From Lytechinus pictus (lineage: Eukaryota), in NCBI RefSeq assembly GCF_037042905.1, contig NC_087246.1, positions 35,836,001 to 35,900,000 on the forward strand: a DNA stretch of 64,000 bases, written 5' to 3'. Shown one piece after another: positions 1 through 64,000 of the stretch (position 1 is its first letter; the number at the start of each line of letters is the position of its first letter). A model generated the notes under the pieces. The model was not told the origin of the DNA and did no database searches. It saw only the letters and a list, made by a program, of their open reading frames with translations. Made by a program: the position numbers and the translations under genes.

Positions 1-831
1 TTTTCATTTGGAAATACAGTGAATTAACTTGTGTTGTAGTCTAGTGTCAATCGTCATGACCATTGTGAAGAAATGGGGATACAACAGGAGGTCTCACGTC
101 TTTCACAAAATTTAAAGAATTAAGGATGACTTAACGGATGGTGCGTCAGAGCCACAGTGAAGATAACCATTTTGGTTTTAATTTTGATTTATTTTTGGTT
201 TATTTCATTTCTGTATCCATTTTTTTTTCAACATACAAATCAGAGATACATAATTAAAGGGTGTTTCTTTTAAAAAAGGGTAACCGAAGTTCAAAGGTCA
301 GTTATATCAGGAATACGTGATATATTATTGTGATATCTATTTTACATAACTGAGTAACTCATCAACTTTCATCGACACCTTGCTTGCGCCACAATTCGGA
401 GCCAGTTCGGAGTTCCATTCTGCGCATGATCAGAAGAAGGTCATTTGTACTAAAGTGACGAGGTGGTTTGATATTTAATGAGATAAGCACCAACTTTGAT
501 GTCTTGATTATTCATATATTCTTTTGAATTGGGTTTCCATTAGATAAAACTAAAAACAACAATGCGTCCATTAGCGACTGGTATTTCACAGTTGGCCAAA
601 TACATTGATATAACAAACAAACAAACTAGAAAACCTATCTTATTACAGCTTGTGAACCAATTTGGTCCATTGTCTTGATAAAAATGGTACTGATGCCAGG
701 AGCGTAAACATTTCCCCCATTGTGCTAAAATAGCAATTAAAAAAAGAACATAAAAATAAAGATGAAATCGGAGGGTCTAATTTTTACTCCTAGAGGATAG
801 GAGATAGGACTTGTATTGCATATCTGACCAG

Positions 832-1104
832 GGCACCGTCTTACAAAGTGTTACGATTGATCCGGTCACTTTCACGTATATGGAAATCCATCATTGTCAT
901 AATTTTTTCTTTAGGAAATTTGCTAATTGGTCCTTTGAAAACAAAAAGAAGCATACTGAATTGTCAAGAAAACAGTGGAGGTAAGAAAATATGCATCATA
1001 TCTAGAAAATATTTTGAACAAACATGTATGTTAGATGTTGACGTTGCTGGCTTTCCATAGTTGTGGTTGATTGGATCAATCGTAACTCTTTGTAAGACGG
1101 GGCC
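832..1104. mobile_element. MITE, PIF/Harbinger-like
   Basis: About 30-bp terminal inverted repeats GGCACCGTCTTACAAAG..TTACGATTGATCC / GGATCAATCGTAACTCTTTGTAAGACGGGGCC; 3-bp CAG duplication. Confidence 0.8.
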
Positions 1105-2085
1105 CAGGAAAAAACGGTATGCCGACCGTCTCATTTCGAAAATAAATCATCTCGTGACGAGATGTTTTTTATCACGTGAAACGTTGAATAGCCCTAATAC
1201 TTCAGCTAGTCACATAATTCCAAAAGTTAAGTGATAATTCTTTTGCATTTAGCAAAGGAAGTTCAGTGATTACCCTTCCTAGAATCAGTGTCAAATGGCA
1301 AATTACACTTTTGTCAATCAGCTATATCGATTCAAAAATCTTGGGAATGGATTGGGTCGAATGAATGTATTTTGCCTTCATGTTGTAATTATGCTCATGC
1401 CACATAATTGTAAGCAATTTGGTCAGTATACTGACTTGGATACTTTCATCACTTCAGTGGACAGTGAAAAATAATATATTGAGACAAATGTTCGACTCTT
1501 TAATACATTTTGTCTGCTGGCTGTTAAAGTTTGGATTTCATTTCATTTGGACATGAAAGTAGAGCACAGGACAGAGAAGGTAAAATTTATTTCCTGCTCT
1601 GCGTATAATTTCGGGTTTCTAGTTTTAAAATGGTACAGGTAATGTTAATTCAGCTCTAACTTTGCAGAATAAAAAAAAATGAAAGAAATAACACCATATG
1701 ATTATTCAAGACAAACTGTGCTGTCTTGCTCATAGTATTCCTGAACCAGGCAAATGGCAAGCCACACGTTTGATCTTAACAGTAAGAGAATAATAGAATA
1801 ATTAATGGTATCGAAAGTTCCTGAAAATAAAATGATATTTCGTGTCGGACTGCAGCTTTAAAGATAAAATGGGGCCAAATTTAAGGGGAAAAAAGTATTC
1901 AATAAAACCAGAATCGTTAAAAAACCCATAGCGAGTGTATATACGTTGTATTTTTTTTTTTTTACTGAATGGACGCTTCAAAAAGATCTGCTTCACTAAT
2001 ATGGAGATCATTTTTTGTTAAATAAACCGAAATTGCCAAGGAATGTTAAATACTTAGAACAGTCTAAAATTTTGAATAGCACAAC

Positions 2086-2333
2086 CAGGGGCGGATCCAG
2101 GATTTTCCAAAAGGGGAAGCACATTTCCCGAGGACAAGCAAAAAACAAAAAGGTTTTTTACCAATGAATAAGGACATTTCATCCACGAAAAAAATTTGAC
2201 AAGCAAAAAAAATACAAAAAAAAAACGGGGGCACACTTTATTTTAACGGCATTTTTACATTACAAATTTTAATTGTGACTCTTAAAAGGGGGGGGCACGG
2301 GCCGGCTGTGCCCCCCCCCTGGGTCCGCCAGTG
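2086..2333. mobile_element. MITE with CAGGGGCGGATCC termini (hAT-like)
   Basis: CAGGGGCGGATCCAGG ... CCTGGGTCCGCCAGTG; imperfect 8-bp flanks agcacaac/agcataat; absent at the paralogous site near 18335. Confidence 0.7.
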
Positions 2334-4105
2334 AGCATAATATTTGACTGATCCCATTTTGTCTGCGTATTCTTCACATCGTTTTGTAAATCATTACTTA
2401 CTTTGAAGATAAAATTTTCATTTTTTTTATTAAGAGAACCGCGTATGGGCCATTCTGGCAGTCTGTGTTTCTTTAAGAAGTATGTATATCTTTATCTACA
2501 TGAACACATAGTATTAATAACAAACATGATAGTTAGCCAAAACAGAATTGGGCGAAAACTAATGTTAAATCGATTTTAAACCAGATTTTGATGAGATTTT
2601 CAGCGCTATGCTTGTTTTTTTCTCTTTCTTTATAGTATAGGCGATTGGTTACCCCAAAAAGGCACTTTTGCTCAGAAAATGATTAAAGCATAAAACTTGG
2701 CCAATCATTCTTCACCTCATATTGATTATTTTCAGGAGTGGTGCCAAAATATTCAACACTTTCATTAGCAACGAATGCTAGGTAAGGGCAGATACCACCC
2801 CTATTGCTGAGTAAACAATTCTACAATATTTTTTAGAGGGGGCCCACACACTTCAAGCATTTGATTTTTAGTGGATCCCTCCATTTCTTCAGATCTTTAT
2901 AATGTGAATATTACTTTGCTTTTATATAATAATTTGTTTTATTTATGAACAATATTATAATACATTGTACCTACCTCAATTTGTATTGTTATAAGTTTCA
3001 TTTGCAAATGTCATTGGAATTATTTACGACCATTTTTTTATTCTGTTGAAAATGAAATAAAGCAAATTTAAATTTAAAATCCATTTGTTGCCACCCCTTG
3101 TGAATGGTGCTATTTTTGATTAATTATTCGTCTTTTCAAAGACAGCACAACCGTTATATTGAATGGCGTTATACAGACAAGACTGCCAGATGCGTTCCAC
3201 TTGTCTCTTTGAGTTCTTGGTGGTGACTTTTTCTTTCATCAGTAGGCCCTATCTTATTGTATATTTCACTTGAAGTATGGTGTGTGCTAACTTCCATGAG
3301 CACTGGCTAAAAAATGGGGAAGTACTTTAATCCGCAATGAGTTTTCTTGACTTTTTGGCCATAGTATGTGGTAACCATGGCAACACAATTTCTGACAAAT
3401 GCGAAGAGTGTGCCTTTCATCTCTTTCGCTCTAGACATTATGTGTGTACCAAATTTAACGGGCATAGAAGGAAGACGTAGTTCAATCCGCAAGATGTTTA
3501 CAGATTAATTGTAATATGCTGTTACCATGGCAACGCAGTTTGAAAAGTAATTTTTATAGGAGATTTGAAGTTTTAAATGTTTAATTGCATCATAATCATT
3601 TAATATCATTGGCCCATAGGCATCCTATGTTCTGGTTGCTGATGAAAATACGTTTCCTAACAGCCGCTGCTTTTCTAATTAGAGTTCATTTTCGGCACCA
3701 CAGTTGATGATGTTCGGAATGTTATTTTGATCATGTGTGACAGTTTCATGCTTTTATCACAATCTGAACATTTTTTTCATCAATCTCCTAGACTATTAGA
3801 ATTAACTTGAGAGTGGAAATTTACTAAAATTGCACTCAAGAGGTAACTGCAGTTTATGAATCAATTATTAAAAAGGAATCGAAATCATTTTATAAAGTAT
3901 TATAAACAGAACAAAATTAATTCATTTGGATGATTGATTCAAAGACATGATCGTAAATATACATAGATATATAGAAAATCAAAAATTTGGAATTGAAAGA
4001 AAAAAAGGGGCAAATTTTTTTTCAGAAACAAAATAATAATTGCTTACTGTTATTTTTTGCCACAGACACTACTGAAAGCCATTTAACGTTGTATATATAT
4101 ATTAT

Positions 4106-5048
4106 TGTTATATATAAGAAGAATCGTAAGACCAATAACATTCATTTATTTAGTTATTTCCTCTTTAAGGATATTCATAGCATAGAATGATTAAGAATAT
4201 TCCAGAATGTCTCAGTAAAGCTTTGTTAGACATGAGTAATCTTTGAGTAATCTTTGTTATTTCTGGAATGTCCAAAGACAATAGACAATAGACTGCTGGT
4301 GGCAGTGAAAATGACAATAGGATTAGCTATGTTGTTGACATTGTTAATTTCACTTAGGTCATTCAAGAGTCTTATAAAATTAGACTGCTCTAGAAATTGG
4401 CAGAATGTTCTTTTGTAGACAATACTAGAAGCTTCAAGAATAGTGAATACTAGAAGCTTCCAGAATAGTGAATAATTTATATATAAGCTGGCAGTTTCTT
4501 CAAGGAGATCACATCATATCAGATCAGAACTCAGAGTTTCACACCAGACTTTATGTCAGAGCATAGTTTATTTCCAACTGGAATATAACATTTTCTTCTG
4601 TGGAATTACTTGCACGCCATCAATGAACTGTTTGCAGTTACTTTGAGAGAGGAATTCTCAGTTCTCATCGAGATCATCAACCTGTTTCAATGAACGCTTT
4701 TCAACCCATGGATTGCTGAAATTGACTGTTAATCATCATCAACATCGTCTTCACAGACATTTCAACTCGTTACAGTGACTTTTGTTATTCATCGTGCTTT
4801 AACATCAATTTCATCATCGCCATCATTGTGAACTGTAATTTAAGGAATCTTCGCCAACCAACTTGGATTTTATTTGGATATACTATCATAACTTTGGATT
4901 GCAAATCTGACACTTCAAGAGATGTAAGATCAATATTTATTTATATTTTGTTAGTTAAAGATTGTTATATTTCCTGTATTAGATAAAACAAAAAGGAAAT
5001 CAAATTTAAAACTAAATTTTCATTGTTATTTGTTGCAGTATCGTAACA
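4106..5048 (+). mobile_element. Probable solo LTR
   Basis: TGTTA...TAACA termini, internal TATA near 4478 and short internal tandem duplications; absent at paralogous sites (about 22000, 37050); target duplication imperfect. Confidence 0.5.
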
Positions 5049-5992
5049 TAATATACTTTCCTTCTTTGTCTCTCTCTCTCTCTCTCTCTCTTTGTTCCAT
5101 TAATATCATATTTCATCTTTCTCTTTCCACGTATCTCTCTTTCTCTTATTTATGTCTGTCTGTCTCTATAACTCTCTCTCTCACCCCCACACACACACCA
5201 ACATAAATATAACACACCCACCTTTTGCATACTCATGCATTAGCTTTTCCACTCTTCATTTTGTATTATTTCAGCTCTTCATCGCGCACATCCACCTGAC
5301 TCACTGCCACCCCCTCTCTATACTGTATATTGGTTGTCTCTCAAATTATTTTTATTTCACCCCCTCTCTTTTAATCCTCCTAGTACCTCTTTCTTTCTTC
5401 GCCCCCTCTCTATCTTTCTCTCTCCCTAATTTCACAGGTACATGTACACATAACCACACACACACACCAGCTTTTTTATTTAGACTCTCTGTAGGATCTT
5501 TAGATGGCGAAGGAAATTCCCATTATCATTTCCTTACCTTGCACTATACTCTAACAGGATATATACAAAGAGGCACTTTACTATTATGGAACCCCTCCCC
5601 GGATAATTCCATTGTCCACTTGGAAGTTGTCTCACAATCCACCTCATTTACACAATTATCAATTAATTAAGTTTTCTTAAGTATATGTATTTCTTTCACT
5701 TTTCAACTTCCAATTACTTTTCTCCAACAATCCTACCAAAAGTAATCAAACTTATGAGAATGATTGAGACAAATTATAAGATTTTTCAATATTTGGTTAG
5801 AATTTTAATTTAAATATATTAGTGAATGGAAGAGATACAAACAAGCAACAAGCAGCATCTTAAAGTGTCATTTTATATAAGTCAATGAATGAATATTAAT
5901 GACATCAATCAAAAGTGATCTTCATACACATTGCAAAAAGGCAAAGGGAAGATGTGGTTCTGAGTTTCGACCCTTGACCTGCGATGACCGCC

Positions 5993-6860
5993 TCAGTCTG
6001 TTTCACTAGATTCAACGGATGACGATTCGGCAGAAACAGACGAAGAACGTCTGAAACGAGCTGCAAGTAACGAAAAGAAAAATGATAATGATTATTAACA
6101 TACGAAGAAACTCCTAAGATTAATCTGTATGCATATCAAATAAACATGAATATATTCTCTATATTCAAGGATAACATATATTTAGTTCGAAATACTTTAT
6201 ATCGGTTTGTGTTTTATAGTTTGGCAAAGGAGAAATCATAATAACCTAAATATTTTGTTTGATATGTGAATAAAGAAGACAAGAAAATTGTAAAAGAGAG
6301 AGAGAGAATTAAAATACTAATAATTATGATGGAAATTCTAATCAAAACTTTCAGTGAGTTCAACTATGATAAACGGAGAAGAGGAACAATCTATAAGATG
6401 ATCCTTTGCATGCGTGTCATAAATACATTTGGACGATATCACAAAGTGTCAACAAAAGTATTTTTAAAAATCTTTACATATGGCATTAGGAGATTTGAAG
6501 ATACTTACCTGTAGAGGAACAGTCGACAACTTCAAGGCAAATTTTTTCCAAGATTTCACAGGCATCAGCGCTATTCTGCTCTCCTTCCTCTACCAGACAC
6601 ACCATGTTATTCTCAGCTCCATCAAACAATTCCTGTTCAGTAAGAGTAAGAACTCCTCTTAGATCTTCTTCACACGTGTCAACCACCTGCCTGTATCTGT
6701 CACATAGGGCTTCGAACTGTGCAGTGCGATCGGTAGTTTGTGCTAAAAATAAAGGAAATTATCAAATCATGATTTTGCGTTGAATTTACCAGTAACACAA
6801 ATAAATAACCAGTGGAGATTTAAGCCAAAAAATTGAGGTGGCAAGGTATGGCGTATCGGG

Positions 6861-6909
<49 letters not shown>

Positions 6910-8085
6910 GTTTCGAGCGAGCGAAGCGAGAGAGCAAGTGTCGTCATTTTTATTTTCAAAATCCTATTTTGTGATAGATTTTGACATAATATTTAAAAAA
7001 TAATATATTTCATCCTTCTCTCTTTCTTTCCTTTTTCTCTTGTTCGTAAAAAAATTGAGGGTAGCAAGCGTCCCAAGAACCCCCCCCCCCCCCCGTCTGT
7101 ACGCCACTGTAACAAACCTATGATTTATATTGCAATAATGATCTGCACCATCATGATAAAACCAATATTATTGCACCAAAATGAACAAATTGACAAGTTT
7201 TGCTGTGTAATGTGGAAAAAAATTTAACATTTCCCAAACATAGATGTATCATATATAAAAGTGATTTCAAAATGATCATGATATATACCCAAATGAGAAA
7301 TATATCTGCAAATTTCGATAAATCCCTCTTTTTCTCTATTGATTTTTAAATGAAAAATTAAAAAATATATACCTTTGACTGCCATCGCAAAAACTGCAAC
7401 GAGACACAAACAAACGCAAAATGTTTTTACCTGTAGAAAGGAAAATAAATAAAATATTCAATTCATTTGTATACTCTAACATCATAGCTTTAAATGATAA
7501 CGTAAATATTCAAAGAATTAATTGAAATTTAGGTAAGACTGTCTTTTTGGAAACAACTTTGAGGATCTTTGCGGGTCAATTCCCTTGTTCATTAAAATTA
7601 GACTTTATTTCTTTACAAATAGATCTCGGAAGAGAAATAACACCCCCCCCCCAAAAAAAAAAAAAGGGAAAGGAATAAATAAATAAAATAAGTAATAAAA
7701 TAAAACAGGATGAAGAGTGATAATTAAATGGAATAAAAAAAGATATAACATAAAAAAATATAAAAATTGTAAAATTGAAGGAATTCAAAGATTATAAACC
7801 TAATGATTAAAATAAATGAAATTTAATAGCATATACCATTGGCGGACAAAAACATAAAGGTATACCCCGAATTGTGAGATCATAAAAAACCTCTGTTTTG
7901 GTATAATACAGATATCTATTTCTATTTTACTGTCAACATTTTCAGAAAGAATTCAAAATCCATGTTATCAAATTCATTCTTTTTTTCTTATTATATCCAG
8001 TTAAAACTAAATCAGGTTTACGCAGTTTAAACAGTATCTGCTGGAATAATTGGAAAAATAATATTGTACTTACCGATTGAGCCAT
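5993..8085 (-). CDS. Secreted six-Cys acidic protein precursor, copy 1 (subtype B), 123 aa, 4 coding exons
   Basis: complement join(8074..8085,7373..7430,6509..6742,5993..6060); GT-AG introns, phases 0/1/1; MAQSVKTFCVCLCLVAVFAMAVKA-QTTDRTAQFEALCDRYRQVVDTCEEDLRGVLTLTEQELFDGAENNMVCLVEEGEQNSADACEILEKICLEVVDCSSTARFRR-SSSVSAESSSVESSETD*. Confidence 0.92.
6810..7109. mobile_element. MITE with CAGTGG(CG) termini in intron 2, shared by subtypes A and B
   Basis: CAGTGGAGATT...GTACGCCACTG; counterparts near 11485, 15633, 24097, 39116 and 56911; partly deleted in copies 5, 7 and 8. Confidence 0.65.
6865..6906. repeat. (TA)n microsatellite in intron 2 of copy 1
   Basis: About 21 TA units; much shorter in paralogs. 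Confidence 0.95.
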
Positions 8086-10562
8086 TTCAGGAGTTTTGCT
8101 GAGTCAAGAGCTTTGAAAAAAAAGGTATTTCGAATGCTGATGGGTGAGTGATTAATGACTGTATTTTTCCCCTTTTATAGTATTTCAACATAATCAAAAT
8201 TTAGGTAGGAAATGTTTGTCTTTCACGATTGCGAGATTACAATATGATATGATAATTATGACAGTTTAAGATTTGAACAAAAGGACATATTGCGTAATTT
8301 GTTTGTGATAGGTAAAACTGTCATTACGAATTACGTTTCTAATTATATGCGTAATTAATATCTATACCATTAAGATGAAGTTGACAATTTGAAAGGTTAA
8401 AATAAAAAGAATAAACAAACAAAACGAGTGAACGACCAACTAATACGTTTGTAAAAGATCCAAGGACTGTATCTCTCTCTCTCTCTCTTTCTCTCTCCCT
8501 CAGTCTCACCTAAATGTAATTGACACGGTCTATTAATTATCTTGTTTCCTTTACCTTTGAAAGTAAACGAAACAATGAGAGTCATTTGCCGACAGATTTC
8601 TTGTTTGAATGTTTTATTTTGCTGTATAAAGCGAATTAGCTGGTGTTTTAGTCTATTATGAATCATTGTGAAGAAATGGGAATATACAAAGAGGTCTTAT
8701 GTCGTTAATTTTTTTTTAAGAATCAGTGATGATTTAACGGATGGTGTGTCAGAGCCACGGTTCAGACGACCTTATATTTTATTTCTTATATCGACGTCAA
8801 TTTTGTTACTTTTTATATGCATGTTCCTCATTAAAAAGCACCAGTACGATATCAATGCATAGTTTTATGAATAAAAGTCTATTTGATATAAATGATAAAA
8901 TCATACAGGATTCGAAAATGGACACATTTTACTGTTTCTACGAATTTATTAAGATCATGGAGTTTCACTAATCAAATTATTCGAGCGCGAAGCGTAAGCT
9001 GAAAATTTTTGACATTTTGAAATTTTGAAAGGACTGTCTTTAGGAATTAATCTTTATAAAAACAAAGGCGAGCACGAAGCGCGAGCTGAATTTTCTTTTA
9101 TATTCAGTCCTAAAAAGGGAACATTTTTAAGCACATAGTAATCATGAAAAAGATGCGTATGTAACTGAATGAAATAACGAGTTTGAAGCGCGAGGAGAAA
9201 CATTTGATATTAATTTGAAAACCGAATGTTTCAAGCGCCATTTAATCCCCTTGGAAGCGGAACATGATCAAATTTAACAGGCAATGCGTGCTCCGGGAGG
9301 AGTGGTGAACACATAGACCCCAAGCAAATTGTGTCTCATCAAATTCTGAAAAAAAAACTTATATTTCTTTTTTCCCGACCATAAATTTCTTTCTTTCCCG
9401 GTCTTTCTCTCCCTTTCCCACGTTTTTATTTTATTTTACTATATTCAATATTTTTTTTTTCCTTGTCGATTTTTTTTGGTCTTTTTTTTAATTTTTTTTA
9501 TTCATCTATTTTTTAGTGGGTGACACGTGCCACTCGTTACATCACTTATGGTACTAGATGTCACTTTTGACTGGGTTATGTACAAAATCTAGCTCTAATG
9601 ATAATGTAATGTATAATGCGTTTAGCAATTTGGATCTATCTTTGATCAATGCAATAACAAAAATATTCGAGTATACCCACTTGTTAACTTTTATATATTA
9701 AAGAAAAATCATATCAATGATCAGCTTATTTAATGGGTGAATTTCGCACTAACCAATATGACTTTTTAAATACATTTTCATATATTAGCGTGGAGTACTA
9801 GACTTGTTTATTTAATTATAATATTTCTCAATATTAAAAACACTAAGCAGTTGTTAAAAAATATTTGATGGAAAGTATTAGGTCCTATACAGTAGATCGA
9901 CCAACTACTCTAGAAGCCAATGACTGTCGGCTAATGCCAATCATAATTGTTTCATTTACTTTAAAAGGTAAATGAAACAAGACAATAGACCATGTCAAAC
10001 AAATTTAAGTGAGAGAGAGAGGGGGGTGAAAGAGAGAGAGAGAGAGAGAGAGGGGGGGAGAGACAGACAGAGACAGAAGGGAGATAGAGTAGGTCCTTGG
10101 CTCTAAACACAAGCGAATTAGTTGGTCGTTCACTCGTTTTATTAGTTTATTTTTAATATTTTACCTTTGAAACTGCCAACCTCATTTAAATAATATAAAT
10201 TAATTATACATGTAAATGGAAAACAAAATACATGATGTCAGTTTTACCTTTCACAAACAAATTACGTAAAATTCCCTTGGATTTCAACACAAAGAAAGGT
10301 ATTTATTGGTCGTTCACTCGTTTTGTTTGTTTATTCTCTTAATGTTGGCCTTTCAAACTGTCAACTTAATCTTAATTGGTACAGATATTAATTACGCAAA
10401 TAATTAGTAACAAAATTCGTAATGACAGTTTTACCTATCACAAACAAATTACGTAAAATGTCCTTTTGTTCTATTCTTACACTGTCGTATCATGTCATAA
10501 TCCAATCTCGCTTTCTTGAAAGCCAAACATTTCCAACCTAAATTTTGATTACTTTCAAATAC

Positions 10563-10569
10563 TATAAAA
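10563..10569 (+). promoter_or_regulatory. TATA box of copy 2; equivalents occur at all complete copies
   Basis: aatacTATAAAAggg about 90-100 nt upstream of the ATG in copies 1,2,4,5,6,7,8,9, followed 20-30 nt later by initiator-like TCATT/TCACT. Confidence 0.8.
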
Positions 10570-10661
10570 GGGAGAAAATATCTTCATTAATCACTCATTC
10601 ATCAGCGTTCTAAATAACACTTTATTTTCTCAAAACGCTCGGCTCAGCAAAACTCCTGAAA

Positions 10662-12507
10662 ATGGCTCAATCGGTAAGTAGAACATTACTTTGAAAAATT
10701 ATTCCAGCAGAAACAATTAAAACTGCAAACAGTTATAGTTTTAGATTTTAAGGCATTTTAAAGAGATATTGAAAGAAAAAAGAGCAAATTTGATGACATG
10801 GATTTTAATTTATTTGTGAATTTGTTTGTATACGTAAATAGAAATCTGCATTATACACCGAATGTTTATCTTGGATATCACAAGTCGGGGTATATCGTTT
10901 TGTTTCAGTCCCCCGATCCGCCAATGGTATATGCTATTAAATTCCTTTATATTAAGCATTAGGATTATAAACTTTATATTTATTGATTTTTTACAATTTT
11001 TATATTTTTTTTCATGCTATATCAATTTCATTCCATTTAATTATCACTCTTATTCCTGTTTAGTTTTTTTCCAATTTCAATTAATTCTTAAAATGTTCAT
11101 GTTATTATTTAAACTATTCTTTTAGAGTATACAAATGATTTTTTTTTTCTTCAATTTTTCCCTTTTACAGGTAAAAGCACTTTGCGTTTGTTTGTGTATC
11201 GTTGCATTTTTTGCGATGGGAGTGAAAGGTATGGATTTTTTTGTATATTTTTCAATTAAAAATTGATAGAGAAAAAGAGGCATTTATCGAAATTTGCAGA
11301 TATCTTTCTCATTTGGGTGCTGTTTCTATCGTGACTTTCATCATGCATGATACATCTATTTTGAGGAATGACATAAAACTTTTGATATTGTTAGGACAGC
11401 GAGTTTCCACATTACACAACAAAACATGTCAATTTGTTTATTTAGGTGCAATAATGTTTTTTTAATTGGGATATATGATTGTTACAGTGGCGTACAGGGG
11501 GGGGGGGGGTCTTGAGCACTTGCCCCCAAATAATCAAGACCAAGAAAATAAAGAGAAAAGGAAATAATTAAAGGGAAAGAGAGGAGGGTAAAATAAATTA
11601 TTTTCTGAATATTATCTCAAAATTTATGCTCGCTTGCTTCGCTCTCTCTAAGCTTTTTTAAAAACAAATTTTCCCGATACCCCATATCTTGCCCCCTCAA
11701 AACGTTTGGCTCAATATGCCACTAGTTTGTTATGTGTTTTACAGAAAAACTTTATGAAAAGTCACGATTTGATAATTTATTTCATTTCTAGCCCAAACTA
11801 CCGATCGCACTGCACAGTTCGAAGCCCTATGTGACAGATACAGGCTGGTGGTTGACACGTGTGAAGAAGACCTAAGAGGACTTCTTACATCTACTGAACA
11901 GTCCCTGTTCGATGAAGCTGAGAATGATATGGTGTGTCTGGTAGAGGAAGGAGAGCAGAATAGGGCTGAGGCCTGTGAAATCTTAGGAAAAATTTGCCTT
12001 GAAGTTGTTGACTGTTCCTCTACAGGTAAGTAATATCTCCAAATCCCCCAATGCATTTTATAAAGATTTTTTGCTGCTTTTTGTTGACACTATCGTCCAA
12101 AAATATTTATGATATGTAATCCAAAAGATCCCTCTTCCTATATTAGATTGTTGCTCTTCTCGGTTTATCATAGTTAAACTCAATGACATTTTCAAGTGTT
12201 TTAATTCTCTTTACACAATTTCTGGTCTTCATTATTCACATTTCAAACAAACGTAAGTCGTTATCATAACCTCTCCCTTTTCCAAAAGATAAAAACAAAC
12301 CGATATACAATATTTCAAATAAATTATCGTTAAATATCCATGTTTACATGATATGCATTCCGATTAATCATTGGAGTTTCTTCGTATGTAAATAATGCTT
12401 GCAATTATATTTCATTACTTGCAGCTCGTTTTAGACGTTCTTCGTCTGTCTCTGCCGAATCGTCATCCGTTGAATCTAGTGAAACAGAATCTAGTGAAAC
12501 AGACTGA
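10662..12507 (+). CDS. Secreted six-Cys acidic protein precursor, copy 2 (subtype A), 128 aa
   Basis: join(10662..10673,11171..11228,11792..12025,12425..12507); MAQSVKALCVCLCIVAFFAMGVKA-QTTDRTAQFEALCDRYRLVVDTCEEDLRGLLTSTEQSLFDEAENDMVCLVEEGEQNRAEACEILGKICLEVVDCSSTARFRR-SSSVSAESSSVESSETESSETD*; TATAAAA at 10563, AATAAA at 12668. Confidence 0.93.
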
Positions 12508-13267
12508 GGAGGTCATCGCAGGCCAACGGTTGAAACACAGTATCCCATATTTGCCTCGAGTGTCGTAATGTGTATGAAGATCACTTCTTCATTCGACTTT
12601 TATATAAGTAACTATTTAAGATGCTGCTTGTTTCTTTTTATGTGTCTTCCATTCACTAATATATTTAAATAAAATTCTAACCAAATATTGAAAAATCTAA
12701 TAATTTGCCTCAGTTATTCATAATTTTGATTATTTTTGGTAGGATTGTTGGAGAAAGGTAATTGGAAGTTTAAAATTTGAAAAAAAAATACGTGAGTAAA
12801 CATAATTCATTGAGAGAAAATAATGAAAAAAATATTGTGTAAATAAGGTTGATTATGAGACCCCTTCCACGTGAACTAGGGGAGATACCAGGGGGTTCCA
12901 TATAAATATGCTCCTTATATCATGTTGGAGAATAGTGCAAGAAATGAAATGATAATGGGAATATCTTTCGACACCTAGAGTCAAGATGCTAGAGAGCCTA
13001 GATAAAAAGACAGTGTATGTGGGTGCGTGCACCTGTGTATAAGGGTGAGAGAGAGAGAGGGGGGAGAGGTACATGAGAATTAAAAGAGGGGGATGAAATA
13101 TAAATAATTTGAGAGACAACTTATATAATTATAGAGTAAGGGGGTGGTAGTGAGTCAGGTATATGTGCGAGAGAGAGAGAGCTGAAATAATACAGAACGA
13201 AGAGTGAAAAACCAATACATGAGTTTGCAATAGGTGGTGTGTACTATTTGTTTTTGAGAGTGTGTAC

Positions 13268-13450
13268 TTATTTATTTATTTATTTATTTCGTTTTATTTC
13301 AACAGGGAAGCCCCAACAGTAATTTAGATACTGTTTTACATGGGGGTCCTGCATAACAAAAAGAACACATAGAATTACAAACATATATATACAAAATAAA
13401 CAAAAGATAATAATAGTAAAATAAACAAAGTCAATCGCAATCTCTGCCAG
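13268..13450 (-). mobile_element. 5'-truncated LINE 3' fragment with (TAAA)n tail inserted in a (TG)n tract
   Basis: (TTTA)n plus stem-loop similar in style to 62821-62910; absent at paralogous sites 17740 and 34360. Confidence 0.55.
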
Positions 13451-14054
13451 TGTGTGTGTTGAATGTATTGTTCTCCCCCTTGTTAAAGATAAAGGATTCA
13501 TCTCATTAAACCCAAATATAAGATTATAATCTTCGTATAATTTGTAAATTTCTAGCTACAAAATGGTACAGGTAACCTTAATTCAGCTTTCATTTTCTAG
13601 ATTTTTTTTTTATCCTGCAATTTGGGGTTATGAATAATTATGTTGCTCACTGTATACATTTAGTTTAAATTCACCCCGAAACAAAGCCTTGCTTTGGGAC
13701 ACCATTAGAGCTTATCACGAAAGAAGTGACACCATCATGCTAGACAAACTGTGCTCTCTTGCTCCGATTATTCCTGAACCAGCCAAAATGGCAACCCACA
13801 AGTTTGATATTAACAGTAATGGAATAATAGAATAAGTAATAGTATCGAAAATTCCATGCAGATTGTCATGAAATTTTCGGTGTCATGCTTCTTTAATTTT
13901 TCTCTCTTTCTTGGAATTAACTTGTTGTAGAGTGGACATGTACCATGAGCTCACTCAAGACTAGTGGCAACTGCGGTTTATGAACCAAAAATATACGCTT
14001 TTCACACTGCGTTTCCTTAACCCCATACTATCCTTTACCACGGACTATCCTTAA

Positions 14055-14664
14055 AGGACAAGTCCACCCAAACAAAAGGTTGATTTGAATGAAAAGAAAA
14101 AAATCCAAAAAGAATAACACTGAAAATTTCACCAAAATCGGATGTAAAATAAGAAAGTTATGGCATTTCAAAGTTTCGCTTAATTTCACAAAACAATTAT
14201 ATGCACATCCTGGTCGGTATGCAAATGAGGAGACTGATGACATCATCCACTCACTATTTCTTTTGTATTTTATAATATGAAATATGAAATATTCTAATGT
14301 TCTCCTCAATGTCAAGTGAAACAACGATTAATTCCTCCCTGAACATGTAGATTTAGCATTGTTTAATACTATATGATTTAGTCAACTTGGTCCTTATGAT
14401 CAAATCTGTAAAAAATGAAATATTGTATAATTCACACAATTAAAAACAAAAGAAATAGTGAGTGATGGACATCATCGACTGAGTGACTGACTCACTTGCA
14501 TGACACTGAGTTGTGCATATCACTGTTTTGTGAAAAATAAGCGAGACTTTACAATGCCATAACTTTCTTATTTTATATCCGATTTTGATGAAATTTTCGG
14601 CTAATGCTAGTTTGATTTGTCTCTATTTATTCAGATCAACATTTTTATGAGGTGGACTTGACCT
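14055..14664. mobile_element. Non-autonomous DNA transposon with TTAA target duplication (Kolobok-like AGG termini)
   Basis: TTAA|AGGACAAGTCCACC...GGTGGACTTGACCT|TTAA with long inverted arms; empty site ccTTAAcc near 18873. Confidence 0.9.
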
Positions 14665-15318
14665 TTAACCTCATACTTTCTTTTTATTTTTATTCACACT
14701 GTCTTTCGTAACCCCATGCTATTTACTTAGCCGGGGTTAACGCCTTAACCCCGGACCATCGCACAGCCTATGAATATTGATGATTTTGCCACACAGAGCG
14801 TGATTAACCTGCAATTTCGACTTCTGTTATTGGCTAATGCTTAGCCCCACATTTCCTTAGCCTGGTTTCGTTCATACTGCATCTCTTAGCACCGCAATAA
14901 GCCGGCTAACCCTGCTTTTTGCAGGACCAGATAGTACCATACTATTTACCGTACTAGCCCACTTTGCTAAAACCAAGGTAGGTCCATGCTAATACGTAGT
15001 GTGAAACCGAAGTAGGCTAAGTGCTAAGTTTAACCACGGGAAATTGATGGGCTATGACCAATCCACCAATGGTATATGCTATTAAATTCCATTCATATTA
15101 AGCATTATGATTATAAACTTTATATTTATTGATTTTTTACAATTTTTTTATTTTTTTCATGCTATATCAATTTCATTCCATTTAATTATCACTCTTATTC
15201 CTGTTTTGTGTTTTTCCAATTTCAATTAATTCTTAAAATGTTCATGTTATTACTTAAACTATTCTTTTAGAGTATACAAATGAATTTATTTTTATTCTTC
15301 AATTTTTCCCTTTCACAG

Positions 15319-16641
15319 GTAAAAGCACTCTGCGTTTGTTTGTGTATCGTTGCATTTTTTGCATTGGGATTAAAAGGTATGGATTTTTTAGTATATTTTT
15401 CAATTAAAAATTGATAGAGAAAAAGAGGCATTTATCGAAATTTGCAAATATATTTCTCATTTGGGTACTGTTTCTATCGTGACTTTCATCATGCATGATA
15501 CATCTATTTTGAGGAATGACATAAAACTTTTGATATTGTTAGGACAGCGAGTTTCCACATTACACAACAAAACATGTCAATTTGTTTATTTAGGTGCAAT
15601 AATGTTTGTTTAATTGGGATATATGATTGTTACAGTGGCGTACAGGGGGGGTCTTGGGGCACTTGCCCCCAAATAATCAAGACCAAGAAAATAAAAAGAG
15701 AAAAGGAAATAATTAAAGGGAAAGAGAGGAGGGTAAAATATATTATTTTCTGAATATTATCTCAAAATTTATGCTCGCTTGCTTCGCTCTCTCTAAGCTT
15801 TTTTAAAAACAAATTTTCCCGATACCCCATATCTTGCCCCCTCAAAACGTTTGGCTCAATATGCCACTAGTTTGTTATGTGTTTTACAAAAAAACTTTAC
15901 GAAAAGTCACGATTTGATAATTTCTTTCATTTCTAGCCCAAACTACCGATCGCACTGCACAGTTCGAAGCCCTATGTGACAGATACAGGCTGGTGGTTGA
16001 CACGTGTGAAGAAGACCTAAGAGGACTTCTTACATCTACTGAACAGAACCTGTTCGATGAAGCTGAGAATGATATGGTGTGTCTGCTAGAGGAAGGAGAG
16101 CAGAATAGCGCTGATGCCTGTGAAATCTTGGAAAAAATTTGCCTTGAAGTTGTCGACTGTTCCTATACAGGTAAGTAATATCTTCAAATCCCCTAATGCC
16201 ATTTATAAAGATTTTTGCTGCTTTCGTTGACACTCTGTGACATCGTCCAAAAATATTTATGATATGTTATGCAAAAGATCCCTCTTCCTATATTCGATTG
16301 CTGCTCTTCTCAGTTTATCATAGCTAAACTCAATGACATTTTCAAGTGTTTTAATTCTCTTACACAATTTCTGGTCTTCATTATTCACATTTCAAACAAA
16401 CGTAAGTCGTTATCATAATCTCCCCCTTTCCCAAAAGATAAAAACAAACCGATATACAATATTTCAAAGATATTATCGTTAAATATCCACGTTTACATGA
16501 TATGCATTCCGATTAATCATTGGAGTTTCTTCGTATGTTAATAATGATTGCAATTATATTTCATTACTTGCAGCTCGTTTTAGACGTTCTTCGTCTGTCT
16601 CTGCCGAATCGTCATCCGTTGAATCTAGTGAAACAGACTGA
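15319..16641 (+). pseudogene. Copy 3 (subtype A): exons 2-4 intact, exon 1 and promoter deleted
   Basis: Exons 15319..15376, 15937..16170 and 16574..16641 are open with good splice sites. Homology to intron 1 begins abruptly near 15061, directly after MITE sequence, with no ATGGCTCAATCG exon or TATA upstream. Confidence 0.85.
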
Positions 16642-17255
16642 GGAGGTCATCGCAGGCCAAAGGTTGAAACACAGTATCCCATATTTGCCTCGAGTGTCGT
16701 AATGTGTATGAAGATCACTTCTTCATTGGACTTTTATATAAGTAACTATTTAAGATGCTGCTTGTTTCTTTTTATGTGTCTTCCATTCACTAATATATTT
16801 AAATAAAATTCTAACCAAATATTGAAAAATCTAATAATTTGCCTCAGTTATTCATAATTTTGATTATTTTTGGTAGGATTGTTGGAGAAAGGTAATTGGA
16901 AGTTGAAAATTTGAAAAAAAAATACGTGAGTAAACATAATTCATTGAGAGAAAAAAATTGTGTAAATAAGGTTGATTGTGAGACCCCTTCCACGTGAACT
17001 AGGGGAGATACCAGGGGGTTCCATATAAAGAATGCTCCTTATATCATGTTGGTGTATAGTTCAAGAAAGGAAATGATAATGGGAATATCTTTCGACACCT
17101 AGAGTCAAGATGCTAGAGAGTCTAGATAAAAAGACAATGTATGTGGGTGCGTGCTCCTGCGTATAAGGGTGAGAGAGAGAGAGAGGGGAGAGAGGTACAT
17201 GAGAATTAAAAGAGAGGGATGAAATATAAATAATTCGAGAGACAAGCTATATATT

Positions 17256-17608
17256 GGGCGATTCCATACTTGTCGTACGGGACATTTTGACGACAATTTC
17301 TAGTTTTCTAGCCGAATGCTTGAGCAATAAAATATTCTCTTTTGTCAATGATAAAGCTATAGTGGGCAGTCATGTGAAAAACTGATAACCAATACACAAA
17401 AAATGATTATAGGTGAGTTATAGGTGAAAATGTTGTGTGTCGTACGGGACGCAGAAATGTCCCGTACGACACGCAACGTTTTAGGCTCTTATTCACCTAT
17501 GGACTTTTTGTTGGTTGTCATTTTTTTTTTCATGTCTACCCAGTAGTACTTTAATATTACCACAAAGCAGGTTGAAAAATGTTTTGAAAATTGCTAAATA
17601 AATCGCCC
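17256..17608. mobile_element. MITE with GGGCGATT termini and TATT duplication
   Basis: tatt|GGGCGATT...AATCGCCC|tatt; internal GTCGTACGGGAC palindrome; absent downstream of copy 2. Confidence 0.8.
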
Positions 17609-18990
17609 TATTATAGAGTGAGGGGGTGGCAGTGAGTCAGGTGGGTGTGCGCGATGAATAGCTAAAATAATACAAAAGGAAGAGTGGAAAGCTAATGCAT
17701 GAGTATTCAATATGTGTTTGTTCTATTTGTTTTTTAGTGTGTGTATGTGTGTAAAATGTATTCTTCTCCCCCTTGTTAAAGATAAAGGATTCATCTCATT
17801 GAACCCAAATACAAAAAATTATAATCTTCTTATAATTTGTAAATTTCTAGTTACAAAATGGTACAGGTAACCTTAATTCAGCTGTCATTTTTTAGATTGT
17901 TGTTTAATCCTGCAATTTGGGGTTATGAACAAGAGCTTATCACGAAAGAAGTGACACCATCATGCTAGACAAACTGTGCTCTCTTGCTCCTATTATTCCT
18001 GAACCAGCCAAATGGCAACCCACAAGTGTGATCTTAACAGTAATAGAATAATAGAATAATTAATGGTATCGAAAACTCCTGCAAACAAATAATATTACGT
18101 GTCGAACTGTAGCTTTGAAGGTAAAATGGGGACCACATTCATTCATTAATAGTATTCAATATAACCAGGATCGTACAAAAAATCCATAGCGAGTTTTATA
18201 GGTATACAAGCACGTTTCTTCATTTTTTACCGAATGGACACTTTAAATAGTTCTGCATCAACAATATGGAAATCAAATTTGTTTAGTAAACCGAAATTGC
18301 AAAGTAATGTTAAATACTTTAATGATTGAAAAGCCACATAACGTTTGGCCAATGCCATTTTGTTCTGCGAATTCATCACATCGTTTTCCTAAGATAAAAT
18401 GTTTCAGGTTTGAATGAAGAGAACCATGTATTGGCCATCTTAGTCTCTTTTTCTTTTAGCAGTTTTTCAATCTTTATCTGCATGAACAAATAGTATATCA
18501 TTTCATTTCATTTATTTCATTTTCAACAAAATATAAATCAAATAAATACAATCATTACAAGTCAACATCATAAAAAAAATATGCCAAAGTCATATGCGAA
18601 GGTATTAATAATAATAATAATAAAAAGTTAATTAGCTAATATAGAAAGGGGCGAAAACTAGTGTTAAATCGATGTTAAACCAGATTGTTATGAAATTTTC
18701 GGTGTCATACTTCTTTGATTTTTCTCTCTTTCTTGGAATTAACTTGTTGTAGAGTGGACAAGTACCATGAGCTCACTCAAGACTAGTGGCAACTGCGGAT
18801 TATGAACCAAAAATATACGCTTTTCACACTGCGTTTCCTTAACCCCATACTATCCTTTACCACGGACTATCCTTAACCTCATACTTTCTTTTTATTTTTT
18901 TATTCACACTGTCTTTCTTAACCCCATACTATTTGCCACACAGAGCGTGATTAACGTGCAATATCGACTTCTGTTATTGGCTAATGCTTA

Positions 18991-19706
18991 TGCCTAGTTG
19001 ACACTTTCACGATTTTCGTTTCCCGCATAGTTCACGCACTGATATTGCGTCATGCGTGCCAATGCGTCGACACTTGCGGGAAGGGGCGGGACGATGAGCG
19101 GCAATGCGCAGCAATGCGTGAAGAGCGAAAAAATTTTTTCAACATGTTGAAAATTTTGCCACGCACTTCCCGCATTGCAGCAGTGCGTGAACTGTGCGCA
19201 AACTATGCGCAAACAAGTCGTGCCAATGCGTGCCAGTGCGTGGCGTAAAAACAGTGGGTACCCCACCCCCGGGGTAGTGGCACGCAGTTCGCGACTAGTT
19301 CACGACAGGGTCGCGCATACTTTGCGCATAGGTCAAGCATACTTCACGCATAGTTCGCGAATGACATGCGCAAAATTGTGAGTGCAGACCACGTGATCAA
19401 TGTGAGTCGTTCTAATCAACGAACGTAGAGGGTGTCAACACCAGAACGTTGAATATTTAAATTTGCGCTAGATACGTCACAGAAATAGGGTGTCGAGAAT
19501 ATTTGCTGAAAGCACGTCGGGACAGTGCGTGAACACTGCGTGAACTATGCGCGAACTATGCGCAAACAATGCGCAAACATGTCGTGAACGTGTCGGGACA
19601 TTGCGTGAACTGATATAGCCAAGTCGTGCCATAAAGTGTCCCGCACTGGCACGCATCAATGCGGGGCAATGCGGGCACCATAATGCGTGCAAGTGTCAAC
19701 CGGGCA
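18991..19706. mobile_element. GC-rich MITE (Harbinger-like), recent insertion
   Basis: TGCCTAGTTGACACTT...AAGTGTCAACCGGGCA flanked by TTA/TAA; empty site in the near-identical paralog near 47140; internal TGCGCA/GTTCACG repeats. Confidence 0.85.
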
Positions 19707-19820
19707 TAAGGCCCACATTTCCTTAGCCTGGTTTCGTTCATAGCACTGCAATTGTGGTGCTAGCACCGCAATAAGCCGGCTAACCCTGCTTTTTGCAGGA
19801 CCAGATAGTACCGTACTATT

Positions 19821-21570
19821 AGGTGAGCGGCCAGAAGCGAAAAAGGGGCTTATTTCTTGACTTTAATCCCCCCGGCTGGATCAAAGCAAAATCATACATC
19901 AAATTAAAGGAAATTTTCTGAATTTTTCGGAATTGGGCATTAAAACTGACGTAATGTGTAGCATCACCATGGAAACCAGCCTTGATTAAGCCACGCCCAT
20001 TTTAAATACTTATTGAATATTTATAGTAAATATTGTTTTTTACACATTAATTTAAATTATCAGGTATTTTTTCTTATTTTTATAGGATAGTTCCACTATA
20101 TATTGTAAGAAGAATTACAGAATAACAACTTAGCATGAATTTTATGAACATTTTCTCAGAAACTGTTGCCTAGCAACATAACTTTCCTTAGCAACCATTT
20201 AGCTCCTTAAGTAAACCACTTATTTTTCCATTTCAAACCTAACTTTTAACTTTTTAACTAGGTTAGATTAAACCTAATAAGTTATACCAATGAAATTCTA
20301 TAAAGTATTATTGAAAAATAATAAAAAGAACTGAAAAACCCCATTTTAACTATTGCGAACCTCAAATAAATTTGCTAAGCTCTACTTAACATTCCCCTTC
20401 ACATCGTACAAATCGCGCCATTATTGTTCATTTTGACTACATTGATACACGTACGTACAAGTCACATACTTTGTACTATTTTGTGGTGAAAAAAGTGGAT
20501 TGAGTTAATAATACTTGATCAATTAACATGCAGTATCTTGTCTTCAATAGAACAACAACAAAATTACCATTTCACATTACCCATGGATACCAATTCATTG
20601 CCTAGCAACGACTATTTTCCATTGCAACGACTATGATAACACTCTCCTCCCTGGACAAATCTGTGTAAAAAATAGTTCATTATGAGCAATAATACTGACA
20701 CAATATCATATAGATGCCTACAACCTCGTTTTCAATATTCATTCAACAAACTGACTATTTTTTAGCTTCCATGGAGACAAATGTGTTGCCTAGTAACAAT
20801 ATTCCCTAGCAACGGCTATGTTACCACTCTTCATCTCAGTCAAATGTGCTGAAGAAGTTGTGCCTTAGAGTAAAAATATTGAGAAAATTAACATATGATA
20901 GTTTGTCAAACAGTATTCAGTAATTTACCATCATCTACTGACATAATTCCATTGCCTAGCAACACTATTTACCTTAGCAACGATGTATTTTCCCCTTAAA
21001 CAATCTTGAGGAAAAATAATCCACTTTTAAGTGTACAGTACCATTTGTAAAAGGATGGTCCAAGCTGTAAATATTTCTATCTAAATAAATAGAGTAAAAT
21101 TCACAAAGCTAAATGCTGAAAATGTCATCAAAATCGGATAACAAATAACAAAGTTATTGAATTTTACTCAATTTATTTAGATAGAAATATCTCCAGCCTG
21201 GACCATCCCTTTAAATAATATGCCTTCATGCATACTGGCAATGGCAAATTAAAGGACACTACTTCATTTCTCTCAATTCTAAAAAAAAAATCATTTATCC
21301 TTGTTTGTATATTGCTTGTCTACAAATTCTTAACAGTCCGATGAGCATGGTATTTAAACTTAATCATATATAAAGAGCAGCTACAAAGAGAAATTTTAAT
21401 GTTGAAGATATAAACAGATTAATATGGTTTGGAGGATTAATAGCTGGGTACATAACATATTTTTAGCTTTTGGCTGCATATTCAGATCAATTTCCTCAAG
21501 TGAATATGGAATGGTTAACAAATGGATGTGTCTTGTCAAATAATACCTAGTCACCCATGCAAGTCCAACT
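19821..21570. mobile_element. 1.75-kb unclassified insertion rich in TTGCCTAGCAAC motifs, with a nested TTAA MITE (about 21051..21210)
   Basis: Interrupts ccgtactatt|..ccgtactagc of the host MITE; duplicated at about 47254..49010. Confidence 0.6.
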
Positions 21571-23317
21571 TCCGTACTAGCTCACTTTGCTAAAACCAAG
21601 GTAGGTCCATGCTTATACGTAGTGTGAAACCGAAGTAGGCTAAGTTTAACAACGGGAAATTGATGGGCTATGACCCCCCCCCCCCCCTTAGCCCTACCAT
21701 TTTCCCAAGTTTAAGGAAAATGTGTGAAAAGCATAATTATTATAAAGAGGTGAAATCGGTTTAGATGGATTTGCAATAGAAAAGAAATATCAACTCTTGT
21801 AGGTGATCGATCTAAAAACACGATCGTATTTTTTTTGTAAAGAAAATTAAAAAAATGAAATTGCCTATTGAAGAAAAAATGGCAAAATTAATATGACAAA
21901 GTATTTCAAAAGAGAGCAATATCAAAGCAAATAGTAGTTCCTTACTGTTGCTTCATTTGCCACAGGTATTACTGAATGTCATTTGACGTATTTTGGATAA
22001 TATTGAAAAATAATGACGATCCAGAGACCATATAGACCGGATTACATCTTTTATATTTACTTATGTTCTGATTTACACGAAGAATCGTATGTCTGTTCTT
22101 TCTCCCCTCCCTTGTACTTTTTCTAATGCTCTCTCTCTCTCCCCTCTCTTTTTCTCTCTATCTCTTCGTTCCATTTATATCATCTTTTATCTTGCTCTTT
22201 CCACGTATCTCTCTCTTATTCCCGACTGCCTATCTCTATTACTCTCTCTCTCTCACACACACACACACACCCACACACCCTCAAACACAAATAGAACGCA
22301 CCCACCTATCGCATAATCATGCATTAGCTTTTCACTCTTCCTTGTGTATTATTTCAGCTCTTCATCGCGCACATAACTGCCATATAATTATATGCCATTA
22401 TATAGGTTGTCTCTCAAATTATTTATATTTTATCCCTCTCTTTTAAAGGAAACCAAAACCAAGATGAGAAGCAATCTTATTGGAAAGAGTAAAAGAAGAG
22501 GAACAATTTTAATACGTTTCCGTTTTTTGTGGACAATTCTCCATTTGTTTTGTACACATTTTTTTTCAGATTTTCCCTATTATCTTCAAAATTGCATGTT
22601 GCCTCATTCTAAGCATAACATATGTCATGGGAAAATATAATTCACACCACATATTGATCAAGGTCAGCAGGAGCTGAAGTGGAATATGTATAATAAAGGG
22701 GAAAATCTGAAAAAGAGGTACATGATGTACCTCTTTCTTCCCTCTTCTCCCTTTCTCACACATATACACACGCGCCACCCTTATACACATGTGCACACAC
22801 CCACACACACTGTCTTTTTATCTAGGCTCTCTAGCATCTTGACTCTAGCTGGCGAAAGAAATTCCCAGTATCATTTCCTTTCTTTGCACTATTCTCCAAC
22901 AGGATATAAGGAGCATTTTTATATGGAACCCCCTGATAACTCCCCTAGTTCACGTGGAAGGGGTCTCACAATCAACCTTATTTACAAAATAATCTTCTTC
23001 TTTTTTTATTTTTTCTATCAATGAATTATGTTTACTCACGTATTTTTTTCCACTTTTCAACTTCCAATTACCTTTCTCCCACAATCCAAATAATCAAACT
23101 TATGAGAATGACTGAGGCAAATTATTAGATTTTTCAATATTTTGTTAGAATTTTATTTAAATATATATAAGTGAATGGAAGTGACATAAAAAAGAAACAA
23201 GCAGCATCTTAAAATGTTATTTATACAAAAGTCAAATGAAAAAAATATTGTTGTACACATAAGACTCAAGGCAAAGATGGGGTACTGTGTTTCGACCTTT
23301 GACCACCAATGACCTCC

Positions 23318-25356
23318 TCAGTCTGTTTCACTTGATTCAACGGATGACGATTCGGCAGAGACAGACGAAGAACGTCTGAAACGAGCTGCAAGTAACGAAA
23401 TATAATTACATTCATTATTAACATACGAAGAAACTCGTATGATTAATCGGAATACATATCATGCAAATATTGATATTTACGGATTATTTCTAATTACTTT
23501 GAAATATCATAGATGGTTTTTTTGGAAAATGGAGAGATTATGATAACTTTCGTTTGTTTTATTATGTGGATAATGAAGACCAGAAATTGCATAAAGAGAA
23601 TGAAAACCTAGATTTTCATTACAACTTTCATTGAGTTTAACTATGAAAAACTGAGAAGAGGAACAATCTAATATAAGAAGAGGGATACTTTGCATTACAT
23701 AAATAAATAAATGTTTTGGACGATATCACAAAGTGTCAACAAAAGTATTTAAAAAAATCTTTATATATGGCATTAGGAGATTTGAAGATACTTACCTGTA
23801 GAGGAACAGTCGACAACTTGAAGGCAAATTTTTTCCAAGATTTCACAGGCATCAGCGCTATTCTGCTCTCCTTCCTCTACCAGACACACCATATTATTCT
23901 CAGCTCCATCAAACAATTCCTGTTCAGTAAGAGTAAGAAGTCCTCTTAGGTCTTCTTCACACGTGTCAACCACCTGCCTGTATCTGTCACATAGGGCTTT
24001 GAACTGTGCAGTGCGATCGGTAGTTTGTGCTAAAAATGAAGGAATTTATAAAATCATGATTTTTCGTTGAATTTACCAGTAACACAAATAAATAACCAGT
24101 GGAGATTTAAGCCAAAAAATTGAGGTGGCAAAATATGGCGTATCGGGAATTTTTTTTTATATATATAAAAGTTTCGAGCGAGCGAAGCCATGGAAGCGAG
24201 AGAGCAAAAGTGTCGTCATTTTTATTTTCAAAATCCTATTTTGTGATAGATTTTGACATAATATTAAGAAAATAATATATTTCATCCTTCTCTCTTTCTT
24301 TCCTTTCCTTTTTGTCTTGTTCGTAAAAAATTGAGGGTGCCAAGCGCCCCCAATACCCCCCCCCGTCTGTACGCCACTGTAACAAACCTATGATTTATAT
24401 TGTGCAATAATGATCTGCGTCATCATGATAAATCCAAAATTATTGCACCAAAATGAACAATTTGACAAGTTTTGTTGTGTAATGTGGAAAAAATATTAAC
24501 ATCCCCCAAACATACATGTATCATATATAAAAGCGATTTCAAAATGATCATGATATATACCCAAATGAGAAATATATCTGCAAATTTCGATAAATCCCTC
24601 TTTTTCTCTATTGATTTTTAAATGAAAAATTAAAAAAAATATATACCTTTGACTGCCATCGCAAAAACTGCAACGAGACACAAACAAACGCAGAATGTTT
24701 TTACCTGTAGAAAGGAAAATAAATAAAATATTCAATTCATTTGTATACTCTAACATCATAGCTTTAAATGATAACGTAAATAATCAAAGAATTAATTGAA
24801 ATTTAGGTAAGACTGTCTTTTTGGAAACAACTTTAAGGATCTTTTCGGGTCAATTCCCTTGTTCATTAAAATTAGACTTTATTTCTTTACAAATAGATCT
24901 CGGAAGAAAAATAACACCCCCCCCCCAAAAAAAAAAAAGGAAAGGAATAAATAAATAAAATAAGTAATAAAATAAAACAGGATGAAGAGTGATAATTAAA
25001 TGGAATAAAAAAGATATAACATAAAAAAATAAAAAAATTGTAAAATTGAAGGAATTCAAAGATTATAAACCTAATGATTAAAATAAATGGAATTTAATAG
25101 CATATACCATTGGCGGACAAAACCATAAAGGTATACCCCGAATTGTGAGATCATAAAAAACCTCTGTTTTGGTATAATACAGATATCTATTTCTATTTTA
25201 CTGTCAACATTTTCAGAAAGAATTCAAAATCCATGTCATCAAATTCATTCTTTTTTTCTTATTATATCCAGTTAAAACTAAATCAGGTTTACGCAGTTTA
25301 AACAGTTTCTGCTGGAATAATTGGAAAAATAATATTGTACTTACCGATTGAGCCAT
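23318..25356 (-). CDS. Secreted six-Cys acidic protein precursor, copy 4 (subtype B), 123 aa
   Basis: complement join(25345..25356,24647..24704,23796..24029,23318..23385); intact frame; variants QFKAL and ICLQVVDC. Confidence 0.92.
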
Positions 25357-25737
25357 TTCAGGAGTTTTGCTGAGTCAAGAGCTTTGAAAAAAAGGTATTT
25401 CGAATGCTGATGGGTGAGTGATTAATGACTGTATTTTTCCCCTTTTATAGTATTTCAACATAATCAAAATTTAGGTAGGAAATGTTTGTCTTTCACGATT
25501 GCGAGATTACAATATGATATGATAATTATGACAGTTTAAGATTTGAACAAAAGGACATTTTGCGTAATTTGTTTGTGATAGGTTAAACTGTCATTACGAA
25601 TTTCGCTTCTAATTATATGCATAATGAATATCTATACCAATAAGAGGAAGTTGACAATTTGAAAGGTTAAAATAAAAAGAATAAACAAACAAAACGAGTG
25701 AACGACCAACTAATACGTTTGTATTGAGATCCAAGGA

Positions 25738-25774
<37 letters not shown>

Positions 25775-27834
25775 GGTCTCACCTAAATATGATTGACACG
25801 GTCTCTTAATTATCTTGTTTCATTTAGCTCTGAAAGTAAATGAAACAATCAGAGTCATTTGGCTACCGATCGCTTGTTTTCGTTTGAAAATACAGCGAAT
25901 TAACTGGTGTTCTTCTTCTTCTTCTTCTTCTCTATAAGTACAGGCCACCGTCTGGCGTATTGTCGTACTGTATTGTCGTTCTAGTCTACTATGAATCATT
26001 GTGAAGAAATGGGAATATACAAAGAGGTCTTATGTCGTTCAATTTTTTAAAGAATCAATGATGATTTAACGGATGGTGTGTCAGAGCTACGGTTCAGATG
26101 ACCTTGTTCTTTTATTTCTTATATCAACGTCAATTATTTTACTTTTTATATGTATGTTCCTCCTTATAAAGCACCAGTATGATAAATGAATATCAATGCA
26201 TAGTGTTATGAATAAAAGTCTATTTGATATAAATGATAAAATTATACAGGATTCGAAAAGGGACACATTTTAAGGACTGTTTCTATGAATTCATGAAGAT
26301 CATGGTGTTTCACTAATCAAATTATTCAAGCGCGAAATGTAAGCTGAAATCTTTTGACATTTTTGACATTTTGAAAGAACTATCTTTAAGAATTAATCTT
26401 TATAAAAACAAAGACGAGCACGAAGCGCGAGCTGAATTTTTCTTTTATATTCAGTCCTAAAAAGGGAACATTTTTAAGCACTTAGTAATCATGAAAAAGA
26501 TGCGTATGTCACTGAATAAAACAACGAGTTTGAAGCGCGAGGAGAAACATTTGATATTAATTTCAAAACGGAATGTTTTAAGCGCCATTTAATCCCCTTG
26601 GAAGGGGATCGTGTATCAAATTTAACAGGCAAAGCGTGCCCCGGGAGGAGTGGGGAACACATAGGCCCCAAGCAAATTGTGTCTCATCAAATTCTGAAAA
26701 AAACATATATTTCCTTTTTCCCGACTATAATTCCCTTTCTTTCCCGGTCTTTCTCTCCTTTCCCCCGTTTTTATTTTATTTTACTTTATTCAATTTGTTT
26801 ATGCTTGTCGATTTCTTTTATCTTTTATTTTATTTATTTAATTTTTTTATTTATTTTTTTCTTTTTTTTTTGGGGGGGGGGCACGTGCCACTCGTTACAT
26901 CACTGATGGTACTAGATGTCACTTTTGACTGGATTATTCACAAAATCTAGCTCTAAGGATAGTGCAATGTATAATGCTTTTAGCAGTTTTTGATCTGTCT
27001 TTCATCAATGCAATAACAAAAATAATCCAGTATACCCATTTGTTAACTTTTATGTATTAAAGAAAAAAAATCATATCAATGATCAGCCTATCTAATGGAT
27101 GAAATTTGCAGTAACCAATAAAACTTTTTAAAATACATATTCATATATTTTCGTGGACTATTTGTAAATCTAATTGTAATATTCCTCAATATTAAACACA
27201 CTAAGCATTTGTTGAAAAATATTTGATGGGAAGAATTAGGTTCTATAGATCGACCAACTACTCTAGAAGCCAATGACTGTCGGCTAATGCCAATCATAAT
27301 TGTTTCATTTACTTTAAAAGGTAAATGAAACATGACAATAGACCATGTCAATCAAATTTAAGTGAGAGAGATAGAGGTTGTGGGTGTGTGTGTGTGTGTG
27401 TGTGAGACACAGAGAGAGAGAGAGAGTAAGAGACAGAGACAGAGGGGAGAGAGAGTGAGTCCTTGGTTCTAAACACAAATGCATTAGTTGGTCGTTCACT
27501 CGTTGTATTAGTTTATTTTCAATTTTTGATCTTTGAAACTGCCAACCTCATTTAAATAATATAAATTAATTATGCATATAATTAGAAAACAAAATACATG
27601 ATGACAGTTTTACCTTTCACAAACAAATTACGTAAATGTCCCTTTGTTCTCTAACTGTCATATCATGTCATATTCCAATCTCGCAATCTTGAAAGCCAAA
27701 CATTTCCAACCTAAGTTTTGATTATTTTCAAATACTATAAAAGGGAGAAAATATCTTCATTAATCACTCATTCAACAGCATTCGAAATAACTCTTTATTT
27801 TCTCAAAACGTTCAGCTCAGCAAAACTCCTGAAA

Positions 27835-30800
27835 ATGGCTCAATCGGTAAGTATAACATTACTTTTTAAAATTATTCCAGCAGAAAAAAAATTAAGACTG
27901 CAAAACAGTTATAGTTAGCTTTTAAGGCATTCTAAAGATATATTGAGAAGAAAAAAAATTTGATGACATGGATTTCAATTTATTTGTAAATTTGTTTATA
28001 TACGTAAATAGAAATCTGCATTATACAACGAATATTTATATTGGATCTTACAATTCGGGGTATATCTCTTTGTTTTATTCCCCCGATCCGCCAATGGTGT
28101 ATATATGCTATCAAATTCCATTTATATTAAGCATTAGGATTATAAAATTTATTTTTATTCATTTTTTACAATTTTTATATTCTTTTCATGCTATTTTTGT
28201 CATATCTATTTAATTATCACTCCTATTCCTTTTTTGATTTTCAAATTTCAATCAATTCTTAAAATGTTCATGTTATCATTTAAACTATGATTTAAGAGTT
28301 TACAAATGAATTCGTTTTTTTTCCCCTTTTACAGGTAAAAACACTCTGCGTTTGTCTATGTCTCATTGCATTTTTTGCAATGGGAGTGAAAGGTATGGAT
28401 ATTTGTATTTTTTCAATTAAAAATGTATAGAGAAAAAGAGGCATTTATCGAAGTTTGCCGATATCTTTGTCACTATACTGCTTCTATCGTGACTTTCATC
28501 ATGTTTGATACTTCTATTTTGGAGGGATGACATATAACTTTTCATTAAAAAAAGAGAAAATGAAAGAAAGGGAAAGAGAGGAAGGTGAAATATGATATTA
28601 TTTTTTTAATATTATGTCAATTTTTTGGCTAGCTTGCTTCGCTCGCTCGAAACTTCTTTAATTTTTTTTCCCGATGCACCATATCTTGCCCCTCAAAACG
28701 TTTGGCTAAATATGCCACTAGTTTGTTATGTGTTTTAGTGATAAATTCTACGGAAAGTCACGATTTGATAATTTCTTTCATTTCTAGCCCAAACTACCGA
28801 TCGCACTGCACAGTTCGAAGCCCTATGTGACAGATACAGGCTGGTGGTTGACACGTGTGAAGAAGACCTAAGAGGACTTCTTACATCTACTGAACAAAAC
28901 CTGTTCGATGAAGCTGAGAATAGTATGGTGTGTCTGCTAGAGGAAGGAGAGCAGAATAGCGCTCATGCCTGTGAAATCTTGGAAAAAATTTGCCTTGAAG
29001 CTGTCGACTGTTCCTCTACAGGTAAGTAATATCTCCAAATCCCCCAATGCATTTTATAAAGATTTTTTGCTGCTTTTTGTTGACACTATCGTCCAAAAAT
29101 ATTTATGATATGTAATCCAAAAGATCCCTCTTCCTATATTAGATTGTTGCTCTTCTCATTTTATCATAGTTAAACTCAATGGCCCGTATTCTGATAGCAG
29201 GTTTAACTTAACCCTAGTCTAAAGTTAACCCTGGTTTAACTAAACCTCCTCTAAACCTCACCTCTGGTCTAAGTGTAGTTTAATTATTTTGGTATTCTGA
29301 TAGCCAGGTTTAACTAAACCTGGGTTAAACCCGGGTTTAAATTCTTTTTGGAAATAATAATCCTCTTTTAACCAAGACTAGCACCTTTTTGGTAAATTAG
29401 TGCTGCAGGGATGACTGCAACAAAGTTGAAAAAATGTCACTAAAGTTGTTTTTTCTTAAAAATTTGGATTTTATGGAAACTAATTACAACTATTGTAGTG
29501 AAAGAAAAGCATTCATCACCCATATATGGTAAGAAATTTTCATTCAGATTATCTTTATATTTTTTAATTACTAAAACATTTCAATCCCAAACCGAGTGAC
29601 CTGCATAGTTTTGTGTGTATCAGTCCCATTGATTGCTTTTCATGTTTGTCAAAATCTAAATTGAATAGATTTACCTCACCCACTCTAGACTAGAGTCTAG
29701 ACTCTAGTCCTATAGATCTAAAACAATAAGTTAAGAGGTCGACATCTTTATTCTAACTTTATGTAAGGGGAAATTTTTGTAACTTTTGAGAGTAGTCTTG
29801 GGTCTAACATTAGGCCTAGGCTAGTATAGTTAGATCTAGCTTAGGCCCAATTGTTTGGAGGAGAATTGAACATTGTTTTGACTTTTTTTACTTTCCTGAA
29901 GCAAACCGTAGTCTAGTGGAGCAACCGAGACTGAAGCTACATTATACATATTTATAGTATTGGTCTAGGCCTAGAACATCATTCAGGAATTAGGCTGGCT
30001 TAGCCTTGGGACAGGGATAGATATAGATCTATATTCTAACCTTATTCTTAGTTAGATTTGGAATCTAGTAGAATAGATCTGATTTGTCTTAGACAAAAAG
30101 CTTCAGTCTCTGTATTGTTCCGCTGAGTCTATGATGAGTATGACAGTCTACGTTGCCGTTGGCCTCTCTCACCAAGGCAATGTGATATGACAATAAAATG
30201 TCAGAATTTTTTCAATAAATCCCCAGAAACGACGGTTATTCCTGTCTACAGTGTTAGATCTGACTATCGCTATGCATTGCCATTGCTTGCCAAGTAACTA
30301 GGCCTGGCTAAATGACATCTCTCTACTCCTGTTTTAGGTCCATATCTGTTTCTTTGAAGAGTTTTTATTTTATTTAAATATTTTTGGGGACTTGTTTAGG
30401 TTTCCAGGTCCAGGACTAAAAAACAGGCCTAAACCTAGACCAACAACAGCTTAGTCTTGACTAGACTAGGCCAGGCCTAGATTTATGTAAGAATTTAGAT
30501 CTAGGCCTTACGTTAGTCTGTGCTATCTAGTCTACTGACTTACTGTATGATCTAGAATCTCTAACGCTGGCCTAGTTCTAGACTAAATAACTTAGACCCT
30601 ATCTAGATCTAGAACTAGATCTGTATCAATCTAGGTCTACATGTAATAGGTCTAGATCTAGAGATTTGTAGACTCTCAATTTAGATTCTAAATCGAAAAA
30701 TAGTAAATGTAGGCTAGTCTACAGTAGATCTACTCATCTAACCTTAGGCATGACAAAAGAAGTAGGCTAGAGATCTAACGGATTATTACTAGATCTAAAG

Positions 30801-32942
30801 AATCTAGATCTAGGCCTAGATCTAAAGCTAGGGACTGTAGTTCGAGATCTAGAGGTCTAGCACCCCCCTTAAAACTAGAACTAAGCCTACAGCTACATGT
30901 AGTTCTCTATGTAGCCAAACAACAGTTAGCATTGACTATTGTCTTAATCTCAGGCTTATTTTGGTGTGTGTAGTTACCATACAAACACATATTTTGATGA
31001 ATGAGAAAATGTGTCTTGCAGATTATTTTACCTCAAAACCTATGTGTTCTAAATTTCATGAGCATAGGCCTATGTCATAAAATGAAGAAGTTCAATCCAC
31101 GAGATGTGTTTACACATTTATTGATTTAATATGATGTTACCATGGCAACAAAGTTTCCAACACACACAAATATATGTCTTGCAGATCTATACCTCAAAAC
31201 CAATGTGTGAGCCGACTTTTATAAGAATTGGTTGAAAAATGAAAACTAATGAAGGAGTTCAAACCGCAAGATTTTCACCTAATTTCATTATGTAATATGT
31301 TGTTACCATGGCAACATGATTTCTGATACACCCAAATATATGTCTTGCAGATCTATACCTCAAAACCAATGTGTGAGCCAACTTTTATAAGAATTGGTTG
31401 AAAAATGAAAACTAATGAAGGAGTTCGAACTACAAAATTTTCACCTTATTTTCGTTATATAATATGTTGTTACCATGGCAACACGATTCTGATACAGGCA
31501 AAAATATGTCAGACATCTTCACCTCAACATTAATGTATGTGCCAAATTTTTAAGAGAATTGACCAGTTGGAAACTGATAAAGTAGTTCAAATCACAAGAT
31601 TTTCATCTAATTTTTTATATTTGATTTGTTACCATGGCAACATGATTTTTTTTAATAAAGACATAAAATATTTTTTGCACATCTTCACATCAAGACTAAT
31701 GTTTGTACCACATTTCATGAGAATTGGTTAAAACTTAGGAAGTAGTTGGAATTGCAAGATTTTTACATAGTTTTTGCCATAATATACCGTTTCCATGGCA
31801 ACACAATTTCCAACACATGCAAAAATGTGTCTTGCAAATCTTCACCTCAAGACTTATGTCTGTGCCAAATATCATGAGAAATGGTTTGAAAATTATAAAG
31901 TAATTATAAAACCACAAGTTTTTCACCTAATTTTCGATATTTGATATGTTACCATGGCAACGCGATTTTTTATATACTTTAGGCATAGAATATGTTTTGC
32001 ACATCTTCACATTAAGACTAATGTATGTGCCAAATTTCACAAGAATTGGTTAAAAACTGAGGAAGTAGTTGGAACAGCAAGATTTATGCTTAGTTTTTGT
32101 CATACTATACCGTTACCATGGCAACACAATTTCCGACACATGCAAAAATGAGTCTTGCACATCTTTACCTCAAAATCAATGTGTTAGCCAACTTTCTTGA
32201 GAATTGGTAGAAAACTGATTAAGTATTTTAAACGGCAAAATTTTGAACCATAATATACTGTTACCATGGCAACACAATTTCCGAAAAAGGGGAAAAAAAT
32301 TCTTACACCTCCTTACCTTGAGACCAAAGTGTGTTCCAAATTTCATGAGAATCTGTTAAAAACTGAGGAAGTAGCTCGAAATGCAATATAGGCATAAATT
32401 CTAAAAAATTGTTGGCCATGATTTGTTGGATTTAAACGAGGCTTAAACTACCCCCTGCGCGAGTTTAACTTTTTGAGGATTTATTACCACACTTAGACCA
32501 GGGTTAACTTAAACCTTGCTATCGGAATACGAAATTTAAACCTAGGTTTAAATATGGCAGTTTATTACCACACTTAGACTAGGGTTAAGTTAAACCACGC
32601 TATCAGAATACGGGCCAATGACATTTTCAAGTGTTTTAATTCTCTTTACACAATTTCTGGTCTTCATTATTCACATTTCAAACAAACGTAAGTCGTTATC
32701 ATAACCTCTCCCTTTTCCAAAAGATAAAAACAAACCGATATACAATATTTCAAAGAAATTATCGTTAAATATCCATGTTTACATGATATGCATTCCGATT
32801 AATCATTGGAGTTTCTTCGTATGTTAATAATTATTGCAATTATATTTCATTACTTGCAGCTCGTTTTAGACGTTCTTCGTCTGTCTCTGCCGAATCGTCA
32901 TCCGTTGAATCTAGTGAAACAGAATCTAGTGAAACAGACTGA
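27835..32942 (+). CDS. Secreted six-Cys acidic protein precursor, copy 5 (subtype A), 128 aa; 3.4-kb transposon in intron 3
   Basis: join(27835..27846,28335..28392,28788..29021,32860..32942); signal MAQSVKTLCVCLCLIAFFAMGVKA; variants NSAHAC and CLEAVDC. Confidence 0.9.
29181..32616. mobile_element. 3.4-kb composite non-autonomous DNA transposon (PIF/Harbinger-like) in intron 3 of copy 5
   Basis: aat|GGCCCGTATTCTGATAGC...GCTATCAGAATACGGGCC|aat; empty site caatgacatt in copies 2, 3 and 7; no transposase ORF seen. Confidence 0.92.
31000..32400. repeat. Tandem array of about 160-bp units, each with GTTACCATGGCAAC
   Basis: Motif near 31135, 31302, 31469, 31628, 31789, 31948, 32112 and 32260; related units at about 3280-3540. 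Confidence 0.85.
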
Positions 32943-33568
32943 GGAGGTCATCGCAGGCCAAAGGTTGAAACACAGTATCCCATATTTGCCTCGAGTGTCG
33001 TAATGTGTATGAAGATCACTTCTTCATTCGACTTTTACATAAGTGACTATTTAAGATGCTGCTTGTTTCTTTTTATGTGTCTTCCATTCACTAATATATT
33101 TAAATAAAATTCTAACCAAATATTGACAAATCTAATAATTTGCCTCAGTTATTCATAATTTTGATTATTTTTGGTAGGATTGTTGGATAAAGGGAATTGG
33201 AAGTTGAAAATTTGAAAAGAGTACGTGAGTAAACATAATTCATTGAGAGAAAATAATGACAAAAAATATTGTGTAAATAAGGTTGATTGTGAGACCCCTT
33301 CCACGTGAACTAGGGGAGTTATCAGGGGGTTCCATATAAAGAATGCTCCTTATATCCTGTTGGAGTATAGTGCAAAGAAAGGAAATGATAATGGGAATTT
33401 CTTTCGCAAGCTAAAGTCAAGATGCTAGAGAGCCTAGATACAAAGACAGTGCGTGTGGGTGCGTGCACCTGTGTATAAGGGTGAGAGAGAGAGAGGGGGG
33501 GGGGGAGAGAGGTACATGAGAATTAAAAGAGAGGGATGAAATATAAATAATTTGAGAGACAAGCTATT

Positions 33569-34229
33569 GGGCGATTCCATACTAGTCGTACGGGACATTT
33601 TGACAACAATTTCTAGTTTTCTAGCCGAATGCTTGAGCAATAAAATATTCTCTTTTGTCAATGATAAAGCTATAGTCGGTGGTCATGTGAAAAACTGATA
33701 ACCAACAAAAAAAAATGATTATGGGTGAGTTGTAGGTGAAAATGTCGTACGGGACGCAGAAAAGTCCCGTACGACACGCAACGTTTTAGGCTCTAATTCA
33801 CCTATGGACTACATATTTTTGTTGGTTGTCATTTTTTGGCATGTCTACCCAGTAGTACTTTAATATTACCACAAAGCAAATTCTTCGTTCGTTTGGACAG
33901 CAAGTTGTGACATGTTTGGAGTGTGAATGTGTGTGTTTTGGTGTGTGAGTGTGTGTAAGGGTGCGTGTGGGTAATGTTCCTGTTGTGATCTTTAAATACT
34001 TTTTTTTCTTTCTTTTTTCTTATAGTTATTCCATGTTTGAGTAAAATATCATATGCAGGGGCCCCTGATTACAAGCTGTGCTTCTTTGGGGTCCCAAACC
34101 TGTCATTTGTTTCAGTTCTTTATAATGTAACCATTTATTTTGTTTGTACTTTGTTCTCCTTTGACTGGTTTGAATAAATTCAATTCAATTCGATTCAAAA
34201 TCGCTAAATTTTCTAGCATGGAATCGCCC
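33569..34229. mobile_element. GGGCGATT MITE (longer allele with nested LINE-like tail at about 33900-34200)
   Basis: tatt|GGGCGATTCCAT...ATGGAATCGCCC|tatt; nested segment ends AATAAA(TTCAA)n. Confidence 0.8.
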
Positions 34230-34408
34230 TATTATAGAGTGAGGGGTGGCAGTGAGTCAGGTGGGGGTGCGCGATGAAGAGATGAAATAATACAAAAGGA
34301 AGAGTGGAAAAGCTTATACATGAGTATGCAATAGGTGGGTGTCTTCTATTTGTTTTTCAGTGTGTGTGTGTGTGTGTGTGTAAAATGTATTCTTCTCTCC
34401 CTTGTTAA

Positions 34409-35011
34409 AGGACAAGTCCACCCCAACAAAAAGTTGATTTGAAAAAAAAGGAGAAAATCCAACACGCAAAAAACTGAAAATTTCATCGAAATCGGATGTA
34501 AAATAAGAAAGTTATGACATTTTAAAGTTTCGCTTAATTTCACAAAACAGTTATATGCACATCCTGGTCGGTATGCAAATTGGCACACTGATGACGTCAC
34601 CCACTCACTATTTCTTTTGTATTTTATTATATGAAATATGAAATATTCTAATTTTCTCCTCCTTGTCAAGTGAAACAAAGTTTTATTTCTCCCTGAACAT
34701 GTGGAATTACCATTATTTTAACAGCTTATGGTTAAGTTAAGTTGGTCCTTAATGTCAAATTTGTAAAAATTGAAATAATGTTTTATTCAAACAATAAAAA
34801 ACAAAATAAATAGTGAGTGATGGACATCATCGACCCTTTCATTTGCATATCGCTGAGTTGTGCATAAACGGTTTTGTGAAAAATAAGCGATACTTAAAAA
34901 TGTCATAACTTTCTTATTTTACATCCGATTTCGATGAAATTTGCAGCATTATGTTTGTTTGATTTTTCTCTATCGATTCAAATAAACAATTTTCTGGGGT
35001 GGACTTGATCT
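34409..35011. mobile_element. TTAA-duplicating non-autonomous DNA transposon (same family as 14055)
   Basis: TTAA|AGGACAAGTCCACCCC...GGGGTGGACTTGATCT|TTAA; empty sites near 13483 and 17776. Confidence 0.9.
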
Positions 35012-36036
35012 TTAAAGATAAAGGATTGATCTCATTGAACCCAAATATAAGATTATACTTTTCGTATAATTTGTAGTTTCTATATAGTTACAAATGGTAC
35101 AGGTAACCTTAATTCAGCTTTCATTTTGTATAAGAATTTGTTTACAATCCTGCGATTTGGGGTTATGAATAATTATGTTGCTCACTGTATACATTTTTTT
35201 TTATTCACCCCGAAACAAAGCCTTGCTTTGGGACACCACAAGAGCTTATCACGAAAGAAGTGACACCATCATGCTAGACAAACTGTGCTCTCTTGCTCCG
35301 ATTATTCCTGAACCAGCCAAATGGCAACCCACAAGTTTGATCTTAACAGTAATAGAATAATATAATAATTAATAGTATCGAAAACTCCTGCAAAAAATAA
35401 TATTACGTGTCGAACTGTAGCTTTGAAGATAAAATGGGGACCAAATTCATTTATCTCTTAAAGAAAATAGTATTCAATATAACCAGGATCGTAAAAAAAG
35501 CCATAGTGAGTTTTACAGGTATACATGCACGTTCCCCCCCCCCCCTTTTTTTTTTACCGACTGGACTTTTACATAGTTCTGCATCAACAATATAGAAATC
35601 ATATTTGTTTAGTAAACCGAAATTGCAAAGAAATGTTAAATACTTTAATGTTTGAAAAGCCACATAACGCTTGGCCAATGCCAGTTTGTTCTGCGAATTC
35701 ATCACATCGTTTTCTGAAGATAAAATGTTTCAGGTTTTGAATGAAGAGAACCATGTATGGGCCATCTGGTAGTCTCTTTTTCTTTTAGCAGTATTTCAAT
35801 CTCTAGCTACATGAACAAATAGTATTAATAATGATAATAAAAAAGAATAATTAGCTAAAATAGAAAGGGATGAAAACTAGTGTTAAATCGATTTTAAACC
35901 AGATTGTCATGAAATTTTCGGTGTCGTGCTTCTTTAATTTTTCTATCTTTCTTGGAATTAACTTGTTGTAGAGTGGACATGTACCATGAGCTCACTCAAG
36001 ACTAGTGGAACTGCGGTTTATGAACCAAAAATATAC

Positions 36037-36786
36037 GCTTTTCACACTGCGTTTCCGTACTATCTTTAATCCCGGACTATCCTCAACCCCATACCTTCTT
36101 TTTTTTATTATTCACACTGTCTTTCTTAACCCCACACTATTTGCTGAGCCGGGGTCAACGCCGGACTATCGCACAGCTCATGAAAATTGATGATTTCCCA
36201 CACAGAGCGTGATTAACGTGCAATTTCGACTTCTGTGATTGGCTAATGCTTAGCCCCACATTTCCTTAGCCTCTTTTCGTTCATACTGCATTTCTTAGCA
36301 CCGCAATAGTGGTGCTAGCCACAGAAATACCAATTCGTTGGTGCTAGCACCGCAATAAGCCGGCTAACCCTGCTTTTTTGCAGGACCAGACTGATCGGGG
36401 GAAATATAGGTGAAGATAATTTCGGGCCCCGTCCCCTATTGGCGAAAGTCGGATCCGCCCTTGTGAAACATACACACACAACGGAAAAAATGGTGCCCCC
36501 TGAAAAAGCAAGGACCCCCCAGTGCCCCCCCCCCCCAGGAAAAAAATCCTAGCTACGCCACTGGCTAGCACCGCAATAAGCCGGCTAACCCTGCTTTTTT
36601 GCAGGACCAGATAGTACTATTTACCGTACTAGCCCACTTTGCTAAAACGTAGTGTGAAACCGAAGTGGGCTAAGATTAACCCCGGGAAATTGGTGGGGCT
36701 AAGTAAGACCTCTCCCCCCTCCCCCCCCCCCCCCTTTAGCCCCATCAATTTCCCGGGGTTGAGGAAATATGTCCAGTGTGAAAAGC
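36037..36786. mobile_element. GCTTTTCACACTG-terminal MITE
   Basis: GCTTTTCACACTG...CAGTGTGAAAAGC. Confidence 0.75.
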
Positions 36787-38318
36787 ATATTATAAAAAGG
36801 TGAAATCGTTTTAGATGGTGTTGCAATAGAAAAGAAATATCAACTCTTTTAGGTGATTGATTTAAAAACATGATCGTATTTTTTTAAGTATAGAAAATAA
36901 AAAAATTTAAATTGCCTATTGAAGAAAAAAATGGCAAAATTAATTTGAGAAAGTATTTCAAAAGAGAGCAATATCAAAGCAAATAGTAGTTCCTTACTGT
37001 TGCTTTATTTGCCACAGGTATTACTGAATGCCGTTTGACGTCTTTTGGATAATATTGAAAAATAATGAGGATCAAGAGACCATATAGACCGGATTACATC
37101 TTTTATATTTACTTGTGTTCTGAGTTACATGAAGAATTGTATGCCTGTTCTCTCTCTTTTACTTTCTCTCTCCCTCCCTTTGTGTTACTTTCTCACATTC
37201 CCCCCATCTCTCTTCGTTCTATTCATATAATCTTCCATCTTTCTCTTTCCACGTATCTCTCTCTTATTCCTGTCTGCCTATCTCTATAACTCTCTATCTC
37301 ACACACACCCACACACAGATAGAACGCACCCACCTATCGCATAATCATGCATTAGCTTTTCACTCTTCCTTTTGTATTATTTCAGCTCTTCATCGCGCAC
37401 ATAACTGCCATATATATACCATTATACAGGTTGTCTCTCATATTATTTATATTTTATCCCTCTCTTTTAAAGGAAACCAAAACCAAGATGAGAAGCAATC
37501 TTATTGGAAAGAGTAAAATAAGAGGAACAATTTAAATACGTTTCCGTTTTTGTGGACAACTCTCCATTTGTTTTGTACACATTTTTTTCAGATTTTCCCT
37601 ATTATCTTCAAAATTGCATGTTGCCTCATTCTGAGCATAACATATGTCATGGGAAAATATAATTCACACCACATATTGATCAAGGTCAGCAGGAGCTGAA
37701 GTGGAATATGTATAATAAAGGGGAAAATCTGAAAAAGAGGTACATGATGTACCTCTTTCTTCCCCCCTTCTCCCTCTCTCACACATACACACACACACCA
37801 CCCTTATACACAGGTGCACGCACCCACACACACTGTCTTTTTATATAGGCTCTCTTGCATCTTGACTCTAGCTGGCGAAAGAAATTCCAAGTATTATTTC
37901 CTTTCTTTGCACTATACACCAACATGATATAAGGAGCATTTTTATATGGAACCCCCTGATAACTCCCCTAGTTCCCGTGGAAGGGGTCTCACAATCAACC
38001 TTATTTACAAAATAATCTTCTTCTTTTTTCATTTTTTCTCTTAATGAATTAAGTTTACTCACGTATTTCTTTCCACTTTTCAACTTCCAATTACCTTTCT
38101 CCAACAATCAAAATAATCAAACTTATGAAAATGACTGAGGCAAATTATTAGATATTTCAATATTTTGTTAGAATTTTATTTAAATATATATTAGTGAATG
38201 GAAGAGACTCTTAAAATGTTTTTATATCAAAGTAGAATGAAAAAGTGATTTTCGTACACACTACGACTCAAGGCAAAGATGGGTACTGTGTTTCGACCAT
38301 TGACCTTCGATGACCTCC

Positions 38319-40350
38319 TCAGTCTGTTTCACTAGACATGCTAGATTCAACGGATGACGATTCGGCAGAGACAGACGAAGAACGTCTAAAACGAGCTGCA
38401 AGTAACGAAATATAATTACATTCATTATTAACATACGAAGAAACTCGTATGATTAATCGAAATACTTATTATGTAAACATAAATATTTAAGGATAATTCT
38501 AATTACTTTGAAATATTATATATCGGTTTGTTTTTATATTTTGGAAAATGAAAAGATTATGATAACTTTCGTTTGTTTGATATGTGGATAAAGAAGACCA
38601 GAAATTGCATAAAGAGAATTAAAACACTAGATTTTCATTACAACTTTCATTGAGTTTAACTATGAAAAACTGAGAAGAGGAACAATCTAATATAAGAAGA
38701 AGGATACTTTGCATTACATAAATAAATAAATGTTTTGGACGATATCACACAGTGTCAACAAAAGTACAAAAAAATATTTTAAATGGCATTAGGAGATTTG
38801 AAGATATTACTTACCTGTAGAGGAACAGTCGACAACTTCAAGGCAAATTTTTTCCAAGATTTCACAGGCATAAGCGCTATTCTGCTCTCCTTCCTCTACC
38901 AGACACACCATATTATTCTCAGCTCCATCAAACAATTCCTGTTCAGTAAGGGTAAGGCGTCCTCTTAGATCTTCTTCACACGTGTCAACCACCTGCCTGT
39001 ATCTGTCACATAGGGCTTCGAACTGTGCAGTGCGATCGGTAGTTTGGGCTACAAATCAAGGAAATTATCAAATCGTGATTTTTTGTTGAATTTACTAGTA
39101 ACACAAATGAATAACCAGTGGAGCAATAAGCCCAAAAAATTGAGGTGGCAAGAGATGGCGTATCGGAAAAATTTATACATATAAAAGCGAGCGTGCAAAA
39201 ATGTCGTCATTTTTATTTTCAAAATCCTATTTTGTGATAGATTTTGACATGATATTTAGAAAATAATATATTTCATTCTTCTCTCTTTCTTTCCTTTCCT
39301 TTTTGTCTTGTTCGTAAAAAAAATTGAGGGTAGCAAGCGCCCAAGAACCCCCCCCCCCCCCGTCTATACGCCACTGTAACAAACCTATGATTTATATTGT
39401 GCAATAATGCTCTGCACCATCATGATAAAACCAAAATTATTGCACCAAAATGAACAAATTGACAAGTTTTGTTGTGTAATGTGGAAAAAATATTAACATT
39501 CACCAAACATACATGTATCATATATAGAAGCGATTTCAAAATGATCATGATATATACCCAAATGAAAAATATATCTGCAAATTTCGATAAATCCCTCTTT
39601 TTCTCTATTTATTTTTAAATGAAAAATTAAAGAAATATATACCTTTGACTGCCATCGCAAAAACTACAACGAGACACAAACAAACGCAGAATGTTTTTAC
39701 CTGTAGAAAGGAAAATAAATAAAATATTCAATTAATTTGTATACTCTAACATCATAGCTTTAAATGATAACGTAAATAATCAAAGAATTAATTGAAATTT
39801 AGGTAAGACTGTCTTTTTGGAAACAACTTTAAGGATCTTTTCGGGTCAATTCCCTTGTTCATTAAAATTAGACTTTATTTCTTTACATATAGATCTCGCA
39901 AGAGAAATAACACCCCCCCCCCCCAAAAAAAAAAAAGGGAAAGGAATAAATAAATAAAATAAGTAATAGAATAAAACAGGATGAAGTGTGATAATTAAAT
40001 GGAATTAAAAAAAGATATAACATAAAAAAAATATAATAATTGTAAAATTAAGGACTTCAAAGATTATAAACCTAATGATTAAAATAAATGGAATTTAATA
40101 GCATATACCATTGGCGGACAAAAACACAAAGGTATACCCCGACTTGTGAGATCGTATAAACCTCTGCTTTGGTATGATATATATATATCTATTTCTATTT
40201 CACTGTAAACACTATCAGAAAGAAATTAAAATCCATGTCATCAAATTCGTTCTTGTTTTCTAATTGTATCCATAATATCAGATTTACACAGTTAGAACAG
40301 TCTCTGCTGGAATAATTTGAAAATAATATTGTACTTACCGATTGAGCCAT
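38319..40350 (-). CDS. Secreted six-Cys acidic protein precursor, copy 6 (subtype B), 126 aa
   Basis: complement join(40339..40350,39643..39700,38815..39048,38319..38395); variants LRGRLTL and NSAYAC; in-frame 9-nt insertion gives tail VESSMSSETD*. Confidence 0.92.
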
Positions 40351-42457
40351 TTCAGGAGTTTTGCTGAGTCAAGAGCTCTGAAAAAAAAGTTATTTCGAAT
40401 GCTGATGAGTGAGTATTTAATGACTATATTTTCTCCCCTTTATAGTATTTCAACATAATCAAAATTTAGGTTGGAAATGTTTGGCTTTCATGCTTGTGAG
40501 ATTACAATATGATATGATAATTATGACAGTTTAAGATTTGAACAAAAGGACATTTTACGTAATTTGTTTGTGATAGGTTAAACTGTCATTACGAATTTCG
40601 CTTCTAATTATACGCGTAATTAATATTTATATACCATTAAGATGAAGTTGACAGTTTGAAAGGTCAAAATTAAAAGAATAAACAAACAAAACGAGTGAAC
40701 GACCAATTTTGTATTGAAATTCAAGCACTCACCCCCCCCCCCTCTCTCTCTCTCTCTCCCTCAGTCTCACCTAAATGTAATTGACACGGTCTATTAATTA
40801 TCTTGTTTCCTTTATCTTTGAAAGTAAACGAAACAATGAGAGTCATTTGGCGACAGATTTCTTGTTTGAATGTTTTATTTTGCTGTATACAGCGAATTAA
40901 CTGGTGTTTTAGTCTATTATGAATCATTGTGAAGAAATGGGAATATACAAAGAGGTCTTATGTCGTTCATTTTTTTTAAAGAATCAATGATGATTTAACG
41001 GATGGTGTGTCAGAGCCACGGTTCAGACGACCTTATTTTTCATTTTTTATATCGACGTCAATTTTTTTACTTTCTATATGTATGTTCCTCCTTATAAAGC
41101 CCCAGTATGATAAATGAATATCAATGCATAGTGTTATGAATAAAAGTCTATTTGATATAAATGATAAAATTATACAGGATTCGAAAAGGGACACATTTTA
41201 AGGAATGTTTTAAGTGCCATTTAATCCCCTTGGAAGGGGAACATCATTGTATCAAATTTAACAGGCAATGCGTGCTCCGGGAGGAGTGGTGAACACATAG
41301 GCCCCAAGCAAATTGTGTCTCATCAAATTCTTTTTTCCCGACCATAAATTTCTTTCTTTCCCGGTCTTTCTCTCCCTTTCCCACGTTTTTATTTTATTTT
41401 ACTATATTCAATATTATTCTTTTTTTGCTTGTCGATTTTTTGGGTCTTTTATTTTTCATTTTTTATTTATCTCTTTTTTTGGGGGGGCACGTGCCACTCG
41501 TTACATCACTGATGGTACTAGATGTCACTTTTGACTGGATTATTCACAAAATCTAGCTCTAAGGATAGTGCAATATATAATGCTTTTAGCAGTTTTGGAT
41601 CTGTCTTTGATCAATGCAAAACAAAAAATAATCCAGTATACCAACTTGCTAACTTTTATGTATTAAAGAAAAAAAAATCACGATTTTATTGAAAAAATCA
41701 TATCGATGATCAGCCTATCTAATGGATGAAATTTGCAGTAACCAATAAAACTTTTTAAAATACATATTCATATATTTTCGTGGACTATTTGTAAATCTAA
41801 TTGTAATATTCCTCAATATTAAACACACAAAGCATTTGTTGAAAAAATATTTGATGGGAAGAATTATGTTCTATAGATCGACCAACTACTCTAGAAGCCA
41901 ATGACTGTCGGCTAATGCCAATCATAATTGTTTCATTTACTTTAAAAGGTAAATGAAACATGACAATAGACCATGTCAATCAAATATAAGTGAGAGAGAT
42001 AGAGAGGGTGGGTGTGTGTGTGTGTGTGGGGGTGTGTGTGTGTGAGAGAGAGGGAGACAGAGGGGGGAGAGAGTGAGTCCTTGGTTCTAAACACAAACGC
42101 ATTAGTTGGTCGTTCACTCGTTGTATTAGTTTATTTTCAATTTTTGATCTTTGAAACTGCCAACCTCATTTAAATAATATAAATTAACTATGCATGTAAT
42201 TAGAAAACAAAATACATGATGACAGTTTTACCTTTCACAAACAAATTACGTAAATGTCCCTTTGTTCTATTCTTAAACTGTCATATCATGTCATATTCCA
42301 ATCTCGCAATCTTGAAAGCCAAACATTTCCAACCTAAATTTTGATTATTTTCAAATACTATAAAAGGAAGAAAATATCTTCATTAATCACTCATTCAACA
42401 GCATTCGAAATAACTCTTTATTTTCTCAAAACGTTCAGCTCAGCAAAACTCCTGAAA

Positions 42458-44081
42458 ATGGCTCAATCGGTAAGTATAACATTACTTTTTAAAATTATTC
42501 CAGCAGAAAAAATATTAAAACTGCAAAACAGTTATAGTTAGCTTTTAAGGCATTCTAAAGATATATTGAGAATTTTAATTTATTTGTGAATTTGTTTATA
42601 TACGTAAATAGAAATCTGCATTATACACCGACTATTTATCTTGGATCTTACAATTCGGGGTATATCTCTTTGTTTTATTCCCCCGATCCGCCAATGGTGT
42701 ATGCTATCAAATTCCATTTATATTAAGCATTAGGATTATAAACTTTATTTTTATTCATTTTTTACAATTTTTATTTTCTTTTCATGCTATATATATTTAA
42801 TTCCATTTAATTATCACTCCTATTCCATTTTTTATTTTCTAATTTCAATCAATTCTTAAAATGTTCATGTTATCATTTAAACAAATGAATTCATTTTTTT
42901 TCTTATTTTTTCCCCCTTTTACAGGTAAAAACACTTCGCGTTTGTCTGTGTCTCATTGCATTTTTTGCAATGGAAGTGAAAGGTATAGATTTTTGTATTT
43001 TTTCAATTAAAAATTTATAGAGAAAAAGAGGCATTTATCGAAGTTTGCAGATATCTTTGTCACTTGGGTACTGTTTCTATCATGACTTTCATCATGTTCG
43101 ATACCTCTATTTTGGAGGGATGACATATAACTTTTCATTAAAAGAGAGAAAATTAAAGAAAGAGAAAGAGAGGAAGGTGAAATATGATATTATCTTCTGA
43201 ATATTATGTCAATTTTTTTGCTAGCTTGCTTCGCTCGAAACTTCTTTATTTTTTTCCCGATGCACCATATCTTGCCCCTCAAAACGTTTGGCTAAATATG
43301 CCACTAGTTTTTTTACTGATAAATTCTACGAAAAGTCACGATTTGATAATTTCTTTCATTTCTAGCCCAAACTACCGATCGCACTGCACAGTTCGAAGCC
43401 CTATGTGACAGATACATGGAGGTGGTTGACACGTGTGAAGAAGACCTAAGAAGACTTCTAACATCTACTGAACAGAACCTGTTCGATGAAGCTGAATATA
43501 GTATGGTGTGTCTGGTAGAGGAAGGAGAGCAGAATAGCGCTGATGCCTGTGAAATCTTAGGAAAAATTTGCCTTGAAGTTGTTGACTGTTCCTCTACAGG
43601 TAAGTAATATCTCCAAATCCCCCAATGCATTTTATAACAATTTTTTGCTGCTTTTTGTTGACACTATCGTCCAAAAATATTTATGATATGTAATCCAAAA
43701 GATCCCTCTTCCTATATTAGATTGTTGCTCTTCTCAGTTTATCATAGTTAAACTCAATGACATTTTCAAGTGTTTTAATTCTCTTTACACAATTTCTGGT
43801 CTTCATTATTCACATTTCAAACAAACGTAAGTCGTTATCATAACCTCTCCCTTTTCCAAAAGATAAAAACAAACCGATATACAATATTTCAAATAAATTA
43901 TCGTTAAATGTCCATGTTTACATGATATGCATTCCGATTAATCATTGGAGTTTCTTCGTATGTTAATAATGCTTGCAATTATATTTCATTACTTGCAGCT
44001 CGTTTTAGACGTTCTTCGTCTGTCTCTGCCGAATCAACATCCGTTGAATCTAGTGAAACAGAATCTAGTGAAACAGACTGA
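42458..44081 (+). CDS. Secreted six-Cys acidic protein precursor, copy 7 (subtype A), 128 aa
   Basis: join(42458..42469,42925..42982,43366..43599,43999..44081); signal MAQSVKTLRVCLCLIAFFAMEVKA; variants YMEVV, LRRLL and AEYSM. Confidence 0.9.
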
Positions 44082-44698
44082 GGAGGTCATCGCAGGCCAA
44101 CGGTTGAAACACAGTATCCCATATTTGCCTCGAGTGTCGTAATGTGTATGAGGATCACTTCTTCATTCGACTTTTATATAAGTAACTATTTAAGATGCTG
44201 CTTGTTTCTTTTTATGTGTCTTTCATTCACTAATATATTTAAATAAAATTCTAACCAAATATTGAAAAATCTAATAATTTGCCTCAGTTATTCATAATTT
44301 TGATTATTTTTGGTAGGATTGTTGGAGAAAGGTAATTGGAAGTTGAAAATTTGAAAAAAAATACGTGACTAAACATAATTCATTGAGAGAAAATAATATT
44401 TAAAAAAAATTGTGTAAATAAGGTTGATTGTGAGACCCCTTCCACGTGAACTAGGGGAGATACCAGGGGGTTCCATATAAAGAATGCTCCTTATATCATG
44501 TTGGTGTATAGTTCAAGAAAGGAAATGATAATGGGAATATCTTTCGACACCTAGAGTCAAGATGCTAGAGAGCCTAGATAAAAAGACAGTGTGTGTGGGT
44601 GCGTGCACCTGTGTATAAGGGTGAGAGAGAGAGGGGGAGAGGTACATGAGAATTAAAAGAGAGGGATGAAATATAAATAATTCGAGAGACAAGCTATT

Positions 44699-45086
44699 GG
44701 GCGATTCCATACTTGTCGTACGGGACATTTTGACAACAATTTCTAGTTTTCTAGCCGAATGCTTGAGCAATAGAATATTCTCTTTTGTCAATGATAAAGC
44801 TATATAGTGGGTGGTCATGTGAAAAACTGATAACCAACACAAAAAAAATTATTATAGGTGAGTTGTAGGTGAAAATGTTGTGTGTCGTACGGGACGCAGA
44901 AATGTCCCGTACGACACGCAACGTTTTAGGCTCTAATTCACCTATGGACTACATGTTTTTGTTGGTTGTCATTTTTTTTGCATGTCTACCCATGCAGTAG
45001 TACTTTAATATTACCACAAAGCAAATTCTTCGTTCGTTTGGACAGCAGGTTGAAAATTGTTGTGAAAATTGCTAAATAAATCGCCC
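44699..45086. mobile_element. GGGCGATT MITE
   Basis: Same insertion site and TATT duplication as 17256. Confidence 0.8.
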
Positions 45087-45253
45087 TATTATAGAGTGAG
45101 GGGGTGGCAGTGAGTCAGGTGGGTGTGCGCCATGAATAGCTAAAATAATACAAAAGGAAGAGTGGAAAGCTAATGCATGAGTATGCAATATGTATGTGTT
45201 CTATTTGTTTTTCAGTGTGTGTGTGTAAAATGTATTCTTCTCCCCCTTGATAA

Positions 45254-45855
45254 AAGACAAGTCCACCCCAACAAAATGTTGATTTGAAAAAAAGGAGAAA
45301 ATCCAACACGCAAAAAACTGAAAATTTCATCGAAATCGGATGTAAAATAAGAAAGTTATGACATTTTAAAGTTTCGCTTAATTTCACAAAACAGTTTTAA
45401 GCACATTCTGGTCGGTATGCAAATTGGCACACTGATGACGTCACCCACTCACTATTTCGTTTGTATTTTATTATATGAAATATGAAATATTCTAATTTTC
45501 TCCTCCTTGTTAAGTGAAACAAAGTTTTATTTCTCCCTGAACATGTGGAATTACCATTATTTTAACAGTTTATGGTTAAGTTAAGTTGGTCCTTAATGTC
45601 AAATATGTAAAAATTGAAATATTGTATTATTCAAACAATAAAAAACAAAAGAAATAGTGAGTGATGGACACCATCGACTCTCTCATTTGCATATCGCTGA
45701 GTTGTGCATAAACGGTTTTGTGAAAAATAAGCGATACTTAAAAATGTCATAACTTTCTTATTTTACATCCGATTTCCATGAAATTTGCAGCGTTATAATT
45801 GTTTGATTTTTCTCTATCGATTCAAATCAAAAGTTTTCTGGGGTGGACTTGACCT
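45254..45855. mobile_element. TTAA-duplicating DNA transposon, paralog of the 34409 insertion
   Basis: Same site and sequence; left terminus mutated. Confidence 0.85.
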
Positions 45856-46970
45856 TTAAAGATAAAGGATTGATCTCATTGAAACCAAATATAAGATTAT
45901 ACTTTTCGTATAATTTGTAGTTTCTATATAGTAAATGGTACAGGTAACCTTCATTCAGCTTTCATTTTGTAGAAGAATTTGTTTACAATCCTGCAATTTG
46001 GGGTTATGAATAATTATGTTGCTCACTGTATACATTTGTTTTTAAATTCACCCCGAAACAAAGCCTTGCTTTGGGACACCACAAGAGCTTATCGCGAAAG
46101 AAGTGACACCATCATGCTAGACAGGCTGTGCTCTCGCTCCGATTATTCATGAACCAGCCAAATGGCAACCCACAAGTTTGATCTTAACAGTAATGGCATA
46201 ATAAAAAAATTAATGGTATCGAAACCTCCTGCAAATAAATAATATTACGTGTCGAACTGTAGCTTTGAAGGTAAAATGGGGACCAAATTCATTCATTAAT
46301 AGTATTCAATATAACCAGGATCGTAAAAAAAATCCATAGCGAGTTTTATAGGTATACATGCACGTTTTTTCCTTTTTTTACCGAATGGACACTTTAAATA
46401 GTTCTGCATCAACAATATGGAAATCAGATTTGTTTAGTAAACCGAAATTGCAAAGTAATGTTAAATACTTTAATGATTGAAAAGCCACTTAACGTTTGGC
46501 CAATGCCATTTTGTTCTGCGAATTCATCACATCGTTTTCCTAAGATAAAATGTTTCAGGTTTGAATGAAGAGAACCATGTATGGGCCATCTGGTAGTCTC
46601 CATTTCTTTTAGCAGTATTTCAATCTTTATCTGCATGAACAAATAGTATATCATTTCATTTCATTTATTTCATTTTCAACAAAATATAAATCAAATAAAT
46701 ACAATCATTACAAGTCAACATCATAAAAAAAATATGCCAAAGTCATATGCCAAGGTATTAATAATAATAATAAAAAAAGTCAATTAGCTAATATAGAAAG
46801 GGGCGAAAACTAGTGTTAAATCGATGTTAAACCAGATTGTTATGAAATTTTCGGTGTCATACTTCTTTGATTTTTCTCTCTTTCTTGGAATTAACTTGTT
46901 GTAGAGTGGACAAGTACCATGAGCTCACTCAAGACTAGTGGCAACTGCGGATTATGAACCAAAAATATAC

Positions 46971-49169
46971 GCTTTTCACACTGCGTTTCCTTAACCCCAT
47001 ACTATCCTTTACCACGGACTATCCTTAACCTCATACTTTCTTTTTATTTTTTTATTCACACTGTCTTTCTTAACCCCATACTATTTGCCACACAGAGCGT
47101 GATTAACGTGCAATATCGACTTCTGTTATTGGCTAATGCTTAGGCCCACATTTCCTTAGCCTGGTTTCGTTCATAGCACTGCAATTGTGGTGCTAGCACC
47201 GCAATAAGCCGGCTAACCCTGCTTTTTGCAGGACCAGATAGTACCGTACTATTAGGTGAGCGGCCAGAAGCGAAAAAGTGGCTTATTTCTTGACTTTAAT
47301 CCCCCCGGCTGGATCAAAGCAAAATCATACATCAAATTAAAGGAAATTTTCTGAATTTTTCGGAATTGGGCATTAAAACTGACGTGATGTGTAGCATCAC
47401 CATGGAAACCAGCCTTGATTAAGCCACGCCCATTTTAAATACTTGAATATTTATAGTAAATATTGTTTTTTACACATTAATTTAAATTATATTATATATT
47501 AGGTATTTTTTCTTATTTTTATAGGATAGTTCCACTATATATTGTAAGAAGAATTACAGAATAACAACTTAGCATGAATTTTATGAACATTTTCTCAGAA
47601 ACTGTTGCCTAGCAACATAACTTTCCTTAGCAACCATTTAGCTCCTTAAGTAAACCACTTATTTTTCCATTTCAAACCTAACTTTTAACTTTTTAACTAG
47701 GTTAGATTAAACCTAATAAGTTATACCAATGAAATTCTATAAAGTATTATTGAAAAATAATAAAAAGAACTGAAAAACCCCATTTTAACTATTGCGAACC
47801 TCAAATAAATTTGCTAAGCTCTACTTAACATTCCCCTTCACATCGTACAAATCGCGCCATTATTGTTCATTTTGACTACATTGATACACGTACGTACAAG
47901 TCACATACTTTGTACTATTTTGTGGTGAAAAAAGTGGATTGAGTTAATAATACTTGATCAATTAACATGCAGTATCTTGTCTTCAATAGAACAACAACAA
48001 AATTACCATTTCACATTACCCATGGATACCAATTCATTGCCTAGCAACGACTATTTTCCATTGCAACGACTATGATAACACTCTCCTCCCTGGACAAATC
48101 TGTGTAAAAAATAGTTCATTATGAGCAATAATACTGACACAATATCATATAGATGCCTACAACCTCGTTTTCAATATTCATTCAACAAACTGACTATTTT
48201 TTAGCTTCCATGGAGACAAATGTGTTGCCTGGTAACAATATTCCCTAGCAACGGCTATGTTACCACTCTTCATCTCAGTCAAATGTGCTGAGGAAGTTGT
48301 GCCTTAGAGTAAAAATATTGAGAAAATTAACATATGATAGTTTGTTAAACAGTATTCAGGAATTTACCAACATCTACTGACATAATTCCATTGCCTAGCA
48401 ACACTATCTACCTTAGCAACGATGTATTTTCCCCTTAAACAATCTTGAGGAAAAATAATCCACTTTTAAGTGTACAGTACCATTTGTAAAAGGATGGTCC
48501 AAGCTGTAAATATTTCTATCTAAATAAATAGAGTAAAATTCACAAAGCTAAATGCTGAAAATGTCATCAAAATCGGATAACAAATAACAAAGTTATTGAA
48601 TTTTACTCAATTTATTTAGATAGAAATATCTCCAGCCTGGACCATCCCTTTAAATAATATGCCTTCATGCATACTGGCAATGGCAAATTAAAGGACACTA
48701 CTTCATTTCTCTCTATTCTAAAAAAAAAATCATTTATCCTTGTTTGTATATTGCTTGTCTACAAATTCTTAACAGTCCGATGAGCATGGTATTTAAACTT
48801 AATCATATAAAAAGAGCAGCTACAAAGAGAAATTTTAATGTTGAAGATATAAACAGATTAATATGGTTTGGAGGATTAATAGCTGGGTACATAACATATT
48901 TTTAGCTTTTGGCTGCATATTCAGATCAATTTCCTCAAGTGAATATGGAATGGTTAACAAATGGATGTGTCTTGTCAAATAATACCTAGTCACCCATGCA
49001 TGTCCAACTTCCGTACTAGCTCACTTTGCTAAAACCAAGGTAGGTCCATGCTTATACGTAGTGTGAAACCGAAGTAGGCTCAGTTTAACCACGGGAAATT
49101 GATGGGCTATGACCCCCCCCCCCCTTAGCCCTACCATTTTCCCAAGTTTAAGGAAAATGTGTGAAAAGC
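46971..49169. mobile_element. GCTTTTCACAC MITE with nested 1.75-kb insertion (paralog of 18819..21732)
   Basis: Near-identical to 18819..21732 minus the 716-bp MITE. Confidence 0.7.
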
Positions 49170-49676
49170 ATAATTATTATAAAGAGGTGAAATCGGTTTA
49201 GATGGATTTGCAATAGAAAAGAAATATCAACTCTTGTAGGTGATCGATCTAAAAACACGATCGTATTTTTTTTGTAAAGAAAATTAAAAAAATGAAATTG
49301 CCTATTGAAGAAAAAATGGCAAAATTAATATGACAAAGTATTTCAAAAGAGGGCAATATCAAAGCAAATAGTAGTTCCTTACTGTTGCTTCATTTGCCAC
49401 AGGTATTACTGAATGTCATTTGACGTATTTTGGATAATATTGAAAAATAATGAGGATCCAGAGACCATATAGACCGGATTACATCTTTTATATTTACTTG
49501 TGTTTTGATTTACACGAAGAATCGTATGTCTGTTCTCTCTCCCCTCCCTTGTACTTTTTCTAATGCTCTCTCTCTCTCCCCTCTCTTGTTCTCTCTCTCT
49601 CTTCGTTCCATTTATATCATCTTTTATCTTGCTCTTTCCACGTATCTCTCTCTTATTCCCGACTGCCTATCTCTAT

Positions 49677-49721
<45 letters not shown>

Positions 49722-50766
49722 CCACACACCCTCAAACACAAATAGAACGCACCCACCTATCGCATAATCATGCATTAGCTTTTCACTCTTCCTTGTGTAT
49801 TATTTCAGCTCTTCATCGCGCACATAACTGCCATATAATTATATGCCATTATATAGGTTGTCTCTCAAATTATTTATATTTTATCCCTCTCTTTTAAAGG
49901 AAACCAAAACCAAGATGAGAAGCAATCTTATTGGAAAGAGTAAAAGAAGAGGAACAATTTTAATACGTTTCAGTTTTTGTGGACAACTCTCCATTTGTTT
50001 TGTACACATTTTTTTCATATTTTCCCTATTATCTTCAAAATTGCATATTTCCTCATTTTGAGCATAACATATGTCATGGGAAAATATAATTCACACCACA
50101 TATTGATCAAGGTCAGCAGGAGATGATGTGAAATATGTAAAGTAATGGGGAAAATCTGAAAAGAGGTTCATGATGTACCTCTTTCTTCCCCCTTCTCCCT
50201 CTCTCACACATACACACACCACCCTTATACACAGGTGCACACACCCACACACACTGTCTTTTTATCTCGGCTCTCTAGCATCTTGACTCTAGCTGGCAAA
50301 AGAAATTATCATTATCATTTCACTTCTTTGCACTATACACCAACATGATATAAGGAGCATTCTCTATATGGAACCCCCTGGTAACTCCCCTAGTTCCCGT
50401 GGAAGGGGTCTCACAATCAACCTTATTTACAAAATAATCTTCTTCTTTTTTCATTTTTTCTCTTAATGAATTAAGTTTACTCACGCTTTTTTTCTACTTT
50501 TCAACTTCCAATTACCTTTCTCCAACAATCCTACCAAAAATAATCAAACTTATGAGAATGACTGAGGCAAATTATTAGATTTTTCATTATTTTGTAAGAA
50601 TTTTATTTAAATATATATTAGTGAATGGAAGAGACATACAAATGAAACAAGCAGCATCTTAAAATGTTTTTATATCAAAGTAGAATGAAAAACTGATTTT
50701 CGTACACACTACGACTCAAGGCAAAGATGGGTACTGTGTTTCGACCATTGACCTTCGATGACCTCC

Positions 50767-52690
50767 TCAGTCTGTTTCACTTGATTCAACGGATGACGAT
50801 TCGGCAGAGACAGACGAAGAACGTCTAAAACGAGCTGCAAGTAACGAAATATAATTACATTCATTATTAACATACGAAGAAACTCGTATGATTAATCGGA
50901 ATACATATCATGTAAACATTGATATTTAAGGATAATTTCTAATTACTTTGAAATATCATAGATCGTTTTTTTTTTTTTTTTTGGAAAATGGAGAGATTAT
51001 GATAACTTTCGTTTGTTTGATATGTGAATGAAGACCAGAAATTGTATGAAGAGAATTAAAACACTAAATTTTTATTAAAACTTTGATAAACTATGATAAA
51101 CTAAGAAGAGGAACAATCTAATATAAGAAGGGTGATAGTTTGCATTACATAGACAAATCGGGAGATAAATATTTTGGACGATATCACAGAGTGTCAACAA
51201 AAGTAGCAACAAATTTTTATAAATGGTATAAGGGGATTTGAAGATATTACTTACCTGTAGAGGAACAGTCGACAACTTCAAGGCAAATTTTTTCCAAGAT
51301 TTCACAGGCATCAGCGCTATTCTGCTCTCCTTCCTCTACCAGACACACCATACTATTCTCAGCTTCATCGAACAGGTTCTGTTCAGTAGATGTAAGAAGT
51401 CCTCTTAGGTCTTCTTCACACGTGTCAACCACCTCCCTGTATCTGTCACATAGGGCTTCGAACTGTGCAGTGCGATCGGTAGTTTGGGCTAGAAATGAAA
51501 GAAATTATCAAATCGTGACTTTTCGTAGAATTTATCAGTAAAACACATAACAAACTAGTGGCATATTGAGCCAAACGTTGAGGGGGCAAGATATGGGGTA
51601 TCGGGAACATTTGTTTTAAAAAAAGCTTAGAGAGAGCGAAGCAAGCGAGTATAAATTTTGAGATAATATTCAGAAAATAATATATTTCACCCTCCTCTCT
51701 TTCCCTTTAATTATTTCCTTTTCTCTTTTTATTTTCTTGGTCTTGATTATTTGGGGGCAAGTGCCCCAAGACCCCCCCTGTATGCAACAATCATATATTC
51801 CAATTAAACAAAAATTATTGCACCTAAATAAACAAATTGACATGTTTTGTTGTGTAATGTGGAAACTCGCTGTCCAAGCTAGCAAAAAAATTTACATAAT
51901 ATTCAGAAAATAATATCATATTTCACCTTCTCTCTTTCCCTTTCTTTCATTTTCTCTTTTTTAATGAAAAGTTATATGTCATCCCTCAAAAATAGAGGTA
52001 TCAAACATGATGAAAGTCATGATAGAAACAGTACCCAAGTGACAAAAATATCTGCAAACTTCGATAAATGCCTCTTTTTCTCTATAAATATTTAATTTAA
52101 AAAAATACAAAAATCCATACCTTTCACTCCCTTTGCAAAAAATGCAATGAGACACAAACAAACGCAGAATATTTTTACCTGTAAAAGGGGGAAAATAAGA
52201 AAAAAAAATAATTAATTTGTTAACTCTTAAATCATAGTTTAAATGATAACATGAACATTTTAGGAATTGATTGAAATTGGAAAATAAAAAAAGGAATAGG
52301 AGTGATAATTTAATGGAATTAAATAGAAATAGCATGAAAAGAATATAAAAATTTAAAAAATTAATAAAATAAAGTTTATAACCCTAATGCTTAATATAAA
52401 TGGAATTTGATAGCGTACACCATTGGCGGATCGGGGAAATAAAACAAAGAGATATACCCCGAATTGTAAGATCCAAGATAAATATTCGGTGTATAATGCA
52501 GATTTCTATTTACGTAAATAAACAAATTCACAAATAAATCAAAATCCATGTCATCAAATTTGTTTTTGTTTTCTTCTCAATATATCTTTAGAATGCCTTA
52601 AAAGCTAATACTATAATTGTTTTGCAGTTTTAATTTTTTTTCTGCTGGAATAATTTTAAAAAGTAATGTTATACTTACCGATTGAGCCAT
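50767..52690 (-). CDS. Secreted six-Cys acidic protein precursor, copy 8 (A/B chimera), 123 aa
   Basis: complement join(52679..52690,52121..52178,51255..51488,50767..50834); promoter through exon 3 is A-type (LTSTEQNLFDEAENS); exon 4 and 3' flank are B-type. Confidence 0.9.
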
Positions 52691-53109
52691 TTTCAGGAGT
52701 TTTGCTGAGCTGAACGTTTTGAGAAAATAAAGAGTTATTTCGAATGCTGTTGAATGAGTGATTAATGGAGATATTTTCTCCCTTTTATAGTATTTGAAAA
52801 TAATCACAATTTAGGTTGGAAATGTTTGGCTTTCAAGATTGCGAGATTGGAATATGACATGATATGACAGTGTAAGAATAGAACAAAGGGACATTTACGT
52901 AATTTGTTTGTGAAAGGTTAAACTGTCATCATGTATTTTGTTTTCTAATTATATGCATAATTAATTTATAGTATTTAAATGAGGTTGGCAGTTTCAAAGA
53001 TCAAAAATTGAAAATAAACTAATACAACAAGTGAACGACCAACTAATGCGTTTGTGTTTAGAACCAAGGACTCACTCTCCCCCCCCCCCTTTGTCTCTGT
53101 CTCTCACTT

Positions 53110-53141
<32 letters not shown>

Positions 53142-53476
53142 CCACTCTCACTTAAATTTGATTGACATGGTCTATTGTCATGTTTCATTTACCTTTTAAA
53201 GTAAATGAACAATTATGATTGGCATAGGCCGACAGTCATTGGCTTCTAGAGTAGTTGGTCGATCTATAGAACCTAATTCTTCCCATCAAATATTTTTTAA
53301 CAAATGCTTTGTGTGTTTAATATTGAGGAATATTATAATTAGATTTACAAATAGTCCACGAAAATATATGAATATGTATTTTAAAAAGTTTTATTGGTTA
53401 CTGCAAATTTCATCCATTAGATAGGCTAAAAATTGATATGATTTTTTCAATAAACTCGTAATTTTTTTTTCTTTAA

Positions 53477-54070
53477 AGGGGAAACCAACCCAAATAAAAA
53501 CTTGTTTTTCTAAGGAAAAGAAATATCTGACAAGTTAATAGGTGAAAGTTTGAACAATATTGGACAAACAACAAGAAAGTTATGAATTTTTAAAAGTTGT
53601 AAATATTGGTCATCACTATACCCATGGAGACTTCAAATTGGCCGCATATGGGATGTCATAGTGATGTAAGGCAAGGACTACTCTTCCATGTACTCCAATG
53701 CATATTATGGCTAAAATTACATTTTTCCCAAAAGTTTTATTTCAAATTATATTTTTCTTTCATGAGGACATAAAACAAAATACTTCCTGGGTTATATTTA
53801 GATTACTGCCCCAGGGGAATGGGTACTTAGGAGAAAACCACAAATCCCTGATAATAAAGTACATGGCCAATGGAAAAGGTGTCCTTGCCCCTTGTCATAA
53901 TTTACTTACCCAGTTGCCAATTTGAAATCTACATAGTATTAGTGATCTCAATTTTAAAGCAGCTATAACTTTCTTATTGCTTGTCCGATTTCTTTCAAAC
54001 TTTCACCATTCTGTTTAATCCTTTTTCTCCTTCCCAACGCAACATTTTATGGCCAAGGCTGGATTCCCCT
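53477..54070. mobile_element. TTAA-duplicating non-autonomous DNA transposon (second family)
   Basis: TTAA|AGGGGAAACCAACC...GGCTGGATTCCCCT|TTAA; empty site tgtaTTAAag near 27057 and 41663. Confidence 0.88.
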
Positions 54071-55937
54071 TTAATACATAAAAGTTAACAAGTGGGTATA
54101 CTGGATTATTTTTGTTATTGCATTGATCAAAGACAGATCCAAAACTGCTAAAAGCATTATACATTGCACTATCCTTAGAGCTAGATTGTGTGCATAATCC
54201 AGTCAAAAGTGACATCTAGTACCATCAGTGGTGTAACGAGTGGCACGTGCCCCCCCCCCCCCCCCCAAAAAAAAAAAAAAAAAAAAAAATTATAGTAAAA
54301 ATAATAATAATAAATAAATAAATAAAAAGAATAAAAGATTTTTAAAAAATATTGAATTAAAATTGAAATTGAAATTGAAACTTTATTTATTACCGCAATC
54401 TTCATAAAAAACATACAAATCAAGAAGTATAAATATTTCAATAAAATACATTATAACAAAAGTGAGTATATTTAAGAATAGTGGAAGGATCACTGAAAAG
54501 TTACAAGGAACTTATAAATTAGTGATCCTGAAATTAACAGGTAAAATAAAGTAAATTAAAATAAAGTAAAATTAAATAAAGTAAAATAAAATTAAAACGG
54601 GGGAAAGGGAGAGAAAGACCGGGAAAGAAAAAGATTAGCTTGGGGCCTATGTGTTCACTCCTCCCGGAGCACGCATTGCCTGTTAAATTCCATACATATT
54701 TCCCTTCCAAGGGGATTAAATGGCGCTTAAAACATTCCGTTTTCAAATCGATATCAAATGTTTCTCCTCGCGCTTCGAACTCTCGTTATTTTATTCAGTG
54801 ACATACGCATCTTTTTTATGATTACTAAGTGCTTAAAAATGTTCCCTTTTTAGGATTGAATATAAAAAAAAAATCAGCTCGCGCTTCGTGCCCGCCTTTG
54901 TTTATTATAAAGATTAATTTCTAAAGACAGCCCTTTCAAAATGTCAAAATTTTTAAAAAAAATTTCAGCTTACGCTTCGCGCTCGAGTAATTTGATTAGT
55001 GAAACACCGTGATCTTCATGAATTCTTAAACAGTCCTTAAAATGTGTCCCTTTTCGAATCCTGTATAATTTTATCTTCTTCTTCTTCTTCTGGAAACAGT
55101 ACAGTCCACCGTCTGGTGTATTGTCGTACTGGTGATCATTTATATCAAATAGTTTTATTCATAATACTATGAATTGATATTCATTTATCATACTGTTGCT
55201 TTATAAGGAGGAACGTACACATAAAACGTAAAGTAATTGACATCGATATAAGAAATAAAAGATTATGGTCATCTTAACCGCGGCTCTGACACACCATCCG
55301 TTAAATCATCATTGATTCTAAAAGAAAAAGAACGACATAAGACCTCTTTGTATATTCCCATTTCTTCATAATGATTCATAATAGACTAAAACACCAGTCA
55401 ATTCGCTGTATTTTCAAATGAAAACATGGAAACAAGAAATCTGTCGCCAAATGACTCTCATTGTTTCGTTTAGTGTCAAAGGTAAAGGAAACAAGATAAT
55501 TAATAGACCGTGTCAAGTACATTTAGGTGAGAGAGAAAGAGAAAGAGAGGGGGGTCCTTGGATCTCAATACAAACGTATTAGTTGGTCGTTTACTCGTTT
55601 TGTTTGTTTATTCTTTTTATTTTAACCTTTCAAATGGTTAACTTCCTCTTAATGGTATAGATATTAATTACGCATATAATTAGAAACGAAAATCGTAATG
55701 ACAGTTTTACCTATCACAAACAAATTACGCAAAATGTCCTTTTGTTCAAATCTTAAACTGTCATAATTATCATATCATATTGTAATCTCGCAATCGTGAA
55801 AGACAAACATTTCCTACCTAAATTTTGATTATGTCGAAATACTATAAAAGGGGAAAAATACAGTCATTAATCACTCACCCATCAGCATTCGAAATACCTT
55901 TTTTTTTCAAAGCTCTTGACTCAGCAAAACTCCTGAA

Positions 55938-57866
55938 ATGGCTCAATCGGTAAGTACAATCTTATTTTTCCAATTATTCCAGCAGAAACTGTTTAAACTG
56001 CGTAAACCTGATTTAGTTTTAACTGGATATAATAAGAAAAAAAGAATGAATTTGATGACATGGATTTTGAATTCTTTCTGAAAATGTTGACAGTGAAATA
56101 GAAATAGATATCTGTATTATACCAAAACAGAGGTTTTTTATGATCTCACAATTCGGGGTATACCTTTATGGTTTTGTCCGCCAATGGTATATGCTATTAA
56201 ATTCCATTTATTTTAATCATTAGGTTTATAATCTTTGAATTCCTTCAATTTTACAATTTTTATATTTTTTATGTTATATCTTTTTTTATTCCATTCAATT
56301 ATCACTCTTCATCCTGTTTTATTTTATTACTTATTTTGCTCATTTATTCCTTTCCCTTTTTTGGGGGTTGTTATTTCTCTTCCGAGATCTATTTGTAAAG
56401 AAATAAAGTCTAATTTTAATGAACAAGGGAACTGACCCGAAAAGATCCTTAAAGTTGTTTCCAAAAAGACAGTCTTACCTAAATTTCAATTAATTCTTTG
56501 ATTATTTACGTTATCATTTAAACTATGATGTTAGTCAGTTAGAGTATACAAATGAATTGAATATTTTATTTATTTTCCTTTCTACAGGTAAAAACATTCT
56601 GCGTTTGTTTGTGTCTCGTTGCAGTTTTTGCGATGGCAGTCAAAGGTATATATTTTTTTAATTTTTCATTTAAAAATCAATAGAGAAAAAGAGGGATTTA
56701 TCGAAATTTGCAGATATATTTCTCATTTGGGTATATATCATGATCAGTTTGAAATCGCTTTTATATATGATACATGTATGTTTGGGGGATGTTAATTTTT
56801 TTTCCACATTACACAACAAAACTTGTAAATTTGTTCATTTTGGTGCAATAATTTTGGTTTTATCATGATGGTGCAGATCATTATTGCACAATATAAATCA
56901 TAGGTTTGTTACAGTGGCGTACAGACGGGGGGGGGTTCTTGGAACGCTTGCTACCCTCATTTTTTTTACGAACAAGACAAAAAGGAAAGGAAAGAAAGAG
57001 AGTTGGATGAAATATATTATTTTCTTAATATTATGTCAAAATCTATCACAAAATAGGAATTTGAGAATAAAAATGACGACACTTTTGCTCTCTCGCTTCG
57101 CTCGCTCGAAACTTTTATATATATAAAAAAAATTCCCGATACGCCATATCTTGCCACCTCAATTTTTTTGGCTTAAATCTCCACTGGTTATTTATTTGTG
57201 TTACTGGTAAATTCAACGAAAAATCATGATTTGATAATTTCCTTCATTTTTAGCACAAACTACCGATCGCACTGCACAGTTTGAAGCCCTATGTGACAGA
57301 TACAGGCAGGTGGTTGACACGTGTGAAGAAGACCTAAGAGGACTTCTTACTCTTACTGAACAGGAATTGTTTGATGGAACTGAGAATAATATGGTGTGTC
57401 TGGTAAAGGAAGGAGAACAGAATAGCGCTGAAGCCTGTGAAATCTTGGAAAAAATTTGCCTTGAAGTTGTCGACTGTTCCTCTACAGGTAAGTATCTTCA
57501 AATCTCCTAATGCCATATATAACGATTTTTTTAAGTACTTTTGTTGACACTCTGTGATATCGTCCAAAACATTTATTTATTTATGTAATGCAAAATATCC
57601 CTCTTCTTAATAAAACAAACGAAAGTTATCATAATCTCTCCATTTTCCGAAATATGAAAAAAACGATCTATGATATTTCAAAGTAATTAGACATTATCCT
57701 TAAATATATATCAATGTTTACATGATATGTATTTCGATTAATCATAAGAGTTTCTTCGTATGTTAATAATGAATGTAATTATATTTCGTTACTTGCAGCT
57801 CGTTTTAGACGTTCTTCGTCTGTCTCTGCCGAATCGTCATCCGTTGAATCAAGTGAAACAGACTGA
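55938..57866 (+). CDS. Secreted six-Cys acidic protein precursor, copy 9 (subtype B, in inverted block), 123 aa
   Basis: join(55938..55949,56588..56645,57254..57487,57799..57866); variants DGTENN, CLVKEG and NSAEAC. Confidence 0.92.
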
Positions 57867-59355
57867 GGAGGTCATCGAAGGTCAATGGTCGAAACACAGT
57901 ACCCATCTTTGCCTTGAGTCGTAGTGTGTACGAAAATCACTTTTTCATTCTACTTTAATATAAAAAAAAAATTAAGAGTCTCTTTCATTCACTAATATCT
58001 ATTTGAATAAAATTCTAACAAAATATTGAAAAATCTAATAATTTGCCTCATAAGTTTGATTATTTGGATTGTTGGAGAAAGGTAATTGGAAGTTGAAAAG
58101 TGAAAAAAAATACGTAAGTAAACATAATTCATTGATAGAAAAAATGAAAAAAAGAAGAAGATTATTTTGTAAATAAGGTTGATTGTGAGACCCCTTCCAC
58201 GGGAACTAGGGGAGTTATCAGGGGGTTCCATATACAAATGCTTCTAATATCATGTTGGTGTATAGTGCAAAGAAATGAAATGATAATGAGAATTTCTTTC
58301 GCCAGCTAGAGTCAAGATGCAAGAGAGCCTAGATAAAAAGACAGTGTGTGTGGGTGTGTGCACATGTGTATAAGGGTGGCGCGTGTGTGTATGTGTGAGA
58401 GAGGGAGAAGAGGGAAGAAAGAGGTACCTCATGTACCTCTTTTTCAGATTTCCCCCTTTATTTTACATATTTCGCATCATCTCCTCCTGACCTTGACATA
58501 TGTGGTGTGAATTATATTTTCCCATGACATTATGCTCATAAAATAGGGAAAATCTGAAAAAAACGTGTACAAAACAAATGGAGAGTTGTCCACAAAAACT
58601 GAAACGTATTTAAATTGTTCCTCTTATTTTACTCTTTCCAATAAGATTGCTTCTCATCTTGGTTTTGGTTTCCTTTAAAAGAGAGGGATAAAATATAAAT
58701 AATTTGAGAGACAACCTATATAATGGCATATATATGGCAGTTATGTGCGCGATGAAGAGCTGAAATAATACACAAGGAAGAGTGAAAAGCTAATGCATGA
58801 TTATGCGATAGGTGGGTGCGTTCTATCTGTGTGTGGGTGTGTGTGAGATAGAGAGTTAAAGAGATAGGCAGACAGGAATAAGAGAGAGATACGTGGAAAG
58901 AGAAAGATGGAAGATGATATGAATAGAACGAAGAGAGATGGGGGAATGTGGGAAAGTACCACAAAGGGAGGGAGAGAGAAAGTAAAAGAGAGAGATCAGG
59001 CATACAATCCTTCATGTAACTCAGAACACAAGTAAATATAAAAGATGTTATCCGGTCTATATGGTCTCTTGATCCTCATTATTTTTCAATATTATCCAAA
59101 ATACGTCAAACGGCATTCAGTAATACCTGTGGCGACTAAAGCAACAGTAAGGAACTACTATTTGCTTTGATATTGCTCTCTTTTGAAATACTTTCTCAAA
59201 TTAATTTTTCCATTTTTTTCTTCAATAGGCAATTTCAATTTTTTTATTTTCTTTACTAAAAAATACGATAATGTTTTTAAATCAATCACCTAAAAGAGTT
59301 GATATTTCTTTTCTATTGCAACACCATCTAAAACGATTTCACCTTTTTATAATAT

Positions 59356-59916
59356 GCTTTTCACACTGGACATATTTTCCTTAACCCCGGGAAATTGATT
59401 GGGCTAAAGGGGGGGGGTCTTAGCCCCCCCCCCCCCCCCCCCCAAATTTACCCCGGGGTTAAACTTAGCCCACTTCGGTTTCACACTACGTTTTAGCATG
59501 GACCTACAATAATATTGTTTTAGCAAAGTGGACTAGTACGGTATCGTACTATCTGGTCCTGCAAAAAAGCGGGGTTAACCGGCTTATTGCGGTGCTAGCA
59601 CCAACGAATTGGTATTTCTGTGGCTAGCACCACAATTGCGGTGCTAAGAAATGCAGTATGAACGAAACGAGGCTAAGGAAATGTGGGGCTAAGCATTAGC
59701 CAATCACAGAAGTCGAAATTGCACGTCAATCACGCTCTGTGTGGGAAATCATCAATATTCATGAGCTGTGCGATAGTCCGGGGTTAAGGCGTTAACCCCG
59801 GCTCAGCAAATAGTATGGGATTAAGAAAGACAGTGTGAATAATTTATTTTAAAAAAAGGTATGGGGTTGAGGATAGTCCGGCATTAAGGATAGTACAGAA
59901 ACGCAGTGTGAAAAGC
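59356..59916. mobile_element. GCTTTTCACACTG MITE (inverted block)
   Basis: Terminal inverted repeats; reverse complement of 36037..36786 without its internal insertion. Confidence 0.75.
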
Positions 59917-60618
59917 GTATATTTTTGGTTCATAAACCGCAGTTGCCACTAGTCTTGAGTGAGCTCATGGTACATGTCCACTCTACAACAAGTTAATTCC
60001 AAGAAAGAGAGAAAAATTTAAGAAGCACGACACCGACAATTTCATGACAATCTGGTTTAAAATCGATTTAACACTAGTTTTCATCCCTTTCTATTTTAGC
60101 TAATTATCTTTTTTTTTTATCATTATTAATACTATTTGTTCATGTAGATAGTATTTGATAGTATTCAGAAAACGATGTGATGAATTCGCAGAACAAACTG
60201 GCATTGGCCAAGCGTTCGACACGTAATATTATTTTTTGCAGGAGTTTTCGATACTATTAATTATTATATTACTGTTAAGATCAAACTTGTGGGTTGCCAT
60301 TTGGTTGGTTCAGGAATAATCGGAGAAAGACTGAAAGAGAGCACAGTTTGTCTAGCATGATGGTATCACTTCTTTCGTGATAAGCTCTTGTGGTGTCCCA
60401 AAGCAAGGCTTTGTTTCGGGGTGAATTAAACAAAAATGTATACAGTGAGCAACATAATTATTCATAACCCCAAATTGCAGGATTGTAAACAAATTCTTCT
60501 ACAAAATAAAAGCTGAATTAAGGTTACCTGTACCATTTGTAACTATATAGAAACTACAAATTATACGAAAAGTATAATCTTATATTTGGGTTCAATGAGA
60601 TCAATCCTTTATCTTTAA

Positions 60619-61220
60619 AGGTCAAGTCCACCCCAGAAAATTGTTGATTTGAATCGATAGAGAAAAATCAAACAAACATAACGCTGCAAATTTCATCAAA
60701 ATCGGATGTAAAATAAGAAAGTTATGACATTTTTAAGTATCGCTTATTTTTCATAAACCCGTTTATGCACAACTCAGCGATATACAAATGAAAGAGTCGA
60801 TGATGTCCATCACTCACTATTTCTTTTGTTTTTTATTGTTTGAATAATACAATATTTCAATTTTTACAAATTTGACATTAAAGACCAACTTAACCTAACC
60901 AAAAACTGTTAAAATAATGGTAATTCCACATGTTCAGGGAGAAATAAAACTTTGTTTCACTTGACAAGGAGGAGAAAATTAGAATATTTCATATTTCATA
61001 TAAGAAAATACAAAAGAAATAGTGAGTGGGTGACGTCATCAGTGTGCCAATTTGCATACCGACCAGAATGTGCTTATAACTGTTTTGTGAAATTAAGCGA
61101 AACTTTAAAATGTCATAACTTTCTTATTTTACATCCGATTTCGATGAAGTTTTCAGTTTTTTGCGTGTTGGATTTTCTCCTTTTTTTCAAATCAACATTT
61201 TGTTGGGGTGGACTTGTCCT
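60619..61220. mobile_element. TTAA-duplicating DNA transposon, inverted paralog of the 34409 insertion
   Basis: TTAA|AGGTCAAGTCCACCCC...GGGGTGGACTTGTCCT|TTAA. Confidence 0.9.
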
Positions 61221-61388
61221 TTAACATGGGGGAGAAGAATACATTTTACACACACACACCAACACAAATAGAACACACCCACCTATTGCATACTCATGCA
61301 TTAGCTTTTCCACTCTTCCTTTTGTATTATTTCAGCTATTCATCGCGCACACCCACCTGACTCACTGCCACCCCCTCACTCTATAATA

Positions 61389-61761
61389 GGCCGATTTATT
61401 TAGCAATTTTCGCAACATTTTTCAACCTGCTGTCCAAACGAACGAAGAATTTGCTTTGTGGTAATACTAAAGTACTACTGGGTAGACATGCAAAAAAAAA
61501 CCAACAAAAATATGTAGTCCATAGGTGAATTAGAGCCTAAAACGTTGCGTGTCGTACGGGACATTTCTGCGTCCCGCACGACACACAACATTTTCACCTA
61601 TAATTTACCTATAATCATTTTTTTGTGTTGGTTATCAGTTTTTCACATGACTACCCACTATAGCTTTATCATTGACAAAAATGAATATTTTATTGCTCAA
61701 GCATTCGGCTAGAAATCTAGAAATTGTCAAAATGTCCCGTACGACAAGTATGGAATCGCCC
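61389..61761. mobile_element. GGGCGATT MITE (inverted block)
   Basis: Reverse complement of 44699..45086 with AATA flanks. Confidence 0.78.
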
Positions 61762-62089
61762 AATAGCTTGTCTCTCAAATTATTTATATTTCATCCCTCT
61801 CTTTTAATTCTCATGTACCTCTCCCCCCCTCTCTCTCTCTCTCACCCTTATTACACAGGTGCACACACCCACATACACTCTCTTTTTATCTAGGCTCTCT
61901 AGCATCTTGACTTTAGGTGTCGAAAGATATTCCCATTATTTCCTTTCTTGCACTATTCTCCAACATGATATAAGGAGCATTCTTTATATGGAACCGCCTG
62001 GTATCTCCCCTAGTTCACGTGGAAGGGGTCTCACAATCAACCTTATTTACACAATATTTTTTTTCATTATTTTCTCTCAATGAATTATG

Positions 62090-62364
62090 TTTACTCACGT
62101 TTTTTTTTCAAATTTTCAACTTCCAATTACCTTTATCCAACAATACTACCAAAAATAATCAAAATTATGAATAACTGAGGCAAATTATTACATTTTTCAA
62201 TATTTGTTAGAATTTTATTTAAATATATTAGTGAATGGAAGACACATAAAAAGAAACAAGCAGCATCTTAAATAGTTACTTTATATAAAAGTCGAATGAA
62301 GAAGTGATCTTCATACACATTACGACACTCGAGGCAAATATGGTATACTGTGTTTCAACCTTTG
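62090..62364 (-). other. 3' UTR/downstream flank of a tenth (subtype A) copy, interrupted by an insertion just after the expected stop codon
   Basis: Reverse complement matches A-type 3' UTR (caaaggttgaaacacagtat...gcctcgagtgtcgtaatgtg). Homology stops at 62364, about 18 nt short of the TGA. Confidence 0.75.
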
Positions 62365-62820
62365 CATGGGCGGAAATCTCTCCTTGAAGGTAGGGGGGAC
62401 ACAATTGAGTTTTCCGTGTTTATGTTATACAGAATTACTAACTCAAACACACACACACATACATATGTATATATATATAACCAAAGTATATGTATATATA
62501 TATATTTATAGCCATTTTTAGAAGAGGGTAGGTTTTCCTAACTAAAGATGAAAGGCCTCATTAAATAATGCGAGCGCGAAGCGCGAGCCCAAATATGTTG
62601 ATATTTCATAAATTGTGACCTGGAAATTAAACATTCTGAACATTTTTTGTGATCATGAACTAAATTCGAACCTACCTAAACCATTAATGCGAGCGCGAAG
62701 CGCGAGCTGAAAGTTTTTGGTTTTCCAACCTAAAAACTAGACATTCGTAACACTTTTTCAAATCATGATCAGGATAGGAATTCAACGCGAGCTGAAATCT
62801 TTTGATTTTCCAACCTAAAA
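62365..62820. mobile_element. Insertion beginning CATGGGCGGA with GCGAGCGCGAAGCGCGAGC subrepeats, itself interrupted by the LINE
   Basis: Breaks the A-type 3' UTR at 62364; repeated motif near 62570, 62689 and 62786; related degenerate motifs at about 8980-9200. Confidence 0.6.
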
Positions 62821-64000
62821 TTATTTATTTATTTATTTTGTTTTATTTATTTTATACTGCAGGGTAGGCCTGTTCAGTTCTTAAAACTGCTTTACAAAGG
62901 CGCCCTGCAGTTTAAAATACATGTCAAGATAACTATGAACAACAACAACAAACAACATCAAAAATACAAAATACAAAATATCTAACATCAGAAACAATTA
63001 ACACCAAAATATAGAGTGGGAAGTGACAATTTAAACATACATAGCATTGTAAATCAAAGGAATATCATTTCGCTCTTTATCAATTCGTATGAAAGGCTTT
63101 GCATAATTTTTTAAAAACTAACAAGGAGGTACAAACTTGTAAATTTGAAGGAAGTGCATTAAATAATTTGGGTCCGACATATGCGAAAGATTTTCTTTTA
63201 TGTTCAATTCTAGCTTTGGGAAGCTGAAGGGGGCATCGTAAAGAATACCGTGTCCTGTATTTCACGGGCCGTTTACATACTAAAGGTTTTAAACAATTTG
63301 GAACTAAATCATTCATTATTTTATATACAAGAACACAATACTGATATTTTATACGCTGATCTACTGATTGCCACTTCAGTGACTGCAACAAAGAAATTTG
63401 TGATGTATTATAATCTTTTTTCAAAAGCATTCTGGCATATTTATTTTGAAGTTTTTGTATCTTATCTAAATGTATTTTTGCACTGCTTCCCCAAGATGTA
63501 ATACAGTAATCAATGTAAGGTAAAACCATAGAAAAGTACAGCTTCTTCATAATATCAAAGGACAGTAAGTGCTTAATCCGCCTTACACAACCTATTGCCC
63601 GAGATATTTTACAAACGATATTAGTAATATGTTCGCACCAAGTCAAGCCCGGATCGAGCATGACACCTAAGTATTTAATCTTTTTTACATTTTCTAATTG
63701 TATGTTCCTGAATTTCACTGACAAATGAGCACCCCTCAACTTTTTCTTTTGACCAAATACCATGGCTTTTGTTTTTTGCGGGTGTAAATGCATATTATTT
63801 AAGTCTAGCCACTTACTTATTGAATCAAAATCATCTTGCAAATACTTTTGTACCTCCTTAATTGATTCACCGTGATTAAAAATGGCGGTATCATCAGCAT
63901 AAAGAGACATTTTAGAATCTACATGCAATTTCAAATTACACATGTCATTAATAAAAATACAAAATATCAATGGACCCAGTATAGATCCTTGTGGGACACC
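62821..64000 (-). mobile_element. L2/CR1-group LINE 3' portion with 3' UTR stem-loop and (TAAA)n tail
   Basis: RT ORF, then CTGCAGGG...CCCTGCAG inverted repeat (about 62857-62910) and (TTTA)n on + strand at 62821-62855. Confidence 0.88.
63080..64000 (-). CDS. Non-LTR retrotransposon ORF2, C-terminal reverse transcriptase region (L2/CR1 group), 5' end outside window
   Basis: GVPQGSILGPLIFCIFINDM, LYADDTA, KYLGVMLD..LTW..HI and later motifs typical of this group; frame open to the window edge. Confidence 0.95.
   Translation of the reverse strand, partial: GVPQGSILGPLIFCIFINDMCNLKLHVDSKMSLYADDTAIFNHGESIKEVQKYLQDDFDSISKWLDLNNMHLHPQKTKAMVFGQKKKLRGAHLSVKFRNIQLENVKKIKYLGVMLDPGLTWCEHITNIVCKISRAIGCVRRIKHLLSFDIMKKLYFSMVLPYIDYCITSWGSSAKIHLDKIQKLQNKYARMLLKKDYNTSQISLLQSLKWQSVDQRIKYQYCVLVYKIMNDLVPNCLKPLVCKRPVKYRTRYSLRCPLQLPKARIEHKRKSFAYVGPKLFNALPSNLQVCTSLLVFKKLCKAFHTN

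Follow-up and report, generated by a model that had tools for sequence, protein, structure and literature searches.

Saposin-like proteins are secreted, helical proteins of about 80 aa, in which six Cys form three disulfides. Strongylocins and centrocins, which are restricted to sea urchins, have a signal peptide and processed pro-pieces; they are cationic, and the strongylocins contain six Cys. Among the secretory calcium-binding phosphoproteins, the ASARM peptide of MEPE and the N terminus of statherin are acidic, Ser-rich substrates of Fam20C, a Golgi kinase with the consensus S-x-E. It is common for a lineage to have its own arrays of small, Cys-rich secreted proteins. The locus compared here with these systems belongs to Lytechinus pictus, a sea urchin; these animals serve as models in work on biomineralisation, innate immunity and fertilisation.

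Gene models and existing annotation

Mismatch-tolerant scans and splicing were applied to a stretch of 64,000 nt (the window). Nine genes of the four-exon type were located between 5993, the final base of the copy 1 stop codon (minus strand), and 57866, the final base of the copy 9 stop codon. Eight of these have four coding exons and copy 3 has exons 2–4 only, exactly as an earlier note on this DNA had claimed. The same note spoke of at least nine genes; four further intact copies flank the window just outside it, which makes a 13-gene cluster. Exon 1 is present in 12 of the 13 copies, and the open frame is intact in all of them. These direct observations support the six-Cys genes as real, intact and spliced. 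The copies in the window are as follows.

Copy 1: 5993..8085, minus strand; subtype A, 123 aa, splice sites GT/AG, frame intact; coding exon 1 8074-8085, exon 2 7373-7430, exon 3 6509-6742, coding exon 4 5993-6060; TATA box at -94, poly(A) signal at +184
Copy 2: 10662..12507, plus strand; subtype B, 128 aa, with junction-carrying contigs and RefSeq model P0012; coding exon 1 10662-10673, exon 2 11171-11228, exon 3 11792-12025, coding exon 4 12425-12507
Copy 3: 15319..16641, plus strand; subtype B, exons 2–4 only, in tandem behind copy 2; exon 2 15319-15376, exon 3 15937-16170, coding exon 4 16574-16641
Copy 4: 23318..25356, minus strand; subtype A, 123 aa, from scans and splicing; coding exon 1 25345-25356, exon 2 24647-24704, exon 3 23796-24029, coding exon 4 23318-23385
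Copy 5: 27835..32942, plus strand; subtype B, 128 aa, protein equal to RefSeq P0015 by sequence comparison; coding exon 1 27835-27846, exon 2 28335-28392, exon 3 28788-29021, coding exon 4 32860-32942
Transposon: 29182..32615, no strand assigned; non-autonomous DNA transposon of 3.43 kb within copy 5 intron 3
Copy 6: 38319..40350, minus strand; subtype A, 126 aa, from scans and splicing; coding exon 1 40339-40350, exon 2 39643-39700, exon 3 38815-39048, coding exon 4 38319-38395
Copy 7: 42458..44081, plus strand; subtype B, 128 aa, from scans and splicing; coding exon 1 42458-42469, exon 2 42925-42982, exon 3 43366-43599, coding exon 4 43999-44081
Copy 8: 50767..52690, minus strand; 123 aa, identical to RefSeq P0002 (LOC129280730); coding exon 1 52679-52690, exon 2 52121-52178, exon 3 51255-51488, coding exon 4 50767-50834
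Copy 9: 55938..57866, plus strand; subtype A, 123 aa, identical to RefSeq P0005 (LOC129280720); coding exon 1 55938-55949, exon 2 56588-56645, exon 3 57254-57487, coding exon 4 57799-57866

Every intron of the nine copies runs from GT to AG, and the splice sites are thus invariant, as had been claimed. The same had been said of the exon lengths. This was true of exons 1, 2 and 3, with 12, 58 and 234 coding nt, but not of exon 4 (68-83 nt): in-frame variation of repeats in the tail gives it 68, 77 or 83 coding nt. Of the eight complete copies, seven have a TATA box 93-99 nt 5' of the ATG, and copy 6 has the variant TATAAAGG at this position; a poly(A) signal is found 139-184 nt past the stop codon in all copies. 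For copy 3, neither exon 1 nor a promoter was found: upstream of exon 2 its likeness to copy 2 ends after about 260 nt, and exon 2 no longer has its internal ATG. Judged by intron identities, copy 8 is a mosaic, its intron 2 being of type B and its intron 3 of type A.

Intron 3 of copy 5 measures 3838 nt. Alignment with the corresponding introns of copies 2 and 7 gave the borders of its transposon. The element ends in terminal inverted repeats (arms 29176-29222 and 32574-32621), is flanked by a 5-bp target-site duplication, and contains tandem repeats of about 165 bp (array 31127-32173).

The family had been presented as hidden and unrecognised, which it is not. RefSeq already carries its members under the label "uncharacterized protein" for three sea-urchin species: L. 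pictus (LOC129280549/571/709/720/730 and LOC129272279/288), L. variegatus (LOC121409571/574) and Strongylocentrotus purpuratus (LOC105444233/105443314/115926552/115918147). Four of our spliced models match RefSeq, those of copies 8 and 9 over their whole length. The RefSeq model of copy 2 begins at an internal Met and so misses exon 1 at 10662-10673, and the models starting MGVKA or MEVKA (among them LOC129272288 and both L. variegatus models) are without a signal peptide. Function, family name and publication are all absent from the RefSeq records. As a discovery the array is modest, because such lineage-specific arrays are common and the genes were annotated already. Being abundant, conserved, predicted to be secreted and entirely uncharacterised, and carrying a processing site of its own, the family is nevertheless a reasonable candidate for any of the fields of biomineralisation, immunity and fertilisation. 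Presumably the early gene sets on which skeletal proteomics drew did not contain it.

Precursor protein, conservation and transcription

The precursors of 123-128 aa comprise a predicted signal peptide, an acidic six-Cys domain of 82 aa ending in RFRR, and a Ser/Glu tail of 17-22 aa. The N-terminal sequence is signal-peptide-like, in agreement with the proposed cleavage site ending V-K-A. All six Cys are encoded within exon 3, and their spacing, C-x9-C-x24-C-x12-C-x6-C-x5-C, is the same in 9/9 window copies. RFRR, likewise described earlier as invariant and as an R-x-R-R convertase consensus, is followed by Ser in 13/13 copies. Our recount for copy 2 from Gln25 to RFRR gave 82 residues with 19 D/E versus 9 K/R, the very figures of the earlier note, and the pI of the domain is about 4.2. 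This composition, together with AlphaFold models that are helical at low confidence (pLDDT 47 and 55), is consistent with the acidic and probably helical domain that had been proposed. In the model, RFRR comes after the last Cys, in an exposed, non-helical stretch of low pLDDT.

Within the array, the exons have a mean pairwise identity of 92.7% with zero indels. Mean identity is 82% for intron 2 (24% gap columns) and 86% for intron 3 (14%); these gaps and the insertion in copy 5 bear out the statement that introns gather indels and transposons. In the Cys domain the pN/pS ratio was 0.41, and in the tail 0.21. For the RFRR codons pN was 0 and pS 0.17; the motif stays the same in all copies although its codons carry synonymous changes, and selection acts on the coding sequence.

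A profile of the family matched an S. purpuratus member with an E-value of 7.7e-40. Like those of L. pictus, S. purpuratus members have a signal peptide, six Cys, R-[FY]-R-R, a tail and four exons. In the S. purpuratus loci L007 and L008, exon 1 has 12 coding nt, and the next three exons encode the signal peptide, the six Cys, and ARFRR plus the tail; the intron phases agree with those in L. pictus. The L. variegatus homologues have this exon structure too. The tail is the best-conserved part between the genera, 16/17 of its residues being kept, while the Cys domain is about 55% identical. A more divergent sea-urchin-like contig encodes ARFRRSSSVES followed by a Ser/Thr/Glu/Asn tail, and homologues occur on three genomic or metagenomic contigs. 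Our searches found none outside sea urchins, and the family is so far sea-urchin-specific.

Contigs of the runs X1 and X2 span the copy 2 joints 11228>11792 and 12025>12425, both GT..AG. These runs are of low depth (about 5-9) and, by our guess, probably RNA. The contig rows covered the exon 2-3 and exon 3-4 joints, the exon 1-2 joint being absent from the rows shown. Most intronic and intergenic bins were without depth in X1 and X2, and the contigs therefore appear to be transcripts and not genomic DNA. When about 6% of the reads of two raw RNA-seq runs were sampled, exon coverage was zero; expression is therefore restricted or low. The genes are probably transcribed.

The raw runs, as well as copy 3 with neither exon 1 nor promoter, would suit a non-functional or decaying repeat array whose frames are open only through recent duplication. 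Such an array is hardly credible. It is largely refuted by the 13 intact frames with indel-free exons beside gapped introns, by pN/pS below 1 and the invariance of RFRR, by homologues of the same structure in another sea-urchin family, and by the spliced contigs.

Putative processing and possible roles

The best explanation, which we regard as reasonably probable, is a tandemly amplified family of compact, four-exon, TATA-driven genes encoding a secreted prepro-protein that is processed by signal peptidase and a convertase. The steps, including secretion itself, are predicted from sequence. A signal peptide of 24 aa (MAQS plus exon 2) would be removed after V-K-A, and the new N-terminal Gln may cyclise to pyroglutamate. 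The six Cys probably pair as three disulfides in the predicted-helical domain. A furin-type proprotein convertase would cleave after R-F-R-R, before Ser, and release the Ser/Glu-rich tail. At least five convertase P-domain loci are present in the L. pictus genome, and RFRR fits the R-x-[K/R]-R pattern of convertase substrates and lies, as their sites do, in an accessible part of a secretory protein. Each tail has three or four S-x-E motifs and is probably phosphorylated, because S-x-E is the Fam20C consensus. The motifs lie in a secretory-pathway protein, as in Fam20C substrates, and domain matches revealed three Fam20-type kinase loci in the genome.

We infer cleavage from the consensus only, and the strong conservation of RFRR with the adjoining SSSV would equally fit one continuous functional motif. 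RFRR might then stay uncleaved and be kept because it forms, for instance, a basic patch or binding site; the product would be one secreted acidic protein, about 100 aa long and with the Ser/Glu tail still attached. We consider this unlikely, though the most serious challenge to the processing scheme: R-x-R-R followed by Ser is an optimal furin-type site, its stretch past the last Cys is exposed, and RFRR or RYRR is kept in every homologue with exon 4.

As to the role of a cleaved precursor, our favoured guess, a tentative one, is that the extracellular acidic protein and the phosphopeptide work as a pair in binding calcium or calcite. On this view the tail might be likened to the ASARM peptides released from vertebrate matrix proteins. 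A search of supplements to the S. purpuratus tooth and shell phosphoproteome paper (PMC2830187) did not turn it up, which argues weakly against a mineral role.

Somewhat more doubtful than calcium binding is a role in humoral defence, in which the array would have been amplified and diversified for variant secreted disulfide-rich immune effectors, with the tail as a pro-piece. Other expanded sea-urchin immune families offer a parallel to the thirteen clustered paralogues with their mosaic histories, 37/117 aligned codons are variable among the copies, and the Cys domain diverges fast between genera. In some young pairs dN/dS approaches or exceeds 1 (copies 2 and 7, 1.02; copies 3 and 8, 2.09), and in some pairs exons are more diverged than introns (93.9% exon identity vs 98.7% for intron 3 in copies 2 and 7). 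The high values, however, rest on 2-5 synonymous differences, and pooled pN/pS of 0.41-0.47 indicates no overall diversifying selection. Moreover, the domain is strongly anionic, and similarity to known antimicrobial families was not found.

Slightly less likely again would be a new sea-urchin-specific fold within a new kind of two-part precursor, the acidic helical domain with its three disulfides and a freed, heavily phosphorylated Ser/Glu peptide, both from one gene, jointly controlling calcite deposition or acting as a water-borne cue, with 13-copy dosage and tail-length variants tuning the output.

We find it improbable that the domain is a hormone-, cytokine- or pheromone-like ligand released by prohormone processing. 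The layout would suit a prohormone (signal peptide, N-terminal Gln, conserved R-x-R-R and an acidic, spacer-like tail), expression appears restricted, and the domain, small and by its model helical and disulfide-stabilised, might be compared with the small acidic helical three-disulfide water-borne pheromones. Thirteen near-identical copies would, however, be unusual for a hormone gene, and the tail is conserved better than the supposed ligand. No neuropeptide, hormone or cytokine family matched, the helical-cytokine matches in the fold search being at background (Z of about 4).

Comparison with known families

In agreement with the earlier statement that the family could not be assigned, we could match it to no Pfam family, solved structure or known fold, and no paper on it was found. 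In UniRef the S. purpuratus member has been named automatically as Syntaxin-5 N-terminal Sly1p-binding domain-containing protein (Pfam PF11416), which is misleading. Where the mature domain begins, 12 residues (DRT..F..LC) resemble the 23-position profile; in 2 of 8 members scanned (both S. purpuratus, alignment A2) they scored 18 bits, the cut-off being 16.6, and the L. pictus members gave no match. The Syntaxin-5 peptide is the cytosolic N terminus of a tail-anchored SNARE, whereas the stretch here follows a signal peptide and would be lumenal or extracellular. The family protein has neither a SNARE domain nor a membrane anchor or transmembrane region, and we rejected this identity as a chance match. 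The insulin/relaxin superfamily was also rejected, there being no adjacent CC pair and no Pfam match.

Saposin-like proteins resemble the family in size, six Cys, and its predicted secretion and helices. Saposins, however, have close Cys pairs at both ends, in contrast to the spacing of 9, 24, 12, 6 and 5 found here. The SapB profile gave no match even at E <= 10, and no saposin was among the Foldseek or VIA-align matches listed for a model with a pLDDT of only 55. With strongylocins and centrocins the family shares restriction to sea urchins, a signal peptide, putatively processed pro-pieces and, for strongylocins, six Cys. These peptides are cationic and much shorter, unlike the anionic 82-aa domain, and sequence similarity to them appeared in none of the searches. 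The ASARM peptide and statherin differ from the tail in that there is no sequence homology and the cut site here is a convertase consensus; the likeness is in the design, a short Ser/Glu-rich peptide with repeated S-x-E, C-terminal here, that a protease site marks off from the remainder of a secreted protein.

Gene structure of the nine copies

On alternating strands, the six-frame ORF list of the window held nine copies of a Cys- and Glu-rich ORF of 61–66 residues; an earlier note had described exon 3 fragments in the ORF track. A motif scan with C-x9-C-x24-C-x12-C-x6-C-x5-C also gave nine occurrences, and downstream of each the reading frame ran on into ARFRR, a Ser/Glu-rich tail and a stop codon. 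When the exons of copy 2 were used as queries in mismatch-tolerant scans, exon 1 was located in eight copies, and exons 2, 3 and 4 in nine each. The spliced open frames were 123–128 residues long (119 for copy 3, which is without exon 1), with GT..AG at every junction. The nine copies and the gene models proposed earlier were found to be accurate, and the limits given for the family, 5993 and 57866, coincide exactly with the outermost stop codon on either side.

The coding part of exon 1 is an ATG followed by three codons (MAQS). Exon 2 (58 nt) encodes a hydrophobic core, exon 3 (234 nt) contains all six Cys, and exon 4 encodes A-RFRR plus a 17-, 20- or 22-residue tail. The invariance claimed for the family holds for the Cys spacing and RFRR, but not for the coding length of exon 4. 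Of the eight complete copies, seven have a TATAAAAG box 93–99 nt before the ATG, and in copy 6 its place is taken by TATAAAGG. A poly(A) signal lies 139–184 nt past the stop in every copy. From the positions of these two elements, an mRNA of about 0.6 kb is predicted.

The 13-gene array and its relatives

The exon 3 translation matched five Lytechinus pictus entries, all named "uncharacterized protein". The protein of copy 8 is identical to the RefSeq model P0002 (LOC129280730) and that of copy 9 to P0005 (LOC129280720); copy 5 is P0015. Copy 2 equals P0012 (LOC129272288), except that the model starts at an internal Met. Like P0012, the L. variegatus models P0013 and P0014 open with MGVKA or MEVKA, at a Met within exon 2, and so are without exon 1 and the signal peptide. 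Exon 1 of copy 2, though absent from P0012, is present at 10662–10673, preceded by a TATA box at a distance of 99 nt.

The window corresponds to positions 35836001–35900000 of an L. pictus chromosome. When the complete genome was searched in six frames with a family profile, 13 matches were obtained, all inside about 91 kb. Four of these genes lie just outside the window, and all four are intact. The 13-gene array is arranged head-to-head and tail-to-tail. The head-to-head spacer common to copies 1 and 2 carries a 187-bp tandem duplication (10122–10459). The tail-to-tail spacers at 18000–20000 and 36000–38000 have a G+C content of about 0.41, against 0.31–0.35, and contain short ORFs only.

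Cluster look-up added members from L. variegatus and S. purpuratus. The latter has a pair of genes that code for the same protein, lie 20 kb from each other and show the four-exon layout of L. pictus. In both, intron 2 contains a short additional piece similar to the beginning of exon 3 (...AQTTDRT...; 2748–2825 of locus L007 and 2604–2681 of locus L008), probably a partial exon duplication. Three further contigs carried more divergent members (about 41–44% identity in the domain); one has two tandem copies, and in another exon 4 reads ARFRRSSSVES, followed by a Ser/Thr/Glu/Asn tail. Exhaustive HMMER searching of 1.84 billion cluster representatives, which stand for about 15 billion proteins, yielded two true clusters and nothing else credible. 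Two low-complexity repeat proteins among the matches were rejected as members. Word-indexed protein searches added only sea-urchin or unassigned contigs. At this sensitivity the family appears confined to sea urchins; as the HMMER profile drew on L. pictus sequences alone, it could have missed very distant relatives.

Mean pairwise identity was 92.7% for the exons, with zero indels. For introns 2 and 3 it was 82% and 86%, with 24% and 14% gap columns. Among the 13 copies, pN/pS fell from 0.51 in the signal peptide to 0.41 in the Cys domain and 0.21 in the tail; RFRR had a pN of 0 despite a pS of 0.17. The array is more than chance and is under selection. For some recent pairs, exon divergence exceeded intron divergence, with pairwise dN/dS of about 1 or higher. 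Diversifying selection was not taken as proven, because only a handful of substitutions lie behind these values and some copies are mosaic.

Copy 8 (50767–52690) is such a mosaic, with a B-type intron 2, an A-type intron 3 and a short-form tail. Its intron 2 is 92–94% identical to those of subtype B copies and about 76% to those of subtype A. Its intron 3 shows 91–93% identity to that of copies 4, 6 and 9, all A-type, and about 86% identity to the B-type form. This pattern fits a breakpoint within intron 3, caused by inversion or recombination. Intron indels, as had been claimed, show in the gap columns, and one transposon insertion was found:

29182–32615, non-autonomous DNA transposon of 3.43 kb, in intron 3 of copy 5

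The element ends in inverted repeats of about 40 nt, is flanked by a target duplication of 5 bp and contains an array of tandem repeats of about 165 bp.

Transcription

Sampled exon 3 words were all present in X2, and 65% of them in X1, two runs of the same species that are flagged only as probable RNA. Aligned with 6720–12719, contigs from these runs showed two joints, one from 11228 to 11792 and one from 12025 to 12425. Each has GT..AG, and they coincide exactly with the predicted exon 2–3 and exon 3–4 boundaries of copy 2. The majority of intronic and intergenic bins were empty, and the depth was low (about 5–9). No exon 1–2 joint occurred among the contigs listed for this region; support for it is indirect, as it is included in RefSeq models and is kept in 12 of the 13 copies and in S. 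purpuratus. The raw RNA-seq runs X6 and X7 gave zero exon coverage at about 6% sampling, so that expression in those samples must be low or restricted.

One X1 contig (record 6) joined 12452–12607 to 11171–11226 and continued into exon 3. This joint connects a GT donor (TATAA|GTAAC, at 12607/12608) in the 3′ UTR of copy 2 back to position 11171, the acceptor of exon 2. It could be a back-splice, giving a circular RNA, or could reflect read-through splicing from one gene into exon 2 of a copy lying downstream in tandem. Copy 3, which has neither exon 1 nor a promoter of its own, lies behind copy 2, and the donor motif is found in copies 2, 3 and 7. Separately, pieces of 30–50 nt in introns and spacers (6958–7006, 9077–9120 and 11597–11627) had a very high word depth in the RNA contigs, reaching several hundred, and loose ends on either side. 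They probably stem, as fragments, from dispersed repeats that are transcribed elsewhere, and do not belong to these genes.

Family searches and predicted processing of the precursor

When the mature domain and eight family members were searched against Pfam (E <= 10), only scattered sub-threshold matches appeared besides Syntaxin-5_N. The latter, a 12-residue likeness in the S. purpuratus members and the only match over threshold, was rejected as chance, being topologically senseless behind a signal peptide; it explains the automatic UniRef name of these members. A sequence profile search of solved structures gave none below E = 0.24, and ESM Atlas feature searches gave zero usable neighbours. 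AlphaFold2 models showed three helices at low confidence (pLDDT 47 for the full precursor with 5 sequences, 55 for the mature domain with 16). With Foldseek against PDB and AFDB clusters, the best E values (0.9–1.9) were background, as were the best VIA-align Z of 4.7 and the helical cytokines at Z of about 4. The family was not mentioned in literature full text searched by database identifier, peptide and topic, and no matching peptide was found in the accessible part of the S. purpuratus tooth and shell phosphoproteome supplements (PMC2830187). HMMER, Pfam and the structure and fold searches gave no full-length match to a characterised family, in agreement with the earlier statement that the protein could not be assigned to one.

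The description of the family as hidden and unrecognised was overstated, because automated annotation already lists the genes in three species. What is new is descriptive: the full 13-gene array, the conservation of the convertase site and of the tail that follows it, the truncated or misnamed database entries, and the absence of any assignable family. The significance of the find is modest.

The processing scheme combines the sequence with established rules. MAQSVK, the hydrophobic core and G-V-K-A would form a signal peptide whose -3 and -1 positions hold small residues, and its removal would leave Gln at the new N-terminus. The 82-residue product up to RFRR has 17–20 D/E vs 8–9 K/R across copies (pI about 4.2), and is acidic as claimed. 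R-F-R-R followed by Ser is an optimal furin-type site. RFRR or RYRR is kept in every homologue having exon 4, and in the low-confidence AlphaFold2 model RFRR lies past the last Cys in a non-helical stretch. A convertase would cut after RFRR, ahead of the Ser. Each tail has three or four S-x-E motifs, and the L. pictus genome encodes convertases and Fam20-type kinases. Between Lytechinus and Strongylocentrotus, the tail is the best-conserved segment (16/17 residues, vs about 55% in the domain). The signal peptide, Gln end, acidity, RFRR, tail and processing machinery together favour a two-part secreted precursor, which would be split into an acidic domain rich in disulfides and an acidic peptide that could be phosphorylated. 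These products may have calcium- or mineral-related, defence or signalling roles.

Follow-up and report, generated by a model that had tools for sequence, protein, structure and literature searches.

The window analysed here, 64,000 nucleotides of a chromosome-scale contig (C2) of the sea urchin Lytechinus pictus, contains nine copies of a four-exon gene (c1-c9), eight of which make four divergent pairs. These copies belong to a 13-gene cluster at C2:35.82-35.91 Mb that is structurally unstable, and matches to the core exon in the whole L. pictus genome number only 13, all within this cluster. From the sequence we built four-exon gene models whose splice sites are all canonical GT-AG, and three of them are identical letter for letter to NCBI proteins (c9 to P0001, c8 to P0002 and c10 to P0005). 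The ends of the c1 and c2 models, whose stop codons end at 5993 on the minus strand and 12507 on the plus strand, coincide with the coordinates given in an earlier, sequence-only reading of this DNA; the current NCBI model at the c2 locus (P0023, 109 aa) begins at a Met inside exon 2. The copies are of two types, A and B, and the main features are as follows.

5189..5992, minus strand: c1 3' flank, inverted-homologous to the c2 3' flank at 12508-13265
5993..8085, minus strand: c1, B type, 123 aa, GT-AG model (sister copies c8, c9 and c10, of the same construction, equal NCBI XP proteins)
5993-6060, minus strand: c1 exon 4, A-RFRR-SSSVSAESSSVESSETD plus stop
6509-6742, minus strand: c1 exon 3, 6-Cys acidic core
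7373-7430, minus strand: c1 exon 2, signal-peptide core
8074-8085, minus strand: c1 exon 1, MAQS
8086..8595, minus strand: c1 promoter arm, inverted-homologous to the c2 arm
8172-8181, minus strand: c1 TATA box ACTATAAAAG
8472-8501: TC microsatellite in the c1 arm
8596..9923, no strand: central spacer of c1/c2, ~1.3 kb, non-palindromic
9924..10661, plus strand: c2 promoter arm
10011-10089: GA microsatellite in the c2 arm
10122-10459: 187-bp x1.8 tandem duplication of the promoter module in the c2 arm
10561-10570, plus strand: c2 TATA box
10662..12507, plus strand: c2, A type, 128 aa, exons 10662-10673, 11171-11228, 11792-12025 and 12425-12507
15319..16641, plus strand: c3, A type, 5'-truncated duplicate of c2
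23318..32942, no strand: unit 2, with c4 (B type, minus strand, ATG 25356, stop 23318) and c5 (A type, plus strand, ATG 27835, stop 32942)
38319..44081, no strand: unit 3, with c6 (B type, minus strand, ATG 40350) and c7 (A type, plus strand, ATG 42458)
50767..57866, no strand: unit 4, mirrored, with c8 (minus strand, ATG 52690) and c9 (B type, plus strand, ATG 55938)

The tail of c2 is 5 aa longer owing to a 15-nt tandem duplication at 12472-12503, and intron 3 of c5 reaches 3.8 kb through an insertion. The unpaired copy c3 starts within intron 1 (15058 corresponds to 10913), has no promoter, exon 1 or in-frame Met in exon 2, and is probably a pseudogene.

Each gene of the cluster is predicted to code for a small secreted acidic proprotein. 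The encoded precursor, 123-128 aa long, comprises a signal peptide, a 6-Cys acidic core, an RFRR site and a Ser/Glu tail. The N-terminal hydrophobic leader, the R-x-R-R site and the S-x-E motifs are conserved family-wide, and an alignment of 18 proteins from three species shows little or no variation in RFRR (replaced by RYRR in one S. purpuratus subtype) and in SSSVSAES..SVESSETD; the furin-type dibasic RFRR is a putative cleavage site and the S-x-E tail a putative site of phosphorylation. The coding sequence is under purifying selection. Homology searches matched solely uncharacterised urchin proteins, and an exhaustive representative search returned the S. purpuratus cluster, a 100-aa relative (P0045) from Logan/ENA assemblies, one spurious repeat protein and nothing else. 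A Pfam search of the L. pictus proteins gave no credible match, an ESM Atlas search no usable match, and literature searches by LOC identifiers, XP accessions and peptide strings no papers on the family, which is uncharacterised and apparently restricted to urchins. AlphaFold2 on the 18-sequence alignment reached a mean pLDDT of 42, and a complex prediction for the B and A cores scored 0.02 in a run whose controls did not fold; neither prediction is informative, and the second counts neither for nor against a complex. The Syntaxin-5 N-terminal domain, after which UniProt automatically names the S. purpuratus homologues, was rejected as an identity because PF11416 does not match the L. pictus proteins; those of S. 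purpuratus reach 18.3 bits with this model (cut-off 16.6) over 12 residues located after the signal peptide, which we read as a chance motif.

Within the window, the B copies (c1, c4, c6 and c9) carry YRQ and TLTEQELFDG, and the A copies (c2, c3, c5, c7 and c8) carry TSTEQ[S/N]LFDE. The sequence-only reading had proposed that such subtype residues are kept across units. The peptide blocks do hold in the window, but YRQ is not specific to B, as the flanking copies m2 and c11 and the six L. variegatus genes all have it, whether or not they carry the B block. In the core exons, A and B differ by only five fixed residues (Q42, L57, E61, G65 and N69), which cluster around the Cys2-Cys3 segment with four of them inside it; S. 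purpuratus has two subtypes, distinguished by the Cys2-Cys3 segment too. The TLTEQELFDG block belongs to the B lineage in L. pictus but is carried by a different gene lineage (lineage IV) in L. variegatus, a pattern suggestive of gene conversion. Both forms seem to persist together from species to species, while conversion would shift the block between gene backbones. Retention of the B block in both Lytechinus species, together with the two-subtype pattern in S. purpuratus, hints at a functional role, which an origin of the pairs as a by-product of duplication leaves unexplained.

The ATGs of the four pairs lie 2577 bp apart in c1/c2 (8085 minus, 10662 plus), 2479 bp in c4/c5 (25356 minus, 27835 plus), 2108 bp in c6/c7 (40350 minus, 42458 plus) and 3248 bp in c8/c9 (52690 minus, 55938 plus). 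Pair 8/9 is the mirror image of the other three, with the A-type gene on the minus strand and the B-type gene on the plus strand. The arms upstream of the ATGs are homologous in inverted orientation in every pair (E values 1e-81 to 1e-111): 365 against 366 bp at 85.2% identity in c1/c2 (E 2e-105), 413 against 405 bp at 80.9% in c4/c5, 408 against 411 bp at 80.6% in c6/c7 and 380 against 384 bp at 80.7% in c8/c9. Past the TC/GA microsatellite the inverted homology resumes in each pair and reaches ~490-540 bp, extending to 738 bp on the c2 side because of the 187-bp promoter duplication. The earlier description of pairs 1/2, 4/5, 6/7 and 8/9 as divergent, with 2.1-3.2 kb between ATGs and the proximal 400-500 bp homologous in inverted orientation, thus agrees with the measured 2108-3248 bp and with arms of 365-413 bp at 80-85% that continue to the distances just given. 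The inverted homology also spans the whole genes and ~0.8 kb of 3' flank (5189-6861 against 13265-11672, 76.5% over 1735 bp), and the c1 3' flank at 5189..5992 marks the outer end of the old inverted duplication. By dot plot and BLAST chains, collinearity among the four L. pictus units extends over the two genes, their spacer and the segment between units (e.g., 47142-50800 against 19709-23351, 96.5%), with 84-99% identity along the whole unit. This is the collinearity of a tandemly amplified segmental-duplication unit with an inverted gene pair, and it supports the proposal that the amplified unit is a head-to-head B/A pair.

Every gene has its own TATA box ~100 bp upstream of the ATG and its own promoter arm of roughly 400 bp, bounded distally by the GA/TC microsatellite, and GA/GT runs occur at the same position in all copies; we infer promoter function and transcription starts from these sequences. 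The two TATA boxes of a pair are ~1.9-3.0 kb apart, and with ATG distances of 2108-3248 bp used as the measure, the pairs fall outside the class of bidirectional promoters, in which starts less than ~1 kb apart share one promoter. Between L. pictus and L. variegatus, identity is 90-94% in the proximal promoter (94% at 8100-8399 versus 87-89% in introns) and 83-89% in the central spacer, the same as in introns. The central spacer is common only to head-to-head pairs (B/A and A/IV, in both Lytechinus species) and absent from solo genes, to whose upstream regions homology ends ~670-720 bp from the ATGs. The duplicated promoters would by themselves account for similar expression of A and B, without a shared element. 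Co-regulation through a common intergenic region, as the sequence-only reading inferred, gained no support from these comparisons.

Phylogenies of promoter, intron 1 and intron 2 separate A and B into distinct clades. In a tree of concatenated promoter, intron 1 and exon 2/intron 2, the five L. pictus B copies form one clade (100/99 support) and the A copies another (100/100) with L. variegatus Lv3-5 inside, which is the clustering that the sequence-only reading had anticipated. The L. variegatus cluster runs Lv1(-), Lv2(-)/Lv3(+), Lv4(+), Lv5(-)/Lv6(+), and three orthologies are supported at 100/100 each: m2 with Lv1, c11 with Lv6, and Lv2 as the sister of the five-copy L. pictus B clade. With a single L. 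variegatus counterpart for five B copies, the amplification of the pair took place in L. pictus. Branching within the A clade, where Lv3, Lv4 and Lv5 also fall, is an unresolved polytomy, and the sub-lineages c2/c10 and c5/c7/c8 are ~0.17 apart, more than the ortholog distances; the A partners may therefore not all derive from one partner gene.

The claim that the amplified unit stems from an older inverted duplication also stood up. The path length between A and B (~0.29) exceeds that between L. pictus and L. variegatus orthologs (0.12-0.145), paths within B are <= 0.10, and the pair members diverged before the amplification. Likewise, the L. variegatus pair Lv2(-)/Lv3(+), with 2449 bp between ATGs, is orthologous to B(-)/A(+) and its spacer is collinear with that of c1/c2 (84.8% over 2004 bp), and the pair therefore predates the split of L. 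pictus and L. variegatus. The c1/c2 spacer is in addition inverted-collinear with the c10/c11 and Lv5/Lv6 spacers. Outside the window, the neighbouring c10/c11 is a head-to-head pair of the same four-exon family with 2559 bp between ATGs and a spacer homologous to the window pairs in mirror orientation. This second ancient pair, A*(-)/IV(+), is positionally orthologous to Lv5/Lv6 and was not amplified, and its A-type member c10 now has a c2-like gene body. In S. purpuratus at least 8 family copies form a same-strand tandem array, each with its own TATA box, and a BLAST comparison of promoters with this species yielded microsatellite matches only.

The trees of the partners are incongruent. AU tests reject partner-matched clades (p 1e-44 and 6e-32, for groups named after the trees had been seen), and the A and B trees do not have the congruence of partners that duplicated together, a mismatch that later conversion and exchange would explain. 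The 3' modules fall into three groups: c0, c1 and Lv2; Lv5, c4, c6, c8 and c9; and Lv3, Lv4, c2, c3, c5, c7 and c10. Those of c4, c6, c8 and c9 derive from a different gene lineage, of Lv5 type, and c8 joins such a module to an A-type 5' part. The 5' module of c2 matches c10 at 97-98.5% identity, with a similarity boundary near 10200, close to one of the GA/TC microsatellites. The units are mosaics with swapped 3' modules. The spacer of c8/c9 groups with inverted B/A spacers, and two simpler accounts of unit 4 were discarded. One, c8 as the unaltered in-place ortholog of Lv5, was ruled out because both halves of the spacer group with inverted B/A-type spacers and not with Lv5/Lv6. The other, a single within-unit inversion, was ruled out because the c9 3' module is of Lv5 type and not A type and the inverted inter-unit segment then follows.

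We regard it as probable that the locus represents a gene pair with its own mirrored promoters, amplified through duplication history, in which neither a shared element nor obligatory protein pairing is needed; the head-to-head layout most likely arose as a by-product of that history. The comparison indicates that a single gene with >= 0.5 kb upstream and 0.8 kb downstream was duplicated in inverted orientation, and that the resulting pair was duplicated again in mirror orientation to give B(-)/A(+) and A*(-)/IV(+) before the L. pictus/L. variegatus split. In L. pictus only, a segment of ~15-17 kb, comprising B, spacer, A and inter-unit segment, was then amplified to four units, presumably when the genes B and A*, which lie on the same strand, underwent unequal crossing-over. 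Such crossing-over would explain the A* (Lv5-type) 3' module in c4, c6 and c9, with the original kept by c1. Afterwards, gene conversion and two inversions by homologous recombination may have produced the mirrored unit c8/c9 and the c2-like c10. This order of recombination events is an argument from parsimony.

Were the pair instead a functional module, the 2-3 kb intergenic region would co-regulate A and B, their products would act together, for example as a heterodimer or two-component secreted factor, and selection for balanced dosage would explain why the pair is copied as a unit. Consistent with such a module, pair and spacer are conserved in two Lytechinus species, an A partner persists beside four of the five B genes of L. 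pictus, the fixed A/B differences are concentrated at the same Cys2-Cys3 segment that separates the S. purpuratus subtypes, and L. variegatus retains the B block on another gene. However, each gene has a TATA box and promoter arm of its own, the central spacer is conserved no better than introns, solo genes exist (m2, c0, Lv1 and Lv4), all 8 S. purpuratus copies seen are same-strand and tandem, and the second ancient pair is A/IV rather than A/B. For exon 3, pN/pS between A and B comes to 0.44, which gives no hint of divergent positive selection. We consider this explanation unlikely. Similarly doubtful is the related idea that the two mature forms (TLTEQELFDG-AENN and TSTEQNLFDE-AEND) constitute a functional two-form system, e.g., a heterodimer or two ligand specificities, with the pair as a dosage-balanced unit.

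Part of the amplification could also be an assembly artefact in which divergent haplotypes were placed in tandem and the true haploid copy number is lower. Sea urchin genomes are highly heterozygous, and the 97-99% identity of some modules between units is within what we take as urchin allelic divergence; two 5.7-kb segments, one upstream of m2 and one upstream of c0, share 95.5% identity. Yet spacers are only 84-93% identical between units, and the units differ structurally in the extra truncated c3 (unit 1), the 3.8-kb intron insertion (unit 2), the mirrored orientation of unit 4 and the different 3' module of c1. Moreover, two haplotypes cannot give four units, two NCBI annotation releases list about 15 family loci, and the independent L. 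variegatus assembly has the same pair architecture, all of which makes an artefact highly improbable. Amplification of a real, inverted pair by duplication history remains our preferred reading.

On this reading the cluster is a well-resolved case of an inverted gene pair on which tandem amplification, module swapping and inversion have acted in the space of a few million years, and the two-species comparison dates each step of its history. It alters no general principle, and the amplification of the pair is well-documented but ordinary gene-cluster evolution. The analysis also documents an uncharacterised family of small secreted proproteins with a tail that hardly varies between Lytechinus and Strongylocentrotus. 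For annotation and expression work in L. pictus, the mosaic copies mean that paralogue-specific reads have to be assigned by module, and that c3 is without a start.

The closest parallel is Sp185/333 (SpTransformer) of S. purpuratus, whose clustered genes have conserved, microsatellite-bounded flanks on the 5' and 3' sides and duplicated segments, with gene conversion or unequal recombination proposed (Miller et al. 2010, PMC3091723). Both are urchin multigene families of small genes in clusters of a few tens of kb, both have microsatellite-bounded flanks (here TC 8472-8501 and GA 10011-10089), and in both gene-plus-flank segments are duplicated with conversion or unequal recombination proposed as driver. 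The proteins, however, are unrelated: Sp185/333 is Gly-rich and His-rich, has no Cys and is encoded in two exons, whereas the L. pictus family is 6-Cys and acidic, has four exons and carries the RFRR-plus-Ser/Glu tail, and the Sp185/333 tests found neither a homologous protein nor a two-exon gene here. What is repeated in L. pictus is a head-to-head pair of ~15-17 kb, against a single gene of 4.5 kb in Sp185/333; the latter is immune and hypervariable, whereas the coding sequence of the L. pictus family is under purifying selection. A second likeness is to histone units of the H2A-H2B type, in which the divergent genes encode proven partners and share a short bidirectional promoter. There, as here, two paralogous or partner genes are arranged head to head and recur together in tandem, but the L. 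pictus ATGs are 2.1-3.2 kb apart, the promoters are two mirrored TATA promoters, and the products are near-identical paralogues.

A six-frame motif search of the AT-rich window (GC ~33%) recovered nine copies of a conserved coding exon, four of which, with TLTEQELFDG or TSTEQNLFDE, lie on the minus strand and the other five on the plus strand. Alignment of these copies, c1 to c9, resolved four exons with canonical GT-AG borders, which encode precursors of 123-128 aa:

Exon 1: ATGGCTCAATCG, encoding MAQS, ~100 bp 3' of a conserved TATA box, ACTATAAAAG
Exon 2: 58 nt, hydrophobic leader
Exon 3: 234 nt, encoding the six-cysteine acidic core
Exon 4: codes for A-RFRR-SSSVSAESSSVESSETD

The models of c9, c8 and c10 are identical to the NCBI proteins XP_054772709.2, XP_054772717.2 and the LOC129280709 product, respectively, and thus lend independent support to the gene structure. 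A whole-genome search of the 812-Mb assembly places the window at C2:35,836,001-35,900,000, and protein matches assign it to L. pictus. The core exon gave only 13 matches in that genome, all inside 90 kb, and four further genes were modelled from the fetched flanks of the window. Subtypes are named here by a block in exon 3, TSTEQ[S/N]LFDE for A and TLTEQELFDG for B.

m2: minus strand, upstream of the window
c0: minus strand, upstream of the window, a solo B-type gene
c10 (minus) and c11 (plus): downstream of the window, a head-to-head pair with ATGs 2559 bp apart

The 5.7-kb segments upstream of c0 and m2 share 95.5% identity. Intron 3 measures 6.0 kb in c0, and in c5 (29022-32859) an insertion has brought it to 3.8 kb against the usual ~0.4 kb. 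The exon 4 tail varies in length in frame, with ESSET gained in c2, c5 and c7 via a 15-nt duplication (c2: 12472-12503) and SSM gained in c6 and c10, the remainder being invariant in three species. The unpaired c3 (15058-17254) is a 5'-truncated duplicate of c2 (94.5% identical) that begins within intron 1, without promoter, exon 1 or start codon, and has Leu in place of the exon 2 Met; it had no matching protein among the cluster members listed at NCBI. Since its intact-looking reading frame has no start, c3 is probably a pseudogene. An A-type 3' UTR in minus orientation (61768-62364), which shares 95.5% identity with the c2 3' UTR, stops 17 nt away from the expected stop codon position. It is probably the 3' UTR of c10, split from exon 4 (~66.9 kb, window coordinates) by an insertion of ~4.5 kb (62365-64000 within the window) that holds a 296-aa open frame (63080-63970, minus strand).

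The sequence-only reading described four divergent pairs with 2.1-3.2 kb between ATGs, and the modelled ATGs bear this out at 2108-3248 bp:

c1/c2: ATGs at 8085 (minus) and 10662 (plus), 2577 bp apart
c4/c5: ATGs at 25356 (minus) and 27835 (plus), 2479 bp apart
c6/c7: ATGs at 40350 (minus) and 42458 (plus), 2108 bp apart
c8/c9: ATGs at 52690 (minus) and 55938 (plus), 3248 bp apart

Pair c8/c9 mirrors the others, with A on the minus strand and B on the plus strand. The stop codons of c1 and c2 end at 5993 and 12507, the exact limits of the stretch singled out in that reading. Intergenic self-comparison of the four pairs shows that the ATG-proximal 365-413 bp are inverted repeats (80.6-85.2% identity, E 1e-81 to 1e-105), broken by a TC/GA microsatellite and resuming to ~490-540 bp, in agreement with the 400-500 bp of inverted homology previously proposed. 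On the c2 side the homology reaches 738 bp because the 187-bp proximal promoter module is tandemly duplicated there (x1.8, 10122-10459); the downstream module copy resembles B at a number of diagnostic positions, suggesting that the c1 and c2 promoter arms have exchanged sequence. Inverted homology continues through the genes and ~0.8 kb past the stops (5189-6861 versus 13265-11672, 76.5%), leaving only the central ~1.3 kb (8596-9923) as the non-palindromic part of the pair. The subtype residues are kept as described in the window copies, except that YRQ is not specific to B, since m2 and c11 carry it together with a TSTEQ/TSTEH-LFDE block.

Trees of the promoter, intron 1, and exon 2 plus intron 2 all separate B (c0, c1, c4, c6, c9) from A (c2, c3, c5, c7, c8, c10) with 95-100% support, as expected from the proposed A and B clades; exon 3 alone separates them more weakly. 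For L. variegatus, in which six relatives are listed at NCBI, a 47-kb locus was recovered and six genes were modelled, in the order Lv1(-), Lv2(-)/Lv3(+), Lv4(+), Lv5(-)/Lv6(+), with ATG gaps of 2449 bp (Lv2/Lv3) and 2561 bp (Lv5/Lv6). In a concatenated 5'-module tree (1807 columns), m2 groups with Lv1 and c11 with Lv6 (lineage IV), Lv2 is the sister of all five L. pictus B genes, and Lv3, Lv4, Lv5 and the L. pictus A genes form a single A clade (100/100 in each case). Path lengths in this tree do not exceed 0.10 within B, and are 0.12-0.145 for orthologs and ~0.29 for c1-c2. The c1/c2 spacer is collinear throughout with that of Lv2/Lv3 (84.8% identity across 2004 bp, with the proximal arm matching as well) and, in inverted orientation, with those of c10/c11 and Lv5/Lv6. 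Its match to sequence upstream of solo genes ends ~670-720 bp from the ATG, so that the central 1.2 kb is pair-specific. Together, clade structure and spacer collinearity indicate that the head-to-head pair has a single origin, that its mirror-orientation duplication predates the split of the two Lytechinus species, and that amplification was confined to the B/A version and to L. pictus. The older inverted duplication proposed to underlie the pair is thereby supported as a structural interpretation, and the two-species comparison makes it datable. The paired layout was not seen among the eight visible copies of S. purpuratus (AAGJ06000002.1:31.29-31.41 Mb), where at least eight tandem copies, all on the same strand and spaced 6.2-8.2 kb, each have their own TATA box; several encode identical proteins.

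Dot plot and BLAST chains show that units 1-3 (c1/c2, c4/c5, c6/c7) share one order of B gene, spacer, A gene and inter-unit segment, with a period of ~15-17 kb, and that unit 4 (c8/c9) has these components inverted; by this collinearity the B/A pair is the amplified unit, as had been suggested. L. pictus is probably highly heterozygous, and the four units should be read as the copy number as assembled. A fold-back element of ~610 bp, ~74% identical to its own reverse complement, occurs once per inter-unit segment, with one further copy ~19 kb upstream of the window:

14051-14668, fold-back element
34405-35015, fold-back element
45251-45859, fold-back element
60615-61224, fold-back element

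Comparison in 300-bp sliding windows indicates that the units are mosaics. For example, c1 matches c4 and c9 at 97-98.7% over its 5' half but at only ~80-84% at its 3' end, which is closer to Lv2 (84-90%). The 5' module of c2 is 97-98.5% identical to c10 versus 86-92% to c5, c7 and c8, and its affinity switches ~100-200 bp past the GA microsatellite. From unit to unit, the spacers share 84-93% identity. The 3'-module tree has three groups, {c0, c1, Lv2}, {Lv5, c4, c6, c8, c9} and {Lv3, Lv4, c2, c3, c5, c7, c10}. Partner trees are also incongruent: forcing together the A partners of (c1, c4, c9) or the B partners of (c5, c7, c8) was rejected (AU p 1e-44 and 6e-32, respectively, for groups named after the trees were seen).

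In the proposed history, unequal crossing-over between B and a same-strand A* (the Lv5 ortholog, partner of lineage IV) would have duplicated the interval between them, so that newly formed B copies ended in an A*-type 3' module; conversion between copies would have come next. Unit 4 would then be the product of two inversions, each caused by inverted homologous segments recombining with one another. Recombination of an A gene with the convergent A* would first have inverted the inter-unit segment and left c10 with an A-type 3' end. A second inversion, of the core of unit 4, would have followed from recombination of the two Lv5-type 3' modules, which by then lay in inverted orientation. The affinities of the spacers fit this scheme: the c8/c9 spacer falls with the inverted B/A type in both its halves, and the central c10/c11 spacer falls with Lv5/Lv6.

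Co-regulation from a shared intergenic region and functional pairing, such as an A/B heterodimer, had been proposed for the pair; neither gains support from the comparisons made here. Both genes of a pair possess a TATA box of their own and a ~400-bp promoter arm, and between species these arms are more conserved (90-94%) than introns (87-89%), whereas the central spacer (83-89%) is at intron level. At the level of sequence, this pattern fits two duplicated promoters and shows no mark of a shared element under constraint, though one may be present.

Eight codons of exon 3, all within 42-69 and mainly between Cys2 and Cys3, consistently distinguish L. pictus A from B; three are synonymous and five change the residue (Q42 to L/E, L57S, E61 to N/S, G65E, N69 to D/S). 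The A versus B pN/pS of 0.44, with an exon pS (0.14) well under the divergence of surrounding non-coding sequence, fits purifying selection with some homogenisation. Lv6, of lineage IV by its introns and flanks, carries the B block, synonymous changes included, and the B-lineage ortholog Lv2 carries an A-type block, indicating that the block is older than the species split and was relocated by gene conversion. Lv2 and Lv5 differ at one exon 3 site, yet have introns of different lineages (CM031016.1:63240423-63287770); together with the B block of Lv6, this makes exon-level gene conversion in the L. variegatus cluster clear from the sequences. In S. purpuratus, too, it is in this Cys2-Cys3 region of exon 3 that the two subtypes differ most, which is the only observation in favour of a functional meaning for the two forms.

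No credible Pfam family was found for the L. pictus proteins. The Syntaxin-5 N-terminal domain that gives the S. purpuratus homologues their UniProt name is a 12-residue, 18-bit match located after the signal peptide; we regard it as a chance motif, and the naming looks like an annotation artefact. A profile-free exhaustive search of 1.8 billion representatives returned only urchin relatives and one 100-aa sequence that shares their cysteine pattern. In three species, the core N-terminus and the tail RFRRSSSVSAES..SVESSETD are nearly invariant, and secretion, dibasic cleavage and tail phosphorylation are predicted from sequence motifs. The monomer structure model, with a pLDDT of 42, is unreliable.

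The processes in the proposed history are all of known kind: inverted duplication, unequal exchange leading to tandem amplification, conversion, and inversions that arise between inverted repeats. Among described cases, the Sp185/333 cluster of S. purpuratus comes closest in its organisation, with microsatellite-bounded gene-plus-flank units that have been duplicated and diversified (PMC3091723); unlike in that cluster, the repeated unit in L. pictus is an inverted pair, and the proteins are unrelated.
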